IMG/VR virus record: IMGVR_UViG_3300037067_004728 | Coordinates: 41,377-105,376 of that record | DNA: 64,000 nucleotides | DNA from: a virus | Lineage: Duplodnaviria > Caudoviricetes | Reading direction: 5' to 3' (one strand) | In this document: one piece after another, positions 1-64,000 of the stretch | How the letters are laid out: the number at the start of each line of letters is the position of its first letter | Position numbering within the stretch: the first letter of the stretch is position 1 | Notes under the pieces: model-generated | Told to the model about the DNA's origin: nothing | Databases searched by the model: none | Seen by the model: the letters and a program-made list of their open reading frames with translations, nothing else | Translations under genes and position numbers: made by a program

Positions 1-13
1 AGCGTCCCCTGAA

Positions 14-760
14 TTGGATGGACGACAAGTTGGTACAGCCGGATGTGATAAAGCAGCGGAGTATATTATACAGCAATTAAAGGTATTTGGTTATACCCCA
101 GAAGAACAACCATTTACCATGCAACGAGTAACAGCAAAAAATGTAATTGCGGTGCGTAAAGGCAGCCTTGATACGGTAATTGTTGTAGGTGCCCATTATG
201 ACCACCTGGGACGCCGTGGTAATCGCTATTACCCTGGGGCCGATGATAATGCCTCTGGCACAGCAGCGGTTTTAGAGCTATCTAGGATGCTTAAAACGAG
301 TCGGCGAACCATTGTGTTTATACTATTCTCTGGGGAAGAGGATGGTTTATATGGTTCGACCTACTATGTAAAGCATCCTAAATATCCAAATGATAAAACG
401 ATATTTATGCTTAATCTTGATATGATTGGGTATTTACGGCGCGATACACAAGCCTACGTACCAGATGTTCATAAAATATTGAAAGAGTTGTATATCCAAT
501 ATCCGTGGGCACCGTCCATAGTTATTTTGGGTGGTACGGCCAGCGACCAAGAACCTTTTGCAGATATTGGCATACCAGTTGCTTTCTTACATACTGGTTT
601 GCATGGCAATTACCATAGAACAACCGATACACCAGATAAACTTAATTATAAAGGAATGGAGCAGATTGTACGCTTTTCGTATGATTTGATTAAAGCCCTT
701 GACACCCACGATTTACCAGACTACAATATTACAGGAGTAAAGTATGAGCCAGTCAAGTGA
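14..760 (+). CDS. M28 family zinc aminopeptidase (may be 5'-truncated at window edge)
   Basis: GAHYDH, GADDNASG, GEEDGLYGS, NLDMIG, SD and YH motifs of peptidase M28. Confidence 0.9.
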   Translation: MDGRQVGTAGCDKAAEYIIQQLKVFGYTPEEQPFTMQRVTAKNVIAVRKGSLDTVIVVGAHYDHLGRRGNRYYPGADDNASGTAAVLELSRMLKTSRRTIVFILFSGEEDGLYGSTYYVKHPKYPNDKTIFMLNLDMIGYLRRDTQAYVPDVHKILKELYIQYPWAPSIVILGGTASDQEPFADIGIPVAFLHTGLHGNYHRTTDTPDKLNYKGMEQIVRFSYDLIKALDTHDLPDYNITGVKYEPVK

Positions 761-997
761 AAGTCTAACTTTGAAGTATTATGGTTTAGAACGGGATTAT
801 GAAGGTAAGGGGGAGTGGATTGCTTGCGGTATTGTTGGCGCAACGTCTGATGTAACGTATTCCGAAGTACGAGAAGCACTTTCTATTTTGGAAAATTTTA
901 GAGTGCGCCCGATTGAGGACAAAAACGCATGGGCCGATGTATTCAAGGCCGGAAAAATTATTGAATTCAAAACTCTTTGTACGGCAATTTTGATTCT

Positions 998-1645
998 ATG
1001 TACCAAGTAATTTGTACGGACGCATTGACCTTATTAGATTCCATAGATTATGTCCGCATGATTTTTGTGGACCCGCCAGATACTACCAAACGCTCTGGTT
1101 ATATGCTGTGGTTAGCGGATATTATTGAAATGGCCGCAGCAAAATCCGATATATTCTGGTTGTCATACAATTCTAAATGGACTTTTGAAGTCGGGGCAGT
1201 TATTGCTAGTTTGTTGCATAGGTATGAAGGGCTACAAGCAAAGCCTTGTGTTCAAATCTATGAGGACAAGCATCGGCCACTTATTCGTATAACACAGTCA
1301 AATGTGGAATTATACCCCACACCTGATAATCAAACTTTAAGCGATGTATTTGTATACCCTCGCATTAGTGATACATTGATTGAACGCTGTGTGCGGCTTT
1401 GTTGCAAGCCGTATGATACGGTGGTCGATCCATTTGCAGGCAATGGGACGACTTTACGAGTATGCAAGCGCTTAGGAATATCTTGTACGACTGGTGATAT
1501 TGATCCAAATTATTGTAAGATGATTGCCGAGGAAAATGGATTACAACCTGCGATTACTAAATTTTGGCCAGCAGGTCGTTGGTATGGTGGAAAAGGAATA
1601 GGACTTGCCCATGCACCAAAGGAACTGACTAATGGACGAGAATAA
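998..1645 (+). CDS. N4/N6 (beta-class) DNA methyltransferase-like protein, degenerate
   Basis: FVDPPD (DPPY variant) near N-terminus and VVDPFAGNGTT SAM-binding motif; ATG at 998. Confidence 0.7.
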   Translation: MYQVICTDALTLLDSIDYVRMIFVDPPDTTKRSGYMLWLADIIEMAAAKSDIFWLSYNSKWTFEVGAVIASLLHRYEGLQAKPCVQIYEDKHRPLIRITQSNVELYPTPDNQTLSDVFVYPRISDTLIERCVRLCCKPYDTVVDPFAGNGTTLRVCKRLGISCTTGDIDPNYCKMIAEENGLQPAITKFWPAGRWYGGKGIGLAHAPKELTNGRE

Positions 1646-2452
1646 TATTCAGTTTGGCGACGGTGTGTGTTTGGACTGTGGATTATTTTGGTCGGAGGCA
1701 TTATGTAAAGATGAAGATGCAAGTATTTTAGAATGCTTACGATGTGGTAGTAAAAATTGTCGCTTTGATCCAGTTGAAGGTACTATAGAAGAATTATTTG
1801 GGCCATTTAATGATTAAAGACGAACAAATTGAAGGCTGGATAGTAGGATACGATGAATGTCGTATTTGTGGTTATACAGGTGTGTTTGTAGCACCTGCAA
1901 TTTGTGACCTTGATAATATGGAATGTGCCAATTGTGGTAATATGACATGCGAAATGATTGGAGACGAACATGGCAGACATTGTATGTGATTTTGGTGGCC
2001 GTCCTATTGAGCCGGGTGATGTGGTTGCGTACCCTGTGAGGCGTGGATCAGAAATGTGGCTTCGATCCCTACGAGTGTCACATATTGAAGTTATCCGTTC
2101 TACTCCACCAGTTTATCGAATTGCTGGTTCAAATGATTCAGGGCGTCCAGTCAAATTAGAAAATCCTGATAGATGTGTTATTCTAACAAAGGTGGTGAAA
2201 AATGCCGGGACCAGTAAGTGATGCGTATGATCCTGTGTGGGGTACAACAGATAATGCTAATGAAGTTAGACGCGCTATAAAAAGTGTGCGTGAAATGGTG
2301 TCGCATTTGATTGGCAGCGATCCACAATATATTTTAGATGTAATTCGTTATCAGAATAACAATGAAAATTTAAGGCATGTAACTTTAAGTGAACGCCAGT
2401 TACGTATTATTAGATTCTGTTTAAGTGTGGCTTTGAATGAGGAGGTTGTCTG

Positions 2453-2722
2453 ATGCCAACTTATGATTATACTTGTCAAGCATGTGGCGAAACTTTTACT
2501 GAAAATCAACGCTATGATGATCCTATGCCATCCTGTCCTAAATGTAAATCAAAAGATACATTACGACATTTTCCATGCCCGGCTGTGCATGTTTTTTATT
2601 CACCTTGCCATCCAAGGCATAATCGTGGAATGGTAGATCAAAAACCACCTAAGATTCAACCTCAATTTCGCAATGGTGTAGGCCCAAAGAAGAAAAGGCG
2701 CACTAAAAATGACAAAAACTGA
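2453..2722 (+). CDS. FmdB-family zinc ribbon protein
   Basis: MPTYDYTCQACG...CPKCKS pattern. Confidence 0.8.
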   Translation: MPTYDYTCQACGETFTENQRYDDPMPSCPKCKSKDTLRHFPCPAVHVFYSPCHPRHNRGMVDQKPPKIQPQFRNGVGPKKKRRTKNDKN

Positions 2723-3185
2723 AAAACGATTTATTAAAGCGAGTTTGCATGTTATAAAGTTATTGTTGATTGCAATTGCAATAGAAGTAGCCCTTCCATT
2801 TGCGGGTGGTATTTGGTATTCTAATTGTGGGGAGAGATATGTAGAGCAAGTTTGGCTAGACCGAGCAATTTTTCATTTGAAAATTTTGCGTAGGCGATGT
2901 ACCGACCCTGAATTGATTAGTGTTTTAGATTATACGATCAATCGGTATCATCATGTCGGCGGATTTGATGTAATGGTAGCTCCGTGCTTTTCTCCTGGTC
3001 GTGACTATAAAATAATAGGGCTTAATCAACCATATTGCCCCGGAGTTACAATTGATCCAGAAGTCATGTTTTACCCAATCCATGAAGGGGCTTTAGTTTT
3101 AGTTCACGAAGCACTACATGATTATTTTCCATATTGGGGTCATTCGCATGTTACACCCATTATGAAAAGGATTGAAGCGCTTTGA
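2709..3185 (+). CDS. membrane-anchored putative zinc metallopeptidase
   Basis: N-terminal TM segment; LVHEALH (HExxH) plus a downstream His. Confidence 0.45.
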   Translation: MTKTEKRFIKASLHVIKLLLIAIAIEVALPFAGGIWYSNCGERYVEQVWLDRAIFHLKILRRRCTDPELISVLDYTINRYHHVGGFDVMVAPCFSPGRDYKIIGLNQPYCPGVTIDPEVMFYPIHEGALVLVHEALHDYFPYWGHSHVTPIMKRIEAL

Positions 3186-3664
3186 CCAGCCTTGAATTTA
3201 AGTTGACGACTCGTTTTAACACAGAAAAATTGAGTCGTAAATTGAGAAAAGATTGGTTAAGTACCTGTCATCGGTATCGTATTACGTGGCGAAAACAATT
3301 TATGGGCGTGTCTGTATTGCCACGGTACTATGCCATGCGGCTTAATCGCCGACCTGATGGTACAACTTTTTGGGACTTTGCATTGGATAGCGAACGTCGT
3401 CCATATAAGACATTTAAAAGGGCGTATCAAGCATGTTGTAAGGCAGCGGGTATTCAACTCGAAGAAGAGTTACCTAAACGCCGAAAAAAGAAGGAAAAGA
3501 AATATACCATTACTATTTCTAAATCACAGCTTTTGTCGCACTCGCACGAGGATAACGGATGCGATATTTCAGCCGGTGTGCCAACTTTGGCACAAGATTT
3601 GCCCATTAAACGTAAACGTGGACGACCAAAGGGTAGTAAAAATAAGCCGAAAGATATAAAATGA
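3182..3664 (+). CDS. basic protein with C-terminal AT-hook
   Basis: KRKRGRPKGSKNK AT-hook motif. Confidence 0.5.
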   Translation: MTSLEFKLTTRFNTEKLSRKLRKDWLSTCHRYRITWRKQFMGVSVLPRYYAMRLNRRPDGTTFWDFALDSERRPYKTFKRAYQACCKAAGIQLEEELPKRRKKKEKKYTITISKSQLLSHSHEDNGCDISAGVPTLAQDLPIKRKRGRPKGSKNKPKDIK

Positions 3665-3788
3665 GCGATAATATTGTGCTTATACTTGGATTCCTAGTGA
3701 TTATAGTTGCAGGATTTTTGTGCGGCTATTTGATGTTTTCTATGCTTAAAATACTTTATGAATTGGCACTTATGCAGGTAGTTATTCC

Positions 3789-4445
3789 ATGAATTATACA
3801 AAAGAACAGATAGCCGCTGCGCTTGATTATGCTGTCTTAAAACCAACGGCAACTTTGGATGATGTTCAGCGGGCGTGTTTTTTAGCTCAGAGAGAACACT
3901 TCGCCTCAGTCTGTGTTCGGCCTTGCGATGTTCAATTTGCCGCCCAATTCTGTGATGTTCCAATTTCAACGGTTGTTGGTTTTCCACATGGAACTAATGC
4001 ACCAGAAATCAAACGATTAGAGGCGCAACAAGCAATACGCGACGGTGCCGAAGAACTTGATATTGTTATGAATTACTCTCGTCTTTTAGGAAAAGACTAT
4101 GCGTATGTTTATAATGAATTACTTTACATAACAGAACGACTGCCGTTGAAACCAATTATAAAGGTAATTTTGGAAACGTGTTATTTAACACCGGAGCAAA
4201 TTACCTCGGCATGTTTATACATTCAAAAAGTACCTCGCGCGTCGTTTGTTAAAACTTCAACAGGTTTTGGTTCAGGTGGGGCAACTTGTATGGCCGTTGA
4301 AATTATGGCTGAGGCAATAAAAACTTCAACACTACAAATAAAAGCAAGTGGTGGTATCAATACCTATCAAGATGTTTGCACCTTTTTAGACTTGGGGTGT
4401 ACTCGTTTAGGTTCGTCGAAATGGAGCGAATTGTTACCATGCTAA
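3789..4445 (+). CDS. deoC: deoxyribose-phosphate aldolase
   Basis: VVGFPHG, GAEELDIV, KVILET, FVKTSTGF, IKASGGI, RLGSS motifs. Confidence 0.95.
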   Translation: MNYTKEQIAAALDYAVLKPTATLDDVQRACFLAQREHFASVCVRPCDVQFAAQFCDVPISTVVGFPHGTNAPEIKRLEAQQAIRDGAEELDIVMNYSRLLGKDYAYVYNELLYITERLPLKPIIKVILETCYLTPEQITSACLYIQKVPRASFVKTSTGFGSGGATCMAVEIMAEAIKTSTLQIKASGGINTYQDVCTFLDLGCTRLGSSKWSELLPC

Positions 4446-5266
4446 ATGTACCACCCATTTATATCAATCTTGCAGACCAACTTCGATTAAAACAATGTCG
4501 ATATGGTCCAATGCTATTTCTTGCCAATGATAGATATATTGGCGGGGCTTTAGATAAATATGGAGAGTTTTCAGAAGGGGAAGTCCACTTGTTTAGGCAG
4601 CTTGTGCAACCAAACTGGACAGTTATGGATGTAGGAGCCAATCACGGAACTCATACAGTAGCCTTAGCTCAAATAGTTGGAGCTTTTGGTAGAGTTTATG
4701 CGTTTGAACCGCAACGGGTTCTATTTCAACTGGTATGTGCTAATCTTGCTTTGAATTCACTCGGAAATGTATATGCTTATTGTGGTGGTGTAGGCCGTGA
4801 ATTAGGCTTTCTTAATGTTCCGCAAGTTGATTATACACGCCCAAATAATTTTGGAGCCTTGGAAATGGGAGGCATTGGTGGAGATTCTGTGCCATTAGTT
4901 ACTATTGATTCCTTAACCTTACCACAATTGCATTTTGCGAAAATTGACGCCGAAGGTATGGAAGGTGATGTGATAATAGGTGCGACAGAAACAATTGCTA
5001 GGTATCGACCATTATTGTACATGGAAAATGATCGTGAAGATAAGTCCCCCGCACTTATCCAACAAATGTGGGACTTAGACTACGAATTATATTACCATAT
5101 TCCATTCTACTATAATCGGTACAATTTTTACGGAGTCGCCGAGAATATTTATGGAGGAACAATATCGGTTAATATGCTTTGTGTACCGAACGACAAGCCA
5201 ATAACAGTGCCTAATGAATGCCATCCAATAAAAAATGTAACTGACACTTGGAGAATTTGTGTATGA
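4439..5266 (+). CDS. FkbM family methyltransferase
   Basis: DVGANHG, AFEP, KIDAEGME motifs; ATG at 4439. Confidence 0.9.
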   Translation: MLNVPPIYINLADQLRLKQCRYGPMLFLANDRYIGGALDKYGEFSEGEVHLFRQLVQPNWTVMDVGANHGTHTVALAQIVGAFGRVYAFEPQRVLFQLVCANLALNSLGNVYAYCGGVGRELGFLNVPQVDYTRPNNFGALEMGGIGGDSVPLVTIDSLTLPQLHFAKIDAEGMEGDVIIGATETIARYRPLLYMENDREDKSPALIQQMWDLDYELYYHIPFYYNRYNFYGVAENIYGGTISVNMLCVPNDKPITVPNECHPIKNVTDTWRICV

Positions 5267-5829
5267 ACAGATTGTTTTATAATCGTGTTTATTTAGCTGG
5301 ACCAATTGACTTAGCGCCTGATTTTGGAGTTGGGTGGCGTATAAGAATTCAAGAGGACTTGAAAGATTTGAATTTAATTTTTCTTGATCCTTGTCATAAA
5401 CCAATGTTTCCTGGATATGAGTGTCCAGATTTGGAAGATCATGTAGCTCGACAGCGTTTGAAAGAACGGGGTGACTGGGAAACTTTATCGAAACAAATGC
5501 GTGAGATACGTTGCATCGACCTTCGATTATGTGATATTTGTGATTTTTCCATCGTGCATCTTGATATGAATGCCTACTCAACTGGTACAATGGAAGAATG
5601 GACAACTCTCAACCGACGTAAGGCACCAATTCTTTTGCACATGGAACAAGGTTTACGAGCCGTTCCCGATTGGTTACGCGGCGTCCTTCCACCAGAAATG
5701 ATGTTTGAACGCTGGTGTGATTTAACGGCGTATGTCAGACATATTGCTTATGATAGAGAAATTGATACATTAGGTCGATGGCGATTTTTTGATTGGTCAC
5801 GACTCTATAAGATTCCTCAAGCACAATGA
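5263..5829 (+). CDS. nucleoside 2-deoxyribosyltransferase-like protein
   Basis: VYLAGPI...WR...DP...D...STGTMEE signature. Confidence 0.75.
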   Translation: MNRLFYNRVYLAGPIDLAPDFGVGWRIRIQEDLKDLNLIFLDPCHKPMFPGYECPDLEDHVARQRLKERGDWETLSKQMREIRCIDLRLCDICDFSIVHLDMNAYSTGTMEEWTTLNRRKAPILLHMEQGLRAVPDWLRGVLPPEMMFERWCDLTAYVRHIAYDREIDTLGRWRFFDWSRLYKIPQAQ

Positions 5830-6194
5830 ATGAACCACATTATATTTGCGGCTCCTCCCTTAGCGGTCTTATCGTTAATAAAATACTGGGCGATAATCAA
5901 GTTAGTTTAACTTGTCATCGAAGTATAGCAGTTTCTACCCAACGTGGGGATTTAACGTCGCCTATTACTACTTCTGAGTGGTGGTTGTATTGGCAGCATG
6001 GCACCCTTCTTATTGGGGATATGCCAGAGTATGAAGCTCGTGAAGCCGCTGCGTTATTTGTATACCTCTATGGGCAGGGTATTCCTTATCCAATAGCCAG
6101 TGTAATCGCTATAGATGCGATAAACTGGCGTCTAAAATGCAAAAATCGTTGAGTATCTGCTTGACAACGATAAAATTCATGCTAAAGTTGTAGT

Positions 6195-6731
6195 ATGAAG
6201 ATACTCAAACGTCGTTTATCCAGTGGTTTCGTCAAGTATCCGAAAGATTTTGATAGGCGTATTATTGATGGAACCGCCCGGTTTCGTACAAAATGCGATA
6301 TGCTTGTCGGACCTTGTGCTTGTGGAGGCGTTCATCAAGAACATGACGATTGGGTCCAACAGCTATTAGGGGATAATGACGCTGTTATTGAGCCATTGAT
6401 GCTGGCCCCAGAAGAATCTGGAATCATACTCATCCCACGGTATTGGTTGAGGCCACGCGGCCACGAGCGTTGTACGGTATTGTCAGGACGATGTGCTTGT
6501 GGACGTAATCATACTGCCAACGAGCGCTGGGTTGTTGACTTGCTTGCGAGTCATGGGGCTAAACTTATTGGATGTAAAGAAGTAGATTTGCCGCCTGTAG
6601 GTGACGTGGCTAATGAAATAAACGAGTACGATGATGCTGGTGGAGCGACTATTGGATGCCCGTGCGAAAATTGTCAGCATCGTAGACAAAATGCTCGATT
6701 CGGGCGACGATTAAATCGGAGTCAGATTTAA
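6195..6731 (+). CDS. Cys/His-rich protein with duplicated CxxLxGxCACGxxH domain
   Basis: two internal repeats; sigma70 promoter at about 6161. Confidence 0.55.
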   Translation: MKILKRRLSSGFVKYPKDFDRRIIDGTARFRTKCDMLVGPCACGGVHQEHDDWVQQLLGDNDAVIEPLMLAPEESGIILIPRYWLRPRGHERCTVLSGRCACGRNHTANERWVVDLLASHGAKLIGCKEVDLPPVGDVANEINEYDDAGGATIGCPCENCQHRRQNARFGRRLNRSQI

Positions 6732-7019
6732 TGCGATTGCAAGAATTTATGGTTGAATATCCGCAAGATGTAAAGCGGATGAAAACACAAATTATTAGTA
6801 TGACAAAAATTTTCAGCGTTCTTGAAATGAAGGACGGTGAGGTTTTTGTAGAAACTGAGGATACGGATGAAGAAGGGGTTACTACTATTGAAGTATTACG
6901 TAGTAGGGATAGAACCCACTTCACGATAGTATGGCGTGAGCGTAAGGGGGTTGAGCATAATGAAATGCGATCATACCCCCGTGATAATCAATTCCCTCTT
7001 TTTAGTGTTGTAAGACTTA

Positions 7020-8324
7020 ATGCCAGTATTTAGTAGAACATATCGTCGCCCGGCAAACCATGATCCACGACCAGTTTTTATGCGCCCGGATGCAGAAATC
7101 CGTCGTGAAGATGTGGTCTTTGAAACCGTAGATCGACATTTTGATATTAGTTGGGATCAGCCAACCGATGAAGTAGCCCTTATTTTTGATCGTGACCACC
7201 CGGAAAACAGACCAATTATGTGCCGGGCTAGTGCAGGAGATTTTGCGGCGATTGAGCGAGAAATTTATCGGCTGATGGATGAAGAACGTGCCAATGAGGA
7301 CCGCCAACGCCATCATTCTTGGTTCCACGGCGTTGATGTGGGCCGTGATCCCCAGTTGATCGAACATACATTTTATGGCCCAGACTCTCATGCCGATCAA
7401 TTTCATAGAGAGTACATGGCAGAACCGCTTGAAGAAGTCCCTGCGGTTACTCCTGGTTTGATTGAAGAACAGGAACGTCGAGCTAGGGACGATTACCGAC
7501 GATTCATGGACAATTATATTGCCAATCGCCTTAATATACCATCGCCAACACAACCTGCCCCTAATGCTCAAAATCTAACGCCTGGGGCCGAAGTATTTTC
7601 GCATTGGGTGTCGGACGAATCCTCTAGTGTTAGCGGGTCGTTGGTACAGCAATTAGCTCGAATGGACCGTGATAGAGAGACTCAGAGGCAGCGAACACGT
7701 CGGAACCGTAATTATTTGACATGGATGCCATATAGTAGCTATCGTAAGTGTGCAGCTTGTTTTGAAGATTCTGATCTAAAGCACATGCGAGTTAATATAC
7801 TGCGAACATTACGATACCTTGAACGTAATTCTCGGCCAACACGGCACAAGGCGGTTGAACTGTGGCGCGGTTTTGAACAGTCACTAATTAGATATGGGAT
7901 TGCAATTGCCTTAGAATGTCGTCAAAGAGGTTTTAGTGACACGTCATTAGTTACCTTACGATCAAAGTACCGGCACGGCTATAGTCAAAAGCCGGATTGG
8001 GTTTATTGGACCGACTTACAAGAATCACATCGGGCCTATTTACTGTTACGTAATGAACGCCGATTTGCTGTTAAATTGTTAGGTCACTATGCTCGTCGAA
8101 CAGTAACAGAATGGTGTAGTCATCGAGATTTCTGTCACAATATTGGAATCCGTGCCAAGCGTGAGTGGACGGTAGATGATATAAACACTATTCGTCATGT
8201 TATGGGGGATGTTAGTGGCGGAAATATAAATCTTGTAAATGATAATTTTTATCGTCAGTATGGATGGACTCAAGAACCAACTGAGTCTTTCCGCTATCCA
8301 CAGGATAATTTATGCTCAGCATAG
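7020..8324 (+). CDS. protein with C-terminal pyrimidine-dimer DNA glycosylase (T4 endoV/Pyr_excise-like) domain
   Basis: TWMPY...H.AV.LWRG.E..L..YG...C..RG..D...P.W...SHR.YLL pattern in the C-terminal half. Confidence 0.6.
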   Translation: MPVFSRTYRRPANHDPRPVFMRPDAEIRREDVVFETVDRHFDISWDQPTDEVALIFDRDHPENRPIMCRASAGDFAAIEREIYRLMDEERANEDRQRHHSWFHGVDVGRDPQLIEHTFYGPDSHADQFHREYMAEPLEEVPAVTPGLIEEQERRARDDYRRFMDNYIANRLNIPSPTQPAPNAQNLTPGAEVFSHWVSDESSSVSGSLVQQLARMDRDRETQRQRTRRNRNYLTWMPYSSYRKCAACFEDSDLKHMRVNILRTLRYLERNSRPTRHKAVELWRGFEQSLIRYGIAIALECRQRGFSDTSLVTLRSKYRHGYSQKPDWVYWTDLQESHRAYLLLRNERRFAVKLLGHYARRTVTEWCSHRDFCHNIGIRAKREWTVDDINTIRHVMGDVSGGNINLVNDNFYRQYGWTQEPTESFRYPQDNLCSA

Positions 8325-8720
8325 GAATGTTAGTCGAGTTTATTAAAGACCTTCGCGGGATAGTCCCTGAACCTGCGAGAAGTGAAATTGCTCATCGGCT
8401 GGGGGATTTAATTTCAAATGTTTTAAGAAACGCCGATAATGATAATTACCGTCGGTGGGTGTCCGAAGATAGACTGCGATTTCTGCGGCATTGTGAGCTA
8501 GTCAATCTTGATCGTTGGGTGCCGGATGATTTATATATTGAACCTACGGTATTGGCTGAATTTTGCAATCGGTGGATGAGTTGCAATCTCTTCAAAATTC
8601 GTAATGACCCCTCAGCAGAGTGGAAGCCAATTACTCCCGAAATGAATGGATTACGTGTAACAATGATCGAGGAACTACGTTCACTTGACAAGGCGGGAAA
8701 ATAGTGTATAGTTATGGTAT

Positions 8721-9074
8721 ATGACTTTACCCGATTTAGTAACGCAGAAGTTAAGCGGGCTGTCCGCCCCAGCCGCTTACGATCTCTTAGCAGCCCTGGG
8801 ACATGCCAATGTGTTCATTTATTTACAGGGGCAGCTAGTGGTGGTGAAGGATTGGGTCAAGGACGACGAAGTGGCATGGTTGCCAGCGAACAACACACCA
8901 GAGACCACCTTCTGGGGAGGTCCACCAACCAAATTGGGGTACTACCAAGGGAACCTTTACATATTGTTACTGGACAGGATTTACGATTACTTATTAACAC
9001 ACACTTTGGGCGAACTCTATCAGACGATGGGGATAACGCCGAAGCAAAGGACATTTCAATGGTTGTCCGCGTAA
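8721..9074 (+). CDS. GGPP-family paralog 1
   Basis: LSA..A..LL...FWGGPP...GNL...D; promoter at about 8685. Confidence 0.7.
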   Translation: MTLPDLVTQKLSGLSAPAAYDLLAALGHANVFIYLQGQLVVVKDWVKDDEVAWLPANNTPETTFWGGPPTKLGYYQGNLYILLLDRIYDYLLTHTLGELYQTMGITPKQRTFQWLSA

Positions 9075-9415
9075 CAAATAAAAATCCGACACTATACACC
9101 GCCCTACGTGAGAAGCTAAGCAAATTATCGGCAGCCCGCGCGGTTAATTACCTAAATTATAGTTTTGATGCGGGCTTTGAAGAAATAGAAATCAACGGAG
9201 TTAAATCAACGCCAGTAGCATTGATGAGTGATTTGCCCGGATTGCAAACTGTATTGGCCTGTGAAGTTGCCCCTCTTTCATTTTGGGGTGGTCCCCCTGG
9301 GAAGCGAACTTGGTATGATGGCAGCCTTTTAACACTTCTAGCCGATCATATCATGCGAGCCGCCGATGCAGGCAATTTAGCATTGCTAGGGCGGTTTCTG
9401 AATCTAACAATATGA
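9059..9415 (+). CDS. GGPP-family paralog 2
   Basis: C-terminal part of ORF 8714-9415 from ATG 9059; FWGGPP..W..GSLLT. Confidence 0.65.
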   Translation: MVVRVTNKNPTLYTALREKLSKLSAARAVNYLNYSFDAGFEEIEINGVKSTPVALMSDLPGLQTVLACEVAPLSFWGGPPGKRTWYDGSLLTLLADHIMRAADAGNLALLGRFLNLTI

Positions 9416-9771
9416 AAAAGAATCATTTGAAACAGGCCGAAGCATTAGTCGGCCATTTTAAGCCGATTGACTTGGACTGTGCTTATACATTGGCGTATGC
9501 CCTGGGGCATCAAGATACAGATGTACTCTTAATGACACCCAATGTGCGAACAACAGTGCGCCAGATTTATGCAGGAACGGCCCCTGGCTGTCCTGCGGAT
9601 CGGATTCATATTCAATTTTATGGTGGTCCTGTGGGTCATGGGGCTTGGTATACTGGTACTATCTACAGTTTTATTTTAGATATTGTTGCCGCAAAGATTC
9701 AAATGGAAGGCTTTGAAAGGGTACGACAATTATTGAGACTAAGACGCCAATCTGGATGTCCGCCATTCTAG
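9412..9771 (+). CDS. GGPP-family paralog 3
   Basis: FYGGPV..WYTGTI. Confidence 0.7.
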   Translation: MKKNHLKQAEALVGHFKPIDLDCAYTLAYALGHQDTDVLLMTPNVRTTVRQIYAGTAPGCPADRIHIQFYGGPVGHGAWYTGTIYSFILDIVAAKIQMEGFERVRQLLRLRRQSGCPPF

Positions 9772-10118
9772 CAACTTTGTATTCATCGTTAGGTAATTTA
9801 ACGGTGATTCAATTTGTACAGAATATGCGTGAATTGAATTCTATGGATGATACATTGACTATTCCTGCTTTCAAAGGTAATGGTCGCTGTTCAGTTTGGG
9901 AATTAGGTACTGTTTCATTTGGATTGGCAAAAGCCCGAACTATTCCATGTCGTTTTTATGGTGGACCGCCACATAATAGAGCAATGTATACTGGAACACT
10001 ATTAACTATGTTTATTGATAGATTGCTTACAACTGCTTTAGAACGTAATTTCAATGTAATCGACAAATTCGTCCCCGCTGAAATCCCTGATGGCCCAGCA
10101 ATGGGTTGGATTGGTTGA
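9756..10118 (+). CDS. GGPP-family paralog 4
   Basis: FYGGPP..YTGTLLT. Confidence 0.7.
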   Translation: MSAILATLYSSLGNLTVIQFVQNMRELNSMDDTLTIPAFKGNGRCSVWELGTVSFGLAKARTIPCRFYGGPPHNRAMYTGTLLTMFIDRLLTTALERNFNVIDKFVPAEIPDGPAMGWIG

Positions 10119-10148
10119 CAATCTTCTTTTGTGTGCTATTATTAAGGT

Positions 10149-10496
10149 ATGGCGATTGACAGCAATCTTTTAAATGAACTTTCGGAAATAAGTGCAGAAG
10201 ATGCCATCGAATTACTTTGCACTGAATTTGGTTTGGGTCGCTCTTGGATAACCTTTGTCAATACTCATAATAGAGCGGAAGTCAAATCATTTTTAGGCGC
10301 GATTTATTTACGTGGTATAGCGGCGGCGGATGTTGGACCAATTGAATTTTGGGGTGGGCCTCCGACTCGAAAAGGGTATCAAAAAGGTACGCTATTAACT
10401 TATCTTTGTGACGCGATTCTTTTACACTGGGCAATCGAAGGTAATTACGCGGATATGGTTCAAGGAACACATGAAGATCAACTTTACGTTACTTAA
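10149..10496 (+). CDS. GGPP-family paralog 5
   Basis: ISA.DA..LL, FWGGPP..GTLLT. Confidence 0.7.
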   Translation: MAIDSNLLNELSEISAEDAIELLCTEFGLGRSWITFVNTHNRAEVKSFLGAIYLRGIAAADVGPIEFWGGPPTRKGYQKGTLLTYLCDAILLHWAIEGNYADMVQGTHEDQLYVT

Positions 10497-10800
10497 AAAC
10501 CGTTTTGGTGACATATCCGCATTAGATGCTCTTGAACTGCTTTGTTGGACCTTTGGAGCAGATAAGGCATATATAACCGTTGATGGTATGCGTATGCCAT
10601 TAGTCGATTTATATGATGATACTGGAATGTTTACTTGGAAAGCATCGGATGTTGACCTTCAATTTTATGGAGGACCGCCACCTGCAAAATGGTGGGATGG
10701 TACACTTTTAACTATGCTTCTGGATCATTTTCTCTATGCTTATTCTAAAAATGATTTGGTCAAGGTACATAAAGCCTTGAAAGTACATGCGACCGTTTGA
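10471..10800 (+). CDS. GGPP-family paralog 6
   Basis: ATG 10471; ISALDALELL, FYGGPP..WWDGTLLT. Confidence 0.7.
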   Translation: MKINFTLLKNRFGDISALDALELLCWTFGADKAYITVDGMRMPLVDLYDDTGMFTWKASDVDLQFYGGPPPAKWWDGTLLTMLLDHFLYAYSKNDLVKVHKALKVHATV

Positions 10801-11128
10801 AGATTATCAACGTGAATTTGCAGATTTGTCAGCCGGTGACGCCATTACAATTCTGTCAGAAATGGGTGTGGAAAAAGATCGGATTATTATACAAAGCCCG
10901 TCGGGCAACGTAATGACAACGCCAATGAAATTATGTTTCAAACTGCCTTATAATTACCCTGCCAGAGAGGTAGGACCAATTCAATTTTGTGGCGGTCCAC
11001 CTGGACAATATAACTGGATCGAAGGCTCATTAACTACAATGGTTATGGATCATGTTATGCACCATGATGCAACCGAAGAACAAAAATCTCGTCTTTATGG
11101 CACAAAAATTGCAGGGTTAGGCTGCTAA
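10787..11128 (+). CDS. GGPP-family paralog 7
   Basis: LSAGDA..IL, FCGGPP..W.EGSLTT. Confidence 0.7.
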   Translation: MRPFEDYQREFADLSAGDAITILSEMGVEKDRIIIQSPSGNVMTTPMKLCFKLPYNYPAREVGPIQFCGGPPGQYNWIEGSLTTMVMDHVMHHDATEEQKSRLYGTKIAGLGC

Positions 11129-11292
11129 ATGGGACACACATTTCGTCGAAACAGTGATTACGGGTATAAGCACGATTACCGTGAACGCAATGAGCGTAAG
11201 TTGAAGAAATACAACAAACGGTTGCGAAAAGTCACCAATCAAAAACGTATTACCTTCACTCCACCCCCACAAGAGGGACAGGAGTTAGTGTA

Positions 11293-12003
11293 ATGTGTCG
11301 TTATATATCAGTCAATAGTGGAATTGGAAGTTTTGATTTAGCTTTACAGAGACTTCATAGTTGGACACCAGCTTGTTATGTGGAAAAGAATACCAGAAAC
11401 ATTGAGACACTCATCCAGAGATTCCGCGATGATACGATCCAAGATGCTCCAATCTGGGATGATTTCGCCACATTCGACGGGCGACCTTGGCGTGGATGCG
11501 TGGATTGCATTGCTGGCGTCGAATTGGCCGAAATTGACAGCGAATCCCGCGAGTGTTCTACAGCATCTTCAAATAAACTCATTAGTCTTACAAAAGAAGT
11601 GGAACCGAGCCACATCCTCTGGCAATTCTCATCTGCGACTAAAGCGGAGGCAGTCGCAAGTGCGGATTATCTCGCCAACGGGCTTGAAATTCTTGGCTAC
11701 CGCACGGCAATTCTCAAAGTGCGGTCGAGTGATTTGGGCGCTGACCATAGACGGACTAGATTGTTTGTCTGCGCAGAAATGGCGAACACCCAACCAGCAA
11801 ATGGCGGGGAACGAATCGAGGAAATCGACGAACGCCTGTCAACACCTTGCCGAGCAACTAGGTGGACTTCCGCACCCCGAATTTGTCGAAGAACTGATGG
11901 GATTACCGATAGGATGGAGCGCCTTGACGCACTTGGACGAAGCACGATACCGGCAATGGTCTCAGCGGTTTCGACGATTCTCGATGCAGGAATTGTGTTT
12001 TAA
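11293..12003 (+). CDS. C5-cytosine DNA methyltransferase-like protein (alpha part) lacking catalytic PC motif
   Basis: SGIGSFDL motif I, IWDD..TFDG, GADHRR.RLF motif VIII, RL.ALG motif X; PC and ENV absent. Confidence 0.7.
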   Translation: MCRYISVNSGIGSFDLALQRLHSWTPACYVEKNTRNIETLIQRFRDDTIQDAPIWDDFATFDGRPWRGCVDCIAGVELAEIDSESRECSTASSNKLISLTKEVEPSHILWQFSSATKAEAVASADYLANGLEILGYRTAILKVRSSDLGADHRRTRLFVCAEMANTQPANGGERIEEIDERLSTPCRATRWTSAPRICRRTDGITDRMERLDALGRSTIPAMVSAVSTILDAGIVF

Positions 12004-12037
12004 TGGACCAAACTGGGCAATAAATAGGCGGCACTAA
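11801..12037 (+). CDS. nested alternative-frame C5-MTase beta-like polypeptide
   Basis: GG.PHPEFVEELMGLPIGW motif IX-like segment in the overlapping frame of ORF 11378-12037. Confidence 0.55.
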   Translation: MAGNESRKSTNACQHLAEQLGGLPHPEFVEELMGLPIGWSALTHLDEARYRQWSQRFRRFSMQELCFNGPNWAINRRH

Positions 12038-12838
12038 TGCGATGCGATCAATTTGCGGGATTACCTGATGATGCGGTAAAGTTTCTCAATGAGAATACGA
12101 AACCACCAATTATCTGCCCAACATGCAATTGTGTTCGACCAGTTCAAATAGATGTAGTTGGGCACTATGCGGGTATGTTTGGCGATAATTATGATTTGCA
12201 CCGTCATAAGTTAAATGATGGTGGGTATGCGGACGAGTATGTACAGGCAGCACCCTGGTCTAGTGGGCCAGTATTTTTTATAGGGCTGCATGTGTATGAT
12301 AAACATGGTGTTCTTAGGCATAGTTTTCTGTGGTCTGAGGACGAAATTTGCAATGCTTAGGAGGGTTTTATGATTCGTCGAGTTTTACAGCGTGTGTTGA
12401 AGATTGTTGGTCGTGTACTTCGATTAACGACGGCGGTATTGACGTTCGCGTATGTAGTGCCGGTCATTTTAATCGGATATGTTTATGGACTGACGACGGC
12501 TAGTTTTAGATTGGGGCGCACGTTGTCTGCGGTGGCGGCAGCAACGGCAATTAACAAGGTATTTGAAAGGATACAGTAATGATTAGTTACACAGTTATTG
12601 TTGACACGAGAGAGGGTGATCGGTTTCGTGGGATTTATCCTACTGTTCCTACACGGGATCAAGTAATTGAGGGTATTCGTAGTAGTGGTACAGATGCAAA
12701 ATCTGTCACTCGTCTCATTGCTCTTGTTAAGACGGCAAAGAATTGGCCTGACCGAATTGTTGCTCGTCGTGTCGAAGTTGTCCGCGTTGAGGCAACAATT
12801 ATTGGAAAGATTGTTTTTGATGTACAGCGAGGTCGTTA

Positions 12839-13378
12839 ATGGGTCTTTTATTCAAGGATTATACTTGTCCTAAATGTGGTAAGACATTTAGAGCGTTTAA
12901 ATTTGGAACGCCAAAGTGTCCTTATTGTACCCCGATTGTAATTCCCAATTACGATATTATTGGGACTGTACCAACGGGCGGATTTTCTGATACGGCGTCT
13001 GGTTTGATTGAGGCGGGTAAGGTTTATTCAGGAGCGCATGTTTGTGAATCTGAGATTCATTCTGCTTTAATGGCAATGGCTACACGCCATGCTCAATATC
13101 AGGCCGCACATAAGACACAAGGCCATCAGCTTTTTGATGCGAGAGTGGCAGAGTTGCGAAAAACAATGACTAATCAGTCATTTGCAGAAATTTGTGCGGA
13201 GTCTTGGAAGGAACAGAAGAACGACACCAAGCGAGCATTAGGCGATGAAATGTTTAAGTGCTGGCGTCAATCTCCTGGTCACTGGTCCGTTGCCAGTAAA
13301 AAGCATAAATATTATGGCGCCGACATGGCAATGGGTTCCAATGGTGTTTGGTATGCCTGTATTATTGTTGCAGATTAA
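12839..13378 (+). CDS. CAP/SCP domain protein with N-terminal zinc ribbon
   Basis: HAQYQA..GH, EICAES, W..SPGHW, GVWYAC. Confidence 0.7.
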   Translation: MGLLFKDYTCPKCGKTFRAFKFGTPKCPYCTPIVIPNYDIIGTVPTGGFSDTASGLIEAGKVYSGAHVCESEIHSALMAMATRHAQYQAAHKTQGHQLFDARVAELRKTMTNQSFAEICAESWKEQKNDTKRALGDEMFKCWRQSPGHWSVASKKHKYYGADMAMGSNGVWYACIIVAD

Positions 13379-13795
13379 ATGAGATACTGGGTTGATGTTC
13401 GAGTAGGTTGTTGTGCTATCAGGGATTCCAGAATTTCTGGTGATGAACTGGATGTAATTTTAAATCCCAATCTACCCAGTGTTATTTACTTTTGGGCCGG
13501 GAGTACAAAGGTCGTTAAAACGGAACACGGTGAATATTTGACTCCCACCCATTGTCAAGTTCCAGAGGAAGAATTACTCTATGCACGGAAACTATGTGAG
13601 GAATTAAATGAGCAAGACAAAAACCACAGGATGGCAGCGCACGATGCGATGGTTGGATGCTCCCGCACTAAAGCGTTGGTACAAAAAGTTTGTAAGTCGT
13701 CGGAATCGTCGCCAAGCAAAGGAAAAGACTAGACAAGGCGACGATGATTTTAGAGATAAACCACTTGATCCTTGGGCCATTGATTAGGAACTTTT

Positions 13796-14284
13796 ATGTC
13801 GATTGCTAGACAAGTTTTACAACGTCTTTATGAGGCGACTAATGTAGGTTTAGCGGACCATGAGTTAGTTACCTTATGTCCGGCTATTTGTAGTGCCACA
13901 GTACGGGGAGCGCGAAAGGATTTAGAACGCAATGACTTATGTTCCCGTACTGGGCGAACATCCAGAACACCAACAGGATGCTATGGAGCGGTGTATGTGA
14001 TAACTTCATTAGGTCGTCAGTATATTGAGTCTGGCAGAGAATTACCACCCAAACAATTCCCTGATACGGATGATTCAATTTTACGACGTATTGCACAGAA
14101 AATCAAACAAGGATATGATTTTCAGTGTGGTCGGATTGAGGGTGAAAAGAAATATTATGCTGGTTTCTTTGATAATACGGCTAAACGATGCGAAATTTGT
14201 GGCGCGCCTAGTTTGGAGCAAGATATTCTTGGTATTAGTGACTCCATTGAAACTGCAATCTTAAAGGCTTTAAACCATGACTGA
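13796..14284 (+). CDS. putative winged-helix DNA-binding protein
   Basis: GL.D.EL...TVR.AR..L pattern and Y.IT..G wing. Confidence 0.4.
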   Translation: MSIARQVLQRLYEATNVGLADHELVTLCPAICSATVRGARKDLERNDLCSRTGRTSRTPTGCYGAVYVITSLGRQYIESGRELPPKQFPDTDDSILRRIAQKIKQGYDFQCGRIEGEKKYYAGFFDNTAKRCEICGAPSLEQDILGISDSIETAILKALNHD

Positions 14285-14627
14285 TAGTTCTTTATTACGA
14301 TGGTATGTCTATTTGTGGTTGGTTGATGTAGACGAACATCCTGAGTATTGTGGTAAGGGATGTGGCGACCGGGATGTAAGCCATCTTAAATTAGATATGA
14401 GTTGTCCATTCTGGCATAAACGGCTACAATATATTCTCGACCATAATATTCCAAATCGCGTGATACGCATTGAAACTTCCTTAACAAATGATGAAGCATT
14501 TGCTATTGAAGCAAAAACGATTTCTAAATATGGTCGCATTATTGATGGTTCAGGAGTATTATATAATATTCACCCTGGCGGTCGCATTAGATGTCATACA
14601 CGTTATGGAAGTAAAGAATTTTTTTGA
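14277..14627 (+). CDS. GIY-YIG-like nuclease
   Basis: YVY...YCGKG..R..H...EA..IE...I...G..LYN. Confidence 0.6.
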   Translation: MTDSSLLRWYVYLWLVDVDEHPEYCGKGCGDRDVSHLKLDMSCPFWHKRLQYILDHNIPNRVIRIETSLTNDEAFAIEAKTISKYGRIIDGSGVLYNIHPGGRIRCHTRYGSKEFF

Positions 14628-14879
14628 TGAATTAGCTGATTTATCAATTGAATTTGCCAGGGACGAGTTAATTAGGGCTGGGGTTTCGCCGGGGTCAGAT
14701 GATTGGTTAGTTTTAGACAGCAAAAAAGAACTCTTATGCAATATTGTTAAACGCTGTTATGCTGACCATGTGCCTGATTCCGATATGCACCCTTATCCGT
14801 ATACTGATGAGTGGCTGTTAAAGTTGTGGGTGACACATAGAAAACGACCAGAAAATTATGCGCGAAAAGTAAAAAAAGT

Positions 14880-15692
14880 ATGTCTTTAAATATATTCCGG
14901 TATCCTGGTGGCAAATCAAAAGCAAGTATTCGAGATTGGATACTGTCTCAGATGCCAGATGACACCTTAGAATACCGAGAACCGTTTGTTGGTGGTGGTG
15001 GAATTTTCTTTGCTGTTCCACAGCATTTACGACGCTGGATAAATGATATTCATCCGGGTTTAATTGCAGTTTATAAAGCATTAAAACGAAATGACGGATT
15101 TATTGAATCGTGTAAGCGAATTAAGGCGGCACAACCAACTGAACCTTTGAATGGCAGGTATAATGCACGACTAGGAAGAGTTTTTGATCGGTTCAAAGCT
15201 AATGAGCAAATGGATCAAGCCCTTCGATACTTTTTTCTAAATAGAACAGTTTTCGCCGGACGAGTGAATTATGCGATTCCATCCCGGCTTTATTATAGTC
15301 ATCCAGATGGTTGGAATATTGTCAATACGACAAAATTAGAACAAGCATCTGATTGCTTACAACACGTTAAAATTACCTGCCGTGATTATGCTCATTTATT
15401 AAGTACGCCGGGGGAAAAAGTCTGGGTATACATTGACCCTCCGTATGTTGTCAATACAAATTTAACTGCATCTTCTCAATTATACCAGTATAATTTTACT
15501 CTCGACGATCATAGACTGCTGGCAACACGGATTCGAGATTGTCAGCATCGTGTATGTGTAAGCTATGACGATCATCCATTGATTAGAGAACTATATAAAG
15601 ATTTTCGTATTTTGAATCATTTGAATACAAACTGCGGAACAACAAATAGTACCAAACAACGAGTAACAGAACTTTTAATTTTGAACTACTAG
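14880..15692 (+). CDS. dam: DNA adenine methyltransferase (Dam/D12 class)
   Basis: RYPGGK, EPFVGGG, YIDPPY, ELLILNY. Confidence 0.9.
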   Translation: MSLNIFRYPGGKSKASIRDWILSQMPDDTLEYREPFVGGGGIFFAVPQHLRRWINDIHPGLIAVYKALKRNDGFIESCKRIKAAQPTEPLNGRYNARLGRVFDRFKANEQMDQALRYFFLNRTVFAGRVNYAIPSRLYYSHPDGWNIVNTTKLEQASDCLQHVKITCRDYAHLLSTPGEKVWVYIDPPYVVNTNLTASSQLYQYNFTLDDHRLLATRIRDCQHRVCVSYDDHPLIRELYKDFRILNHLNTNCGTTNSTKQRVTELLILNY

Positions 15693-16299
15693 AGGAGATT
15701 GATGATGGACTCGGTTAAATTGCACATGGGTAAAAGTTTAGACGATAGATACCAATTTCAACCTTGGTATATCAAGTTGTATCGTCAATTACGATGGGGT
15801 CCACAATATTGGCTGTTAGCTTGCTATATCATTATCAAATGGTTTATAACTTTTCGTGGCCAGATTCCACAAGAAGAACGCGATTGGTTTGTCAGTCGGT
15901 GTGATTATGTGAAGCATCTTTGGCGATTAGTGGCTTCATTAGGGTCGATGAAAATGAAGCATTATTACACATTAGATGAAGTAATGGAAAATTGCAAGAG
16001 GAAAATTCAATGTCTGAATTCAAAGTAGAAGGTTTACCTGATTTAGAAAAGTTACGTAATAAAGAAGTAACATGGACCCCTCCACATTCTTTAGAGGAGT
16101 TTCTTGATTTGGTAAGCATGGTAATTGAAACTAGCAAGTATACAGATTCTTTTATGGACGGAAGCGAGCAGACACTTGAAAATTTGCGGGCATTTGTTCA
16201 GGTTAAGGCCAACAGAATTAAAATGCACCCGGATGTAGAAGAGTGTATTGATGTAGCAGCTTATGCTTACATGGTTTATCATATTCTTATGGAGAAGTC

Positions 16300-16677
16300 A
16301 TGCAGGGTTGGATCGGAGTAGATTTAGATGGTACGCTGGCTCATTGGGATCATTGGCATGAAGCCGGTATAATTGGTAAGCCTATTGAACCAATGGTCGA
16401 GCGGGTTCGTAAATGGCTTGCCGAAGGTAAGGCCGTGCGAATTTTTACCGCAAGAGCCGATGAAAATGAAGCTGGTTATAAGACAAACATGATCGGCATT
16501 AGACTTTGGTGCCAAGATGTATTTGGGCAAGTCTTACCTATTACAAATAAAAAAGACAGGTGGATGATAGAATTGTGGGATGACAGATGTATTCAAGTTG
16601 GTTTAAATACGGGACAACCAGTTGTACCTTATCTTGAAGGGCAGTGTCGTGAACCTGATAGGGATATGCCTCATTAG
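16300..16677 (+). CDS. HAD-superfamily phosphatase (PNK 3'-phosphatase-like)
   Basis: GVDLDGTLA, IFTAR, LWDDR motifs. Confidence 0.75.
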   Translation: MQGWIGVDLDGTLAHWDHWHEAGIIGKPIEPMVERVRKWLAEGKAVRIFTARADENEAGYKTNMIGIRLWCQDVFGQVLPITNKKDRWMIELWDDRCIQVGLNTGQPVVPYLEGQCREPDRDMPH

Positions 16678-17338
16678 TGCGATTGTAGCCCAACCAATTG
16701 TTCGTGTTGAATCAATTGAACGTGGGTCTACTTCTTGGGGCACAGGGACGTGCGTTGCCAGTACAAATGAGTCATTGATTATTACAGCGTGGCATGTTAT
16801 TAGAGACGGGCATGAATTTAAAGTCAATGGAAAACCTGCAAAGTTAATCAAAGCCGACAAGACATGGGACTTGGCGGCTTTGATTATTGATGAACGAATG
16901 CCAACTTTTAATATTGGAAACCACCGGCCTAAAATTGGCGAAACATTGATGGTTTGTGGATATGGAAGTGGTGATTACCGGGAATCAAAAGGTCAAATAA
17001 CGCAGTATGTTAGCCCTAATAGTGTGCAACCTGCCGATATTATAGAATGCACGGCAAAAGCACGAAATGGAGACTCTGGCGGGCCAATTTTTGATACACA
17101 TGGCATATTAGTTGCAGTATTATTTGGCACAGATCAAGTTGGTGCGCATGGAAGTTGTTGTATACAAGTACGTAAGTTTATAGAAAGTTTAACAATTGAT
17201 GTGAGGCTAAAACAACAGGCTCTTATTATTCCGTATGTATTTTATGATAAAACCAAAATCCGCTCAAGAAATAATGGCAGACGCCGGTGTAGTAAATATG
17301 TTACAAGGACGGCATTTAACTTTGAGGTTGTTCAATGA
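16622..17338 (+). CDS. secreted trypsin-like serine protease
   Basis: TAWH, DLA, GDSGGP catalytic triad motifs; hydrophobic N-terminus. Confidence 0.85.
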   Translation: MYLILKGSVVNLIGICLISAIVAQPIVRVESIERGSTSWGTGTCVASTNESLIITAWHVIRDGHEFKVNGKPAKLIKADKTWDLAALIIDERMPTFNIGNHRPKIGETLMVCGYGSGDYRESKGQITQYVSPNSVQPADIIECTAKARNGDSGGPIFDTHGILVAVLFGTDQVGAHGSCCIQVRKFIESLTIDVRLKQQALIIPYVFYDKTKIRSRNNGRRRCSKYVTRTAFNFEVVQ

Positions 17339-17642
17339 ATTCAGACTTTTTAGCCGCGCGGCTACGAAAACAGGTCGGACTAGAATGGGAGGATGCAATA
17401 GTTTGGATAACAAAGGTAGAGAAGGTAACAGAGAAACAGGTAGTTTGTAAAAATCGTACACGTAAGCCAGGTAAAAAGAATATTGTCGGTTATTCTACTC
17501 TTATGAATGAATCACCTAACAACGGTCATGCCGGTTGTTTTAATCGTAGGGTTTTTATCGAAGATGCCAATGGCATTGCACCAGAAGCGGCGTTCCCTGG
17601 CGTACCTCTTGACAAGTGCCGATAGTATGGTAGAATATAAGT

Positions 17643-18065
17643 ATGGAAGAAACCTTGACAAAAACTTTAGAAGTCGATATTCAAAACCTGATAATGGCTT
17701 TTGAAGCCCTGTCAACTGGTAAAACTTTAGATGATGCGTATTTGCTCGTCGAAGATTTAGGTTATAAGGACCGAATTATTCTTGTCGGGCATAAAGGTAT
17801 TACCACTCTTTCGAGGGTCTGTACTGAGCCAGATTGGGCAAAGCAGCCAATGGAGAAGGTTATCATTAAATTCAAAGGTGGCCCTGGGCCTGAAATTTGT
17901 GGCCATTCAATTTTTACTGCGAGTGTGCGGGCGTATGTTGTGGACCGACTAATTAAGACTGTAATGGCAAGCGGAGTAGAACCGGCTTTAGAAGCCATTA
18001 AGGTTATTTGGGGCATTAACGTGAAGTGCGGAGCATCAATAGATGATCCGGTATTATCAAACTGA
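17643..18065 (+). CDS. dispersed GGPP-family paralog 8
   Basis: DAY.L...LG..D.I...FKGGPG...D; own promoter at about 17609. Confidence 0.55.
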   Translation: MEETLTKTLEVDIQNLIMAFEALSTGKTLDDAYLLVEDLGYKDRIILVGHKGITTLSRVCTEPDWAKQPMEKVIIKFKGGPGPEICGHSIFTASVRAYVVDRLIKTVMASGVEPALEAIKVIWGINVKCGASIDDPVLSN

Positions 18066-18522
18066 TAAAGGTTATGTTGCGACTGATAGCAGTGTACGTT
18101 TACGTGCGAATGATTCGTCCGTCGGCAATGCTGTGGTTTTCGGGCGCGGCCCGACTGTGGGTTGGGATATTAGCTCGATTACCGACCAAGTTTTTGTCCC
18201 CAAGTCGCTTGGGGTAGAAGTGGAGGCCGATAGCGTACCTCAAGAGTGGCAAGATGCTTTGGGGTTAGCTACTGTGAAAAGTCCTGTCAAGACGGGTGGT
18301 TTGTCTCACTCAAGCGGGCTGCCCGACCTAACAAAGCAAGACGCCGAGCAGGATAGAGGACCGGATCAGGTGGCAAGATTTTTGATGTTTGCGGCGGGCG
18401 TTTTTGTAGGTCTAGTATTGGCTTACTATTTTACAATCTGAATAGTAGTTGTGGAGAAAACTACTTCTGTGACGTGATGTGAGTGGCGGCGGCTGCGGAG
18501 CATGACATGGATACCCGCCGAT

Positions 18523-18606
18523 GGGAGAATTGAGCATTGGCAGGCTCAACTGACTGTAAATCAGCCTACCCAAAAGGTACTGTAGGTTCAACTCCTGCTT
18601 CTCCCA
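18523..18606 (+). tRNA. tRNA-Tyr(GTA)
   Basis: gggagaa/ttctccc acceptor, CTGTAAA loop, long variable arm, GGTTCAACTCC T-arm. Confidence 0.9.
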
Positions 18607-18981
18607 CTTTAACCATAGGAGCATTTATATGGAAAAATTGATTGTCCTGATTTTGATTTTCATTGTGAGTCTTGTAGGTTTTATGATTACTGACGCTGCA
18701 TTTAGCACGTCAGAAACCACTCAAGGTGTTGTGTTGGAAAAGGTTTATTCTCCTGCAACAACTGGCACGGGAGTTGGTGTAGCCGCAGGCGGAAAGACAA
18801 TAACGCCAGTAGTTGTGGTTACTTCTTCGGCAGAAGATTTTGTAGTTTTGGTGAAATGCCCGTATGGCACTTTTTCTAGCCATACTACTGCCGGTATCTA
18901 TGGAAGTGTCGATAAGGGCGTTATTGTTACTTTAATTGTTAATAGGGGTTATTGGACAAACGGTATTTGGTGTGTAAAAAT

Positions 18982-19053
18982 TGCAATGTAGCTCAATGGT
19001 AGAGCGCCTGCCTGTTAAGCAGTGGGTTGGAGGTTCGAGTCCTCCCGTTGCAG
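18982..19053 (+). tRNA. tRNA-Asn(GTT)
   Basis: cloverleaf, CTGTTAA loop, GGTTCGAGTCC. Confidence 0.95.
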
Positions 19054-19055
19054 CT

Positions 19056-19128
19056 AGGCCCGTAGCTCAGTGGTTAGAGCAGGGGCCTTATAAGCCCAAG
19101 GTCGCAGGTTCGATTCCTGCCGGGCCTA
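19056..19128 (+). tRNA. tRNA-Ile(TAT)
   Basis: aggcccg/cgggcct acceptor, CTTATAA loop, GGTTCGATTCC. Confidence 0.9.
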
Positions 19129-20154
19129 CTAGGAGATTTATGATGTATTACATGCTTGAAAGATTTGCTTTTCCATATTGGATTTCTATGGGAATTATCT
19201 TGCAAGGTGATTTTCGTAAACACATGGTTGTGTTAGAGACATTTCGTAACTTGCATCCTGAAACGGATTTTCGTGCAAAACGTATTAGCGACAAAGCTGC
19301 TATGATTTTTGCCGCTCGTGGAATGACTATTATGACCGCCCCAGATGTATTAAAAAATGTCTAAAATTAGGAAGGTAAAAAAGTCGTATTGACTCATGTT
19401 TAGAACGCCGCGATTACTGCTGGAAGCACATAACGCGGACGGCTGGAAGCCAGTTAGAATTTACTGTAATTTCAAGTCAGTTCGCTTGATGCTAAATGTT
19501 TTACCACGTATTGCACAGGCATACGGCGGTATTGATAATGTGCGTGTAAAATATTTAGCAACACACGAACAAATTGCAGAAGCAAAATTAGCTATTGATA
19601 GGCAAAATAGACCATGACAGAACATATAAATAAGTGGCAAGTATCGAATGAGAAAATGACGGTATTGGTGCAAACTAGAAACGGTATTATTACAAACGCC
19701 GCGCCCGTTGTTCAAATTTTTATTGGTCAGCCATTAGATAATTTGGCAGTTTGGATGAGTAAAATGGGGTCAACAACTATTACCCCTTTAGAAGGGCATA
19801 TATGCTAAAACGAATTGTGTTTGGCACGATATTTGCTTATTTGATTCTAGGTTTGCCGGTATTGGCAATGGGGTTTATTTTTCCAGCGGCAGCCGGTGCC
19901 CCATTATGGCAAGCTATTTTATTTGCTATTTTTGCTTGGTTGCTGTGGCCATTTATTATTACAGGAACTTTTTGTGGTTGACGATATTGTTGATTGCATT
20001 ATAATGTGGATTGTTGTAATCATAGTCGCTATAGGCGCTATTGGATCAGTAATTGGATGGGCGCTCTTGTATCTTGTGTATGCCATTGCAGTAGCCGGTG
20101 TTTATGGGCTGGCCTATTGTATTTTACCATTTGTCTGGTTACGGAGAAAAATAA

Positions 20155-20733
20155 ATGCGTTACGTGAGTCTTGATATAGAAACAACGGGCTTGGGTGATA
20201 ATTGTCAGATTCTACAATTAGCTGCCGTACTTGATGATACAAACAAGCTACTGACTGATTCTCTGACGTTTAATGCTTTGGTGTATGATTATTGGTATGG
20301 CGGTGAACCTTTTGCTTTAGCCTTGAATCATAAGATTTTTGAAACTTTGTCTAAATGTAAGCCGGGCGATATTTCAGTTCACAATGGTAAGACAGTTTTG
20401 ATTCTGGAACCGCATACATTGATTCCCGCATTTAGTCTCTGGTTGAAGGAAATTGGAGAAGAAAAGATTTTACTTGCAGGTAAGAATGTTGCCAGTTTTG
20501 ATCTTCGTTTTCTAAAGAACATGGAGGGCTGGTCAGACGTTAAGCATCATTACCGTTTTCTCGATCCTGGTAATCTTTTCCTATTACCAACTGACACCAT
20601 TCCACCAAGTACCGATGAATGTTTGAAACGGGCTGGGATTAAGAAGGAAGTATCTCACGACGCTTTAGATGATGCGTATGATGTTTGTATGCTAATTCGT
20701 AATTGGATTTGTAGACAGGAACAATTACGATGA
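20155..20733 (+). CDS. DEDDh 3'-5' exonuclease
   Basis: LDIETTG, GKN..FD..FL, HDALDD. Confidence 0.9.
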   Translation: MRYVSLDIETTGLGDNCQILQLAAVLDDTNKLLTDSLTFNALVYDYWYGGEPFALALNHKIFETLSKCKPGDISVHNGKTVLILEPHTLIPAFSLWLKEIGEEKILLAGKNVASFDLRFLKNMEGWSDVKHHYRFLDPGNLFLLPTDTIPPSTDECLKRAGIKKEVSHDALDDAYDVCMLIRNWICRQEQLR

Positions 20734-21114
20734 CGAGTATATTTGAATTATATGGATTGATTACAGAAGGCAAATTAAGTAGGATTAGAAAGTGTGTCGG
20801 AATAGATCGGACTGGGCGTAAAAAATATGAAGAAGTCTGTATTAGCACAACCGAAGAATATGCCCGTCTTATTATAACTTTATTAAATCAATCTATTGAT
20901 GACACATTTGACGGGACACCCGGCGCTCATCCGGCATATTGGCGCGGTCAAGATGATGCTCTTGCGGCAATATGCCTCAAAATAAATCAAATTCTTGATG
21001 GTAAAGATGATGGGCGCGGCGTTGCCAATGAACCGTGGGAATCTGTGCGGCGTCGATTATTGAATTTGACAGAAGCCTATAATCTATACCTTCATTGTAG
21101 AACTAGGTCATAGC

Positions 21115-21531
21115 ATGGACTACCTAAAACACGCAATTGAACTAGCCCGAAATAGTAAGGGTGGACCATTTGGAGCCTGCTTAGTTAAAGCCGGAGTGTT
21201 AGTAGAGGGTCAAAATGAGGTTGTGCCTACACATGACCCTACGGCACATGCAGAAATTGTGGCTATTCGCAAAGCCTGTGCGGCTATTGGTAGCCATGAT
21301 TTGAGTGAATGGACTTTGTATTCGAGTTGTGAACCATGTCCCATGTGTCTTGGAGCAATTCAATGGGCGCGTATCAAAAAGGTTGTGTATGCGGCGACTC
21401 GGTTTGATGCTCAGGAAGTTGGTTTTGACGATGTGGCTTTTTATGGTCGGCCTACAATTAGTATTGAACAAGGTAATCTTTGGAAAGAGGCTCGTGAAAT
21501 GATGCTATCGTGGAAAGGACAAATATACTAA
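21115..21531 (+). CDS. nucleoside/guanine deaminase
   Basis: GGPFGA, DPTAHAE, CEPCPMC. Confidence 0.9.
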   Translation: MDYLKHAIELARNSKGGPFGACLVKAGVLVEGQNEVVPTHDPTAHAEIVAIRKACAAIGSHDLSEWTLYSSCEPCPMCLGAIQWARIKKVVYAATRFDAQEVGFDDVAFYGRPTISIEQGNLWKEAREMMLSWKGQIY

Positions 21532-21854
21532 TGTGGACGCCAGAAATTGAAAGTATGTGGAAGTCTCGGTTTGAATTTATGAAGCATCCTGACTGGGCGT
21601 TCCATGATTTTGTAACAATGTGTTCGGAGCAGGAGGCTTTGCAAGATTTAGAATTGGCAATTGCCGAGATTGAGAGGCTTCGTGAAACCAGTAAAACGTG
21701 ATGATGGTTGGTGGGTCACAGAAATACCAGATTGCGATGATTGTGGCCCTTATGCTACTAAAGCGGACGCTGAGGACACTAGACGTGGATTACAGCGAAC
21801 TTTTGACAACATGGATGATTGGAGTTTTTGGACCTCTGAACCGGAGCCTAAGAA

Positions 21855-22823
21855 ATGTTAAGATTAGCGCATAGAATACTGAGTCAAAGGAAAAATCAAT
21901 TACCAGATGCCTATAAACCTGAAATGAAGGAAGTTGTCGGAGGTATCTGGAACTCAACCCAAAAAGTTTTAACCGATGGGCAACCAATTATTATTGCCGA
22001 TAACATTGCAGAGTATGTAAATAATCTATATGCTGACACTGCTACGGCACCTACATCATATCATATTTTTCCACCCTGCCCGCCGCCATTTAAATCATTT
22101 TTTATTGAATGGAATTGTCCACCTGGAATCAGGTATCCAGGGACTCGAACTTTTAGAGAACATGGCTATGTACAAGTTGGTTGTCAAATTGAAACCTTCG
22201 ACTCTCGAAAAAATTCAAGAGTTGAATTGGATGATCTTAGAAAAACTATGGTTGATGATAAACTTATAAATATATTTGATTCCATTGACTGGCGGTGGTT
22301 TTTAATTGGAATAAGTTTTGCATGTTTACGTGATGGTCGTGCTGTTCCAGTTGAATTTACTGAAATTTTCCTAGATGAAGATGGTAATTATATGCAGGCA
22401 TTGGGATATAGTTTATTTGAATTTTGCAGAAATGAATCTACTCCAATGTTATATGCAGAAGCAATCGTAATGCAAACTCTTGCATTTATGCAATGCAAAA
22501 ATGTAAATACTATTGATGTTACTGAATCCGAGGGGCCAGAACGTCGTTGGTGTCGCCGACAACGTGTTCCTGAATTAAAATATCAAATGTTGCAGATTGA
22601 TCCTAATTCAACCCGAACTTTGCGTCGAGGTCAATCCGAATCAAATGAATCAAATAGAGCCTTTCACATTTGTCGTGGGCATTTTGCTCACTATGAAGAT
22701 GATGGTGTAAGCAAGGGTCTCTTTGGTCAAGGACGTTATGGAACATTTTGGATTCCATCCCACATACGCGGTTCGCTGGAGAATGGTCGAATAATTAACA
22801 CTTATAACGTCTTAGCGCCGTGA
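21855..22823 (+). CDS. phage protein of unknown function
   Basis: 322-aa ORF with C-terminal H..RGHF...FW...H.RG motif. Confidence 0.5.
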   Translation: MLRLAHRILSQRKNQLPDAYKPEMKEVVGGIWNSTQKVLTDGQPIIIADNIAEYVNNLYADTATAPTSYHIFPPCPPPFKSFFIEWNCPPGIRYPGTRTFREHGYVQVGCQIETFDSRKNSRVELDDLRKTMVDDKLINIFDSIDWRWFLIGISFACLRDGRAVPVEFTEIFLDEDGNYMQALGYSLFEFCRNESTPMLYAEAIVMQTLAFMQCKNVNTIDVTESEGPERRWCRRQRVPELKYQMLQIDPNSTRTLRRGQSESNESNRAFHICRGHFAHYEDDGVSKGLFGQGRYGTFWIPSHIRGSLENGRIINTYNVLAP

Positions 22824-23708
22824 TTATACTTGTATCGAGACTACTAAAAAGATGGTTGACTAAAACCTATTGGTTTCGTGTACATTTTGTATGGCAAAAG
22901 AAAGTTTGGATAGGGAATCTGTGGGTAACAAACGCTGATGAAGCCGCCGCAATACTATCCGAAAAAGCAGTACGTATCAAGTTAATTGAAAATAGGGGCA
23001 AAGAGCGGAATCCTTATATTTTTCGAGCAGGAATTGCTTGGCAGTTGGAGGACTCATCAATTTGGGTTAGTATACAATGATTACAATTGAAGGCAAGAAA
23101 TATAAAGTAGTTGAATCACTCGGCTATAACCACGATGCTGGCACGTATGGCAAAGTTGTTTTAGTCGATGGTAAAGAACGAATTGCCGTAGGCACAAGAG
23201 GATGTTGGAAATTTTGGGAGCCACAGCTTAGACCAGGAAGTAAAGTAACAGGAGCATAATATGCCACGATTCACAAATTTTTATATATGCTGGAAGGGTG
23301 TGGATAATTTTGAAGCTACAAAGCATCTTGACCGAGCTATAGCTTCTACACAGATTAAGGTTGCGAGTCGAATTGATACGTATAAGGAAGAAGGCGATAT
23401 AAAAACACTTGATGCTTTGATTGAACACGCGCCTGATTGTCAATGTGAGGAATGCACAGGACAGCCTGTACCACCTTATATTGTTCCAATTGATCCGCTT
23501 GATTATTACAAGTCTATTATACGAAATGGTAGCGGTATGATTACCCTGCCACAAGGATTAGGAGTGATGGTTGGAAACGATGCTACTAAAGCACCAGCCG
23601 GTTGGTTGTTTGTTGATATTAAAGATTTGACACCCGAAGCATTAAAAGAGTATATTGATGCTGTTCGTGATGGGCGTCAAGCATGGCCTAAAAACTGAGG
23701 AGATAAAA

Positions 23709-24341
23709 ATGCGGAATGATTTGACGGATGTGACATTGGTTATTGATCGTAGTGGTTCAATGGCGAGCCGTAAAAAGGATGCTGAGGGTGGTATTAACAC
23801 TTTTGTTAATGAACAGAAGAAACAGCCCGGAGAGTGTTTACTTTCATTGGTACAATTTGACACAGATTACGAGTTTGTTCATCGTGGTATCAAGATTCAG
23901 GACGTACCAGCTTATACCTTAGTACCACGAGGTTGGACTGCATTACTGGATGCTGTTGGTCGGGCGATCAATGAAACAGGGGATCGTTTGGCGGCAATGC
24001 CAGAAGATCAACGTCCTGGGTTAGTCATTGTAGCAATCGTAACCGACGGTGAAGAAAACAGTAGCCGTGAGTTTACAAAGGCTCAAATTAAGCAAATGGT
24101 TGAGCGGCAGACCAATGAGTATTCGTGGCAATTTACTTTCTTGGGTGCAAATCAAGACGCATTTGCTGAGGCGCGACAACTTGGTATTTCGCGTGTTGGT
24201 ACGTGTGACTATAATCCACAGAATTCAGTGCAAGCATATCGAGCCTTGTCTGATAATGTGTCACGTATGCGAACGGCTAGCGCACAAGGAACCGAAGTTA
24301 TGTGCTGTTACACTGAGGATGAACGAAAGGCAATGTCCTAA
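23709..24341 (+). CDS. von Willebrand factor A domain protein
   Basis: DRSGSM MIDAS, T.LLDA.G, TDGEENSS, FLGANQDA; RBS gaggag before ATG 23709. Confidence 0.9.
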   Translation: MRNDLTDVTLVIDRSGSMASRKKDAEGGINTFVNEQKKQPGECLLSLVQFDTDYEFVHRGIKIQDVPAYTLVPRGWTALLDAVGRAINETGDRLAAMPEDQRPGLVIVAIVTDGEENSSREFTKAQIKQMVERQTNEYSWQFTFLGANQDAFAEARQLGISRVGTCDYNPQNSVQAYRALSDNVSRMRTASAQGTEVMCCYTEDERKAMS

Positions 24342-24342
24342 A

Positions 24343-24867
24343 ATGCTTCCGCATTTGTTACTAATATGTTGTTGCTGCTTAATGCCTGTTCGTGATGGAA
24401 GTATCATATTTTGGCAAGACGGTTTTCTTGTTAAGCCAATTATGAAAAATACGGGCAGCAACATCGTGCATGTTGCGATTGTACTCTATGAAAATGATGG
24501 CCCTTATGTCTATGAAGCCACTTGGCCGCGTGTACGTAAAATGCCATTAGCAGATTATTTACAACTCTTAGCCGATAAGCGATTTAAGCATGTTCCATCA
24601 AAACGCGGGTTTCGTTGGTTTATGATGCAGCCACGCGAGGAATATACACCTAAGCAACTTGAATCAATGAAGCAATATGCACGGTCACAATTGGGGCGCC
24701 GATATATGATGCGTGGATGGTGGAAGAATAAAGAAGTCCGAGGAATCATGTGTTCGCAATTTGTTGGTAATTGTATTGAAAAATCGGGCAAAATCAAATC
24801 GGCTAATTTTAAAGAATCACCTGTTAGTTTAAAAGAAAAAGTGGAGACGTTTTATGAAGGGAACTAA
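24343..24867 (+). CDS. permuted papain-like (YiiX/NlpC-P60) amidase
   Basis: signal-like N-terminus, HVAI..YEA, LG.RY, CSQFV. Confidence 0.75.
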   Translation: MLPHLLLICCCCLMPVRDGSIIFWQDGFLVKPIMKNTGSNIVHVAIVLYENDGPYVYEATWPRVRKMPLADYLQLLADKRFKHVPSKRGFRWFMMQPREEYTPKQLESMKQYARSQLGRRYMMRGWWKNKEVRGIMCSQFVGNCIEKSGKIKSANFKESPVSLKEKVETFYEGN

Positions 24868-25540
24868 GAAACAATCGGCATTATTACAAGTAGCCGAGCT
24901 AACGTGTGGCGCGGCTTTTGTTGCCGGGGCTTTTATTGCATGGCGTAGCTATGATTTACCAGGACTGTTTGCAATTATTGCTGCTGGTATAGGAGTAAGT
25001 ATGTTAGCTCATGTTTTTGGAGTTGAATTATGAATTATGAGTGGTGGGACGTAGGCGAAGAACAACTGTTGCGGGGAGCCTTTCCTAATTTTGGAAAAAC
25101 CTCGACCTCGAAAATAATGCAGGCTCTAATTCAGTTGGATGGACAAATGACTAGCTCGATTGTTTTTGGTGACAATAATATGCGGGCAGCAAGTCGTAGT
25201 GTAGTCTATCGCATTGCTTTACCGGAGGGTAAGCGGAGTGAATTTGAACAATTAACAGGCTACGCCTGTTCGTTGCCGCGAAAGGTGCATGTGAACTAAT
25301 TATGTCTAAGTCGCTTCAAGATAAATTTTTAGTTTTTGATGATGCTGGAAATCTTAAAGATGATGGCATTTATCGGGCTGAGACTATATTAAAAGAAGCC
25401 GGAGCAACGATAGAAAGAGGACTTATTTTTGCCCCCTGTCAGTGGGATTTTGACAGGCACACGCAGGGGGATATGTTTGATGCTTTGGATTGGCTTTGCG
25501 ATGAGTGGGATTATTCGTTTATTCCCTATGAGGATTTTTA

Positions 25541-25628
25541 GGAAGGGAGCCGAATACGGTTGGTCGGGCCGGTTTGCTAAACCGTGCGACCCTTCGGGGT
25601 CATGCGGGTTCAAATCCCGCCCCTTCCG
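25541..25628 (+). tRNA. tRNA-Ser(GCT)
   Basis: ggaaggg/cccttcc acceptor, TTGCTAA loop, long variable arm, GGTTCAAATCC. Confidence 0.9.
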
Positions 25629-26016
25629 CTTGACAAATCAAAATTGTATGATATGATTAAGATATGCTAAAGGCAATTAGATTTGACTTGCGATTGAATC
25701 TTCTTAAAGTGCATGTTGGTGTGCGCATACGTCCGCTTATACGATCATGGAAGTGGTTTCCGTATGGTTTGATCCCTACTTGTTTGTGGTTGGGGCCAAT
25801 AGAGTTTACAGTTTTTGCAGGGAAATACGCCAAGTGGCTTGATTTTTCATGCTCGGTGGATTTTGATTTGAAGGAAGAGGGTATTTCATTCCGATTTAAT
25901 CCATTTTGGTGGGAATTAGGAACAACTTTTTCATTAGACGGTATGAATGGGTATTTTACTGCCTATCCAAAATGTGGCCCCCTTCATATTTACGCATACA
26001 AATGGCTAGAACGTGT

Positions 26017-26745
26017 ATGAAACCACTTAATCAAAAATGCTACGGGAGTATCGGCCACTTGCCCGGTTCACGGGTAGGTAAAACCGATCATTATATCACT
26101 GACGGGCAGGCTCGTATTGCAACTGTTAAGGGACGAGATTGTCACGATGTAGTGATCGTGCAGGAAAAATTAGATGGCGCATGTGTCGGGGTCGCTAAAA
26201 TAAATAACGAGTTAGTAGCATTGACTCGTGCTGGTAATTTGTGCGTTCGGTCGCAATTTCCTCATCATCATACTTTTGTGGAATGGATGTATCGCCACTA
26301 TAATCGTTTTAATGCCCTACTTGATGAAGGCGAACGAGTTGTTGGAGAATGGTTAGCTCTTGCTCACGGGACATTATATAATAATCAACAGAAAGGTTGG
26401 GAACCTTTTGTAGCTTTTGACCTAATGAAAGGTACTGAACGATTAGTCTATCAGTTATTTAGCAGAAGGGTCAATAAATTTTTTAATACGCCACCGCTTA
26501 TTTCTGAGGGCCTCCCCCGTACTATTGACTGGGTTCGAGAAGAGTGTCCTGAAAGTCGATATGGCGGTGAGCATGTTGAGGGCTACATTTGGCGGGTTGA
26601 ACGAAATCCGTATGCAAAGAATGGTCCGTATGTTGACTATCTTTGCAAATGGGTGAATCCTACTTATGTTGCAGGTAAGTATCTTCCAGAAATAAGTAAT
26701 ACTTTACCTGTTTGGAATTATTATGAGGCCCCGGTACGCGCATGA
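26017..26745 (+). CDS. RNA ligase family protein
   Basis: QEKLDG motif I, GEW, FDL, EGY..R, K motifs; ATG at 26017. Confidence 0.8.
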   Translation: MKPLNQKCYGSIGHLPGSRVGKTDHYITDGQARIATVKGRDCHDVVIVQEKLDGACVGVAKINNELVALTRAGNLCVRSQFPHHHTFVEWMYRHYNRFNALLDEGERVVGEWLALAHGTLYNNQQKGWEPFVAFDLMKGTERLVYQLFSRRVNKFFNTPPLISEGLPRTIDWVREECPESRYGGEHVEGYIWRVERNPYAKNGPYVDYLCKWVNPTYVAGKYLPEISNTLPVWNYYEAPVRA

Positions 26746-27359
26746 GCGCTGAACCCATAAAACTACCGGGCTGGCGACTGGGATGGGTAACGCCTGGACC
26801 CCTAAAGGTATTGCGGCGTGGCGTCCGCATGTCCGGTATTGTTCCGGGGCCTCTACAAAATTATGTATAAATTTCTGCGCTGTAATACGGATATACGATT
26901 ACCGACGCTTGAAGGTTGGTATTTAGAGGTACAGAGGGATGATTTTGCAACAATAATGGACCTTCATCTTGGTGTGGTGTCGTCTTATTGTACACGATTT
27001 GGTAGAAACCCTCATGCTGATCCCACGAATATTTACAATCCTGTGCAACTGGCAAATCAATGGACTGCTATGCTTACTAAATTATTGAAACAGGATGGTA
27101 AAGTATTAGTCAATTCATGCGGCGGTTTTCTTCCCTTAACAAACATTAGAATTTTAAGTTGGATTGACGCGACTAAATTGCGTTGGCCGGATATTTATGC
27201 GGATGAAATTATTACAATTTCTCGCTGGCCCGAAGGTAGACATTATTATCTATCCAGCAATCATAATCGCATTTTTGTTCCTGCAAAATTTTCAACCTAC
27301 GCAGGGGCTAGAGAATTAGCTACTGTGTATGTCAATGCTTCACAAATAAAATCAAACGC

Positions 27360-28502
27360 ATGAAAATACGAATTGTGGTTTACACGACGTTATTATTTGC
27401 CATTATTGGTGGCATTTATATTAACACCTATTCCGATGTTTATGAAACATCGCAAGCGATAATCGTGCGAAATGATACTTCGCATGTTGAATCCGGTCCC
27501 GGTAAATTTCGGTATCCAGAAGAAATGAAAAATCATCAGGAAGTCTTAGTCGAATTGGCTAGGAATATGGGCGCAAAAATCAAACCACCTAAAGGTGCAG
27601 AATTAGGTAAAACTGAAATCTGTTACCTTGTTGGCGGATCATTTTATAAATTGCAGAGACAATTTCAAAATCTGCGAGCCGCACAAGCTCGTAGTATGTT
27701 GACAGAATTGCGGGACGCTGCTAGTATTGCTAAAGCCAATTTACTCGATGCCACAACACGATTAACTAAACTTGAAAAGAAACTAGGTGGCGATCTTGCT
27801 GAGTTACGCTCTATGCAAGAATGGACAACTGGTGATAGCGCTCTACGTCGTACTGTCGAGGAACTACGCGCTAAAATAGCTGACATTAGTTGCCAAGAGA
27901 AAATTTATCAGAAACTATTGTTAGCTATTGATAGTATGCAAGAAGCTACTTTATCTTCAAGACTCTTAGACGCCCACCCACCATTGAAAAGACTCAAGGA
28001 AGGATTATCAGAGGCACATTTACGAACGGCCACACTCTTAGGAACCTACACTGAGAATCATCCTAAAGTAATAGCGGCTGTAGAATCAGAACGAATTGTT
28101 CACGAAAAATTAAAGCATGAGTTAATTTTAGCATACGGAGGTATTAAACTTGAATGTGTCATGTTGTCAGTGACCCATAGATCATTAGACCAGCAACTAG
28201 CCACTGTAACCGCTAGATTACAGAATCTTGCGAGTTTACGGGCTGAATATGTAAACACAATTGCTGAGGTTAAAAATTATAGTAGCTTTTTGGATCAAAC
28301 TCAACGTAATTTGTTTGAAGCCCAGACCCTTGTTTATAATGATAGTTTGATTCTTCGAGTAGGGGAGCCAGTAGTGTCAATTAAACAACCCGCCCGACTG
28401 GTGGTTTTCTTAACCAGTATTTTGGGTGGTATACTCACTGGTATCGGATTAGTTTGTCTTATTTATCCGCCTGATTTGACAAAGTACAAACCTGTGATAT
28501 AG
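27360..28502 (+). CDS. GumC/Wzc-like polysaccharide chain-length determinant
   Basis: two TM ends, long coiled coil, YTENHPKV motif. Confidence 0.7.
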   Translation: MKIRIVVYTTLLFAIIGGIYINTYSDVYETSQAIIVRNDTSHVESGPGKFRYPEEMKNHQEVLVELARNMGAKIKPPKGAELGKTEICYLVGGSFYKLQRQFQNLRAAQARSMLTELRDAASIAKANLLDATTRLTKLEKKLGGDLAELRSMQEWTTGDSALRRTVEELRAKIADISCQEKIYQKLLLAIDSMQEATLSSRLLDAHPPLKRLKEGLSEAHLRTATLLGTYTENHPKVIAAVESERIVHEKLKHELILAYGGIKLECVMLSVTHRSLDQQLATVTARLQNLASLRAEYVNTIAEVKNYSSFLDQTQRNLFEAQTLVYNDSLILRVGEPVVSIKQPARLVVFLTSILGGILTGIGLVCLIYPPDLTKYKPVI

Positions 28503-28511
28503 TTATGGTAT

Positions 28512-28592
28512 GGGCAGGTGGCGAAATGGCAAACGCTGGGGTCTTAAAAGCCCCTACCTGCGGGTTTGCGGGTTCGAGTCCCGCCCTGCCTA
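28512..28592 (+). tRNA. tRNA-Leu(TAA)
   Basis: gggcagg/cctgcct acceptor, CTTAAAA loop, GGTTCGAGTCC. Confidence 0.9.
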
Positions 28593-29195
28593 CTTGACAA
28601 TCTAAAAATTTGAGGTATAATTAAGATATGAAGTTTGGATACCTGAATAGATTTGGTGATTACTGGTATATGCCCCGGATGGATGGCTTGAGCGTTTTTA
28701 ATGCTACCACTGGGGACCGAGTAGCTGAATGGTATGTCCATGATTCTAGGAATGAATGGAAAACATGGTCCTTTCATTGTTTAGTAAATACCTTGCCACC
28801 TGATGTGGCAAGCCGATTCGGGCATGTTGTCCGCGATTGGGAAAAGTATGTGGATGATCGGCTTGTTGAATGTTTTAATTATTCGCGTCAGGACTAACTA
28901 TGCGCCCCGCTCGAATTGTCAATTATATCACATTTGCCGCTGACCGATGTGAATTTGAACTTGAAGTAAGTTTTTGGTATACTCCTGGCGATGAATGGGA
29001 TGGGCCAGAGATTGAACTGGGTAGAGTACAAAGAGTTTTAGCCATTGTAACTCCATCTGGTTTAGTGATCGAGCAGCGGTGGTTAGAACAACGTGGATTT
29101 TATGCGTGGGCAAAACAATATGCCGAGAGAGAACTTGATCGGCGTTTGCAGCCCGATAGCCGAGTTTGGTGGGATTTATTAAGGATAGCAGAAGA

Positions 29196-29342
29196 ATGTT
29201 AAGCACATTTCACTGGTTTGTAGTGGCTTTGGTGGCCTTCTTGCTCTTTGGTAACAGATTGCCGTCAGTGATGAAGTCATTGGGGCAGGGAATCAATGAG
29301 TTTAAGAAGGGATTAAACGATCCAGACGAACCGAAGCATTGA
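29196..29342 (+). CDS. tatA: twin-arginine translocase TatA (not in ORF track, 48 aa)
   Basis: translates MLSTFHWFVVALVAFLLFGNRLPSVMKSLGQGINEFKKGLNDPDEPKH: TM, FG hinge, amphipathic helix, FKK. Confidence 0.9.
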   Translation: MLSTFHWFVVALVAFLLFGNRLPSVMKSLGQGINEFKKGLNDPDEPKH

Positions 29343-29413
29343 TATTGATGCCGTGGCTTGTACCACGAGAAGCAGGATTATGCCTGCCGGTTCGCATTTT
29401 TAGGAGATTTATC

Positions 29414-29557
29414 ATGGTTACTTTTGGTCGTGTACCCTTGACGCCGGATGAACGTAAAGCCCGCCGTCGTAAGGTATTGGCGGTGTTGGGTGTGCTAACC
29501 GCGATTGGCGGCACTATTGCCGGTCTTATTGCGGCAGGCGTTGCATATTTTAAGTAA
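29414..29557 (+). CDS. 47-aa basic/hydrophobic peptide resembling a twin-arginine signal
   Basis: aggag RBS; ARRRKVLAVLG followed by a Gly/Ala-rich hydrophobic stretch. Confidence 0.55.
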   Translation: MVTFGRVPLTPDERKARRRKVLAVLGVLTAIGGTIAGLIAAGVAYFK

Positions 29558-29629
29558 GCCGCTGTAGAATAGTGGTTAGTTTACCGGCCCTTCAAGTCGG
29601 ATACCTGGGTTCGAGTCCCAGCAGCGGTA
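29558..29629 (+). tRNA. tRNA-Glu(TTC)
   Basis: gccgctg/cagcggt acceptor, CCTTCAA loop, GGTTCGAGTCC. Confidence 0.85.
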
Positions 29630-29631
29630 CT

Positions 29632-29705
29632 GTGACTGTAGCTCAATTGGTTAGAGCGGCAGGTTGTGGTCCTGCATGTTGCGGGTTCGACTCCCGCCAG
29701 TCACC
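29632..29705 (+). tRNA. tRNA-His(GTG)
   Basis: gtgactg/cagtcac acceptor, TTGTGGT loop, GGTTCGACTCC. Confidence 0.9.
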
Positions 29706-29966
29706 TTATGAATAATTATAAACTCGCGGAAATAATCAGCAGGGGTATTAGAGCAAGAGGCTACAAAAGCAAGTCTCACCGATTACATCAGTTATTCGGT
29801 GGTAAATGGATTTATGACTATAGGTGTAGTTGGTGGTGTGATGATGATAAACGCCATGTTAGCCGATGCTCAGCCGGTGTTGATGAATTTGATAATGAGG
29901 TAGGACCGCCAGAGTATTGGTTATATGGTGATGGCGAACCGAAACGAGTTTATTTTTAGATTTTAC

Positions 29967-29994
29967 TTGACAAACTGAGTTTTTGAGATATAAT
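29967..29994 (+). promoter_or_regulatory. sigma70 promoter for the Y RNA-Ro60 operon
   Basis: TTGACA-N16-TATAAT; predicted start about 30001. Confidence 0.85.
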
Positions 29995-30001
29995 TAAGTT
30001 A

Positions 30002-30062
30002 TAGGGCCGAAGCGGCTAGGTTATCACTGTTAATGATTCCGCCTACCGCGTTCCTTGCCCTA
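30002..30062 (+). ncRNA. Y RNA copy 1
   Basis: TAGGGCCGAAG...CTTGCCCTA bulged-C Ro-binding stem, GGTTATC motif; upstream of Ro60. Confidence 0.8.
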
Positions 30063-30072
30063 ACCGTATTTG

Positions 30073-30131
30073 TGGGCCGAAGGTAGTCGGTTATCATTAC
30101 ATGGCGAAACCCGATTACCACACCTTGCCCA
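30073..30131 (+). ncRNA. Y RNA copy 2
   Basis: TGGGCCGAAGGTAGTCGGTTATC...CCGATTACC...CTTGCCCA. Confidence 0.8.
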
Positions 30132-30142
30132 TTTTGAACTTA

Positions 30143-30204
30143 GGGGCCGAAGATTATCGGTTATCAATTTGGTTTTGACGCACCCGATAGTCAACCCTTG
30201 CCCC
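30143..30204 (+). ncRNA. Y RNA copy 3
   Basis: GGGGCCGAAGATTATCGGTTATC...CCGATAGTC...CTTGCCCC followed by T-run. Confidence 0.8.
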
Positions 30205-30225
30205 GCTTTTTAATTTGGAGATTTT

Positions 30226-31830
30226 ATGCACAATTTGGCTAAGCACATTTCCGTTAAGACAACCCCTCAAAGCCGCGCTATCCCTGGTAAGAATCAGGTG
30301 CAGAATAATGCTGGCGGCTTTGTTTATTCCCTCGACTGTTGGAAGCGTTTGCAGAGATTCCTTATTCTAGGGTCAGATGGCGGAACTTATTATGCTACGG
30401 AAGCCAAGTTGACGATTGACAATGCTGGTGTGGTTGCCGAATGTGCAGCCACGGATGCACGGCGAACAGTCGATATGATTGTGGAAATTAGCCAGTCTGG
30501 TCGCGCACCGAAGAATGATGCGGCTATTCTTGCACTGGCTATTCTAGCCGCCAATGATAATGATGCTGTGCGACAATTGGCTTTGTCGGCGGTGTCAAAG
30601 GTTTGCCGTATCGGAACCCATATTTTCCAGTTTACGGCGGCATGTCGTGAATTGCGTGGTTTCGGTCGTGGGTTGCGAGAAGCAATTGCAGGCTGGTATA
30701 ATGATAAGCCCGTTGCTGACCTTGCTTATCAGGTTACAAAGTATCGAAATCGTGCAGGATATACGCATAGGGATTTGTTGCGGCTAAGCCACCCCAATCC
30801 TGTCAGCGAGCAACGTGATGATTTGTACGGTTGGATTGTTGGCAAAGGTAAGAACTGGGTTGAAGCCCCTAATGTCGATGATCCTTTGGCTTACACGTAT
30901 GCACTTGATCGAATCGGCGAATTGGACCCGGCAAGTTTCAGGGATGCAATCCGACTGATTGAGGACTATAATCTAGCGTTTGAGCATGTACCGACTTGCT
31001 TCTTGAATAATGCTAATGTTTGGGATGCCTTGTTGCCGAATCTCAAGCCGACTTCATTGATCCGAAATCTTGGTAAGATGACTACTGTTGGCTTGTTGAA
31101 GCCGTTGTCTAAGTCTACAAGCTATGTCTGTGAGGTCTTGAACAATGCGGAGCGAATTCGTAAGGCACGGGTACACCCACTTTCTATCTTACTGGCGCTG
31201 AATACTTATCAGCAGGGGCATGGGTTACTTGGCAATCTATCGTGGCGTCCTGTTCCTCAGATTACGTCGGCCTTGGAGTCCGCATTTTATCTGGCCTTTG
31301 ATGCCGTTGAACCGACGAACAAGCGGCACTTTTTGGCTGTTGATGTTTCTGGGTCGATGGGTTGGTCATATTTGGCTAATACCCGCTTGTCGGCTCGTGA
31401 GGCTTCTGCTTGCATGTCGCTGGTGACTAGCAAGGTTGAGCCGAATACGTACACGCTTGGATTCTCGGATGAGTTGACTGATTTGGGTATCACGTCTCAT
31501 TCTAATCTGAATGACGTATTGAATACGATTAAGAATCTCCGTATGCGTCGTACTGACTGTGCTTTGCCTATGATCTATGCGAAGCAGAATAAGTTGGAGG
31601 TTGATGCGTTTATTGTCTACACTGACAATGAGACATGGTTTGGGAGTATTCATCCCAGTCAGGCGCTTGACCAGTATCGTCAGGCCAGCGGTATTGATGC
31701 GAAGTTGATTGTAGCTGGTATGACGGCCACAGGCTTCACTATTGCTGACCCCAATGATACAGGCATGTTGGATGTTGTCGGTTTTGATGCCGCTTGCCCG
31801 GCTATTATGGCGAATTTTGTGAGGTCTTGA
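30226..31830 (+). CDS. rsr: Ro60/TROVE domain RNA-binding protein (Rsr)
   Basis: NNAGG, RFLILG..GGTYY, KYRNR.G.THRDLLRLSHP, DVSGSM vWA, TDNETW, DVVGFD. Confidence 0.95.
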   Translation: MHNLAKHISVKTTPQSRAIPGKNQVQNNAGGFVYSLDCWKRLQRFLILGSDGGTYYATEAKLTIDNAGVVAECAATDARRTVDMIVEISQSGRAPKNDAAILALAILAANDNDAVRQLALSAVSKVCRIGTHIFQFTAACRELRGFGRGLREAIAGWYNDKPVADLAYQVTKYRNRAGYTHRDLLRLSHPNPVSEQRDDLYGWIVGKGKNWVEAPNVDDPLAYTYALDRIGELDPASFRDAIRLIEDYNLAFEHVPTCFLNNANVWDALLPNLKPTSLIRNLGKMTTVGLLKPLSKSTSYVCEVLNNAERIRKARVHPLSILLALNTYQQGHGLLGNLSWRPVPQITSALESAFYLAFDAVEPTNKRHFLAVDVSGSMGWSYLANTRLSAREASACMSLVTSKVEPNTYTLGFSDELTDLGITSHSNLNDVLNTIKNLRMRRTDCALPMIYAKQNKLEVDAFIVYTDNETWFGSIHPSQALDQYRQASGIDAKLIVAGMTATGFTIADPNDTGMLDVVGFDAACPAIMANFVRS

Positions 31831-32666
31831 TGGAACGTCAGTGTAGAAATTGTGAGTATTATCTATCATGGGCTAATGAATGCCGTAGACATTCACCACA
31901 AACACACGAAGCGAGTGTTAAAATTAAACCTGGATTTATGAGTGGGCCAGTTGATTTGGGTACACGATTGGTTCATACGACAGTGTTTCCAAAAGTACAG
32001 GCAGCGGATTGGTGTGGAGAATTTACACTAGCAAAAGAATTCGTAAAATGATTGGTGAAAAAGCAGCATTGATAGTGCAGGCTGAGGAGCATGTTTTACA
32101 GGCTCGACGCGAACTTTATATTGCAATGAATCGGCTACGATCTTTGGAAAATATGGTTACACCCAATGTTGCGCGTATGCTGGAAACTCTACGTATAGGT
32201 GTACAAGCCAAAATCAACGATTTGGAAATTGAGAAGTTTCAAACACGTTTACGTGTATTATGCGATGCTGGACCATAGGGTCTGTCCACGGGAAGCAGGA
32301 ACAGGTGTGCCGTGGCCTCAATCACGAAGGGCCAAAATGTCATAAGACAGGCGTGTGGTGAAGGGGATTCCTGCCAGCATTATTATAGATTATGACTAGA
32401 CATTGTATAAATCTTGCGTATGATGACCAGAGGCCATTTTGTATTGTTCATGCCTTAGAAGGGCATGGTTGTTGCTGCGGATACACTGGTGATGATTGCC
32501 ATGTTGTTACTCTAAATGGTAAGCGTCGAATTCAGTGCGGAGGCGAGAAGTTAGGTATCCCCACGTTAGTAGGGGTATGTCAAGACTTTGAGCCGGAGCC
32601 GTGGTTAAAAATGCATTTAGGTGTTGAGCCACTTGACTATTCGATTTAATAAGCTATACTAGAGGT

Positions 32667-33074
32667 ATGATAGGAACAAGGACGCACGGTTGGTGGCATA
32701 TTGCTGAATACCCATTGGTTGATGTTATACGTAATCAACATCCACGATTCATTACAATTGATGGCCTAGTCTATCGCGTGAGGGCGCGAGTCGGGCGTAA
32801 TCGTATCTTTCGGTCAGCCCATTGTCAATGTGCATGTTGCGGAGTAGAGTGTACACTGGCAATTTTAGACACTAGCCACATTGGATCGGGCTTGGCCTCT
32901 TTTAACATTTACAGCAGCGACGGGGCTGTTATGCTAACACGGGATCATATTCTACCACAGTGTTTAGGTGGAACAAATGATCGACTGAATATGCAAGCCT
33001 TATGTAATCGTTGCAATCACGTTAAAGATAATAAGACTATTAGTTTGAGGCAGTTACGTGTCCTTGTTTCGTAA
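32667..33074 (+). CDS. HNH endonuclease
   Basis: TRDHILP..LGG.N...N.Q.LC..CN..K. Confidence 0.85.
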   Translation: MIGTRTHGWWHIAEYPLVDVIRNQHPRFITIDGLVYRVRARVGRNRIFRSAHCQCACCGVECTLAILDTSHIGSGLASFNIYSSDGAVMLTRDHILPQCLGGTNDRLNMQALCNRCNHVKDNKTISLRQLRVLVS

Positions 33075-33302
33075 ACTTGTTACAGCAATGCGAGAAGCCG
33101 GGTATATCATGTTTACAATAAAACATGATAAAGCCAATCCTGGTGCAAGTCTGATTATAGTCGAACAAGAAATTAGTCGCTTAGGGACACACCCATCATT
33201 TTGGGACGTACTTGACCGCTTGGGCTTAGATGGACGTTTTGGATCGGTTCGCTATCATCAAGTTAATAGAGAATTACCCGAAGGGACTTATTTGACTTTT
33301 GT

Positions 33303-33833
33303 ATGAAACGGCTATTTGATATATTGGCTAGTAGTGTCCTGTTAATTGCATTGCTGCCACTAATGATTTTAATTGCTGCCGGGGTCAAGTTGACTTCGCG
33401 TGGTCCTATTTTCTTTCGTCAAGTTAGAATTGGCTGGTATACTGAACCCTTCCAGATTTGGAAATTTCGGACGCTTTATACCGGCAATCACGTTGGTCAA
33501 GTAACACGAAATGATCCACAAGTTACATGGTTTGGTAGATTTTTGAGGAAAACTTCTTTGGATGAGCTACCACAACTATGGAACATTCTTATCGGTGATA
33601 TGTCCTTGGTTGGTCCTCGGCCATTGACGCCGAATTTTTATTACGAGTACAATATCCCTATTGAACGTAGTATTGTTCGTCCTGGGTTGACTGGCTTGGC
33701 TCAGATATTGGGCCACCGTGGAATTTGTGACATGGCTACCCGTGTTAAATTAGATTTGGAATATAAACCATCCGTTAGCGGCGATTTGAAAATCATTATT
33801 CAAACAATACCAGTCGTGTTTACTGGGTATTAA
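33303..33833 (+). CDS. bacterial sugar transferase (polyprenyl-phosphate phosphoglycosyltransferase)
   Basis: KRLFDI, KFRT, LDELPQL.N.L.GDMSLVGPRP, PGLTGLAQ. Confidence 0.95.
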   Translation: MKRLFDILASSVLLIALLPLMILIAAGVKLTSRGPIFFRQVRIGWYTEPFQIWKFRTLYTGNHVGQVTRNDPQVTWFGRFLRKTSLDELPQLWNILIGDMSLVGPRPLTPNFYYEYNIPIERSIVRPGLTGLAQILGHRGICDMATRVKLDLEYKPSVSGDLKIIIQTIPVVFTGY

Positions 33834-34503
33834 AATGAAGTTAATTCTCTGTCCAAAATGTCAAGATGTAGTTAAAGGCGATTATGCGCCGCGTACTTGT
33901 AAATGTGGTGCTAGTGGACTACAATACTTAAAAGACGGTCTTAATGCCATCTATTGGGGTGAGGCAATACCACTTGGATTTGCCAACAGTACCCTAGTCA
34001 AAGCAGTTAATAATCAACCTGCTACAGGTATGGGGCGTACTTTTGAGGCTTTTGTGATCCCTAAAGACTGTCCTACTTTTAAGAAACAATGCCCACATGA
34101 ATGGTCGGGAGCCTATATCGCTAAAGATGGGTTCACTTGTAATCAAAGGTGTACAAAATGTGGTTTGACAAAGCCATATTCTGATGTATAATTGAATATG
34201 AAGGTGAACGATATAGCTATGGGAGTAGAGCATGAAACAATGTAGCTGGGTCGAGTGTGTTGCTTGTACTAAACCGATTCCTAAACCGCGAATTCGGAAA
34301 TGGAACTGGATCAAGATTTATGAAAATGATGTAGTTAATTTCTGGGTTTGCGAACAAGACTTAAAAGAGTCATTTGTGCAAGAAGCACATATTGCCTTTG
34401 GCAAGGCTCTCGATCAGGTAATACGCCTTGGGGCCTATCCAGAAGTTCTCTTTCCAGTTGTGGCCCGGCATCGTAGGGAATTGACAGTGGAGCAACAAAA
34501 TCC

Positions 34504-34890
34504 ATGAGCGATGAAACGAATATCCTTGCCATTGAGCATGTCGGTAGTAGGATAACTTGCAATCCGCCTCCAACGGATACTGACGATGACTGGTTGTATC
34601 TGGTCGTCAACATTGAAGAATTTGTCCAAAGTTTTAAGCGGGATGGATTCTATGTCGATGGCTCATTGATGGGTGGGAATATAGTTGCCGAGAATGAAGT
34701 ATGTAAACATGGTCTTTTTGTCTCGATGAAACATCCGGTTGATGATGTAAATTTGATTGCAACCTCAGACCGTGAGTTCTTTCAACGATTTCTTGCGGCT
34801 ACGGCTGTTTGTCGCCGATTGAATTTGATGAATAAAACAGATCGAATTGATTTGTTTCAAGCAGTTTTATACGGAGTCGATAATGGATGA
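34504..34890 (+). CDS. minimal nucleotidyltransferase-like protein
   Basis: VGSR...DTDDD motif. Confidence 0.55.
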   Translation: MSDETNILAIEHVGSRITCNPPPTDTDDDWLYLVVNIEEFVQSFKRDGFYVDGSLMGGNIVAENEVCKHGLFVSMKHPVDDVNLIATSDREFFQRFLAATAVCRRLNLMNKTDRIDLFQAVLYGVDNG

Positions 34891-35752
34891 GCAGGTAGCC
34901 ACACTAAATGCTAGTGTTGCCCGCGCGTTAATTCGGGCAATGGGTATGCAGGCTGAGAATCAAGATAGACTGGCTCGTGGTTTAGCAATAGCTTATACTG
35001 AACAGGCATTTGTTGACGTTATCAATGATGAAGGCTTGGGATATAATTCAGTACGGATTAGTCTCTATGGAAGCTAGGTGGGTGGGTCAAAAATTGACCG
35101 GGATTTTATGCCCCGTATTTGCCAGAAAATTAAAGCGCCTTATACGGCGCACATATATGCAAAGTGGGCACAGTTAATTTGTAATTTGAGAGAGGATTGG
35201 TGTTAGATGGCGGTTGAACCCCATGCAGTGATGCGAGCAAAACACGTTTGTCAGGAGATATTGCCAGAGGAGGCATTTCTATACGCAACAATTGATGATA
35301 TTACGTTGACCAAAGTAAATCGAGCCGAATTGAAACCAAACGGTAAGGTTCAGTTATTTTTTATCAAGGATAATCGGCGTCGGCAATTAACAGTTGATGG
35401 CGATGAAATTTTGATCGTGAGTTTTCAAGAACTTTCTGGTCAAAGTGTAGCAAGTATTTTACGTCAGGCAAGGCACGCTGCCTCTCCGTTTCGTGGATTC
35501 GGGGCACCAACACGGGCAACCGCGATGGAACCCCACGCAACATCTGTACTAGCGGCGATGCACGGCTCAAATTTCTTTGGCTAAACGGGTCTTGCCTAAC
35601 TTCACGAGCCACGCTACTGGAAGTACCGTGGCTCTTTTTATTTATAACATAGATAGCTGATTTATTTGCTTAACGAATCCAAAATTTCTGCCGCCGCAAA
35701 TAAAATTGTAATTACAATGTAATTACATGGCGGCTATCTGTGTTATATCTAT

Positions 35753-35815
35753 AAAAATGCCCGGAATTAAAATTTCGCCACCATGCTAGGAGAAATTTTA
35801 ATTCCGGGCATTTTT
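35753..35815. terminator. 24-bp perfect inverted repeat, likely bidirectional terminator
   Basis: aaaaatgcccggaattaaaatttc-N15-gaaattttaattccgggcattttt. Confidence 0.7.
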
Positions 35816-36087
35816 TGATTTTGACCCTGGTGGAAATTTTAGGGTCGCAATGTAGGGAGTAACCGTATCGCCTGTATCAGACGTATCATCAAGCGGGGTC
35901 AGACTTGGTTATATCAATCCTAACGCTGGATTGCGTCATACTGATTGTAACGAAGATTCTGTCAAGACACAGTTAGAGCGGGCCGGTACACCCGGCATAT
36001 ACATGACGGTTGTAACGGCTACTCAAGTCGTGGTTAGTCTGTTGTTTTTATCTCCTGTATGTTTACAAAAATTTTCCACACGTTTCA

Positions 36088-36116
36088 ACTATACCACATG
36101 GCGTCAAGTTTGTCAA
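36088..36116 (-). promoter_or_regulatory. leftward sigma70 promoter
   Basis: TTGACA-N17-TATAGT on - strand. Confidence 0.75.
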
Positions 36117-36564
36117 CATACAGGTTAATTCTGTAAATCTACTTGTCGGGGTCATAATGATTAACGGGGTCTCGCGTGCGCGTCACGCGATTAAATAATG
36201 TCGGCTTGACTTTTAACGCCAGCATGTTATACTAGAGTGGAGGGAAAATTATGCGTCATTGGCCTGTTGAATTAGTTGTTGAGTCTTTTAATCCACGTTG
36301 CGGAATGTGGGAAGCCGTCGAATCTGTAAGTATTCGTGGGTATGAATTACCCCGTACTCTCGATGATTATAAATCTGCCCGTTTTGCAGCTTATGAGATT
36401 GTCGAGCGGCAAGAGGGAACGTGTCGTATAGTTGAGGTATTTGACGATAACCAGCGTTGGATATTGTGGTCTGATGGCAAGTGGGCACGTACCGGGATGG
36501 AAAGTTTACATGAAGATGATTCATGGTAACTTGACAACGGCAATTTTTGTGGTATAGTTAATAA

Positions 36565-36794
36565 TGGAGGCTGACGGGTGGCAGGGCAAAACGTAATTGT
36601 CGTACCCATCCACGATGCCTTTTCGTTAGAAAGTCCTAGTAACCTGTTGCGGTGGGGACTAGGCCCGGTACACGCCCGGTAGCGGGGAAGTGGCCGGATT
36701 TATTATCGGTCGAAAGGCCCGGAGATAGAACCGCCATAGGGCCGAGTAGTAAGCTACCGACGCGCGGGGGAGGGGCGCCCCTCCCCATCTTTTT
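36565..36794 (+). ncRNA. unassigned structured ncRNA candidate
   Basis: promoter 36531-36558, multiple stems, GC-rich terminator 36767-36794. Confidence 0.55.
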
Positions 36795-38212
36795 GTTAAT
36801 AGAAAGGGGACATTATGCTAGTTGCGTATTCGTACTCAAATGAGGTTTTGGTTTGCCATGCAAAAGATGAAGCCAAGATGCTTGATGTGTGGTTTGCCAA
36901 TGGAGGACGTGACCCGGAAGATTACGACCGCGAAGAATTCGACTCAGTTGTGCGTGTTGGTTCACGAACTCATTGCAAAGGGGACTAATCATGTTTTGGC
37001 CGTGGTTTGCTTGTTTGTGTTTTGTCGTTGTGCGCGGCATGATGTCTCATGCCATTTTGTGGTCGCAGTTAGATAGCCGACAAAAACTGCCGCCGTGGAC
37101 ACTCATTAGTGCCCTTGTCTCGGATTTTGTAGTGCCGCTTGCGATTGTAGCGGCTGCCCTTGCGTTTAAGCCAGTTCCTTTCAACCCATGCTAAACCTAA
37201 ACGGCGTCAACAAAGCATCTAAACCTTGTCATGTTTCTACGAATGAGCATGGCGAAGTAGTTAAATGGTGGCTTTGTCCATCCCTGAATGAGTGGGCACG
37301 ACATTGCGGCGTGAATGTAAGATGCTGGATTGTGGAAATTGCTGGCCGGGATTCGTATGTCTTGACAGATGAAACTAAGGTCATTTTCGAGACACAATTA
37401 CTTGAAGATGCCGCTTGCCATATCGACATTATGAAACTTGACAAAACGATTCCATGTGGTAAGATTCAAGTATGAAAGTGCAAATTTTCAAGGATGCTGG
37501 ATATGGTGGTGGTAAACTTTGCTGGGTGCAAGTCACTAAAACAGAGGCGCTTGCACTTATCCAGAGTCTTGCTGAACAGTTGAAAACCGGAAATCCGAAT
37601 AGTGGGCGGCTTGAAAGCCGTTGCCGTGGTGATGTATCTGAGTTGTCAATTTGCGTACATGAAAGGGATTAAATGAAGTATCGGGTTTATGTGCCTGTTA
37701 CGGGTTATAACGTCTACACCGTGGATGCGAATAGCCCAGAGGATGCAGTTGAAACGGTTGCATCGGGTGATTGTGACCCCGATGGTGATACCGCTCTAAC
37801 AGAGGAAGATGTTGACACTGGATTGTGGGATGTTGAACCTGACAATAACTAAAGCAACAGTTATCCAAGGCCACGGGGCTGATCTTGTTTGCTTGCATAC
37901 TGATTTGCCTAGTCCCATGCCTAAGTTTGTCGATGCGCCGCTGGAACTTGACTTTCAGGTGGAACGTGATAAGGGCGTGGATTATGTGGTTTATACGCTA
38001 GGCATTGACCCTAGCTTGGTGTGCCTCATCAAACGGGAGAATCCTCCCTATTCATTCCGAAACCGGGGTTAATCTGCCCGGTTTCTTTTCTAAGGATTGT
38101 CGGGGTCATAAATTGATTACCAAAATAAACATGCCATGACCCCGCTTAGTGGAATAATCGGAATGTTTATGTTATGGCTTGACAAGCGGTGATTCTGTGA
38201 TACAGTAGTAGT

Positions 38213-38707
38213 ATGCAGATAACTAAGCAATTTGTTGTCGCCGGAAATGCAAAATTTACCGTAAGCAACGCGGACGGTATTAAATTTGCGTATCAGGTGA
38301 AAAGCACAAGCCGGGATGCCGACGCTAACCGTCAAGGTATGTTCCTTGTGTATACATTTGCTGAGAACGGACGGCGGTTGTATGTAGGCCGCTTAAATTC
38401 GCATACCGGATTGGTAACGATTGGGCGACGGAGCAAGGTTAATGAGTCTAGCCTTATGTTTCAAGTGATTCGTTGGGCTTGTAACGTGTTATGGCTCGGT
38501 AATGACTTTCCACCCGGCTATCAAGCCGAAACGGTAGGCCGGTGTGGTTGTTGTGGGCGTCGATTAGCGAACCCTCGGCAGTTATTTGGCCCAGAGTGTC
38601 GCCCTGAAACACGCTCACACAGAGCATACTCCCGCCGACGCGCTCGCCCCGCCTTGCGTGATTTAGACTGGGGCTGTTGTACGGGTATAAGTGGGGAGGG
38701 ACAATGA
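38213..38707 (+). CDS. DUF6011-like zinc-binding protein
   Basis: FTV...F.Y.V...YVG...GRCGCCGRRL..P...GPEC. Confidence 0.55.
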   Translation: MQITKQFVVAGNAKFTVSNADGIKFAYQVKSTSRDADANRQGMFLVYTFAENGRRLYVGRLNSHTGLVTIGRRSKVNESSLMFQVIRWACNVLWLGNDFPPGYQAETVGRCGCCGRRLANPRQLFGPECRPETRSHRAYSRRRARPALRDLDWGCCTGISGEGQ

Positions 38708-40781
38708 CGGGTTTACTAATCAATATCGGTATCCTCTTTATGGGTGTCTGGTGCTGGCAGTTTATCAAAGTAATTGACAGCCCAGCCGATCCGAAAGCGG
38801 AAGCGGATTTTTGGAAAGTTTGTTTTTTCACAGAGTATTGGCATGGACCTGACGACAAGATTTAGAATCCTGAATACGGAGCTAGAATTTCTACCCGTTG
38901 CTGAACGCATGGCCCAATTAGCAGCCCCGGATAAACGCAATAAGGTGATACGCCTCATTGCCGCTATTGACCAGGATATTGCTAAACAACGGGACGAGAT
39001 AGACCGGGAGGTAGAATGGCGCAGGTAGTATTGCTAAAACCACGGGTTACGGTCCAAGACCTAAAAATGGTCGAACTTGATTTAGGAGAGGCCGAAATTG
39101 ACGCCCGTGAAGAGGGCTACCCAAAGATGGCGGATTGTTTGGGCCGGATGAAAGCGGCAATTCGATCCATGCTTTTTGATTTGGGTGAAGCTCATTGGCT
39201 AAACGCCACCCAAGAGAGTGAGAATCACTAATGTACTTTGTGCTAGTCAAGGTAACGGATAAGGGAAAAGAAACTCTTGTCGATTTTGCCGATTGTCCCA
39301 ATGAGTTGGAATATCATCGTTTGCAACACTGCTACGAATGGTTTGTTTATGCTCATTGGATAAATGGCACACGTACAAAGATTGCGGCAGTGAATTGGTC
39401 CGGTGGTGCAAGCTATTGTTTCGATGACCCGTATGCAGAGAATCGGTGTTGTATCAAAGAACACGATCATATTGTCCCAATGGTACGCGGGGCATTGTTT
39501 TACAACCATTTATTTAAGCGGTATCAGGATTGCCAAACGGCAAAGACGATTGCCGTGTTTCCAGTGGATGCGTAATTATGCGTTTTATTCTACGTGATTA
39601 TGCGGATAGTGAAGTGGCCGATATTGCGGTAGCTGACACTCCCGCCGAACTTTTCGATAATATCTCTTTGTTGAGTGGCCGTATCTGGCGGGTTATTGCC
39701 GAACATGATAGTGGTGCCCGTGGTGAAGATGTTGCGGTTATTGACTTAACTACCGGAATACATGGTTATAATGTCTTTAATCATCAGACCGTTTCTCATG
39801 CTGACCACATGACAAGTGCAGTGTGTATGGTTCGTAACTTGTTGCAGCATTATTATGTTAATGGGAAACTTAACGATCATGTTGATTTACTGGGTGTGAG
39901 GGTTTGCCCGGCATGAGTGAATTTTTCTCATTTACCGTGAATTGCATTTATACCGATTTTGTTCAACGAATTGACTTTGATCGGTTAGAGGATGCGCGGG
40001 CTTATTATGATCGGCACATTTATGACAAACGAATGTGTCTTATCGAATTGGTTGGATTTAGTTGTTTGCTCGGCAGTCTTACGATTTTGTCAAGCCCCCG
40101 ACTTGACAAACCAAAAAAGTGAGGTATGATTCACGTATGCGAGAAGTAGAAAGCCTGTTGCTTGAACTTGATACCGACGAAATTCAGGAATTCGCGGAAC
40201 TTCATTGTGGTTGGTATGATTCTGACTACTATGATGAATGTGAATACGATGAGGAATACGACGAATGGGAAGGCCCACGGGATGGCTATTCTATCGTCGA
40301 TTCGGCTCTTGACGCTATCCGCGAATGGGTGGGCGAAGCGCCTGAAAATATCGAGGTTTTGAGAAGCTATGTCACTGTTTGATGACGTGCATTGCCGAAC
40401 AAGGATATTTAGTTTGATCGGTCGCCCGGTCATACTTACGCATGAATACTACCCTAATAAGCCCGGTGTGATTGTGGCAAAGGGCAAAGGTATGAATTTT
40501 CGTATCCGGCTTGACAGCGGTAGTGAAATCTGGTTTGCTAGAGCAGACTTTAAGTTGCCGCCCTTGCCGCCGGAACAACGCCGCCCGGAATGGGTATCAG
40601 ACTATTCATCGGGTTTTGATTATGAGGGATTAGAGGGTTTCTAATGACTGCGTATCAAAAAGCAGAATTAAGCGGGCGGATTCAATACTACTTGAAACGC
40701 GCCGAAGATGCAATCGACCATTATGAGTTTGCGAAATTTGATGAGTTTGTTGCCATAGCAATTAAACTCCGTCAACAATAT

Positions 40782-41130
40782 GGGGACGAATCGGATTCGA
40801 CCGGATAGCTAGAAGTGTAGGATGCGTGCCGTGGTTGGACGACAGGCCACGTAAAAAGTCGCCCGTTAAATCTTAATTGCCAAGCCTAGCTTTGCAATGG
40901 CTGCGTAAAGCAGCCCCGGTTGAGAGTCCTAGCCCGATGGACTTGACTACCGGCCATAAATCGGGACCGCCTTGACCGACGCCAGTGAGTCAAGGTTAAA
41001 TAAACTGGATAGCAACCCGCCAACCTTGTCGATTTGGGAAGCGGGAAGCGAAATATCAAAAATCGACTATGCACGTAGACGACTGCATGGAAGTATCGCG
41101 GGACGCGGGTTCAATTCCCGCCGTCTCCAC
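40782..41130 (+). ncRNA. ssrA: tmRNA
   Basis: GGGGACGAATCGGATTCGAC 5' end, GGTTCAATTCCCGCCGTCTCCA 3' end, tag ORF 40879-40908 AKPSFAMAA*. Confidence 0.92.
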
Positions 41131-41390
41131 TTAACCATAGCTCGGCAGTTATGGTGCCGCCCGTTGTGGCCGGGCGGCAATTTTATTTGGAGGTTTTATG
41201 GATCGTGAATTAGTAGAAACTGTGCGTGATTTTGTGAAAAATGGTAAGGTGTTTGTGCATCTTATCACAGAATCTAAGATTGTCGAATTTCCTGCCAGCG
41301 GTGTGCATAGTGCGGGCGGGTATTTGGTGGTCGAAGTCAAAATTCCAGAGCTACCACTTGACAAGCATTAAATGTGTGGTAGTATTGAAT

Positions 41391-41635
41391 AGTGCGCGGT
41401 TGCTTGTGCCTGTAAGTAGGCCAAGGTTCATAGAAACTACCAACCTCTCACGGTTAGCTGCCGAGACATAGGGGTAGTGGTGAATGAATACAGCTTATTA
41501 GAGAAAAGAGCGACCCGTCAGGTTTTCTAGGGGCCGGACGTTAAAGTGTGGTGGGATGCCTATAGATAATTATGATTAAAAACTAAAATCATTGGCACAA
41601 GTGAAAAGGCTAGGACTCATCCCCCTAGCCTTTTC
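41391..41635 (+). ncRNA. unassigned structured ncRNA candidate
   Basis: promoter 41358-41385, closing stem gcttgtgcc/ggcacaagt, terminator 41603-41635. Confidence 0.55.
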
Positions 41636-41751
41636 TGTTGATTTTTCAAGCCAGTTGTCGGGGTCACGAATTGACAACTTTTAATTATGACCCCGACAAT
41701 AAGATATGTATAGTTATCGGGGTCAGAAAACATTAAAATTTGACAAAAGTG

Positions 41752-41802
41752 GTTTTTAATGGTAGACTAAACTTAAATTAAGTTTAGTCTACCATTAAAA
41801 AC
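41752..41802. repeat. perfect 51-bp palindrome
   Basis: 25-bp arms gtttttaatggtagactaaacttaa, 1-nt centre. Confidence 0.9.
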
Positions 41803-42069
41803 TAAACTATGCCCCTACGACCCCGATAATGTGAAATTTTTGCGTGTTTCTTGACAATGGCATATTTTGATGATAAGATATTGTTATGCTGCGATTCTAT
41901 CCATACCATCCGCGCGATACCGACGCCTTAGCGGCGGTTTGCCAAGTGGTTGATATTTGCCGCATTGTTGAGGGCCGCTATGAAGTGGTTGCCGATAACC
42001 TAACGTATATGGACGCCATAACAATGGCGGAAAACCTTAATCTGCAATCTGCCGTAGAAAGCTAAACCT

Positions 42070-43350
42070 ATGCCGAGTTGTTGGGAATGTGGTGGCGATT
42101 TTGCTTTGTCCGAGTTGACGCAACGCGGGCAAGCCCATTTTTGTCAACAATGCTACGCCACTTTATATTGCCGCTGTTCGGTATGTGGCCGGGAAGTTGA
42201 ACATGATGAGGCAATTTTTAGTGCCACCGACCACCGGCCATACTGTCAGGCTTGCTATCAAGAGCGGTTAGTACACTGCCATAATTGCGGGCGCGAAACA
42301 AACAGAAACACTCGGCACACAATCGAGGACCATAGCTATTGTAGCTCATGCTTTGATCGGTTGTATACGCATTGTGCTAACTGCGATACCATTTTGCATC
42401 GGCATGATACGTGGTCCACCCCCGGTAACGATAGATACTGTCAACGCTGTTTTGACGAAAATTGCAGCGTATGTAGCCGTTGCGGTGAAACATTTTGGAA
42501 TTGCGATATGCGCCGTACCGACCACGGCGTATTTTGTGATGAATGTTATCGTGAAAATGATGAGTGGTCGGCGGGCGAATTCATTATTTCCGATCCGCAT
42601 TATGATGTAATCGGATCGAAACGCCGCTATGGTGTCGAACTTGAAACTTCACGATGCAATGATTATCGGTCACTGCATGGCAATACAATATGGGAATGTA
42701 AAACAGATTGCTCGATTGAGGGGCGCGAGTTTGTTTCCCCAATTCTGTGCGGGGATGAGGGGTTAATGGAAATCACTGCATTTTGTACCATTGCTCGCCG
42801 AAAGCGTTGGCAAGTCAATAGATACTGTGGTTATCATGCCCATTTCGATGTGGCCGATGAAAGCTGGGAAGCCTTGCGAAGTATCGCGTATGCGTACCGC
42901 AAAACGTATGACTTATGGTGTTGTCTAGTGTCAGAACAACGGGCAAACAACCCTTATGCTGGGTCGCCGGATTATATGCCAGAGGATGTACGGGCTATTC
43001 GCAATGCTTCCGATTGGGATTATTTTGTCGGTGCGCGTGACCGATTCGAGTTTGTCAACTGGCGGGCTTATCTGGTACACGGAAGTTTTGAGGTTCGATC
43101 CCATGATGCTACTCTTGACGCGAATGTCATTTGTAACTGGATTAAACTTCATGCTCGCTTTATGGATCGTGTTAAGACAATGACTCTTGACGAAATTGAC
43201 GACCAATTTAGTGGTAACATAGCATCACAATTTGCAGCTTTGAGCGAATTTGTGGGTGAAGAATTATCTTTGGAATACGCTGTTATTGCCGAAGAATTTG
43301 GGCATACCCTCATACCGAGGGAGATTGTGGCCCTTGCCCCGCCGTTTTAA
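42070..43350 (+). CDS. amidoligase (COOH-NH2 ligase, Amidoligase_2-like) with N-terminal CxxC repeats, paralog 1
   Basis: YGVELE, DCS..G.EFVSP.L.G, CGYHAH.D, R...N, EVR.H. Confidence 0.8.
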   Translation: MPSCWECGGDFALSELTQRGQAHFCQQCYATLYCRCSVCGREVEHDEAIFSATDHRPYCQACYQERLVHCHNCGRETNRNTRHTIEDHSYCSSCFDRLYTHCANCDTILHRHDTWSTPGNDRYCQRCFDENCSVCSRCGETFWNCDMRRTDHGVFCDECYRENDEWSAGEFIISDPHYDVIGSKRRYGVELETSRCNDYRSLHGNTIWECKTDCSIEGREFVSPILCGDEGLMEITAFCTIARRKRWQVNRYCGYHAHFDVADESWEALRSIAYAYRKTYDLWCCLVSEQRANNPYAGSPDYMPEDVRAIRNASDWDYFVGARDRFEFVNWRAYLVHGSFEVRSHDATLDANVICNWIKLHARFMDRVKTMTLDEIDDQFSGNIASQFAALSEFVGEELSLEYAVIAEEFGHTLIPREIVALAPPF

Positions 43351-43480
43351 TTTTGACTTGACTTTTCCACGACCTGTGGTATAGTTAATAGAGTGAGGGG
43401 CGATAAAAAGCCGTCGCCTAGCAAAACTCACTAGGCTGTAGTAGCCCAACTGTCAGGCTTGTGAGAGTGAGGTATTTTGC

Positions 43481-44395
43481 ATGTGTGGTTTGTTTGGTGC
43501 GATTGGTTTGGGTTGGAATGAGGGCGTCATTAGGGCGCTGACGTGGGCGAACCAAGAGAGGGGTACAGATTCTCTTGGTTTCTTCGATTCGTCCGGCAAG
43601 ATGATTAAGTGTGCTGAAACCCCCAGTGATGCGCTGTGTAAGGATAACATTTCGCGCTGGCTTGATGCGTCTTGCCGTGGGTCTGAAAAGCTGGGTCGGG
43701 CCGCGAGTTGGTTTATTGCCGGGCATACTCGGCTTGCCACCCGTGGTAAGGTGAACCGTCAGAATTCGCACCCGTTCCGATACGGTCGAATTATCGGTTC
43801 CCACAATGGAATGATCGACGCCCCCAAGGGGTATGTGGTCGATTCGCAGCATTTGTTCGATGCGTTGCACAAGGCCAAGGGTGACTATAATTCGGCATGG
43901 GCCGATATTACGGGTTACTGGGCGGTAACGTGGTTTGACGATAATGCTTTCTATCTGCAAGTCCATAATGGCGACTTGACGGTGGCCCGTAAGGGAGAGG
44001 TATGGTACTACTCCTCGGCATGGTCTCACCTGGAAAGCTGCATCGGCACTGCCGATGAGGTTATCACGCTGAAAGAGGGCGAAACCCTGCGGTTTACTCT
44101 TGAAAATGGCGTGATTGTCAAGTCCGATGCTCCTAAGTTTGTGTCGGCTGCCCCGGATTACTGGGTTAAGAAATACGGTTGCAGCAATACCAACGATTGG
44201 GAGGATGAATACTACGGGTCGGGCCGTTCCTTCCGTCGTCACGGTAGCCGTGGCAAGGGTTCATGGTACGATCACCATGATTACACAAGCACGACTACCC
44301 CAACAAGCACGGGCACTGTCAAGGATTATGATGCCGATTGGCGGGAAGCATGGGAAGCCTACTCTACGGAGAGTGAACACGCCAAGGTTGACTAA
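43481..44395 (+). CDS. class II glutamine amidotransferase
   Basis: N-terminal MCGLFG, RG.DS.G, GHTRLAT.G, N.HPF, HNG, VDS. Confidence 0.9.
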   Translation: MCGLFGAIGLGWNEGVIRALTWANQERGTDSLGFFDSSGKMIKCAETPSDALCKDNISRWLDASCRGSEKLGRAASWFIAGHTRLATRGKVNRQNSHPFRYGRIIGSHNGMIDAPKGYVVDSQHLFDALHKAKGDYNSAWADITGYWAVTWFDDNAFYLQVHNGDLTVARKGEVWYYSSAWSHLESCIGTADEVITLKEGETLRFTLENGVIVKSDAPKFVSAAPDYWVKKYGCSNTNDWEDEYYGSGRSFRRHGSRGKGSWYDHHDYTSTTTPTSTGTVKDYDADWREAWEAYSTESEHAKVD

Positions 44396-44505
44396 TGGTT
44401 GTCGGTTTCTACGGGCGGTAACATAAAAACTTGCCGCCCATTTTTATTTGACTTCCCCTTTTTTTGATGATATAGTTAAGTTGTTCACTTAACCATGAGG
44501 TACTA

Positions 44506-45561
44506 ATGCCAGCATCAAGTTTACCCTTACCCGATCTAGCGGATACCCCCACACAGTCACGATACCAATGTCGGTTATGTGGCCGTCGATTCACGGAGAA
44601 TCCGTGCCGTGGCCCAGAGAATATGTGTCTGTGCCAAAATTGCTACGACCGTGAATGTTTCGTTTGCACTGTTTGCGGACGAATCGAATTTAGCAACGGT
44701 CGCCGACAACTGGCGCTAGAACCCAATGGCCCGCCCGTCGCTATTTGCCGCAACTGTGAGCATGAATATCGAACGTGGAATCATGCGGAATTTGTAGTTG
44801 AAGATGCAAGCTACAAAAAGATTCGCAGTACCCGCAAGTTTGGTATCGAGTTGGAAACATCGGATTGCCCCAATTATCGCAGTCTAAAAGGGGCAACGCC
44901 TTTTGGCGCGAAAGTTGATTGCTCGATTCATGGTATGGAATTCACTTCTCCGATTTTGTATGGCGATGAGGGTCTTGCCGCTGTTGAAGAATTTTGCAAT
45001 CACGCTGATCGTCTCGATTTTGACGTGGATAGCGATTGCGGGTATCACCTGCATATTGATATGCGGGGTGAATCGGTTGACGCCTTGAAGTCGGTTGCGT
45101 ATGCGTACACGAAAGCAGACTCGGTATGGCGTTTGCTTGTCGATTCATTCCGAGCGAATGATTGCGGTTACTGCCGCCGCCCGGAATTTGGTCGGAGTGA
45201 AATTTCGCGGGTATGGGATGAGTACAGCATGGAGAGATTTTGCGACCGGCAGAATCGCTACACTCTATGCAATCTTAATGCCTACACTAAGTTTGGCAGT
45301 TATGAGATTAGGTTGCATCAGGGAAGTTTAGATGCCCGTGTCATTTGCAACTGGATTAAGGCCCATTTGCGGTTTGTCGATTGGGCGAAAGATAAGACAT
45401 TCGACGAAATTGACGACGCCTTTCGTGGATCGGATTTAGCCCGCTGGGAATCACTGAAAGCCATTTTTGGCGATATTGACCTTAACCGCTACTATGGCCG
45501 TGTACGTCGTGGCCGGTTGAACGAAAGCACCGAACGTGAACGGGCCGAAGTTGCTGTATAG
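44506..45561 (+). CDS. amidoligase paralog 2
   Basis: FGIELE, EFTSPIL.G, CGYHLH.D, RY..N, EIRLHQG. Confidence 0.8.
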   Translation: MPASSLPLPDLADTPTQSRYQCRLCGRRFTENPCRGPENMCLCQNCYDRECFVCTVCGRIEFSNGRRQLALEPNGPPVAICRNCEHEYRTWNHAEFVVEDASYKKIRSTRKFGIELETSDCPNYRSLKGATPFGAKVDCSIHGMEFTSPILYGDEGLAAVEEFCNHADRLDFDVDSDCGYHLHIDMRGESVDALKSVAYAYTKADSVWRLLVDSFRANDCGYCRRPEFGRSEISRVWDEYSMERFCDRQNRYTLCNLNAYTKFGSYEIRLHQGSLDARVICNWIKAHLRFVDWAKDKTFDEIDDAFRGSDLARWESLKAIFGDIDLNRYYGRVRRGRLNESTERERAEVAV

Positions 45562-46549
45562 CGATAGGCCCTGTTTTACAACCCCTCACTCATAGGGGAG
45601 AACCCGACCTAATAAGTCGGGTTTCTTTTTAATCGGTTGGTCCATTTGTCGGGGTCATATTTCCAGACGTGCGCTTCTATGACCCCGATCATTGGAATCT
45701 TTAGAAAATTACCACCTATACTTGACAAGCTAAAAGACTATGATATAGTTTTAATATGTCACTCAAAAATGGTGGTTTTAAGTTGAGACACATGCGTTGG
45801 CTGCCTAAGCCACATTGGATCGGAGTCAATATGTCGCCTCTGGGCGAGTTAGCGTTTTGTATCTTCTGGGGTATCATCGGCCTTATCTGTTTATGGATAG
45901 CTCATTCGTAAAGACATGGGTTTTTCAACTGATGGCTACGGGTTGTGACTATCTTACTGGTAGTCATAATCGCACCGTGTATAGCATAACAGTTTTTGCT
46001 ACCCGTGAATTGGCCGAGAGCCGAATCGAAAGTTTCAAGTCTGCCTGTCTAAATCGACTATTGGAAGCCCCTATTAAAGTGGTAGTTATGCCACTAGAAG
46101 TGATTAGCGAATAATTCACTTGACTTTCTCGAAAAAGATGATAGGGTAGTAGTATGACACACCTGACTGAATTACCGCCGATCAAACTACCACAACTTGT
46201 ATCAGCACCGTTCTTTATGCTGGTACAAGAGGGTGAGATTCTGGATTGTTGCCAAAATCCAAACGCCCTTATGTGGTCCCTCTTGAATGACGATACTGAT
46301 TTTTCGGTGGCCGTGGGTGTAATCAATGAGGATGGCAAGCGGGAAATCGTTGGTACTTGCGCTGAGTTTAAGACTAGGCCCAACAGCACTATTGCCTATC
46401 TTACATCGGATATGGACGGCTACCGTCGGCTGGTAAGCAAAGGTGACGCCGCCGACTGCATCCGTAATCGAGTCTGTACGTTGTATGGAAAAGGCCATTT
46501 GTCCGATCCATGCAATTTTTCCAAGGTCGAAATGATTGAGGGTTAATCC

Positions 46550-47485
46550 ATGCCACGTTGTCACACCTGTAATGCTCTAGTCCCAACCGATCAAATGCAC
46601 CGTACTCCCTACGGGGAGAATGTTTGCTGGCAATGTTTTGATCGAGACTTCATACATTGCAATGAATGTGGTCGCCCGGCATGGCGCGGCGATTGTCCTA
46701 ACGATGACTTGTGCTATGAATGTTGGGACCGGGTACGATTTTGGAATTCGGAGGAAGTGAGCCACCTTACCACGATTAAAAAGACTGGCAGTGGCCGTTG
46801 TTTTGGTATCGAGTTGGAAACTTCGCAGTGTGACAACTACCCCAAAATGCGGGGTGAAACCTGTTTTGGGGTGAAAGAGGATGGATCGGTTGACGGCATG
46901 GAATTTTACTCCCCGATTTTGTGCGGAGATAAGGGCCTTGCAGAAATCCGAAAATTTTGCCGGTTGGCAAAGCGGCATGACTTCGAGGTTGATGATACTT
47001 GCGGGTATCACCTGCATCTTGATATGCGGGATACTACCATTGTTCAACGCAAACGAATCGCGTATGCGTATCGCCTGACATTTAGCTTGTGGCAGCATTT
47101 GGTACGGGAGGACCGATGGCACAATACGTTTTGCGAAGGCCCTAATTACAGCCCGCAAGAGCTACGGGATACCCATAATTTTACTACGTTCGAGCGCCGG
47201 CAATGCCGCTATCAGTTTGTCAACCTGCGGGCATTTTGTGACCATAGCACGTATGAACTGCGTGGCTTTCAGGGGACACTTGACTACCGCGAAATTTGCA
47301 ACTGGATTAAAGCCCATTTGCGTTTTGTCGAATTCGTAAAAGACACGCCGATGGCTGAACTTGATGCCATGTTTGGGCAGGGATTACGTAAAGCCAAACG
47401 GAGTTTGCGTAAGGTACTTGGCACTTCACTAAGCAACTACTATGCAAAACTCTGGCGTAAACATGCCCATAGGGTGGCCGTATGA
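46550..47485 (+). CDS. amidoligase paralog 3
   Basis: FGIELE, DGS..G.EFYSPIL, CGYHLH.D, RY..N, ELR. Confidence 0.8.
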   Translation: MPRCHTCNALVPTDQMHRTPYGENVCWQCFDRDFIHCNECGRPAWRGDCPNDDLCYECWDRVRFWNSEEVSHLTTIKKTGSGRCFGIELETSQCDNYPKMRGETCFGVKEDGSVDGMEFYSPILCGDKGLAEIRKFCRLAKRHDFEVDDTCGYHLHLDMRDTTIVQRKRIAYAYRLTFSLWQHLVREDRWHNTFCEGPNYSPQELRDTHNFTTFERRQCRYQFVNLRAFCDHSTYELRGFQGTLDYREICNWIKAHLRFVEFVKDTPMAELDAMFGQGLRKAKRSLRKVLGTSLSNYYAKLWRKHAHRVAV

Positions 47486-47766
47486 ACTTGAACCCGTTAC
47501 GCTATCAGTTAATGACCCAGGTTGAAAGCCTGATTCGTGGGACTGAAACCCTATTAGCCGATCCTCAGATTCAGAGCCGGATACTGGTTGCTGTTGTAGC
47601 GCGTGACTGTCTCATACGCCAATTATTTTGGGGTGAGCAATTACTGGCGACATTGCGGGATGAGGGAAACTATTATCATGCCCGCGATGAGTTTAACATT
47701 GCAAGCCGGGCGAGTGAGAAAGCCCTAAACATACTCCATGATTTTCATAACCCAAGGTGTTCATAA
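47482..47766 (+). CDS. hypothetical protein, paralog of 56341-56661
   Basis: shared AR..LI.Q.FWG...LA..RD.G motif. Confidence 0.55.
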   Translation: MNLNPLRYQLMTQVESLIRGTETLLADPQIQSRILVAVVARDCLIRQLFWGEQLLATLRDEGNYYHARDEFNIASRASEKALNILHDFHNPRCS

Positions 47767-49269
47767 TGTTTTCAGTTAGACAAAAACGCGAAATCGCCGA
47801 CGCCGTGCAACGTATTCTAAGGGATACTAACCACCCCGAATTGCCCGCCGGTGAGATTCAATTCAAGCTGCATGTTGATGGTGCCCGACCAGGAAGTAGT
47901 TGGGCGGATATACAGAATAACGGGGCTGTACCGAATCCAACGGTTAATCCGCATAATGAGCGGCAGGATTCACTTGACAAACCAACAAAATAAGGTAGAA
48001 TAGATTATATGAAATACGCCATTCGATTAAGTCACCTACCGCCCGTCGTTATCTACGCCACCCTCAAGCGCTCGGCTGAGGATGTTGTAGCGGCCTTGTG
48101 TGAGGAAGCTACCGAAGCGAAGCAATGCGGCATGGGTATTTGTGGTTATGTCAACAAGGTTCTACGCTGGTTGTCTGACGATCTTCTGTGCGAATCGTGC
48201 CAACTGGTTGAAGATGATACCCGACTTGTCTTTACCGATACGCGGGATGCTGATTATCTTATCACTAAGACGGATAAGGGCTTTGACGTGGTGCGCCTAA
48301 CCGATTCGTATGATCGGGAGCTATTGGGCCGATAAGCATGATATTCAACGAATGGTGGACGCGATACGGTAGTGCTTGTGTTGGCATGGAAACTATGCAA
48401 GAGGTAGCCCGCCTAGCTTATGAGGAGGGGGTTAAGGCTGGGTATGATACCGGATATGATGAGGGTTATTCTAACGGCTATGATACCGGCAGCAATGACG
48501 AAAGAGAGGTTCATTTCGGATGACATTCGATCAGTGGTGGGAAGAAAATAAAGAGGATTGCACATACTCCGAACTGCCAACCGACGTGATAAAGTTGATT
48601 GCGATGGCTGCGTATGATGCCGGGTGGGAGGAAGGGTGGGACAAAGGCTGTATTGTCCCGTCAATACAATGAGATACGCAATACAAACCCCCATTGCTGT
48701 TTTCTGTTGCCGATTGTTTTTGCCAAAACAATTAGTGATAGACCGATTGCATACACGTAATACGTCATGCGCGGGGGTCTACACTAGAACACGTTGGATA
48801 CACGAAAAGTTACTTGCGATGAATCCATCGTTGGCTATCTTGGACCATTTCAACCAGGATGATGATAGACTTCCTAGCAATCAAACCCCGGAAGAATGGT
48901 GCGAAGTACGAATCTTTGCCTATGATTTAGGATTCTGAAAATGAAGTATGCCGTAATTATGAGGGACGTGATTTTCTGTTGTGAATTGCACGATACCCCT
49001 ACCGATGTTCTTAACGCCTTGAATGAATGGGATAACCATGATCTTGGCCCCTTTCAGCGTAAGAGTCTAGCCCGCGATTGCTTGGAAGATTTGGAATTGA
49101 ACCAGTGGCATAGCGGCGATGTTCATGTTATCGAGGATAGCTTGCCGCTGATGGACAACCAGCCGGTCAACCATTGGGCGAATCATGTAATCTTGTGGGA
49201 TGCCACTAGCGGCTTTTATTTTGAGCGCTGTTTATCGGGCGATTGCGGCAACTGTAACTGTGGTGGGAA

Positions 49270-49842
49270 ATGCTAACCAGTTTGCAATTTACTGAGAAGT
49301 GGCGTTGCTTTGCAGAGGGCGATACTATTAAGTTTCGCCCCGGCGTTAATCTACTGGTTGGCGATCAAGGCAGTGGTAAGAGTAGCGTACTACAGGCTAT
49401 TGCAGCTAGTGCTAAGGCAAAGAAATACACGTATCAAGTTGACCTTGGCAAAAAGGTCAAGGTGGTGGCTGATAAGATGCCTGCGGGCGGCTTTGATTTT
49501 GAGAAGGATAACCGCCGTACACGTCCCTACTTTGACCATGATAATTTTCAAGCACACATAGCAATGATGTGGTCAAGCCACGGGCAATCAAACCTTGCAA
49601 TCTTGCGTAGTATGGCAAAGATGCAAGGTACTTTGATATTCCTTGATGAGCCGGATATGGCCCTTAGCATACGGTCGGTCTACAAATTGATCGACCTGTT
49701 AAATGCGGCTGCTATTCGTAAATGTCAAATTGTTGCCGCCGTTCATAACCCGATTTTAATTCAGGCATACCCCGAAGTTTACTCATTAGAAAAACGAAAG
49801 TGGGTATACAGTGACGAATTCATTTTGAGTCAAACACCATGA
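49270..49842 (+). CDS. ABC/AAA-type ATPase
   Basis: GDQGSGKS Walker A, SHGQ signature, FLDEPD Walker B, H-loop. Confidence 0.85.
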   Translation: MLTSLQFTEKWRCFAEGDTIKFRPGVNLLVGDQGSGKSSVLQAIAASAKAKKYTYQVDLGKKVKVVADKMPAGGFDFEKDNRRTRPYFDHDNFQAHIAMMWSSHGQSNLAILRSMAKMQGTLIFLDEPDMALSIRSVYKLIDLLNAAAIRKCQIVAAVHNPILIQAYPEVYSLEKRKWVYSDEFILSQTP

Positions 49843-51170
49843 TTCAGTGGTACGTTATAGTACGAAAAGATAATGGCTATCCGCTACAAATTTATGCGGA
49901 TAAGGAACTAGCAGAACAGATTGCCCGTGCGAATGGCGAGAAAGTTGTACCCGTAACCCCGGTGACAAAATGACTTGGTATGAAGCGATTAGCGAGTTGT
50001 GCTTGCAAGTTGATAGTGAAGAAACTATCAAAGATATTCTAGCGACGGCGGTTGATGAGTGTATGATTACGTCGCATGATGCCGATAGCATTGCTAAAAT
50101 GGTTCATGTAGTGAGGCCAGTATGAAAAACGAACAATTTGAGGAATGGTGGGCGACAATGGAACCCGGTTTTCGGGACGTGCAACCCGTGCTGATGTTGG
50201 CTTTCAAGGAAATTGCCGAGAAGGCATGGGATAATGGTTTCGATTGTGGATGGGATGCTTGTGGCGATACACTTTACTGGGGAACCGATGGATAAGGAAT
50301 TCGAGAAGTGGTGGGCTGCGGTCGAGCAATCGGCCCCGTGGATGCGCCTGCGCGGCTTGGACTATGCAATCAAGGCGATTGCATGGTCAGCGTGGAAAGC
50401 TAGTCGAGGTCTAATATGATTTATGCTTTGGTAAGCGGCGGCAAGTTTCTACACGGCCTCTATACTGATCCTCGAAAAGCTGCGGCATTGATTGCCCGGC
50501 AAGATAAGTATGGCGATTGGGATGCCATTACCGCTTTGCTGGCGGCTGGGGAAGCGTATGCTTGTTGGACACTGATACCCTTGTCGCTTGACTGTGAATT
50601 CAAGGGGGACATACGGCTATGAAAGTACAATTTTTCTGTGATAGCGGGGCTAACATTCATTCCTGCCATAAGTCTGGTATCTTGGATACTGTCAAAGATT
50701 TGGGGCTTGATGATGATGAGTGGGAAGCACTCTCGGATAATGAAAAGTATAAGTTAGCTGAGGAATGGGCTAACAACTACCTGGAAATCTACTTCGAGGA
50801 ATCCTAATGCACATCATCGGATTCGTACCGCCTGAATGGCTTGATGCCATTGTCGAGTCAATGAACGCGGAATTTCCAGGGTGGTGTTTTTCAGGTGTAG
50901 ACTTGGATACCATTGTAGCTGAGTATTTGCCCCATGATGCAATCATGCCCTTGATTGAAGCCTACCTTGACGGTGTAAATGATGCGTGGGAACTATGATG
51001 GAATATAAACACTGGCGAATTATGATCGGGCAACGCAAGGATGGTTGGTATTACCTTGTGGAGATATTGCCCAACAAAACATTCAAGGCCACTTATGGCC
51101 CGTTTGCCGGGCCAGAAAGTGCGGAGTATGACGCTAAGCAAGTGATTGATGTACTCGAAAAATACTTGGA

Positions 51171-51266
51171 GTGGTAGCGCTTTAAGACGTGCCGGATTCA
51201 TGGCCGGAAGGGTGCAAGTCCCAATAAGGTCTAGTAGACCAACCGGGTGCAAGGCCCGGCTATCAT
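51171..51266 (+). ncRNA. tRNA-like RNA with two T-loop hairpins
   Basis: 7-bp gtggtag/ctatcat stem abutting ccggg-TGCAAGG-cccgg; second ggg-TGCAAGT-ccc; followed by terminator. Confidence 0.45.
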
Positions 51267-52362
51267 TCTAAAGCCCGCTATACCGGATGGCCGGTCACTG
51301 GCGGGTTTCCTTTTACCCAGGGGGTCTAATTGTCGGGGTCGATTTTTGTTGAAAATAAACCCCAGAAATTTTAAGGCCCTATACGGCAGATTATCGGGGT
51401 CATATTCGATGTCCAATTCGGACGTACAATTATCGGGGTCATGGATTAACTTATATTTTAGTTATATTTCTTGGACCCCGCTATTCCGAATTATCCGACG
51501 CTCTAACCCAGAAATTAAAAAGGTTAATTGCTGATAAACTGTGACCCCGATAGTCGCCTGTATGTTGCTGGCGTCACTAAGGGTTTATCCGATTCTAGCC
51601 GCACGGCAAGAATCCCTCACAGATTTTTACCGCTGGCCTTGACTTTGTTGCAAAACGTGGTATAGTTAAGATGTTGAGGGAAATTGTGCTACCGAAAACT
51701 TATAGGAGATACAGCCAACCGACTTTCAATTCCGTAACCGCTTAAAAGCTACTGCCCGCCTTGATACTGTAAGTATCTCTATGTCGGGATTCCCGGTACT
51801 CGCGGTAGAATAGCCGTATCATCGGCACTATAAGTCTTGGCAACGCAACCTCTTGCGGTAATCCTTGTTTCGGCCTCAATGCTTGTAGCTGGTTGTTGTT
51901 CCTCCCTTGCACACGGGCGGGTAGGTGTGTGGCCTATCCCGCCCATTCTTTTTGTCCGATTAAGTCGATTGTCGGGGTCATGGATAACATAAAAATTTTT
52001 ATGTTGCGCTTTTTTCGGCTCGCTAACCCCAGGTAAAATAAGAACTTACGACTTTTTGGATTCCAGCTTGGTGGAAATTTGAGGGTCGCAATGTAGGGGA
52101 AACCGGCACCCCTTGACCGTTATAATTGATATAATCGGCCAAGTAGCGGTACAATCGTTAAGATCGTTAAAACCGTTAGAACCGATAAGATTATTATAAA
52201 CGATCTAATCGGAAACCCCACTGGGATCGGCACAAGAGTTGTGACCGATACAACCGGCAGAATTGCAACGTATTGACGTTGCAATCGGTAGAATCGCTAC
52301 AATCGGTAGCATTTGACGGTCTAACCGTCAAAATCGCACCATTCGCTATCCTAACACTATCT

Positions 52363-52390
52363 ATTATACCACGCCGTTGTGGTTTGTCAA
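52363..52390 (-). promoter_or_regulatory. leftward sigma70 promoter
   Basis: TTGACA-N16-TATAAT on - strand. Confidence 0.75.
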
Positions 52391-52668
52391 CTACAATCCA
52401 GATAAACGGCCTTTTCTGGTTGGCGGGGTGATGCCAAGATTGTCGATTGTCGGGGTCATGGCATTTTACGCGCCTGCGCGTAATATAGTATAATGTCAAA
52501 ATCTGCGCCGGAATAATTGTAAAATGTGATAGATCGAAAAAATCTGTTGCAATCTGAAAAAATCTTTGCAGGTTTCCGAACTATCGGCCAATTTTGCTTG
52601 ACACCCGCCGACGGCATGGTAAGATACAATGTAAGTCTGATTTTCCCTATCTAACGGAGGGCTAGGCA

Positions 52669-54078
52669 ATGGCGATAGCTACGTCGAAAATCGAATTACC
52701 CAACCATACACAATGCCCGGATTGTCGGCAATGGTATGAGGGGGAAGGGGCAACGGCATACGGCAATGGTGACACCCGTACAGTATGCCCTAATTGTGCG
52801 GAATTGGCGGGATATGTTGCTTGTGACGATTGCGGCAAGCTATTCCCCGAATTGCACGATTGCGACGGGGATAACTATTGCGACGATTGCGCCGATTCGC
52901 ACGGGTTTAAGCAATGTTCGCAATGTGACGAATGGATGGATTCTGACGATCTGGAAGAATATGACGATGAGTTGTATTGCCGGGAATGTGCCGATGCCGC
53001 CGATCTATACCATTGTGACGATTGCGGCAAGCTATTCCACACTGACGATTTAACCGATTGCGACGGTAACTACTATTGCGACCGTTGCAAGGATAACAAT
53101 GGGTATACGGAATGTTACCATTGCCATGATACTATCCATCGGGACCATTGTAGCACGGGTGCCGATGATGAGGATTATTGCGAATCGTGCTGGTGTGACC
53201 ATTTTTCGGTTTGTGAGGATTGTGGCACAACTATCTGGACTGACGATTGTGTCTATACTAGGGATGCTTGCTATTGTAGCGATTGTGCCCCTGGTGCCGA
53301 GAATTACGAACCGAAGCGTTTTGACGGTTCTAACAATACTTTCACAAAAATCGGTCAGCGCGCCTTTGGCGTAGAAATCGAGACTGACGAATGTGATGGT
53401 TATGAGGATTACGACGGTCGGGGCGCCTTTGGCGCAAAACCCGATGCTTCCGTAAATGGCAAAGAGTTTTATTCTGACATTCTTTCCGGGGATAAGGGTC
53501 TTGCGGAAATTGAGCAGTTTTGCCGTTTTGCGGATCGTAACGGTTTTGCCGTTGATTCCAGTTGTGGGCTTCATGCCCATTTTGACATGCGGAACGAAAA
53601 TAACGATAGCATGAAGTCTATCGCTTGTGCCATGCTTTCCACTTATGAGGTTTGGAAGGCTTTTGTCGATGAGGCAAGACACGACAATCATTACTGTCAT
53701 GCTAGTTGTGCCAGTTTGGGCGAAGTTTACGGCGTTACCGATTTTAGGGATTGGGGCGGTCGTAGGCGTCGTTACGAATGGCTCAATTTTGTGGCCTATT
53801 ACGAACATAGGAGTATTGAGGTTCGGTTGCATCATGGCAGTCTTAACGCCACTGAGATATGTAACTGGATTAGGGGTATTTCCTTGTGGATGGATTGGGC
53901 CGCAAGTAAGGGTTGGAAGGAAGTAAGGGATTCTCTGATTTACAAGAGTTATGCCGAAAGATTCGCCCTTATGTGCAAGGTTTGGGAAAATGCCGGTTGT
54001 GCCGATCTTGTCGATTGGTTCAAGGAACGGGTTGAAGCATCGGAAATCGAATGGGCCGAATTAGCCGAAGTAGCCTAA
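52669..54078 (+). CDS. amidoligase paralog 4 with long acidic CxxC repeat N-terminus
   Basis: FGVEIE, DAS..G.EF.S.IL.G, CGLHAH.D, RY..LN, EVRLHHG. Confidence 0.8.
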   Translation: MAIATSKIELPNHTQCPDCRQWYEGEGATAYGNGDTRTVCPNCAELAGYVACDDCGKLFPELHDCDGDNYCDDCADSHGFKQCSQCDEWMDSDDLEEYDDELYCRECADAADLYHCDDCGKLFHTDDLTDCDGNYYCDRCKDNNGYTECYHCHDTIHRDHCSTGADDEDYCESCWCDHFSVCEDCGTTIWTDDCVYTRDACYCSDCAPGAENYEPKRFDGSNNTFTKIGQRAFGVEIETDECDGYEDYDGRGAFGAKPDASVNGKEFYSDILSGDKGLAEIEQFCRFADRNGFAVDSSCGLHAHFDMRNENNDSMKSIACAMLSTYEVWKAFVDEARHDNHYCHASCASLGEVYGVTDFRDWGGRRRRYEWLNFVAYYEHRSIEVRLHHGSLNATEICNWIRGISLWMDWAASKGWKEVRDSLIYKSYAERFALMCKVWENAGCADLVDWFKERVEASEIEWAELAEVA

Positions 54079-55702
54079 TTGGAGGGTTAGGCCGTAGGGC
54101 GGGGTCATACCCGCCCTATCTTTTTTGCCAGTTTGTCCGATTGTCGGGGTCATACCTGGCGCTCCCGCGCATTCGTTATGACCCCGATGATAGTAATAAA
54201 CGGCCTGTATTCCCTCTGACGTTACAATCGGACCCTAGCCCCGTGGTTTTCCACGCTATCCCGTCGATTTTGCTTGACTAAGCAAAATGCCGATCTATGC
54301 TTGTATAGTGGAGGGCGGGAGTTTACAACACTAGCCTATTGTGGAGGGTGCTAAAATGGACCTAGTTTGTATCCGTTGTGGCAATGCGTTTGTGTCTAGT
54401 CGGTCCCATGATCTATGCCCCGATTGTCGCAAGAGGGAATCCCGCAAGCGCGCCTATCTGCGCAGAAAAGAGCGGGAATCCATTTTGCGGGATTGCGGGC
54501 TAGTCAAGGTTAGGGGCGCTCTTGGCGGGGTCTATTGGGAGTAGAAAAAATCTACTTGACAACCCGCAACCTTGACCTATGCTTGATATAGAAGGGGAGG
54601 GCGAAACAATGCTTTACCTGATTTTGATTTTCGCGTTTCTCTGGTTGTCGGGTTCACTTGACCGTTTACTCTAGGGGGTGTGCTATGCGATACCGCATTA
54701 TCAGCCGGGAGAATGTCGAAACCTCATACGATTTTGTCAACCTTACGATTGCGGGTTTCCGCTCTGCGCATGATGCTTGCCAAGTATGCCAGCGTATTGA
54801 CATACTGGCATACGTGATGGATACTTTCACGGGGCAAACCTTATACGAAAATTGGAAGGGGTAAACCATGCGAAAGCTACGGCAAGCTATCGTCAAGGTT
54901 TTGGCCGATCTAAAATCGGTCGAATATACCGATAAGGTTATCGGCCCCCTTGCCCATTGTGTCGCATACTTGGAAGGGTTGGCCGATCCAACAACGGAAC
55001 AAGAGCGGGAAAGCCTAGTTGTCGGGTTGCGGGATTGCGTCAACCAGTTTGATGATTTTGCCGAAATTGAGGAAGATAACGGCAATACCAATTCTGCCGA
55101 AGTTTTGCATCTTGCCCGTTGGGATGCTTTAATGGCCATTTACTTTTTTGACAGGTGAACCATGAAACTGGTCTGTAGCGGTTATACCGAAGAGCGCAGA
55201 AGCGCCCGTTTTAAGGGTTGGGCAAACGCCCTAGCTTCTCCCCGGTTTACAATCTTGCGGGCGGACGATACCCCCATTGTCGATTGCGATATGGGGACAA
55301 TGGCGATTACAACCTATACGGTTAGCTTGGAAGGGCACCCCGCCCGTACAATCAGCCGTAAAGACATACAACCTACCGCCCGGTTGTATTGTGACGCCCA
55401 ACGGTTGCGGAAAAGCATAGGGACCGCGCCCCTTATGCTTATCCGTCCTAACCGTTAGAATCGGGCCGAAAAGCAAAGAATCGGGAAAGATTTTTCCCGT
55501 ATTGCTTGACACCCGCCACCCCTAACGTATGATTAAATAGAAGGGGAGAGACAATGGGCGGAACAATTACAAGGTTGACGATTCTCCGACACCCGCTATT
55601 GATTGCGGGGTTGTTTGGGTGGCGGGTTGCGGTTATGGGTATCGTTCATCCCCACCCGATAACTTTCCTTGACCTCTTGCGGACAATGGGGAGGGTGTAG
55701 CA

Positions 55703-56056
55703 ATGCTTACGAAAACCGAAAGATACGCGATAGCAAACGCCGCAATCGCCAAGCTAGGGGCGCGTAGGGCAATGGAAGCATCCCGCCCGGTTTACCCGCC
55801 GATACCCAACCCGACGGGTTTTGACGGGGTGGACCTCTTGCCCGGTCGATACCCCCGTTATCGGGCGCGTATCCGATTTTGTGACGCCCTTAGTGGGCAG
55901 GATACCCGTATCACATTGGGCACCCGGTTTGATAGTGCCGAACAAGCGGGGTATGCTTACGCTGCCGCGCACGTAAAGCTATGGGGCGCGGTTAGCCGAT
56001 ACACCCGCGATATATCGCCGGATGAATTGCAAGCAATGATCGACGGGGGCCGATGA
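55703..56056 (+). CDS. AP2-domain DNA-binding protein
   Basis: GF.GV...RYRARI...LG..F.SAE.A..AY..A..KL.G. Confidence 0.75.
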   Translation: MLTKTERYAIANAAIAKLGARRAMEASRPVYPPIPNPTGFDGVDLLPGRYPRYRARIRFCDALSGQDTRITLGTRFDSAEQAGYAYAAAHVKLWGAVSRYTRDISPDELQAMIDGGR

Positions 56057-56340
56057 TTTTTATTTGACAATCACAATTCCCGATCTATGCTTAATATAGG
56101 AAGGGGATACAATCATGGCGACAACAAAACGATACGGGCGGAATGGTGGCGAGTATGCGGGCGGGTACTATCGCCGACAACCGGGCGGGTGGTGGTATCT
56201 ATGGGCCAACGTGGAAGATTACGCCAACGGCAAACCACGCGATACCGTCTTGTGTGGCCCCTTGCCGGTTGCGGAAGTAAGGGCACAACTAGCCCGCTAT
56301 GTGGCGGATAGGGCGGTAGAAGCATTGCAAGCGGGGCGGG

Positions 56341-56661
56341 TTGTCGGTTATGTTTTGGGTGCTAACAGACTGGGGGTGTAACATGGTTACAAGAGAAGGG
56401 GTTGCCGATAGTGTCGCGCGGGTGGTCAAGCTACTTGATAACCCCCGCCTTGCCCCTTGTCCCCGTAATTCGGTTGTGCGGGATGCAAGGGCTGCGCTGA
56501 TTGCGCAGATTTTTTGGGGTGATAGGGTTCTTGCCGCCTATAGGGATGGTATCGACCCTATGCCCTTTGCCGACGAAATGGCGAAAGCCTATCATCGGGG
56601 TCATGCCGCGCTTGACAAGTTTGTGGATTGTATCCGAAACAAGGATTGCAACGGGGTCTAA
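56341..56661 (+). CDS. hypothetical protein, paralog of 47482-47766
   Basis: AR..LI.QIFWG...LA..RDG. Confidence 0.55.
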   Translation: MSVMFWVLTDWGCNMVTREGVADSVARVVKLLDNPRLAPCPRNSVVRDARAALIAQIFWGDRVLAAYRDGIDPMPFADEMAKAYHRGHAALDKFVDCIRNKDCNGV

Positions 56662-56662
56662 C

Positions 56663-56971
56663 ATGGTCAATATGTTTTGTGAGGATTGCAACGGTTGCGA
56701 TCATTGTGAGTGTTGCACCGATTGCACGAATTGCATGAATTGCGGGTTTTCCTACAAGTCTACCCGTTGCGTCAAGTCGTCGCATGTTATCAGGTGTAAC
56801 GAGTGTGTCGATTGTGACGTTTGCGAGAATTGCAATCATTGCATCGGTTGTCACGATTGCAAGGATTGTGAGTATTGTATCGACTGCGGGGGTCTTGTCG
56901 GTCGTAAGTATTGCATCGGTGGTAGGCAATATACCGAAGCAGAGTTTTTTACCGTATTGGGCAGGGCATGA
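56663..56971 (+). CDS. CxxC-repeat cysteine-rich protein
   Basis: continuous CxxC repeats ending ..YCI..QYT..EF. Confidence 0.6.
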   Translation: MVNMFCEDCNGCDHCECCTDCTNCMNCGFSYKSTRCVKSSHVIRCNECVDCDVCENCNHCIGCHDCKDCEYCIDCGGLVGRKYCIGGRQYTEAEFFTVLGRA

Positions 56972-58575
56972 TAGACCCCGAAAAAACCGCCGAAAAAATC
57001 CTAGCTAGTTGTCAGTCTGATAGCGACATAGCACAAGAGCTAGGATTGTCGCCCGATGCTATAGCTATCATCCGCGCAGCGTATGACATTGGGCGGGATG
57101 ATGGCATGGTAGAAGAATCTAGCGGGTGGGGGCGATAGTGGCAAGCTACAAGCATAGCAACGGTCGGCTAGTCCATCGGCGGGGCGGTAGGTTTCGCGTA
57201 TCGACCCTTGCCGATATTGGCCTTGCCGTATGTTCTGTTTGCGGCAAGCTATATGCCCCTGATTTTAGCGACATAGCGGGTGTGGTCGATCCCCGCATTA
57301 TCAAGGATCGACAAACAACATGCCCGGATTGCCGAAAATGAAACGATACCTAATTTTGCTGGGGTGTGTATCCGCTATGGTGTGTAGTTGTGGGCTATTG
57401 TGGCAATACCCCATGTGGTGTAGTGTTGTATCATTCTGGTTAGGGGCGATATACGCCACCCTACAGTATGGGAGATAGTATGTCGTTTGTGGTAGTCAAT
57501 CTGTTATCTGCCCTGATTTACTTGCTTGTAGTGGGTGTACCGCTTTGTCTACTTGGAGGGGTGCTAGGGGCTATGATAGTCGGGCTGATTAAATCGCTAC
57601 GCTAGTTGCCCTTTGCTCGATTTAATGCCGGAAATGGCCGTTTTTATTTGCTCGGTTTTGCCGATTGTCGGGGTCGAATCGACCCGATTAAAGTGTAGTC
57701 AAAATGATGGCGCTATATTGTAGTCAATATGATACATCCAAACGGGTTATGGGTTCGCGTGTTCTGATAATGCGAATAATACCTTGTGTATGGATACGGA
57801 GGGTGCGGAGGATAGCAACAGTGGGGACGGCTGGTTGCTTGTTGGTGGTTATAACGGATGTGCGGTGTCTCGCTCCTCGCGCAATGGAGCAATGGAAAAA
57901 CCCTAAGAAATGTTAAAATCGTTAGACAAGCTACAATCCATACACTTATTACCACTGTTATAAACGCATATTGTTCTATTTATATGGATTATATGGGTCA
58001 AATACGGTTGTATCAAGCGTGTCGATTGTCGCAAGTGGGCTGATTGTCGGGGTCATACCGGGTCTAGGCGGAATATACGGTACAATACATACAAACATTC
58101 GTGACCCCGACAATCGTTATACATACTACATGCTTACATGCTTAGCATATTCGTTATAATAGTAATGATCGTTATAACAGTTACCTATGTATCTATGTAT
58201 GGATTGTAGTATGTATGCAGGTTGTGTGTAGTATGTGTGATGTAACATACATACAGACTACATGCAACATACTGGTTATAGGGGGTATAGTATATTTAAT
58301 AAATAAAATAAATATATTATTTATTCTAATAATACAGTATATGCCCTATATCATACATGGTGCGAGCGTGTCGGTTGTCGGGGTGGGGATGACTGGGAGG
58401 GTCAAATTGATTGTAGTGAGTCTGACGATTATAACGATTCCTCCGGCCGCTGTTCTGACTGGCGTAGTAGTCAAAAATAGGTCTCTAACGCGGCAATTCG
58501 CCAATTTTAAAGAAAATCGTCAATTTATGACGAGTTAAAAAGATATAACTGCTTATCCGCTAAGTAGTTATAGAT

Positions 58576-58971
58576 TTGAAATGCATAATTGAAACGCAAA
58601 AAGCTATTTATGCCTTTTTAATTTCGCCGAACGAATGCACACCCCCCGGACTTAACTTTACGTTTCAATTGACACAAACTACAGGCTGGTAAGGGTTTAA
58701 AGCAGGCTCTCACGCACACTTAGGGCAGATTGAAACTCAAATATATATTTCTCACGAGGAAAAGTTTTACTACGCGAGAGAAAATATATTTTTGTATATA
58801 AGGGAGATGTTTCCAGGGACAAAAGCATACATTTGCGTTTCAATTAGAAACCCGGCGTCCCAAGTCCAGGGCAGGTAGCTTGTTAGGAATTGAAACGCAA
58901 AGATAAAACCCTCATTTTGGCGAAATCGCGCCCTCAAAAACACAGGTATGCGTTTCAATTATGCATTTCAA
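58576..58971. repeat. block bounded by 23-bp perfect inverted repeats with internal AATTGAAACG copies
   Basis: ttgaaatgcataattgaaacgca at 58576-58598 and its reverse complement at 58949-58971. Confidence 0.8.
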
Positions 58972-59314
58972 TCACAGTCCCATACGTCCCTGTACGTTTG
59001 AGTTTTATTAAACGCGACCATATTTGAGGGCATGTTGCTTGTTCGGGAGTGACCTTATGATTATTCACTATCATTCCAAGCCGCTTGTATAAAGTGCTTA
59101 TGGCTATATTACCACATGCCTGATGATGCAGTTGATAGATAGTAGAGTACCGCTTCCCTGACAACTCGAAGAATTCAGGCACCACGGCCACTTCTGGCGG
59201 CAGGTCGCGTAATCGCTTCCGAAGAATATGAATGGTACTTACATAACAACGCGGATGCTCAAAAAGCTCCTGTGCATTTGCAAACTTCTGACCCCAGCAT
59301 ATAATCATACGCAA
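58955..59314 (-). CDS. small protein with two HTH-like repeats
   Basis: G..F....EL...IHILRKRLR and G..Y....QL...ISTLYKRL. Confidence 0.45.
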   Translation of the reverse strand: MRMIICWGQKFANAQELFEHPRCYVSTIHILRKRLRDLPPEVAVVPEFFELSGKRYSTIYQLHHQACGNIAISTLYKRLGMIVNNHKVTPEQATCPQIWSRLIKLKRTGTYGTVIEMHN

Positions 59315-59523
59315 CTCCTATAACTTTTGAAGTTGATACCATCCATGAATAATTCAAGCCAGTTATCCGCATAAACCCTGACTTCATAAGAATGCCCATC
59401 TGGCTCAACACACCGATAAATTATAGTCAAATATTCCATAATAAATTTACCCAATCTATAATATGAGTGTAAATATAAAGCATACCAGCGGCTAGTACCA
59501 TGATCCAAAAAAGACAAATCAAA

Positions 59524-59979
59524 TCATCTAATAGCTTCATATTCTATAATCTCCACTCGCTCTATCACATCACCTTGTTTAATAGCATTAACTACATTCA
59601 TACCTTCAATAACCTGACCAAAAACACTATGTTTACCATTAAGCCAAGGACAGTTGCAGTGGCAGATGAAAAACTGGCTTGAAGACGTATTTGGTCCGCT
59701 ATTCGCCATCGACAAACAACCAGCAGTATGCAGGAGGCGAGGGTCAAATTCGTCTGGTATGAGGTAGCCCGCACTTCCGAACCCCGTTCCTAGCGGGCAG
59801 CCGGTTTGAATCATAAAATCAGCAATTACTCTATGAAATTTCAAGCCATCATAAAAGCCTGCGTTGACAAGATTCTCGAAATTTGCTACTGTATTAGGCA
59901 CAAGTGGTGATAGTGCTGCTACTATAATCCCTCGATTTGTTGTAATAATTACTGTATCAAGCCCCATGAGCGTAAACAC
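59524..59979 (-). CDS. cyclophilin-type peptidyl-prolyl isomerase
   Basis: FYDGLKFHRVI..FMIQ.G, LSMANSGPNT..SQFFI, HSVFGQV. Confidence 0.95.
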   Translation of the reverse strand: MFTLMGLDTVIITTNRGIIVAALSPLVPNTVANFENLVNAGFYDGLKFHRVIADFMIQTGCPLGTGFGSAGYLIPDEFDPRLLHTAGCLSMANSGPNTSSSQFFICHCNCPWLNGKHSVFGQVIEGMNVVNAIKQGDVIERVEIIEYEAIR

Positions 59980-60099
59980 CTTTCCATATATTCAGGGAAT
60001 CGTTGATCTTCGACTGTGGAATCATCAGGCAACAAGCCCGTGGCTAACCAATGAAGATACTGTTCATGTGTTAGCTTCCATCCAGCAAGCTGTTCGAGT

Positions 60100-60369
60100 T
60101 CATGTTTTGTCATTGAAATACCGATAATAGATGGCCTGCCCGACCCAAACCGTGTTGGCTGTTACCACACCGAGTCCACCAACTAGACTCCACCACGCAT
60201 TCACATAAGGGTAAAAGTACAAATTCCAGAACCCCCAGGCGTTAAAAAAGATCATTGGCAGGAGGCTAACGCCCTTCAACTCTTTGTCAAGGTAGAGTTG
60301 CCAACAATTTTTAGCAATGACAACCCCGCCCAGAAGTTCAAATCCACCGTTGATTATATCAGGTAACAT
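60100..60369 (-). CDS. PQ-loop/SemiSWEET-like 3-TM membrane protein
   Basis: three hydrophobic segments with Q.Y..K...GVS motif. Confidence 0.5.
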   Translation of the reverse strand: MLPDIINGGFELLGGVVIAKNCWQLYLDKELKGVSLLPMIFFNAWGFWNLYFYPYVNAWWSLVGGLGVVTANTVWVGQAIYYRYFNDKT

Positions 60370-60778
60370 TCATCACCCTCTCTGTATATTTCCAAGCAAA
60401 CGGCACCCACAGCACCCAATATCCTGCATCATGCAATTTTGATACCATTTGCTGGCCTGCCGCTTTATTGAGGGTATGCACAATGATTTTATCAATCTTT
60501 GGTTTGTGTTCAATAATCCAGCGCACAACCTCCATGCCTGTATCAGGATCGGCAGAATTCGCGGCCTCTTTCCCACCGAGGTCGTGATCTAAGAAAACCC
60601 AATCCCACTTAACCCAACCCAGATTCTCGCCGTCGGATAAAAAGTTAATACAATCAACAGCCGTAGCCACAGTAATCGCCGACGGTACTGCCGACCGGAA
60701 TACTTTTGTTCGTTCAGGACAATCATCTAGGAACAGAATACTCATTTTATCTCGCTCTATGCTTTTGCACCGTCGCAA
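60359..60778 (-). CDS. cyclic-phosphate-processing receiver-like domain protein
   Basis: ILFLDD..R, FLDHDLG, TG..V..WI, VHT.N. Confidence 0.7.
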   Translation of the reverse strand: MRRCKSIERDKMSILFLDDCPERTKVFRSAVPSAITVATAVDCINFLSDGENLGWVKWDWVFLDHDLGGKEAANSADPDTGMEVVRWIIEHKPKIDKIIVHTLNKAAGQQMVSKLHDAGYWVLWVPFAWKYTERVMNVT

Positions 60779-60993
60779 TTTTTGGAATCATTCGGACCAA
60801 CCGTATTGAACCGATTTCATTGGCCAACCACCTTGGACTTGCCCGCAGTCAAGACAGATAACCAATTCAATTTCACCTTCGCCTTCCACATTTGTCCCGA
60901 TAAGACGAGTAGCCCCAGTACCTTTAATGTAGGCTAATTTATCAGATTGGCAAGATTGACATTTAGAAGGCAAGTTTGTTGTAGTGGGGAGGG

Positions 60994-61440
60994 TTAATTG
61001 CATACTTTGTTCCTTACAATATTACGCAAATCATACGTAGCAAATTTTCGGATATTTTTTGGATTCACAGGCCCGGTTAGAAAATCAAATGGCTTAGCAT
61101 GGTGTCCAAAATACGGGCAATCTAAATCATGTGTTAAATGTAAAGTATCGTCAGGGTGATTATGTGTATATTGACAATATGCTGATATGCTTGGATCAAA
61201 TTTTAGCTTTAAACCGACTAACCGGATGCTTTGATGTTGACTACCTAATGCAACTAACATGCCAATCAGTTCTAATCCATGTAAAGGACGGGGCCAAATC
61301 CAAATAGCCCCAGGCCGGATTAGTTCACCAATGGTATCACGAAACCTCTCATAATAGTGTGAAGCTACAGAATGTGGTAGCAGGCCACTTATCCGTATTT
61401 CGCGCCATTGTTTTAAGGTTGTGTAGTGATACCCTAACAT
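60994..61440 (-). CDS. ADP-ribosyltransferase/Tpt1-like fold protein
   Basis: YHYT....W..I...GL.P N-terminus, V.PKNI C-terminus. Confidence 0.4.
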   Translation of the reverse strand: MLGYHYTTLKQWREIRISGLLPHSVASHYYERFRDTIGELIRPGAIWIWPRPLHGLELIGMLVALGSQHQSIRLVGLKLKFDPSISAYCQYTHNHPDDTLHLTHDLDCPYFGHHAKPFDFLTGPVNPKNIRKFATYDLRNIVRNKVCN

Positions 61441-61566
61441 ACGTAATTCACTTTTAAAACTTCGAGGGCTGCCATTACATCATTAAAAGCCAATTGCGCT
61501 GACTCTTGAGCCGTGTTGGTATCCTCTATGGTCCCCTCAGTCGCGCCCTCAAGAATGTCGAACAAG

Positions 61567-62277
61567 TTATCGAGACGTTTTTGTACTTCTGTTTTTACGC
61601 GAACTAACATATTTTACTCCTAACCCTAGAAAATAAAGTAATGAGAGACAACCAGCCAGCCATAACATACTACATGGGTCTGGCGGGGTCAAAACTGCTG
61701 AGATAGCAACAATAGTAAAGATAGCCTGACGCCAGTATCCCGCCCAATTGATAGGTAAAACAAGCATGACTAATGGCAATTGAAATCCAATACCAAAACA
61801 AATTGGTAAAAGAACCGCAAAATTCAGCCATGCTGACACTTGTGGCTGAATATCTACGCCTAAAGTTTTATTATACCCAAGTAGAAAGTTCAATATTGGC
61901 TCAAAAACTTGCAAAGCTACAATGTTACCCAATACAAACAAGCAAAGACTAGCAGGCAGCCAGCGAATAAGCCGTCGTTCATGCGGGTATAGCCCCTCTG
62001 CAATGAATTTCCAGACTTGATAGAATATCCAAGGACTTGCAATTATTGTACCGAGGGTTAAAGCCGCCCGTAAATACAAATCAAATGCTTCTGTGACCGT
62101 AAAACTTGTTAAATGCGTAGAAAAGCCATTAGCAGACAGGGCTTTGACAAGTGGTTGCTGTAGTAATTTAACAACGGGCGTTGCAATAACACAACCGACA
62201 ACAATTCCGACTACCCATCCCAAGAGGGAGAGGATCAATCGTCGTCGTAGCTCAATAAGATGGTCCCAGAATGTCAA
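61567..62277 (-). CDS. tatC: twin-arginine translocase TatC
   Basis: MTFWDHL.ELR.RL, YQVW.FI..GLYPHERR, FQLPLV, SAVLTPPDP.SM. Confidence 0.93.
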   Translation of the reverse strand: MTFWDHLIELRRRLILSLLGWVVGIVVGCVIATPVVKLLQQPLVKALSANGFSTHLTSFTVTEAFDLYLRAALTLGTIIASPWIFYQVWKFIAEGLYPHERRLIRWLPASLCLFVLGNIVALQVFEPILNFLLGYNKTLGVDIQPQVSAWLNFAVLLPICFGIGFQLPLVMLVLPINWAGYWRQAIFTIVAISAVLTPPDPCSMLWLAGCLSLLYFLGLGVKYVSSRKNRSTKTSR

Positions 62278-63436
62278 TGTCTGTACTCCACATGCTTAAC
62301 ATGCTTATAAAATTCGCTCCAACCTTGACTGTTGCGTACTTCATGCTTATCGTGTAATATCAATACTGCAACAATTGGCCATACCATAAGAGCGATTGGC
62401 GTTAGACACCATTCTGTTGGGTTGTAACATAACATCGCATCGACTTTTAAAGTAATCAATGCTCCTATAATCCAACTGACTAATAACACTAGACCCATTA
62501 TTAACATTTATTTATCTCCAAAAAAGAATCATTGACAGTGATAGGCCGTTCAATAAGTTTATAAATGGCGACAACAACATTTGTAGCGCCTACTTTAAGT
62601 AACCAACGAACATACTCATCACAACCATCTTTAGTGGCTCGATATGCTGTATGTCGGCTCACGGTTCCCATTAAATCTCGCATTGACGATATACGATAAA
62701 GTAGTTCACTCGATTGATTTTCCAAAGATTGCTCCAATACCATCTGAAAGTCCTAATATCGGTTGGTCCACATCGAATGTTACTACGGTGTCAACAGTCA
62801 TCTTGCGACCAATTTTTTCTTCAAATTGATCCACCCGCCCGTGGTCATTGACCGTACAAATCAGTTTGTCACCCGGCTCTAAATTAACTGTGTGACTAAG
62901 TTTATTTCTAGTCCGTTCCTTCATCGTATTCCTTCATCCTGTCTTTAATGTCACGAAGATTATTCATATTCAAAGCAATTATGCCGATAAGTTCATCGAG
63001 CATACGTTCATTATCTGTTTAAAGGTCTCTAAGCCTTTTTCATGGGCAGCCATGAGTGTGGCATGAATACGTTTACCTTCTTCAATATTTGATATTAAGG
63101 CATCGTGAATAATCTTCAAAGATGCTCTATCATTTTTAATCACGCCACGACTAACAGCATCAACTAAAATTTCAAGTTCTCGGTCCATTTATTCCCCTAA
63201 TGATCCTGTATAAACAACGGGTGATTCTTTGGTAGGAACCGCATCAATAAATCGAATAGCTTTCCAATGAGGCCAGCCATCATAGCCGCCAGACACATAT
63301 ACATACTCAATCGTTGCAAATTCAAGCCAGCGAATTGACTCTTCTCCACAATCATTGTATAACCAGCGTGGAACGAAAAGAAACTTTCGCGTTACTTTCA
63401 TATCACCGCAACACGGACCTTTGCAAAAAATAATTC

Positions 63437-63817
63437 TCATTTGACACCCTTAATAGTAGCATTATGATCTAGTAATTTTTGTTTGACCCATACTTCATCG
63501 GCATGATGCCAAGCACCACATGAACAGGGTCCAATTAGCATATCGCAATGTTCATTGCAGGCGTTATAATGGTAGTCTAACCAGTCCTCTGGCCAAGCTA
63601 ATAACCCATTATTTGCAACTTGTAATGTAGTTACATACTTAGGCCGTAGATGCTGCGCCCAAGCCTCTAAAATCGCTTCTGTAGGATCGTTCGCTTGAAC
63701 AACAATATCATCAAAGTAACACCACCAATATCCAAGCCCAGCTTTATTACTTAATCGTATCTGACCTGGATAAGCACGAAGAGTTGCAATAGCTAATTCA
63801 TCTTTAGTGACACTCAT
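63437..63817 (-). CDS. protein sharing the CDMLxGPCxCG domain with 6195-6731
   Basis: CDMLIGPCSCGAWH...WVKQKL. Confidence 0.55.
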   Translation of the reverse strand: MSVTKDELAIATLRAYPGQIRLSNKAGLGYWWCYFDDIVVQANDPTEAILEAWAQHLRPKYVTTLQVANNGLLAWPEDWLDYHYNACNEHCDMLIGPCSCGAWHHADEVWVKQKLLDHNATIKGVK

Positions 63818-64000
63818 TTAAAAACCTTTCAATTTTTCGCTTTAACTCATCTTCTTCGGGGTAAAGATGGTCAGAACAATCATTTTTATCGACAAAAAGC
63901 AAAAGATTATAAACAATAGTCGCCTCTTGTTGACTAAGAATTATAATCGGACTGCCATCAATATCGGTACTAGGCATGATTAGAAATCATTAAAGGTTTC

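Follow-up and report, generated by a model that had tools for sequence, protein, structure and literature searches.

Intact tatA and tatC genes of apparent planctomycete origin on a contig assigned to an uncultured tailed phage

To our knowledge, Tat is the only general export route for folded proteins, and it has hitherto been treated as purely cellular. The pair of proteins described here resembles the TatAd-TatCd and TatAy-TatCy systems of Bacillus subtilis, which likewise consist of one TatA and one TatC of about 240 amino acids and have no TatB of their own. Two-component TatAC systems of this kind suffice for transport, and TatA needs no more than a transmembrane (TM) anchor, an amphipathic helix and a few further residues to function (PMC13186574). 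Unlike the Bacillus pairs, however, the present pair is virus-encoded, its genes form no operon, being 32 kb apart and on opposite strands, and no cargo gene such as phoD is adjacent. Furthermore, the host cell of the phage has a TatA, a TatB-like protein and a TatC of its own, and bifunctionality of the phage TatA is putative. Truncated Escherichia coli TatA (residues 1-49, PDB 2LZS/2LZR) aligns with the phage TatA through its own residues 5-50 and ends at the same point, just after the acidic motif, although identity is only moderate and the polar TM residue is a His in the phage and a Gln in E. coli. A folded-protein translocase family has also been described in large phages, namely the BCS1-type AAA translocase of jumbo phages (PMC7824862). 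It is a machine unrelated to Tat, and the phage studied here carries both, its BCS1-type orthologue having an N-terminal TM anchor. The survey of 224 jumbo phages by Iyer et al. (2021; PMC7824862) nowhere mentions TatA, TatC or 'twin-arginine'.

The sequence analysed is a window of 64,000 nucleotides from IMGVR_UViG_3300037067_004728 (G000), a 105,376-bp contig filed as a virus record in IMG/VR with a CheckV completeness of about 79%, so that approximately 21% of the phage genome is absent from the contig. No structural genes (terminase, portal, major capsid, tail) were found among the ORFs screened on this fragment. However, 76 of the 220 ORFs on the contig have colinear counterparts in G001, a complete 147-kb tailed phage carrying terminase, portal, capsid and tape measure genes. 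The terminase-to-tail module of G001 corresponds to the part missing from G000 and adjoins the segment homologous to the left end of G000, and because of this colinearity the contig is best regarded as a truncated tailed-phage (Caudoviricetes) genome. A chimeric or bacterial contig, named in the earlier note as a case that would overturn its proposal of a phage-encoded minimal Tat translocase, was thus not what emerged.

The tatA gene lies in a compact block on the forward strand (window coordinates):

28512..28593, + strand: tRNA-Leu(taa), bordering the conserved tatA block on its left (ARAGORN and Rfam)
28628-28897, + strand: small ORF of 89 aa (ORF89), conserved, upstream of tatA
28900-29202, + strand: small ORF of 100 aa (ORF100), conserved, overlapping the tatA start
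29196..29342, + strand: tatA, a 48-aa minimal TatA passing PF02416 and TIGR01411
29339..29557, + strand: candidate small ORF, 72 aa from a TTG or 47 aa from an internal ATG
29558..29705, + strand: tRNA-Glu(ttc) and tRNA-His(gtg), bordering the block on its right (ARAGORN and Rfam)

The product had been recognised in the earlier note as a 48-aa TatA encoded among tRNA genes, an assignment that its translation, its flanks and its profile scores confirm: 41.7 bits on PF02416 (cut-off 21) and 56.2 bits on TIGR01411 tatAE (cut-off 53.9). As with TatC below, these scores are far beyond chance. The protein consists of H6, a 12-residue hydrophobic run forming a short TM helix, an F18-G19 hinge, an amphipathic stretch to K38 and an acidic DPDE motif, after which it ends without a C-terminal tail. 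The ATG at 29196 is the right start, since orthologues begin at the same residue and the stop codon of the preceding ORF overlaps it. Searched in all six frames, the complete contig returned exactly one TatA-family gene (40.1 bits) and one TatC, a count that, as regards TatB, covers 105 kb of a genome of which about 21% is missing.

Orthologues of 43-47 aa in related phage contigs are 74-83% identical to the phage TatA. Against four of them pN is 0.07-0.16 and pS 0.77-0.99, with synonymous sites saturated, and TatA is under strong purifying selection. The gene order ORF89-ORF100-tatA is kept in the related contigs L086, L087/L088 and L089, and ORF100-tatA in L090; synteny thus holds across five independent contigs in which the neighbouring genes are only 38-74% identical. 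In L086, L087 and L088 the block is also preceded by tRNA-Leu(taa) and followed by the tRNA-Glu and tRNA-His pair. Neither ORF89 nor ORF100 had a significant match in a Pfam search. Together, these comparisons mark tatA as an old and syntenic gene of this phage group. The candidate ORF at 29339..29557 encodes an RRRKVL motif and, after it, a hydrophobic stretch of 26 residues, and is the only twin-arginine-like candidate near tatA, a weak one. It is missing from L086 and L087, where tRNA-Glu comes directly after tatA, and is therefore not conserved and may be no gene at all.

Related phages usually carry TatA but not TatC: of the TatA-bearing phages in IMG/VR, none of the nine others has a TatC. 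The co-occurrence survey that the earlier note had proposed thus turned out one-sided when carried out in IMG/VR, in that TatA recurs in phages and TatC was absent from the nine others. A solitary TatA could be read as acting outside Tat altogether, as a small membrane-thinning, holin-like protein that times lysis or depolarisation, with TatC an unrelated or near-neutral extra. This would fit the setting of tatA in one distant TatA phage (G004), where its neighbours are small TM proteins and a lipoprotein-like ORF, in a manner reminiscent of lysis cassettes. In G000 and its close relatives, however, tatA is surrounded by tRNA and RNA-repair genes instead of lysis genes. Furthermore, the positions conserved in phage TatA are exactly those of cellular TatA, which is beyond the needs of a generic membrane disruptor, and a constrained TatC would be left unexplained. 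A holin-like role is accordingly very unlikely.

TatC is encoded near the other end of the window, within an accessory island on the reverse strand:

59524..63188, - strand: accessory island with tatC, the cyclophilin and cREC_REC genes below and orphan ORFs
59524-59979, - strand: cyclophilin PPIase (PF00160, 148 bits)
60359-60778, - strand: cREC_REC protein (PF20274, 56 bits)
61567..62277, - strand: tatC, 236 aa from a TTG start, passing PF00902 and TIGR00945
62274..62507, - strand: 77-aa two-TM protein without a Pfam match, its stop overlapping the tatC start (translational coupling)

As the earlier note had called it, this reverse-strand gene encodes a TatC. The protein matches positions 1-206 of the 208 in the PF00902 profile at 161.3 bits (cut-off 25.1) and reaches 136.3 bits on TIGR00945 tatC (cut-off 132.7). 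The start codon of the gene and the stop codon of the preceding ORF overlap (TTGA), with a GGAG 9 nt upstream. Alignment with Aquifex TatC (4B4A) spans the full length of the protein. An AF2 model of moderate confidence (pLDDT 73) has six long helices, and in a Foldseek search with this model all matches at E <= 0.001 were TatC chains, with a TM-score to 4B4A of 0.75-0.79; the model thus predicts the six-TM TatC fold. Residues H6, E9, L10, R11, R13, P42, P82, Q87, W89, F91 and E100 are invariant in a diverse, phylum-spanning alignment (A3). We take E9 and E100 to be the equivalents of E15 and E103 in E. coli TatC, the glutamates that bind the twin-arginine signal peptide. Of 89 columns that show no variation among 12 planctomycete TatCs, the phage protein keeps 71, compared to 45 of the 142 variable columns, and two phage TatC copies, 85% identical, differ at six of the former and 28 of the latter. 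This pattern argues that the recognition and catalytic residues are kept under constraint. Essential residues are retained in TatA and TatC alike, and their loss, part of the other outcome that the earlier note had reckoned with, did not occur.

Could tatC be host DNA introduced by misassembly or at a provirus boundary, or could the two genes be decaying recent captures? The gene is located just 1.7 kb from the contig end, and a generic TatC motif found only two other contigs in IMG/VR, both with TatC at the end. Motif scans of IMG/VR with the phage TatC and with a planctomycete TatC alignment gave no viral relatives, and a search of metagenomes for close relatives of TatC returned nothing but bacterial-type loci. 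The GenBank records of 'phage' TatC all proved to be misfiled bacterial DNA (e.g. tatB-tatC-tatD in a Salmonella contig, and UNVERIFIED_ORG records). None of the island genes has a counterpart in G001. However, genes beyond tatC toward the contig end are homologous to the complete G001, and both flanks of the island (58955-59314 and 63189-63440) have G001 counterparts; the gene at 63437-63817 has a match in G001 as well, but its site is non-syntenic. The GC content of the island is 41.6%, and the GC3 of tatC is 34% compared to a phage median of 33%, and lies 20-30 points below host GC (the median of planctomycete tatC loci is 63%). No bacterial TatC is more than 54% identical to the phage protein, the same protein is on record in a 133,985-bp contig, and an 85% variant was found elsewhere. 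Both reading frames are intact and constrained. An artefact or dead cargo is largely refuted by these observations and is hardly credible; both Tat genes are embedded in phage DNA, phage-like in composition and long resident there.

The proteins themselves point to the source of the genes. In the TatC tree, the phage sequence falls inside a Pirellulales-type Planctomycetota clade (support 100/99). Its branch there is very long, at about 1.9 substitutions per site, which counts against a working gene. The nearest sister of the phage sequence was a freshwater Pirellulales clade in two analyses and Thermoguttaceae in one, and because of this shift only membership of the larger clade is claimed. 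The phage TatA is closest to TatA proteins of about 78-83 aa from Thermoguttaceae and Planctomycetaceae (66-78% identity), and one Thermoguttaceae MAG contains a full-length match to the phage tmRNA. The planctomycete host that the earlier note had guessed from TatA is thus borne out by TatA, TatC and tmRNA together, for TatC by way of the phylogeny that the note had suggested. Judged by tree and best matches, both Tat proteins derive from Pirellulales-type Planctomycetota, the chromosomal TatA and TatC of Pirellulales/Thermoguttaceae being their apparent direct ancestors. Phage and host TatA both have a His as the polar residue and the hinge and helix sequence FGNRLPSVM-x-SLG, and phage and host TatC have the core motifs in common. 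Unlike host TatA (about 80 aa), the phage TatA has 48 aa, no tail and no MGG start. In contrast to host TatC of about 350 aa, the phage protein has 236 aa, is only 42-54% identical, and lacks three segments: the periplasmic insertion of about 115 aa in loop 1, the extension at the N-terminus, and 7 aa of the loop between TM4 and TM5. The phage tat genes have a GC content of 41-44%, whereas host loci have about 63%.

The two genes are unlinked in planctomycete genomes, as they are in the phage. None of 80 planctomycete loci had tatA adjoining tatC, and hence the phage did not capture a tatA-tatC operon. Because all nine other TatA-bearing phages are without TatC, tatC is a later addition in the G000 lineage. 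The minimal TatAC proposed in the earlier note is therefore correct as far as both genes are present and intact; they form no module, given their distance and their acquisition at different times, and planctomycete hosts also encode a TatB-like gene besides TatA and TatC. For this last reason, 'minimal TatAC' denotes a gene set of the phage and not necessarily a working complex.

The alterations relative to the host proteins raise the possibility of interference or takeover, interference being one of three functions suggested in the earlier note beside export of the phage's own proteins and a boost to host Tat. A tail-less TatA and a loop-deleted TatC would form poorly active mixed complexes that throttle or redirect host Tat, and the phage might thereby shut down envelope or defence functions or keep superinfecting phages out. 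The high identity to host TatA would permit such mixing, and the long TatC branch is in line with it, as is the outcome of the cargo search. The scan for Tat signals advocated in the earlier note, done by regular expression and hydropathy, yielded weak or spurious candidates and no convincing RR-signal protein on the 105-kb G000 contig or on the complete G001. A Cys-rich protein at 56501-56971, which starts with MRRFFG, was rejected as a Tat cargo, its true start probably being a later Met. However, the deleted parts are known or expected to be dispensable: the loop-1 insertion is absent from most TatCs, those of Aquifex and E. coli included, and the TatA tail is dispensable (PMC13186574). The constraint on catalytic and recognition residues would be needless in a simple poison subunit. 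In two distant TatA phages (G004 and G008), canonical RR-signal ORFs lie 0.2-1.1 kb from tatA, suggesting use of the pathway and not its blockage. Interference is thus unlikely.

The explanation that we favour, and consider probable, is that tatA and tatC are working auxiliary genes of a tailed phage infecting a Pirellulales- or Thermoguttaceae-like planctomycete, captured from the host, trimmed, and adding Tat capacity. An ancestor of the phage group would have captured a host tatA, of which it kept the TM helix, the amphipathic helix and the acidic end; later, the G000 lineage would have captured a host tatC, which lost its large periplasmic insertion. The coupled starts of both genes and the GGAG before tatC speak for working genes. 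During infection, TatA would enter the cytoplasmic membrane, where it should mix with or replace host TatA, as its hinge and helix motif is nearly identical to that of the host. TatC would bind twin-arginine signal peptides through the retained E9 and E100, and as partners TatA and TatC may add or maintain translocon capacity, to the benefit of the phage. The role of TatB could be taken by a bifunctional TatA, as in the Bacillus TatAC systems, or by the host TatB-like protein. The cargo may be host Tat substrates that are kept flowing, or phage proteins encoded in the roughly 28 kb off the contig. The loss of loop segments from TatC, the distance between tatA and tatC on opposite strands and their lack of co-inheritance, the search of G000 and G001 that gave no convincing RR-signal protein, and the moderate confidence of the structure model count against working genes. 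A more far-reaching reading, which we offer tentatively, is that of a complete, self-sufficient viral Tat translocase, perhaps acting with the BCS1-type AAA ATPase and the cyclophilin, that moves folded proteins under phage control.

We know of few phages for Planctomycetota, and the analysis firmly assigns a group of uncultured phages of 100-175 kb to hosts among Thermoguttaceae-like Pirellulales. Both core Tat subunits are kept under selection by a virus, in forms that nature has already trimmed to a minimum, and the pair constitutes a natural experiment on what either protein can do without, the planctomycete-specific loop included. It also provides a compact TatA/TatC pair for heterologous export tests. 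If the self-sufficient translocase is real, it would be the first viral Tat system as far as could be found and, among natural TatA/TatC pairs that stem from a three-component host system, the smallest. Judging from its inferred function, the pair would represent a new class of phage auxiliary function: control over host protein export.

Translation and family profile scores above the cut-offs place both reading frames exactly where the earlier note had located a tatA and a tatC gene:

29196-29342, + strand, tatA, 48 residues
61567-62277, - strand, tatC, 236 residues, TTG start

TatA scores 41.7 bits with PF02416 (cut-off 21) and 56.2 bits with TIGR01411 (cut-off 53.9), and TatC scores 161.3 bits with PF00902 (cut-off 25.1) and 136.3 bits with TIGR00945 (cut-off 132.7). 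Six-frame searches found one TatA-family and one TatC-family copy on the whole contig. The start of each gene overlaps the stop of the ORF before it, and a GGAG lies 9 nt 5' of the tatC start. As the note had also observed, tatA lies among tRNA genes, flanked by tRNA-Leu on one side and a tRNA-Glu/tRNA-His pair on the other.

A single contig of 105,376 bp (G000) contains the window as its right-hand 64 kb; it is a linear IMG/VR virus record with a CheckV completeness of 79%, and an identical TatC is recorded on a 133,985-bp contig, the size of which agrees with this estimate. G000 encodes a primase, helicase, DNA polymerase, exonuclease, RNA and DNA ligases and methyltransferases, as well as seven tRNAs, a tmRNA, a Ro60/TROVE protein and four amidoligase paralogues, while its screened ORFs include no structural genes. 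Its relative G001 (147 kb, IMG/VR, rated 100% complete) is colinear, with 76 of 220 ORF calls in common at a mean identity of 50%. The large terminase, portal, scaffold, major head protein, tape measure and tail fibre of G001 adjoin the segment matching the left end of G000, which is thus taken to be a tailed-phage genome ending short of the structural module. This comparison is the decisive evidence for the phage nature of G000.

The tatC gene is located just 1.7 kb from the contig end, which lends something to the view that it is an artefact or dead cargo. That view is nevertheless highly improbable, as homologues of G001 segments are found on both sides of the gene: 58955-59314 on the inner side and, towards the contig end, 63189-63440 (syntenic in G001) and 63437-63817 (matching a G001 gene at another site). 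Furthermore, tatC has a GC content of 41.5% and a GC3 of 34% (phage median GC3 33%), GC in the 80 planctomycete tatC loci is 63% at the median and nowhere below 48%, and the closest cellular TatC among 5.8 billion proteins searched is at most 54% identical. A chimeric join or recent capture is therefore very unlikely, and so is the chimeric or bacterial contig that the earlier note had allowed for, given also the colinear complete phage.

The note's guess of a planctomycete host is well supported by the TatA, TatC and tmRNA comparisons. All named TatC matches among the 5.8 billion proteins are planctomycete (Thermoguttaceae, Pirellulales; 42-54% identity), and the best 80 TatC loci among 185,579 species genomes all belong to Planctomycetota (80/80). 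A maximum-likelihood tree was limited to the 236 alignment columns that the phage protein occupies; TatCs of proteobacteria and firmicutes, drawn from mislabelled GenBank records, served as outgroups. The phage TatC and P0003, a second phage-type copy 85% identical to it, nest within a Pirellulales-type clade (ultrafast bootstrap 100, SH-aLRT 99), and quick trees concur; placement extends only to this clade, with a varying sister group and a branch of ~1.9 substitutions per site. Over its first ~40 residues, the phage TatA shares 70-78% identity with the TatA of Thermoguttaceae and Planctomycetaceae; with that of G012, a Thermoguttaceae MAG, it shares 66%. G012 has the closest TatA among five genomes tested. 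In an evenly drawn set of 201 Planctomycetota genomes, G012 also yields the best TatC match and, as the only genome of the set, full-length matches (75% and 69% identity) to the phage tmRNA:

40782-41130, + strand, tmRNA (Rfam 172 bits), tag peptide AKPSFAMAA

Thermoguttaceae is a working hypothesis for the host family, based on these sequence matches.

The block of tRNA-Leu, two small ORFs (89 and 100 aa), tatA, tRNA-Glu and tRNA-His recurs in independent NCBI and Logan contigs, and its ORF-tatA core is also present in JGI contigs. In the syntenic contigs TatA is 74-83% identical and the neighbouring genes only 38-74%. Judged by these comparisons, tatA is old in this phage group. Nine more IMG/VR viral contigs (55-527 kb) carry TatA-like genes, and a six-frame PF00902 search found TatC in none of the nine, four of which are rated complete. 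The G001 region corresponding to the minus-strand accessory island that holds tatC contains none of the island genes, among which are:

59524-59979, - strand, cyclophilin-type peptidyl-prolyl isomerase (148 bits)
60359-60778, - strand, cREC_REC receiver-domain protein

Because tatA is old and syntenic, relatives are free of TatC and G001 lacks the island, TatA alone is the rule and tatC a later addition in this lineage. The proposed phage-encoded pair thus holds for this contig, where both genes are present, but not as the general arrangement. That TatA has a Tat-independent membrane role is improbable, if less so than an artefact. It is no more than an idea that the cyclophilin, which assists folding, might be connected to folded-protein export. 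In planctomycete hosts, tatA and tatC are unlinked too, and a second, TatB-like gene adjoins tatA; no such gene is found on the phage fragment. The TatA-like genes of the phages G004 and G005 (at ~10001 in loci L096 and L098) resemble this TatB-like paralogue and not TatA, with LPGVARS.G.SF and a Glu at the polar position. Phages may have captured either host paralogue.

Host TatA has ~78-83 residues versus 43-56 in the phage versions, which stop directly after a short acidic patch that follows the amphipathic helix. Aligned with the E. coli TatA 1-49 construct whose NMR structure was determined, the phage TatA matches residues 5-50. According to a recent review, a TM anchor plus amphipathic helix, extended by a few residues, is enough for TatA function, the C-terminal domain being dispensable (PMC13186574). 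Against four orthologues, pN is 0.07-0.16 and pS 0.77-0.99, with synonymous sites saturated.

In the host clade, TatC reaches ~350 residues because the first periplasmic loop contains an insertion of ~115 residues. This insertion is missing from the phage TatC and P0003, as are an N-terminal extension of 14 residues and 7 residues of the TM4-TM5 loop. The phage protein has thereby returned to the canonical TatC length, that of Aquifex, and aligns with the Aquifex protein from end to end. The loss of the insertion is secondary, since all bacterial members of the alignment have it and the phage branch arises from within their group. An AlphaFold model (pLDDT 73, pTM 0.60) has six long helices. 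Its seven significant PDB matches (E <= 0.001) are all TatC chains, among them those of the TatBC and TatAC complexes solved by cryo-EM in 2025, and its TM-score to 4B4A is 0.75-0.79. The earlier note had considered that essential residues might be lacking; TatC keeps E9 and E100, invariant in a phylum-spanning alignment and corresponding to the twin-arginine-binding glutamates E15 and E103 of E. coli, and 71 of the 89 columns invariant in 12 planctomycete TatCs, one additional apparent loss being merely the TTG start. At variable columns it has the bacterial majority residue in 45 of 142, and the two phage copies differ at 6/89 invariant versus 28/142 variable columns.

Simple twin-arginine and hydrophobicity scans found no convincing Tat signals in G000 or G001. 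A weak candidate near tatA, ORF 29339-29557 (an RRRKVL motif, then a 26-residue hydrophobic stretch), has no counterpart in close relatives and is perhaps not a gene at all. The Cys-rich protein at 56501-56971 (+ strand) was rejected, as the true start is probably a Met later than the MRRFFG that opens the frame; it has many CxxC repeats and a weak homologue in G001. Canonical twin-arginine signal ORFs lie 0.2-1.1 kb from tatA in G004 (L096:8685-11223) and G008 (L097:9998-10790). The two convincing ones of the 129-kb G004 genome sit on either side of tatA, one starting MKRRNFLK 1.0 kb upstream and one lipoprotein-like (MLRRDLLK) 0.6 kb downstream; that of G008 starts MNRRLFLAG, 0.2 kb downstream. 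In these distant phages such neighbours favour use of the pathway over its blocking, without naming a cargo in G000; interference with host Tat is unlikely.

Other genes of the phage include:

G000 39987-41276 (L003:9988-11277), BCS1-type AAA ATPase with BCS1_N, AAA and lid domains and an N-terminal TM anchor
2-760, + strand, 284-aa protein with a classical Sec signal peptide (MMKRLLIALIIFLPNVVFAQQ) and, by eye, M28-peptidase-like motifs
25906-26745, + strand, RNA ligase
30226-31830, + strand, Ro60/TROVE + vWA protein, right after the tRNA cluster
33303-33833, + strand, membrane-anchored bacterial sugar transferase (PF02397, 198 bits)
42070-43350, 44506-45561, 46550-47485 and 52669-54078, + strand, four amidoligase paralogues (within 42070-54078)
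43481-44395, + strand, GATase-like protein among the amidoligase genes

Mitochondrial Bcs1 translocates the folded Rieske protein, and bacterial Rieske is a Tat substrate. The BCS1-type gene, ending 100 nt ahead of window position 1, is conserved in G001 (66% identity) and G004 (39%), and BCS1 orthologues have been noted in jumbo phages (PMC7824862). Directly 3' of it, the 284-aa protein looks like a secreted phage enzyme. The Ro60/TROVE protein and RNA ligase resemble a set for RNA quality control and repair; Rfam reported no Y-RNA-like family at the gathering threshold. The sugar transferase is another envelope-directed phage gene, and the amidoligase/GATase-like set is also found downstream of tatA in related contigs.

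Full-text literature searches found no dedicated report of phage-encoded Tat genes, a 2026 review of Tat evolution does not mention virus-encoded ones, and a survey of 224 jumbo phages mentions neither TatA, TatC nor 'twin-arginine' (PMC7824862). For a marine virus, one paper's figure legend gives a TatC Pfam label without comment (PMC10564846), and PHROGs includes a TatC-like family of function listed as unknown. The GenBank 'phage' TatC records OR848130, OR844992, CAKLQF020000015 and AFYI01000004 are bacterial contigs (tatB-tatC-tatD context or UNVERIFIED_ORG), false positives for any survey of phage Tat genes.

Taken as a whole, the phage genes probably add or maintain Tat translocons during infection. 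The phage would provide TatA, the subunit required in excess, and this lineage the receptor TatC as well, so that translocons would still be made, or made in larger number, in the infected cell; either a bifunctional TatA, of the Bacillus kind, or the host's TatB-like protein would take the role of TatB. A phage with both subunits, each cut to its core, appears to represent a new variant of a known machine and not a new kind of system.

What the first reader, a model, noticed from the sequence alone, without database searches (positions are those of the whole stretch)
29967..31830. Phage operon of three tandem minimal Y RNAs plus Ro60
Seen: a near-consensus promoter starts transcription at about 30001, followed by three ~60-nt repeats (30002-30062, 30073-30131, 30143-30204) and then the Ro60 gene. 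Each repeat is GGGCCGAAG-stem-GGTTATC-variable loop-stem-CTTGCCC. The stems covary between copies (gcggctagg/cctaccgc, ggtagtcgg/ccgattacc, gattatcgg/ccgatagtc), which supports structural selection. Known: Ro60 binds a bulged-C helix (GxCCGA/CUUGxC), and bacterial Y RNAs usually lie next to rsr. From memory, copy 2 (GGGCCGAAGGUAGUCGGUUAUC) closely resembles the 5' end of human Y1 (GGUCCGAAGGUAGUGAGUUAUC). These RNAs lack the tRNA-like domain of bacterial YrlA. Inference: a phage-encoded Ro60 RNP with three interchangeable, vertebrate-like short Y RNAs.
Basis: partly seen in the sequence, partly recalled or inferred. Interest (0 to 1): 0.92.

Follow-up and report, generated by a model that had tools for sequence, protein, structure and literature searches.

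The report
Three Y RNAs before phage Ro60
A phage genome carries a gene for the ring-shaped RNA-binding protein Ro60, preceded by three small hairpin RNAs that bear the protein's conserved docking site; this is a clean new example of a protein-RNA partnership already known from animals, bacteria and a few phages.

Summary
A perfect sigma-70 promoter (29967-29994) is followed by three 57-60-nt hairpins spaced exactly 70 nt apart. A canonical Ro60 gene (30226-31830) follows, on an IMG/VR phage contig.

Each hairpin has the Ro60 docking helix GGGC[C]GA/UUGCCC with a bulged C and a G.U pair, a covarying 9-bp stem, an invariant GGUUAUC, and its own apical loop.

Comparative support:
- A covariance model built from the three copies found 176 matches beside 80 viral Ro60 genes, all on the Ro60 strand.
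- It found 179 matches beside 80 bacterial Ro60 genes.
- It found no match beyond the three copies in this 105-kb phage record.
- Covariation is strong: 96.7% of cells paired, and 14 of 15 pairs show double changes.
- No tRNA-like YrlA is present.

The reading as short Y RNAs is therefore well supported, although transcripts and binding remain untested.

The kind is already known. Chen 2014 reported Y RNAs near Ro60 in 254 bacteria and 22 phages. Thermus phage phiLo (2025) has two upstream Y-like RNAs that bind its Ro60. This scan has also flagged many similar arrays on other DNA.

Two points are new:
- About a third of the short Y RNAs, including copy 1, end in an anticodon-loop-like 7-nt loop.
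- Relatives carry tRNA-ordered Y RNAs.

The parts
29967..29994 (+). Sigma-70-type promoter, TTGACA-16 nt-TATAAT. The expected transcription start is about 30000-30002, i.e. at or 1-3 nt before the first hairpin.
   Evidence: 12/12 match. It is one of 4 perfect sites in the window against 0.08 expected. The start site is inferred from spacing, not measured.
30002..30062 (+). Y RNA copy 1 (core 30004-30060, 57 nt). It has the docking helix with a bulged C, an 8-bp stem with one bulge, UUAUC, and an apical 4-bp/7-nt hairpin with loop CUGUUAA.
   Evidence: Fold -23.2 kcal/mol, z -3.4. R1 66.9 bits, R2 48.7 bits. The loop equals the anticodon loop of the phage's own tRNA-Asn. The apical hairpin is identical in L007:1871-1928.
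30072..30132 (+). Y RNA copy 2 (core 30074-30130, 57 nt). It has the docking helix, a 9-bp stem, UUAUC and a poorly structured 20-nt loop.
   Evidence: Fold -14.7 kcal/mol. R1 71.2 bits, R2 65.5 bits. Rfam Y_RNA 23.8 bits and RF01656 28.6 bits, both below gathering.
30143..30204 (+). Y RNA copy 3 (core 30144-30203, 60 nt). It has the docking helix, a 9-bp stem, UUAUC, and an apical 4-bp/7-nt hairpin with loop UUUGGUU.
   Evidence: Fold -17.7 kcal/mol, z -2.6. R1 67.8 bits, R2 60.5 bits. The apical hairpin and the junction to Ro60 are identical in L007:2410-2490.
30205..30225 (+). Leader between copy 3 and Ro60: a T5 run (30207-30211) 2 nt after the hairpin, then GGAG (30217-30220) 5 nt before the ATG.
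   Evidence: Sequence. The same TTTTTAATTTGGAGA junction occurs in L007. The terminator scan did not call it. A role as a partial terminator is inference only.
30226..31830 (+). Ro60 (TROVE + vWA/MIDAS) gene, 534 aa.
   Evidence: Pfam PF05731 and PF25045. phrog_850 1e-77. PDB human Ro60 9nen E 1e-123, Xenopus 1yvp 2e-119, Deinococcus Rsr 2nvo 1e-113. His189 aligns with Xenopus His187, and the DVSGS MIDAS motif is kept.

Best explanation
The unit is a phage-borne Ro60 ribonucleoprotein cassette.

1. Host RNA polymerase starts at the consensus promoter.
2. It transcribes three short Y RNAs and then the Ro60 mRNA as one precursor. This is inferred; there is no terminator call in between.
3. Host RNases cut in the 13-nt A/U-rich spacers and trim back to the hairpins. 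This is inferred by analogy with Mycobacterium smegmatis, where YrlA and YrlB lie upstream of rsr and are processed from a single precursor.
4. Each roughly 60-nt hairpin docks on the outer surface of the phage Ro60 ring through the conserved handle. The handle consists of 4-6 G-C pairs, a bulged C, a G.U pair and an A-U pair, plus GGUUAUC at the top of the second stem. This handle corresponds to the GGUCCGA helix of animal Y RNAs and to the GNCGAA(N)G...YUAY module of bacterial YrlA.
5. As in Deinococcus, Salmonella and Thermus phage phiLo, the bound RNA would gate the Ro60 cavity. Its variable head would connect Ro60 to a partner such as the host PNPase.

The three heads differ from each other and are individually conserved between phages, so the three RNAs probably give Ro60 three different specificities.

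What is shown: sequence, fold, covariation, and strand-specific linkage to Ro60 across hundreds of loci. What is inferred: transcription, processing, binding and partner recruitment.
For: - Anatomy.
- Protein identity.
- Phage origin.
- Linkage, first model: the model R1, built only from the three copies, hit 127 sites in 80 viral Ro60 loci, all on the Ro60 strand. It hit 84 sites in metagenome loci and 93 in bacterial loci, 2 of the latter on the other strand.
- Linkage, second model: the broader model R2 gave 176 hits in viral loci with none on the minus strand. It gave 179 hits in bacterial loci, where 7 minus-strand hits all come from one locus.
- Specificity: neither model hit anything beyond the three copies at E <= 0.01 in the phage's own 105 kb.
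- Position: 120 of 142 viral hits lie upstream of Ro60 and 110 of those within 700 nt. There are 1-6 per locus.
- Covariation on 111 distinct sequences: 96.7% of cells paired, 14 of 15 pairs with double changes, score 0.618 against 0.19 shuffled and at most 0.12 slid. The bulged C is present in 115 of 115 and the G.U pair in 102 of 111.
- Motifs: GNCGAA(N)G and YUAY are the conserved YrlA motifs (PMC4201824). The bulged ninth nucleotide in GGUCCGA is critical for Ro60 binding and the H187S mutant loses Y RNA binding (PMC11277228). H189 is invariant here.
- Precedent: phiLo Ro60 binds two upstream Y-like RNAs and host PNPase (PMC12135203).
Against: - There is no RNA evidence. The only runs holding fragments of the stretch are contigs of uncertain type and do not cover the hairpins.
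- No binding data exist.
- The copies fall below Rfam's gathering scores.
- Alignments made with the model lean towards its structure, and hits were selected by the conserved motifs. The invariance of GGUUAUC is therefore partly circular.
- The hairpins sit in what would be the Ro60 5' leader, so a cis role is not excluded.
- The contig is only 79% complete by CheckV. A YrlA-type RNA could lie in the missing part.
Confidence: 0.8

Rival explanations
1. The three hairpins are not released. They act in cis as Ro60-binding sites in the 5' leader of the Ro60 mRNA, giving feedback control of translation or mRNA stability. This would be molecular mimicry of the true RNA ligand, as in ribosomal-protein leaders.
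For: - They lie between the promoter and the Ro60 start with no called terminator.
- Copy 3 ends 22 nt before the ATG.
- The copy 3-to-RBS junction is conserved in L007.
- Most relatives also have a hairpin 20-100 nt before Ro60.
Against: - 21 of 142 viral hits lie downstream of Ro60, and some lie 1-1.6 kb away or are separated from it by an ORF. An example is L007:1871-1928.
- One bacterial array is on the opposite strand (L178).
- Arrays of up to 9 copies with individually conserved heads are hard to explain as operators.
- In M. smegmatis, upstream Y RNAs are processed out of the precursor and bound by Rsr (PMC4201824).
- The two roles are not exclusive.
Confidence: 0.12
2. The RNAs are made by the phage to titrate or redirect the host's own Ro60 (Rsr) or PNPase, rather than to serve the phage protein.
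For: - The handle is nearly the same in bacterial and viral loci, so cross-binding is plausible.
- phiLo Yrl RNAs bind host PNPase on their own (PMC12135203).
Against: - The phage carries its own full-length Ro60 immediately downstream.
- The pairing of RNA and gene is the rule in 59 of 78 viral loci.
- The host is unknown, so whether it has Rsr is not testable here.
Confidence: 0.05
3. The repeats are generic structured repeats (terminators, attenuators or REP-like elements) or short coding ORFs with no relation to Ro60.
For: - T runs follow copies 2 and 3.
- ORFs of 40-47 aa overlap the region on both strands.
Against: - The conserved blocks are exactly the Ro60-binding motif.
- Matches are confined to the Ro60 neighbourhood and strand across more than 1.4 Mb searched.
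- Only about 18 of 142 relatives have a T4+ run after the hairpin.
- The substitutions are compensatory in RNA stems, not codon-like.
Confidence: 0.02

Closest known systems
Thermus phage phiLo Ro60 with Yrl1 and Yrl2 (NAR 2025, PMC12135203; PDB 9KOP, 9L5Y)
   Same: A phage-encoded Ro60 with small Y-like hairpin RNAs encoded directly upstream on the same strand. The RNAs carry a CGAA motif. There, binding to the phage Ro60 and to host PNPase was shown by EMSA and cryo-EM.
   Different: - The phiLo protein is a distant relative: E 8e-08 to the window's protein, against 1e-123 for human Ro60.
- phiLo has two RNAs, not three.
- Its CGAA is described as lying in a large internal bulge rather than in a bulged-C helix of the animal type.
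- No conserved UUAUC or anticodon-like head was reported.
Bacterial YrlA and YrlB (Salmonella rsr-yrlBA-rtcBA; M. smegmatis; Chen et al. 2014, PMC4201824; Rfam RF02553)
   Same: - The same 5' module: GNCGAA(N)G, a stem, then YUAY.
- Encoded within a few hundred nt of Ro60 on the same strand.
- Several Y RNAs per locus.
- In M. smegmatis both lie upstream of rsr and are cut from one precursor.
- An RNA ligase gene is nearby (here PF09414 at 25906-26745).
   Different: - YrlA carries a tRNA-like T/D/acceptor domain, which is absent here.
- YrlB-type short Y RNAs were found only by immunoprecipitation and 'eluded bioinformatic discovery'. No family model exists for them.
Deinococcus radiodurans Yrn1 and Yrn2
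   Same: Described as the 'more metazoan-like' bacterial Y RNAs (10.1101/312249). They have a long terminal stem with the animal-type Ro-binding sequence, are encoded upstream of rsr, and there is more than one per locus. Yrn1 was modelled with a possible anticodon arm.
   Different: - Yrn1 is larger and has a T-arm.
Vertebrate Y RNAs (Rfam RF00019) and nematode sbRNAs (RF01656)
   Same: - A terminal helix with a bulged C in GG(U/G)CCGA opposite CUUG(A/C)C.
- GGUUAU after the upper stem.
- U-rich 3' tail.
- Copy 2 matches 19 of 21 positions of the Rfam Y_RNA 5' consensus.
- Relatives of the window's RNAs pass the RF01656 gathering score (L064 43 bits, L231 41.5 bits).
   Different: - They are about 57-60 nt against 84-112 nt, and lack the large pyrimidine-rich internal loop.
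- They are presumably made by bacterial RNA polymerase from a sigma-70 promoter as part of a polycistronic precursor, not by Pol III.
- The window's copies are below both gathering scores.
Phage Bas63 gp130, a Ro60-like counter-defence protein (bioRxiv 10.1101/2024.10.10.617714)
   Same: A phage Ro60-like protein next to a tRNA gene cluster. It was proposed to work with tRNA-like Y RNAs and shown to counter a host defence system (Ppl).
   Different: - The similarity of gp130 to Ro60 is structural only.
- No Y RNAs were identified there.
- No defence link was tested for the present phage.

Membership tests
Y RNA (Ro60-associated small RNA) | Encoded next to a Ro60 gene, usually on the same strand | tested here: met
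   The hairpins end 22 to 166 nt before the Ro60 ATG on the same strand. The same linkage holds in 59 of 78 viral loci.
Y RNA (Ro60-associated small RNA) | Terminal helix made from the 5' and 3' ends, carrying the conserved Ro-binding sequence with a bulged C (GGUCCGA / UUGAC in animals; GNCGAA(N)G in bacteria) | tested here: met
   GGGC[C]GAAG pairs with CCUUGCCC in all three copies. The bulged C is present in 115 of 115 relatives and the G.U pair in 102 of 111.
Y RNA (Ro60-associated small RNA) | Score at or above the Rfam gathering threshold (RF00019 Y_RNA, 38 bits) | tested here: not met
   23.8 bits (copy 2), 17.0 bits (copy 3), no hit for copy 1. The model is built from much longer metazoan RNAs.
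Y RNA (Ro60-associated small RNA) | Exists as a discrete small RNA that is bound and stabilised by Ro60 | not testable with these tools
   No RNA holder was listed, and the laid contigs miss the hairpins.
YrlA (Rfam RF02553) | tRNA-like domain (T arm, D arm, acceptor-like stem-loop) between the two strands of the Ro-binding stem | tested here: not met
   - The loops are 20-23 nt.
- The best RF02553 hits in the 105-kb genome score 27.8 bits and fall on real tRNAs (gathering score 69).
- The T-loop motif occurs in 3 of 112 short-class hits against 30 of 35 long-class hits.
YrlA (Rfam RF02553) | 5' module GNCGAA(N)G, a stem, then YUAY at about nt 22-25 | tested here: met
   GCCGAAG lies at nt 3-9 and UUAU at nt 18-21 of each core. 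The definition is from PMC4201824.
YrlB / Yrn2-type short hairpin Y RNA | A single long hairpin with a small loop, no tRNA-like domain, encoded beside a YrlA-type RNA and bound by Rsr | tested here: inconclusive
   The architecture fits. However, no YrlA partner is present in the 79%-complete genome, and no reference sequences or model were available for comparison.
Ro60 / TROVE protein | TROVE HEAT-repeat ring plus a C-terminal vWA domain with a MIDAS motif; full-length similarity to solved Ro60 structures | tested here: met
   - PF05731 2e-39 and PF25045 2.3e-65.
- Residues 21-532 align to Xenopus and human Ro60.
- DVSGS, TDC and YTDNET are kept, and His189 aligns with Xenopus His187.
tRNA anticodon-arm mimic (head of the hairpin) | 5-bp stem and 7-nt loop with pyrimidine-32, U33 and purine-37 | tested here: inconclusive
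   - Copy 1 has a 4-bp stem and loop CUGUUAA, the full signature, identical to the loop of the phage's tRNA-Asn.
- Copy 3 has a 4-bp stem and loop UUUGGUU, with U at position 37.
- Copy 2 has no stable hairpin.
- In the family, 17 of 30 distinct viral loops and 14 of 19 bacterial loops carry the signature, against 8.3% background.
Intrinsic terminator (copy 3 plus T run) | Stable G+C-rich hairpin immediately followed by a U tract | tested here: inconclusive
   - A T5 run starts 2 nt after a 5-bp G-C closing helix.
- The scan did not call it because the hairpin is long and interrupted.
- Only about 18 of 142 relatives have a T4+ run after the hairpin.

The most novel reading that the evidence does not exclude
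Short Y RNAs may be modular adaptors: a universal Ro60 'handle' that displays a mimic of a tRNA anticodon arm.

In this phage, copy 1 shows the tRNA-Asn loop on a UUAUC-based stem, and copy 3 shows a second head conserved between phages. The Ro60 particles would then engage, or act as decoys for, enzymes that read or cut tRNA anticodon loops, such as anticodon nucleases used in phage defence or modification enzymes like Tgt. This would work together with the phage's RNA ligase, its own tRNAs (Tyr, Asn and His among the seven) and its tmRNA.

This would complement YrlA, which mimics every part of tRNA except the anticodon loop.
Probability: 0.2. Interest if true: 0.8.

Novelty: new member of a known kind. 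Interest (0 to 1): 0.55.

Why it matters
Ro60-Y RNA particles are conserved from bacteria to humans and are a major lupus and Sjogren autoantigen, yet what the variable part of a Y RNA does is still largely open.

This locus is a compact and unusually clean case:
- one consensus promoter;
- three minimal RNAs of about 60 nt, with the animal-type docking helix and nothing else but a small head;
- a Ro60 protein that aligns end to end with the human protein.

It should be easy to express in E. coli and to dissect.

The comparative work done here also gives a covariance model for the short class of Y RNAs, which Rfam lacks and which Chen et al. 2014 said escaped bioinformatic discovery. With it, tandem arrays of 1-9 such RNAs appear as the rule beside this Ro60 clade in phages and bacteria.

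The anticodon-loop signature of many heads gives a concrete, testable idea for what the heads recognise. For phage biology, it adds to the evidence that large phages carry RNA surveillance and repair kits next to their tRNA genes.

Tried and rejected
The two closest Ro60 proteins (P0002, 86% identity; P0003, 77%) could therefore not be placed on DNA. The closest loci examined have 58-64% identical Ro60.
2. The search for related loci with the single protein found nothing in viral contigs. The alignment-based query worked.
3. Expression: no RNA holder was listed. Two wastewater runs of uncertain type hold a few 150-210-nt contigs identical to parts of the stretch, and none covers the hairpins. 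This is no evidence either way.
4. Rfam at gathering thresholds gives no Y_RNA or YrlA hit in the window or in 20 related loci.
5. My own regex hairpin detector was too loose and missed copy 1, so I dropped it in favour of the covariance models.
6. An exact 16-nt motif scan of IMG/VR returned 108 stretches, of which 80 were listed. Of those 80, 31 have Ro60 in the fetched piece, all on the same strand. About 15 of the other 49 are full hairpins by R2, and the rest are probably chance 5' motifs. I did not compute the chance expectation for the collection.
7. A regex count of 'permuted' handles cannot separate true tRNA-ordered units from ordinary tandem YrlA copies, so I use only the cases checked by fold and by the Rfam tRNA model.
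8. Coding ORFs across the repeats were rejected because the substitutions are compensatory in stems.
9. From memory I had assigned K170/R174 to Y RNA binding. The one source I could read assigns loss of Y RNA binding to H187S, so only that residue is used.
Full report
**What is there.**
The window is the right-hand 64 kb of a 105,376-bp linear IMG/VR virus record that CheckV estimates to be 79% complete. Its genes match phage families: an RNA ligase, an HNH endonuclease, amidoligases and a DEDD exonuclease. It also carries seven tRNAs and a tmRNA.

At 29967-29994 lies a perfect TTGACA-16-TATAAT promoter. Four such perfect sites occur in the window against 0.08 expected by chance, so the phage clearly uses host sigma-70-type promoters.

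From about 30002 follow three hairpins whose conserved heads start at 30004, 30074 and 30144, an exact 70-nt period. After them come a T5 run, a GGAG, and a 534-aa ORF at 30226-31830.

The ORF is a canonical Ro60:
- It has TROVE and Ro60-vWA domains.
- It aligns over residues 21-532 with human Ro60 (E 1e-123), Xenopus Ro60 (E 2e-119) and Deinococcus Rsr (E 1e-113).
- The only structurally studied phage Ro60, from phiLo, is far more distant (E 8e-08).

**Anatomy of the RNAs.**
Each copy has four parts:
- a closing helix of 4-6 G-C pairs, a bulged C, then a G.U and an A-U pair (GGGC[C]GA opposite UUGCCC);
- a small internal loop;
- a stem of 9 bp (8 bp plus a bulge in copy 1) that ends in GG followed by UUAUC;
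- a 20-23-nt head.

The second stem differs between the copies, with compensatory changes at three positions.

The closing helix is the Ro60 docking site of animal Y RNAs. A review states that the bulged ninth nucleotide within GGUCCGA is critical, and that the H187S protein loses Y RNA binding (PMC11277228). The equivalent His189 is invariant in 35 homologues.

The 5' module also fits the two motifs that Chen et al. 2014 found conserved in bacterial YrlA: GNCGAA(N)G near the 5' end and YUAY at about nt 22-25 (PMC4201824).

Rfam sees the resemblance only below threshold. Copy 2 scores 23.8 bits against Y_RNA and 28.6 bits against the nematode Y-homologue family, where the gathering score is 38 for both.

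**Is it more than chance, and is it linked to Ro60?**
I built a covariance model (R1) from the three copies alone. I searched 240 loci fetched because they encode relatives of this Ro60: 80 viral, 80 metagenomic and 80 from bacterial or archaeal genomes.
- R1 found 127 viral hits, all on the Ro60 strand.
- It found 84 metagenomic hits and 93 genomic hits; 2 of the genomic hits are on the other strand.

A second model (R2) built from 115 of these hits gave the following:
- 176 viral hits at E <= 0.01, none on the minus strand;
- 179 bacterial hits at E <= 0.001, where the 7 minus-strand hits all belong to one divergently placed array in L178;
- nothing beyond the three copies at E <= 0.01 in the phage's own 105 kb.

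On 111 distinct sequences, 96.7% of cells pair and 14 of 15 pairs show changes on both sides. The covariation score is 0.618, against 0.19 for shuffles and at most 0.12 when partners are slid. The alignment was fitted to the model, which favours the structure, but the size of the effect and the free variation of the stem sequences leave little doubt.

In viral loci the RNAs come as 1-6 copies among the best 150 hits, and up to nine in L035. Of 142 hits, 120 lie upstream of Ro60, mostly within 700 nt.

Two size classes exist:
- short, at most 80 nt (105 hits);
- long, about 100-156 nt (37 hits).

The long class carries a T-loop motif in 30 of 35 cases and the short class in 3 of 112. The long class is therefore the tRNA-like YrlA type, and the window's three RNAs belong to the short class.

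No YrlA is detectable in this phage. The best RF02553 scores are 27.8 bits, fall on real tRNAs, and are far below the gathering score of 69.

**How it most likely works.**
By analogy with the studied systems, the promoter drives one precursor containing the three RNAs and the Ro60 message. Copy 1 would begin at or within 3 nt of the transcription start. The A/U-rich 13-nt spacers would be cut and trimmed, and each hairpin would bind Ro60 through the shared handle.

The relevant precedents are:
- M. smegmatis YrlA and YrlB lie upstream of rsr and are processed from a single precursor; both are bound by Rsr.
- In Deinococcus and Salmonella, the Y RNA tethers Rsr to PNPase.
- phiLo Ro60 binds two upstream Y-like RNAs and forms ternary complexes with host PNPase.

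All of these steps are inferred for this phage. I could obtain no transcript or binding evidence.

A purely cis-acting role as Ro60 operators in the leader is the main rival. Three observations argue against it as the sole role: some relatives have the RNAs downstream of Ro60, some have them separated from it by an ORF (L007), and one has them on the other strand (L178).

**The heads are not interchangeable.**
The apical hairpins of copy 1 and copy 3 are identical, base for base, in L007, a viral contig whose Ro60 is about 60% identical. The stems below them have diverged with compensation. The copy 3-to-RBS junction is conserved there as well.

Following an earlier first-stage note on this window, I tested whether the heads look like anticodon arms. 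Copy 1 has a 4-bp stem, partly made from the conserved UUAUC, and the loop CUGUUAA. This loop is identical to the anticodon loop of the phage's own tRNA-Asn.

| Set | Short Y RNAs with a 4-bp/7-nt apical hairpin | Distinct loops with pyrimidine-32, U33, purine-37 | Binomial p |
|---|---|---|---|
| Viral | 34 of 103 | 17 of 30 | 2e-11 |
| Bacterial | 21 of 82 | 14 of 19 | 6e-12 |
| Background: 7,064 comparable hairpins elsewhere in the same loci | - | 8.3% | - |

The p values are not corrected for relatedness.

This is a real family-level bias, but it has limits. It could reflect a generic U-turn loop rather than tRNA mimicry. Copy 3 lacks the purine at position 37, and copy 2 has no clear hairpin. 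I rate the anticodon-arm-adaptor reading at about 0.2.

**Comparison with what is known.**
- Phage Ro60 genes have been known since 2003.
- Chen et al. 2014 reported YrlA-type RNAs near Ro60 in 254 bacteria and 22 phages. They noted that short second Y RNAs (YrlB, Yrn2) exist but escaped bioinformatic discovery.
- The phiLo study of 2025 showed binding of two short upstream RNAs to a phage Ro60.
- Jumbo-phage surveys list TROVE proteins among RNA-repair genes.
- Bas63 gp130, a Ro60-like protein, counters a defence system.
- This scan has itself flagged many Ro60-like genes with tandem Y-like arrays on other DNA.

The present locus is therefore a new member of a known kind. Four features set it apart:
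- the animal-type docking helix;
- the minimal size;
- the lack of any tRNA-like Y RNA in the recovered genome;
- the clean promoter-to-gene layout.

The short-class model and the head signature are, as far as I could find, not in the literature held here or in Rfam.

**Verdict.**
- Observation: confirmed.
- Interpretation: supported, except that the three RNAs are probably specialised rather than interchangeable.
- Novelty: modest.
- Interest: 0.55. This rests mainly on the locus being a tractable minimal Ro60-Y RNA system, and on the testable idea about the heads.

Noticed in passing
L003:270-391 and 399-530; L163:2061-2183; L007:1625-1755; L167:904-1024: Relatives carry Y RNAs in tRNA gene order. 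The order is acceptor 5' strand, D arm, then the Ro-binding helix closed by a 3-4-nt loop where normal Y RNAs have their ends, then the UUAUC hairpin, T arm and acceptor 3' strand. This is a circular permutation of YrlA. The Rfam tRNA model matches them end to end (41-47.6 bits) with an insert of about 55 nt at the anticodon position, while ARAGORN does not call them. Such RNAs could be matured by RNase P like tRNAs. None was found in the window's genome.
   Followed up: partly
window 30023-30037 and 30164-30178; family-wide in A5 and A8: The heads of many short Y RNAs are 4-5-bp/7-nt hairpins with the anticodon-loop signature (pyrimidine-32, U33, purine-37), often using the conserved UUAUC as the 5' strand of the stem. 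Among distinct loops, 17 of 30 viral and 14 of 19 bacterial ones carry it, against 8.3% background.
   Followed up: yes
window 28594-28621, 29967-29994, 34165-34192 (+) and 52363-52390 (-): Four perfect TTGACA-16-TATAAT promoters against 0.08 expected. Three of them begin TTGACAAA. The phage seems to rely on host sigma-70 for many small cassettes.
   Followed up: partly
window 18523-19129, 25541-25629, 28512-28593, 29558-29705, 40782-41132: Seven tRNA genes (Tyr-GTA, Asn-GTT, Ile-TAT, Ser-GCT, Leu-TAA, Glu-TTC, His-GTG) and a tmRNA with tag AKPSFAMAA. Three of the seven tRNAs belong to the queuosine (GUN) group. tRNA-Glu and tRNA-His lie only about 260 nt before the Y RNA promoter.
   Followed up: no
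window 25906-26745 and 20155-20733: An RNA ligase (PF09414, 8.5e-17) lies 3.3 kb upstream of the Y RNAs. A DEDD/RNase T-like exonuclease lies further upstream. Both are possible partners in an RNA repair or processing module.
   Followed up: no
window 29166-29342: A 58-aa ORF matches TatA/B/E (PF02416, 1.2e-10). This confirms an earlier first-stage note of a phage-borne TatA-like gene.
   Followed up: partly
L064:1904-1977 and 2249-2372; L231:2365-2436: The Rfam family for nematode sbRNAs (RF01656, Y RNA homologues) scores above its gathering threshold (41-43 bits) on viral and bacterial Y RNAs. Automatic annotation would therefore label these prokaryotic RNAs as nematode sRNAs.
   Followed up: no
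L178:4135-6344 (Chloroflexia MAG), minus strand: This is the only locus where the Y RNA array, at least 7 copies both short and long, lies downstream of Ro60 on the opposite strand.
   Followed up: no
L035:714-2467: A viral contig with nine Y RNA matches, six short and three long, spread over 1.8 kb upstream of Ro60. This is the largest array seen.
   Followed up: no
window 42070-54078: Four paralogous amidoligase-family genes (phrog_2443) and a glutamine amidotransferase-like gene lie in a row downstream of the tmRNA.
   Followed up: no

Follow-up and report, generated by a model that had tools for sequence, protein, structure and literature searches.

Anticodon-arm mimicry at the tips of small Y RNAs encoded beside phage and bacterial Ro60 genes

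We report that small Y RNAs encoded beside Ro60 genes carry, in part of their modules, a tip built like the anticodon arm of a tRNA, and that this mimicry is a real, family-wide design. It is seen in a phage locus where three such RNAs lie in tandem between a consensus promoter and the gene for a Ro60 orthologue, and it recurs in relatives from viral, metagenome and genome-bin collections. The anatomy of the phage locus, the linkage of its RNAs to Ro60 and the anticodon-loop design across the family are directly observed. We give even chances to the fuller reading, in which Ro60-bound Y RNAs display anticodon arms to proteins that read anticodon loops; the binding by Ro60, the processing into separate RNAs and the identity of these readers are what we infer. 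The function of Ro60 and Y RNAs in bacteria and phages is a long-standing question. Chen et al. (2014; PMC4201824) reported YrlA RNAs next to Ro60 in over 250 bacteria and phages, and the only firm clue so far has been that YrlA resembles the upper body of a tRNA. The second, smaller class of Y RNA described here displays the missing anticodon arm, in many cases with a loop identical to that of a named tRNA.

A promoter, three mini Y RNAs and a Ro60 gene

The window, the whole stretch of 64,000 nucleotides that was analyzed, comes from an IMG/VR virus record of 105 kb that is estimated to be 79% complete. Along one strand, a consensus promoter is followed by three Y RNA modules, a ribosome-binding site and a gene with TROVE and vWA domains. 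The sigma-70-type promoter (TTGACA-16 nt-TATAAT, 29967..29994, + strand) matches the consensus at 12/12 positions and would start transcription a few bases 5' of the first Y RNA. We scored the modules with a covariance model, R1, for which the three window units were the seed and the Ro60-binding stems the sole declared pairs. Mini Y RNA 1 (30004..30060, +; 68.5 bits with R1) has a GGGC/GCCC lower stem in which a C is bulged, GA/UU pairs, an upper stem GCGG(C)UAGG/CCUACCGC, a GGUUAUC motif and an apical hairpin. Mini Y RNA 2 (30074..30130, +; 73.7 bits) is built on the same Ro60-binding scaffold, with a 9-bp upper stem, and ends in a 20-nt apical loop without a convincing hairpin. Mini Y RNA 3 (30143..30204, +; 67.2 bits) combines a lower stem GGGGC/GCCCC and a 9-bp upper stem with the GGUUAUC motif and an apical hairpin.

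These tandem modules of 57-62 nt carry the blocks GGGCCGAAG / GGUUAUC / CUUGCCC, which are of the metazoan-like type; GGGCCGAAG, GGUUAUCA and CCUUGCCC are common to all three units, while other positions differ. Each unit adopts the same fold: above a bulged-C lower stem come two GA/UU pairs and an internal loop, then an upper stem of 8-9 bp and a variable tip. The terminal helix with its bulged C and GGUCCGA-like 5' strand, GGGC-C-GA...UU-GCCC, is present in 3/3 copies and aligns with the Rfam Y_RNA consensus. The fold z-scores of the three modules range from -2.3 to -3.2, and the units fold independently within the 230-nt leader.

The initial annotation had called these units Y RNAs, a label that we find borne out by the promoter-array-Ro60 order, the bulged-C helix, the GGUUAUC motif and sub-threshold Rfam matches. 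At curated thresholds, Rfam gave no match for the three units. In a relaxed search, copies 2 and 3 reached 23.8 and 17.0 bits with Y_RNA (RF00019), whose gathering score is 38, and copy 2, the best match to both families, aligned with the nematode sbRNA (RF01656) at 28.6 bits (gathering score 38); copy 1 gave no Y_RNA match even in the relaxed search. The sub-threshold alignments cover GGNCCGAAG...GGUUAUC...CUUGCCC, and the Y RNA label is well founded because these aligned blocks are exactly the conserved ones. Neither a T arm (GGUUCRANYC) nor a D-loop motif was found in the window modules, which gave no tRNA or YrlA match either. From their sequences, the units are most probably small, metazoan-like Y RNAs rather than tRNA-like YrlA RNAs, and would be expected to bind Ro60.

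The last Y RNA module ends 22 nt 5' of the TROVE+vWA open reading frame, on the same strand. This gene (30226..31830, +) encodes a Ro60 orthologue of 534 aa with a TROVE domain (PF05731, 2e-39) and a Ro60-type vWA domain (PF25045, 2.3e-65), presumed to be the protein partner of the three RNAs; its two closest relatives share 86% and 77% identity with it. The short interval before it (30205..30225, +) holds a U-run, GCUUUUUAAUUU, that abuts the G+C-rich lower stem of copy 3, and then the Shine-Dalgarno sequence GGAG (30217-30220). A simple terminator scan gave no flag at 30205..30225. The U-run may terminate part of the transcripts and so adjust how much Y RNA is made relative to Ro60 mRNA.

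This layout bears on a different reading, in which the array is mainly a cis-acting 5' UTR of the Ro60 mRNA, bound by Ro60 in feedback on its own synthesis, with the copy 3 stem and U-run forming an attenuator and the tips incidental. A single promoter precedes the array, with no other good promoter before the Ro60 start, the ribosome-binding site comes 13 nt after copy 3, and a G+C-rich stem is followed by UUUUU, all as such a leader would have it. However, in some relatives the modules are found on the downstream side of Ro60 or at a distance of hundreds of bases, or form arrays of up to five or more, and in known bacterial systems precursors of this kind are processed to stable Y RNAs (PMC4201824). 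A mainly cis-acting role, which also leaves the anticodon design unexplained, seems to us very unlikely, although regulation of this kind is compatible with the display of anticodon arms.

Anticodon-like tips in the phage locus and its relatives

The tip of copy 1 is a hairpin, AUCA-CUGUUAA-UGAU (30023..30037, +), with a 4-bp stem and a 7-nt loop. Numbered as in a tRNA, the loop reads C32 U33 G34 U35 U36 A37 A38, with the pyrimidine at 32, the U at 33 and the purine at 37 of an anticodon loop. It is identical to the loop of the phage's own tRNA-Asn(GUU) (18982..19054, +) and to 18 tRNA-Asn loops in related loci. The anticodon stem of the phage tRNA, CCUGC/GCAGU, is unrelated to the copy 1 stem. 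Copy 3 ends in a similar hairpin, UCAA-UUUGGUU-UUGA (30164..30178, +), again with a 4-bp stem and a 7-nt loop. Here, U32 and U33 are followed by the triplet UGG and then by U37 and U38, so that the purine at 37 is missing. A U at position 37 is almost never found in real tRNAs. The loop UUUGGUU equals 0/614 real tRNA loops gathered in these related loci, where the tRNA-Pro(UGG) loops read UUUGGGA, CUUGGGA and CUUGGAA. Both window stems have 4 bp, not 5 bp as in tRNA, and both hairpins are present in the minimum-energy and centroid folds as well as in the fold of the whole 230-nt leader. Copy 2 has no 7-nt-loop hairpin of at least 3 bp, and its centroid fold leaves the 20-nt loop open.

The initial annotation had read all three tips as anticodon stem-loops, that of copy 2 as a weaker one. 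For copy 1 its claim stands in full: the hairpin is where it was placed, it is present in the folds, and its loop is that of the phage's own tRNA-Asn. For copy 3, proposed as a Pro loop, the hairpin, U33 and the UGG triplet hold, while U37 and the want of a matching real tRNA loop make the mimicry imperfect. The "Val" TAC loop proposed for copy 2 finds no support, as its stem consists of a U.G and a C-G pair and nothing more.

When the tails were shuffled, a stem of at least 4 bp closing a 7-nt loop with U33 arose with P ~0.03 in copy 1 and P ~0.09 in copy 3. On its own, the window is thus modest, suggestive evidence for mimicry; the comparative data make it strong.

Relatives were collected with a Ro60 profile made from 30 relatives, giving 80 loci each from the viral, metagenome and genome-bin collections, flanks included; the profile was needed, as a search of viral contigs with a single Ro60 sequence returned no relatives. 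R1, which was seeded with the window's own loops and could favor like loops, gave 143, 88 and 86 matches in the three sets (317 in total). All of them but 2/317 are on the Ro60 strand, mostly just upstream of Ro60, and they are often arrayed in two to five modules spaced 0-25 nt apart. A second model, R2, was built from the viral matches, and 215/215 of its matches are on the Ro60 strand. One relative (L145:2365-2436) passes the sbRNA gathering score. Long modules (at least 95 nt) account for 43/296, or ~15%, and since 34/43 contain a T-loop motif, most of these are YrlA-like; some long relatives combine both tRNA-mimicking parts. A 14-base handle pattern run over the viral contigs returned mostly chance matches, with real modules in ~10/80 loci.

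Our census of tips was made on 200 distinct short modules whose tip is at most 30 nt long and starts with UUAYC, sequences that are related by descent and do not count as independent events. In each module we took the strongest hairpin with a 5' strand starting in or near UUAUC, and shuffles of the sequence after UUAUC served as the null. The loops of homologous arrays prove to be far from random and carry the anticodon-like bias whose absence, for the initial annotation, would have refuted the idea. Seven nucleotides is the most frequent loop length in the viral and metagenome sets (51/145, with 12.3 expected; the next commonest size occurs 18 times), and 0/500 shuffles reach 51. Over the three sets, a 7-nt loop is the best hairpin in 66/200 modules against 16.4 expected. 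The full pattern, a 7-nt loop with Y32-U33...R37, is found in 43/200 modules against ~1.2 in shuffles, a ~36-fold enrichment that holds in viral (21/97), metagenome (12/48) and genome-bin modules (10/55), where 0.7, 0.3 and 0.2 are expected; no shuffle reaches the observed count. With any register allowed, 59 modules qualify, which puts the share of short modules with the design between about 22% (best hairpin) and 30% (any register). A chance resemblance in two A+U-rich loops, which the window-only shuffles might have allowed, is refuted by this enrichment in three collections, by the absence of any shuffle reaching the counts and by the tRNA loop identities described below; we regard its probability as vanishingly small.

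Other features of the hairpins follow tRNA as well. Position 38 of the 59 loops, which played no part in the selection, is A in 35, C in 14, U in 7 and G in 3 (59/24/12/5%), close to its makeup in the 614 real tRNAs from these loci (70% A, 16% C, 9% U, 6% G). A fourth stem pair is present in 44/59 hairpins against 39% in shuffles (P = 4e-8); the stems have 3 bp in 15 cases, 4 bp in 28 and 5 bp in 16. Among 73 loops picked on Y32-U33 alone, a purine occupies position 37 in 59 (81%) and position 35 in 29 (40%). We therefore reject an interpretation as YUNR antisense-type U-turn loops, whose conserved purine would be at 35, since the position of the conserved purine fits tRNA. T-loop look-alikes, which would fit Y-U...R as well, were also considered and rejected: C at loop position 3 together with A at 5 occurs only in CUCGAAA and CUCAAAU (5/59), and an equivalent of U54 occurs in none.

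The loops often go beyond the general pattern to reproduce a particular tRNA. A real tRNA anticodon loop is matched exactly by 35/59 modules (59%), against 17% expected within the same pattern (P ~7e-13), and the excess remains when distinct loops are counted (14/36, P = 0.002). CUGUUAA matches tRNA Asn; CUGCUAA, CUCGAAA and CUUGAAA match tRNA Ser; CUUGUAA and CUCGUAA match tRNA Thr; and CUGCAAA, CUUCUAA, CUUUUAA, CUUAUAA and CUGAAAA match tRNA Cys, Arg, Lys, Ile and Phe, respectively. Triplet usage is strongly uneven, GUU being the commonest (13/59 modules). When 12 CUGUUAA modules are aligned, the loop is the sole invariant block besides a few Ro60-binding positions. The hairpin stems that carry it take at least seven forms with compensating changes (AUCA/UGAU, ACCA/UGGU, CCU/AGG, UCGU/ACGA and others), and the upper stems of the 12 modules are unrelated, again changed with compensation. 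An invariant loop amid diverging stems suggests that the loop itself is under selection. Pairs from the window point the same way: copy 3 and a module of a related locus (L005:2408-2473) are alike, save one, over ~20 apical bases and differ, with compensation, in their upper stems, and copy 1 and a second module of that locus (L005:1869-1932) likewise combine apical likeness with differing upper stems. The R2 alignment contributed 14 short tips outside the earlier sets, one of them window copy 1 with its boundary shifted by one base; among the remaining 13, the design is found in 5, including UUUGGGA, the commonest tRNA-Pro loop.

These data also weigh on the idea that the 7-nt U-turn loop is a structural cap, a compact and nuclease-resistant closure of the tip whose triplet is meaningless, on RNAs that only gate the Ro60 ring. 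In most modules the loop is of another size or the tip hairpin is absent, copy 2 does without such a hairpin, the stems are short, the triplets show no link to neighboring tRNA genes, and Chen et al. (2014), describing small hairpin Y RNAs with small pyrimidine-rich loops, give them no tRNA role. A cap, however, does not account for a whole CUGUUAA that stays invariant in 12 aligned modules despite diverged stems, for loops that equal real tRNA loops more than three times as often as expected within Y-U-NNN-R, or for triplets used as unevenly as GUU is. We consider this explanation unlikely, and retain anticodon-arm mimicry as the reading of the tips.

Putative readers of the displayed loops

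In the mechanism that we propose, the three Y RNAs would be co-transcribed from one strong promoter as a leader of Ro60, which would be processed into separate RNAs and bound by Ro60 through the conserved bulged stem. The variable tip would be the effector end, presenting an exact tRNA-Asn loop in copy 1, a Pro-like UGG in copy 3 and an open loop of 20 nt in copy 2. The Ro60 particle would in this way present anticodon arms for recognition by proteins that read such loops, which could thereby be captured, titrated or recruited. Among candidate partners, tRNA-cleaving nucleases engaged in conflict over tRNAs may be the most plausible, with the loops acting as bait or sacrificial substrate; alternatively, the partners could be enzymes of anticodon-loop repair or modification. 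In known Y RNAs, the loop end links Ro60 to an effector (PMC4201824; PMC12135203), and reading the hairpins as recognition sites is most economical because all studied Y RNAs hold another protein by the end distal to Ro60.

One such protein is already known, and the tips might simply bind the KH and S1 domains of host PNPase, their likeness to anticodon arms playing no part. Y RNAs link Ro60 to PNPase in Deinococcus and Salmonella (PMC4201824), phage phiLo has Y-like RNAs that bind PNPase and enter ternary complexes (PMC12135203), and the open loop of copy 2, at 20 nt, would be a fitting site for domains that bind single strands. KH and S1 domains, however, take single-stranded RNA with little sequence demand, which leaves unaccounted for a closed 7-nt loop, tRNA-specific positions 32, 33, 37 and 38, and exact tRNA loops. 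As the full explanation of the tips we find PNPase tethering distinctly unlikely; it is compatible with the display of anticodon arms, and the two are not exclusive.

A putative role as bait for, or competitor of, tRNA-cleaving nucleases would fit the neighborhood of the array. The record encodes eight tRNAs and one tmRNA, and the Ro60 locus sits amid tRNA genes. Also among these genes, 3.5 kb upstream of the array, is an RNA ligase (PF09414, 25906..26745, +), which we take as context only, of RNA repair. In counts made without a control set, a PF09414 ligase is present in 17/50 Ro60-bearing viral records, the five nearest relatives included, and RtcB in 2/50. RtcB lies within 2.5 kb of Ro60 in 12/240 loci, 0 of which are viral. 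The bait role would likewise fit the diversity of loops seen in a single array and the action of nucleases on bare stem-loops: isolated anticodon stem-loops are cut by the immune nuclease Cas13b (PMC13692257).

A bolder version would make Ro60 particles a programmable display for anticodon arms, in which each mini Y RNA baits one class of anticodon nuclease, such as PrrC, AriB, Cas13, colicin E5 or VapC. We hold this version to be improbable. If true, the arrays would turn over, tracking the nucleases met by the phage or cell, and would form an RNA-based counterpart of protein anti-defense sponges; together with YrlA-type RNAs, the partner RNAs of Ro60 would then cover every part of a tRNA.

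Some narrower interpretations did not hold. A special tie of copy 1 to the phage's own tRNA-Asn was rejected: across loci, the loop triplet matches a tRNA anticodon of the same locus in 5 cases against 3.8 by permutation (P = 0.32). Since there is no triplet-tRNA association, and with the two stems unrelated, the match reflects a near-universal tRNA-Asn loop. A queuosine enzyme as the target of GUU loops was rejected as a general explanation, as most loops are not G34-U35; neither a TGT nor a DpdA gene was found in the phage record, though a host TGT may still act on such loops. A purely anti-defense phage role cannot be the whole story either, because the design is as frequent in bacterial genome-bin loci (10/55) as in viral contigs. 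One such locus (L228) also has a neighboring RtcB gene. The occurrence in genome bins speaks for a broader involvement in tRNA damage and repair.

The initial annotation had presented the anti-defense role of Y RNAs as undescribed. For the anticodon-arm design this holds in the literature covered, in which we found no description of anticodon-arm mimicry on Y RNAs. The general idea is older, as YrlA's tRNA-like domain has been suggested to act as a competitive inhibitor of an anticodon nuclease (Hughes et al., 2020; PMC7790460). Our findings direct the search for Ro60 partners to proteins that read anticodon loops, namely immune and toxin tRNA nucleases, repair ligases and modification enzymes, for which 60-nt RNAs and their loop mutants would be simple test reagents. 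The idea is directly testable because related RNAs are encoded by cultured phages, the Streptomyces phages Coruscant and Beuffert.

Comparison with known RNAs

Like tRNA anticodon stem-loops, the tips that carry the design have a 7-nt loop with Y32, U33, R37 and, in most cases, A38, and the exact loops of eight tRNA types recur among them; unlike these, their stems vary from 3 to 5 bp across the family and stand on a Ro60-binding helix instead of a tRNA body. Protein recognition of such loops is made more plausible by PARIS, whose effector AriB targets tRNA-Asn(GUU), as it does Thr(UGU) and Lys(UUU) (PMC12409363). As with the tRNAs by which phage T5 bypasses AriB, a phage here carries tRNA-related RNAs in one genomic neighborhood, and the family displays loops of all three of these tRNAs. 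T5 tRNAs are full and functional and replace the cleaved ones, whereas the window RNAs carry the anticodon arm only and so would not rescue translation directly.

The window RNAs share with metazoan Y RNAs and nematode sbRNAs (RF00019, RF01656) the bulged-C helix, a CCGAAG...GGUUAUC...CUUG core and a variable loop past the upper stem. They differ from both in scoring below threshold, in being shorter and arrayed behind a bacterial-type promoter, and in that their UUAUC supplies the 5' strand for an anticodon-like hairpin. Compared by description, they also resemble YrlB of Salmonella and M. smegmatis, Yrn2 of D. radiodurans and Yrl1 and Yrl2 of phiLo, all short hairpin RNAs that Ro60 binds and whose genes lie next to its own. 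In phiLo, a Thermus phage described in 2025, the two Y-like RNAs both lie upstream of the phage Ro60, as in the window array, and bind PNPase; the anticodon is not mentioned (PMC12135203).

The closest parallel in concept is YrlA (PMC4201824; bioRxiv 10.1101/312249). Both kinds of RNA have a Ro60 gene as same-strand neighbor, a GNCGAA-type stem and an effector end that imitates tRNA, and both often occur as several per locus; YrlA RNAs are processed from one precursor, as the window RNAs would be. YrlA, however, mimics the T arm, D arm and acceptor stem, and its tRNA mimicry "lacks the anticodon loop" (YrlA crystal structure, bioRxiv 10.1101/312249), whereas the window RNAs, ~60 nt long, have the anticodon arm only. 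Taken together, our findings add to the known bacterial Y RNA mimics the one part of tRNA absent from them, the anticodon arm.

An anticodon-arm mimic before the T arm of long Y RNAs

Long Y RNAs lie near the annotated Ro-like genes of two cultured Streptomyces phages, Coruscant and Beuffert (L367:1134-1240 and L365:905-1044), and in both a hairpin with a His-type CUGUGAA loop lies immediately 5' of the T arm (stems CUUA/UAAG and UUAUA/UAUAA). In a YrlA-like RNA, therefore, an anticodon-arm mimic can itself serve as the "V" stem-loop, and an RNA built in this way is a nearly complete permuted tRNA. Similar hairpins are found at four further Ro60-bearing loci, with the loops CUUGUAA (L066:2271-2390), CUGCAAC (L117:2453-2584) and, in two cases, CUGUCAA (L094:539-657 and L172:1488-1606).

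tRNA-like sequences within and next to Y RNAs

Two Y RNAs enclose within their stem a tRNA-like insert in normal order. At L104:629-734 the anticodon arm (CCGGC-CUCUUAA-GCCGG) is followed by a variable loop and a T arm. D, anticodon and T arms are all present in the insert at L145:325-442, a metagenome locus, and the Ro60-binding stem thus appears to stand in for the acceptor stem.

Directly 5' of the mini Y RNAs, five loci harbor Rfam tRNA matches of ~100–130 nt (L001:399-528, L071:2075-2200, L050:2147-2269, L005:1625-1755 and L006:2260-2357), none of which was called as a tRNA by ARAGORN. The L001 RNA is a tRNA body with acceptor, D and T arms and an anticodon stem, where the anticodon loop is swapped for a capped Y-type stem (CUUGCC-UGAU-GGGCCGAA...GUUAUC). 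Its topology is the same as that of YrlA, although the acceptor ends are open in L001.

Genes and Y-like modules around Ro60

The phage encodes a tmRNA (window positions 40782-41130; 172.5 bits) with the tag peptide AKPSFAMAA, and its record holds eight tRNA genes (Met, Tyr, Asn, Ile-UAU, Ser-GCU, Leu-UAA, Glu and His). Together with an RNA ligase, these genes form a translation-maintenance neighborhood around Ro60. The window also encodes two Amidoligase_2-domain proteins (42070-43350, whose N terminus bears zinc-ribbon and LIM-like motifs, and 44506-45561). Besides Ro60 itself, a small protein of 228 aa (23655-24341), encoded 6 kb upstream of Ro60, has weak vWA-domain matches (E ~1e-3).

The biggest array of Y-like modules that we observed comprises at least 11, short and long, within 2.3 kb upstream of a single phage Ro60 gene (L040:180-2471). 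In the cultured Gordonia phage GMA2 (L366), two modules (1925-1992 and 4491-4559) sit on either side of a Ro60 gene not annotated as such (Orf59, "hypothetical protein"), one of them immediately preceding a cluster of 16 tRNA genes. The closest relative of the window Ro60 in the genome collection (58% identity), from a Thermoguttaceae genome bin (Planctomycetota; L161), has three mini Y RNAs upstream.

Likeness to animal Y RNAs

A mini Y RNA adjoining the Ro60 gene of the L145 metagenome contig (2365-2436) scores 41.5 bits against the nematode stem-bulge RNA family RF01656, passing the curated Rfam threshold of 38. Mini Y RNAs resemble animal Y RNA and sbRNA more closely than they do the bacterial Y RNAs described to date.
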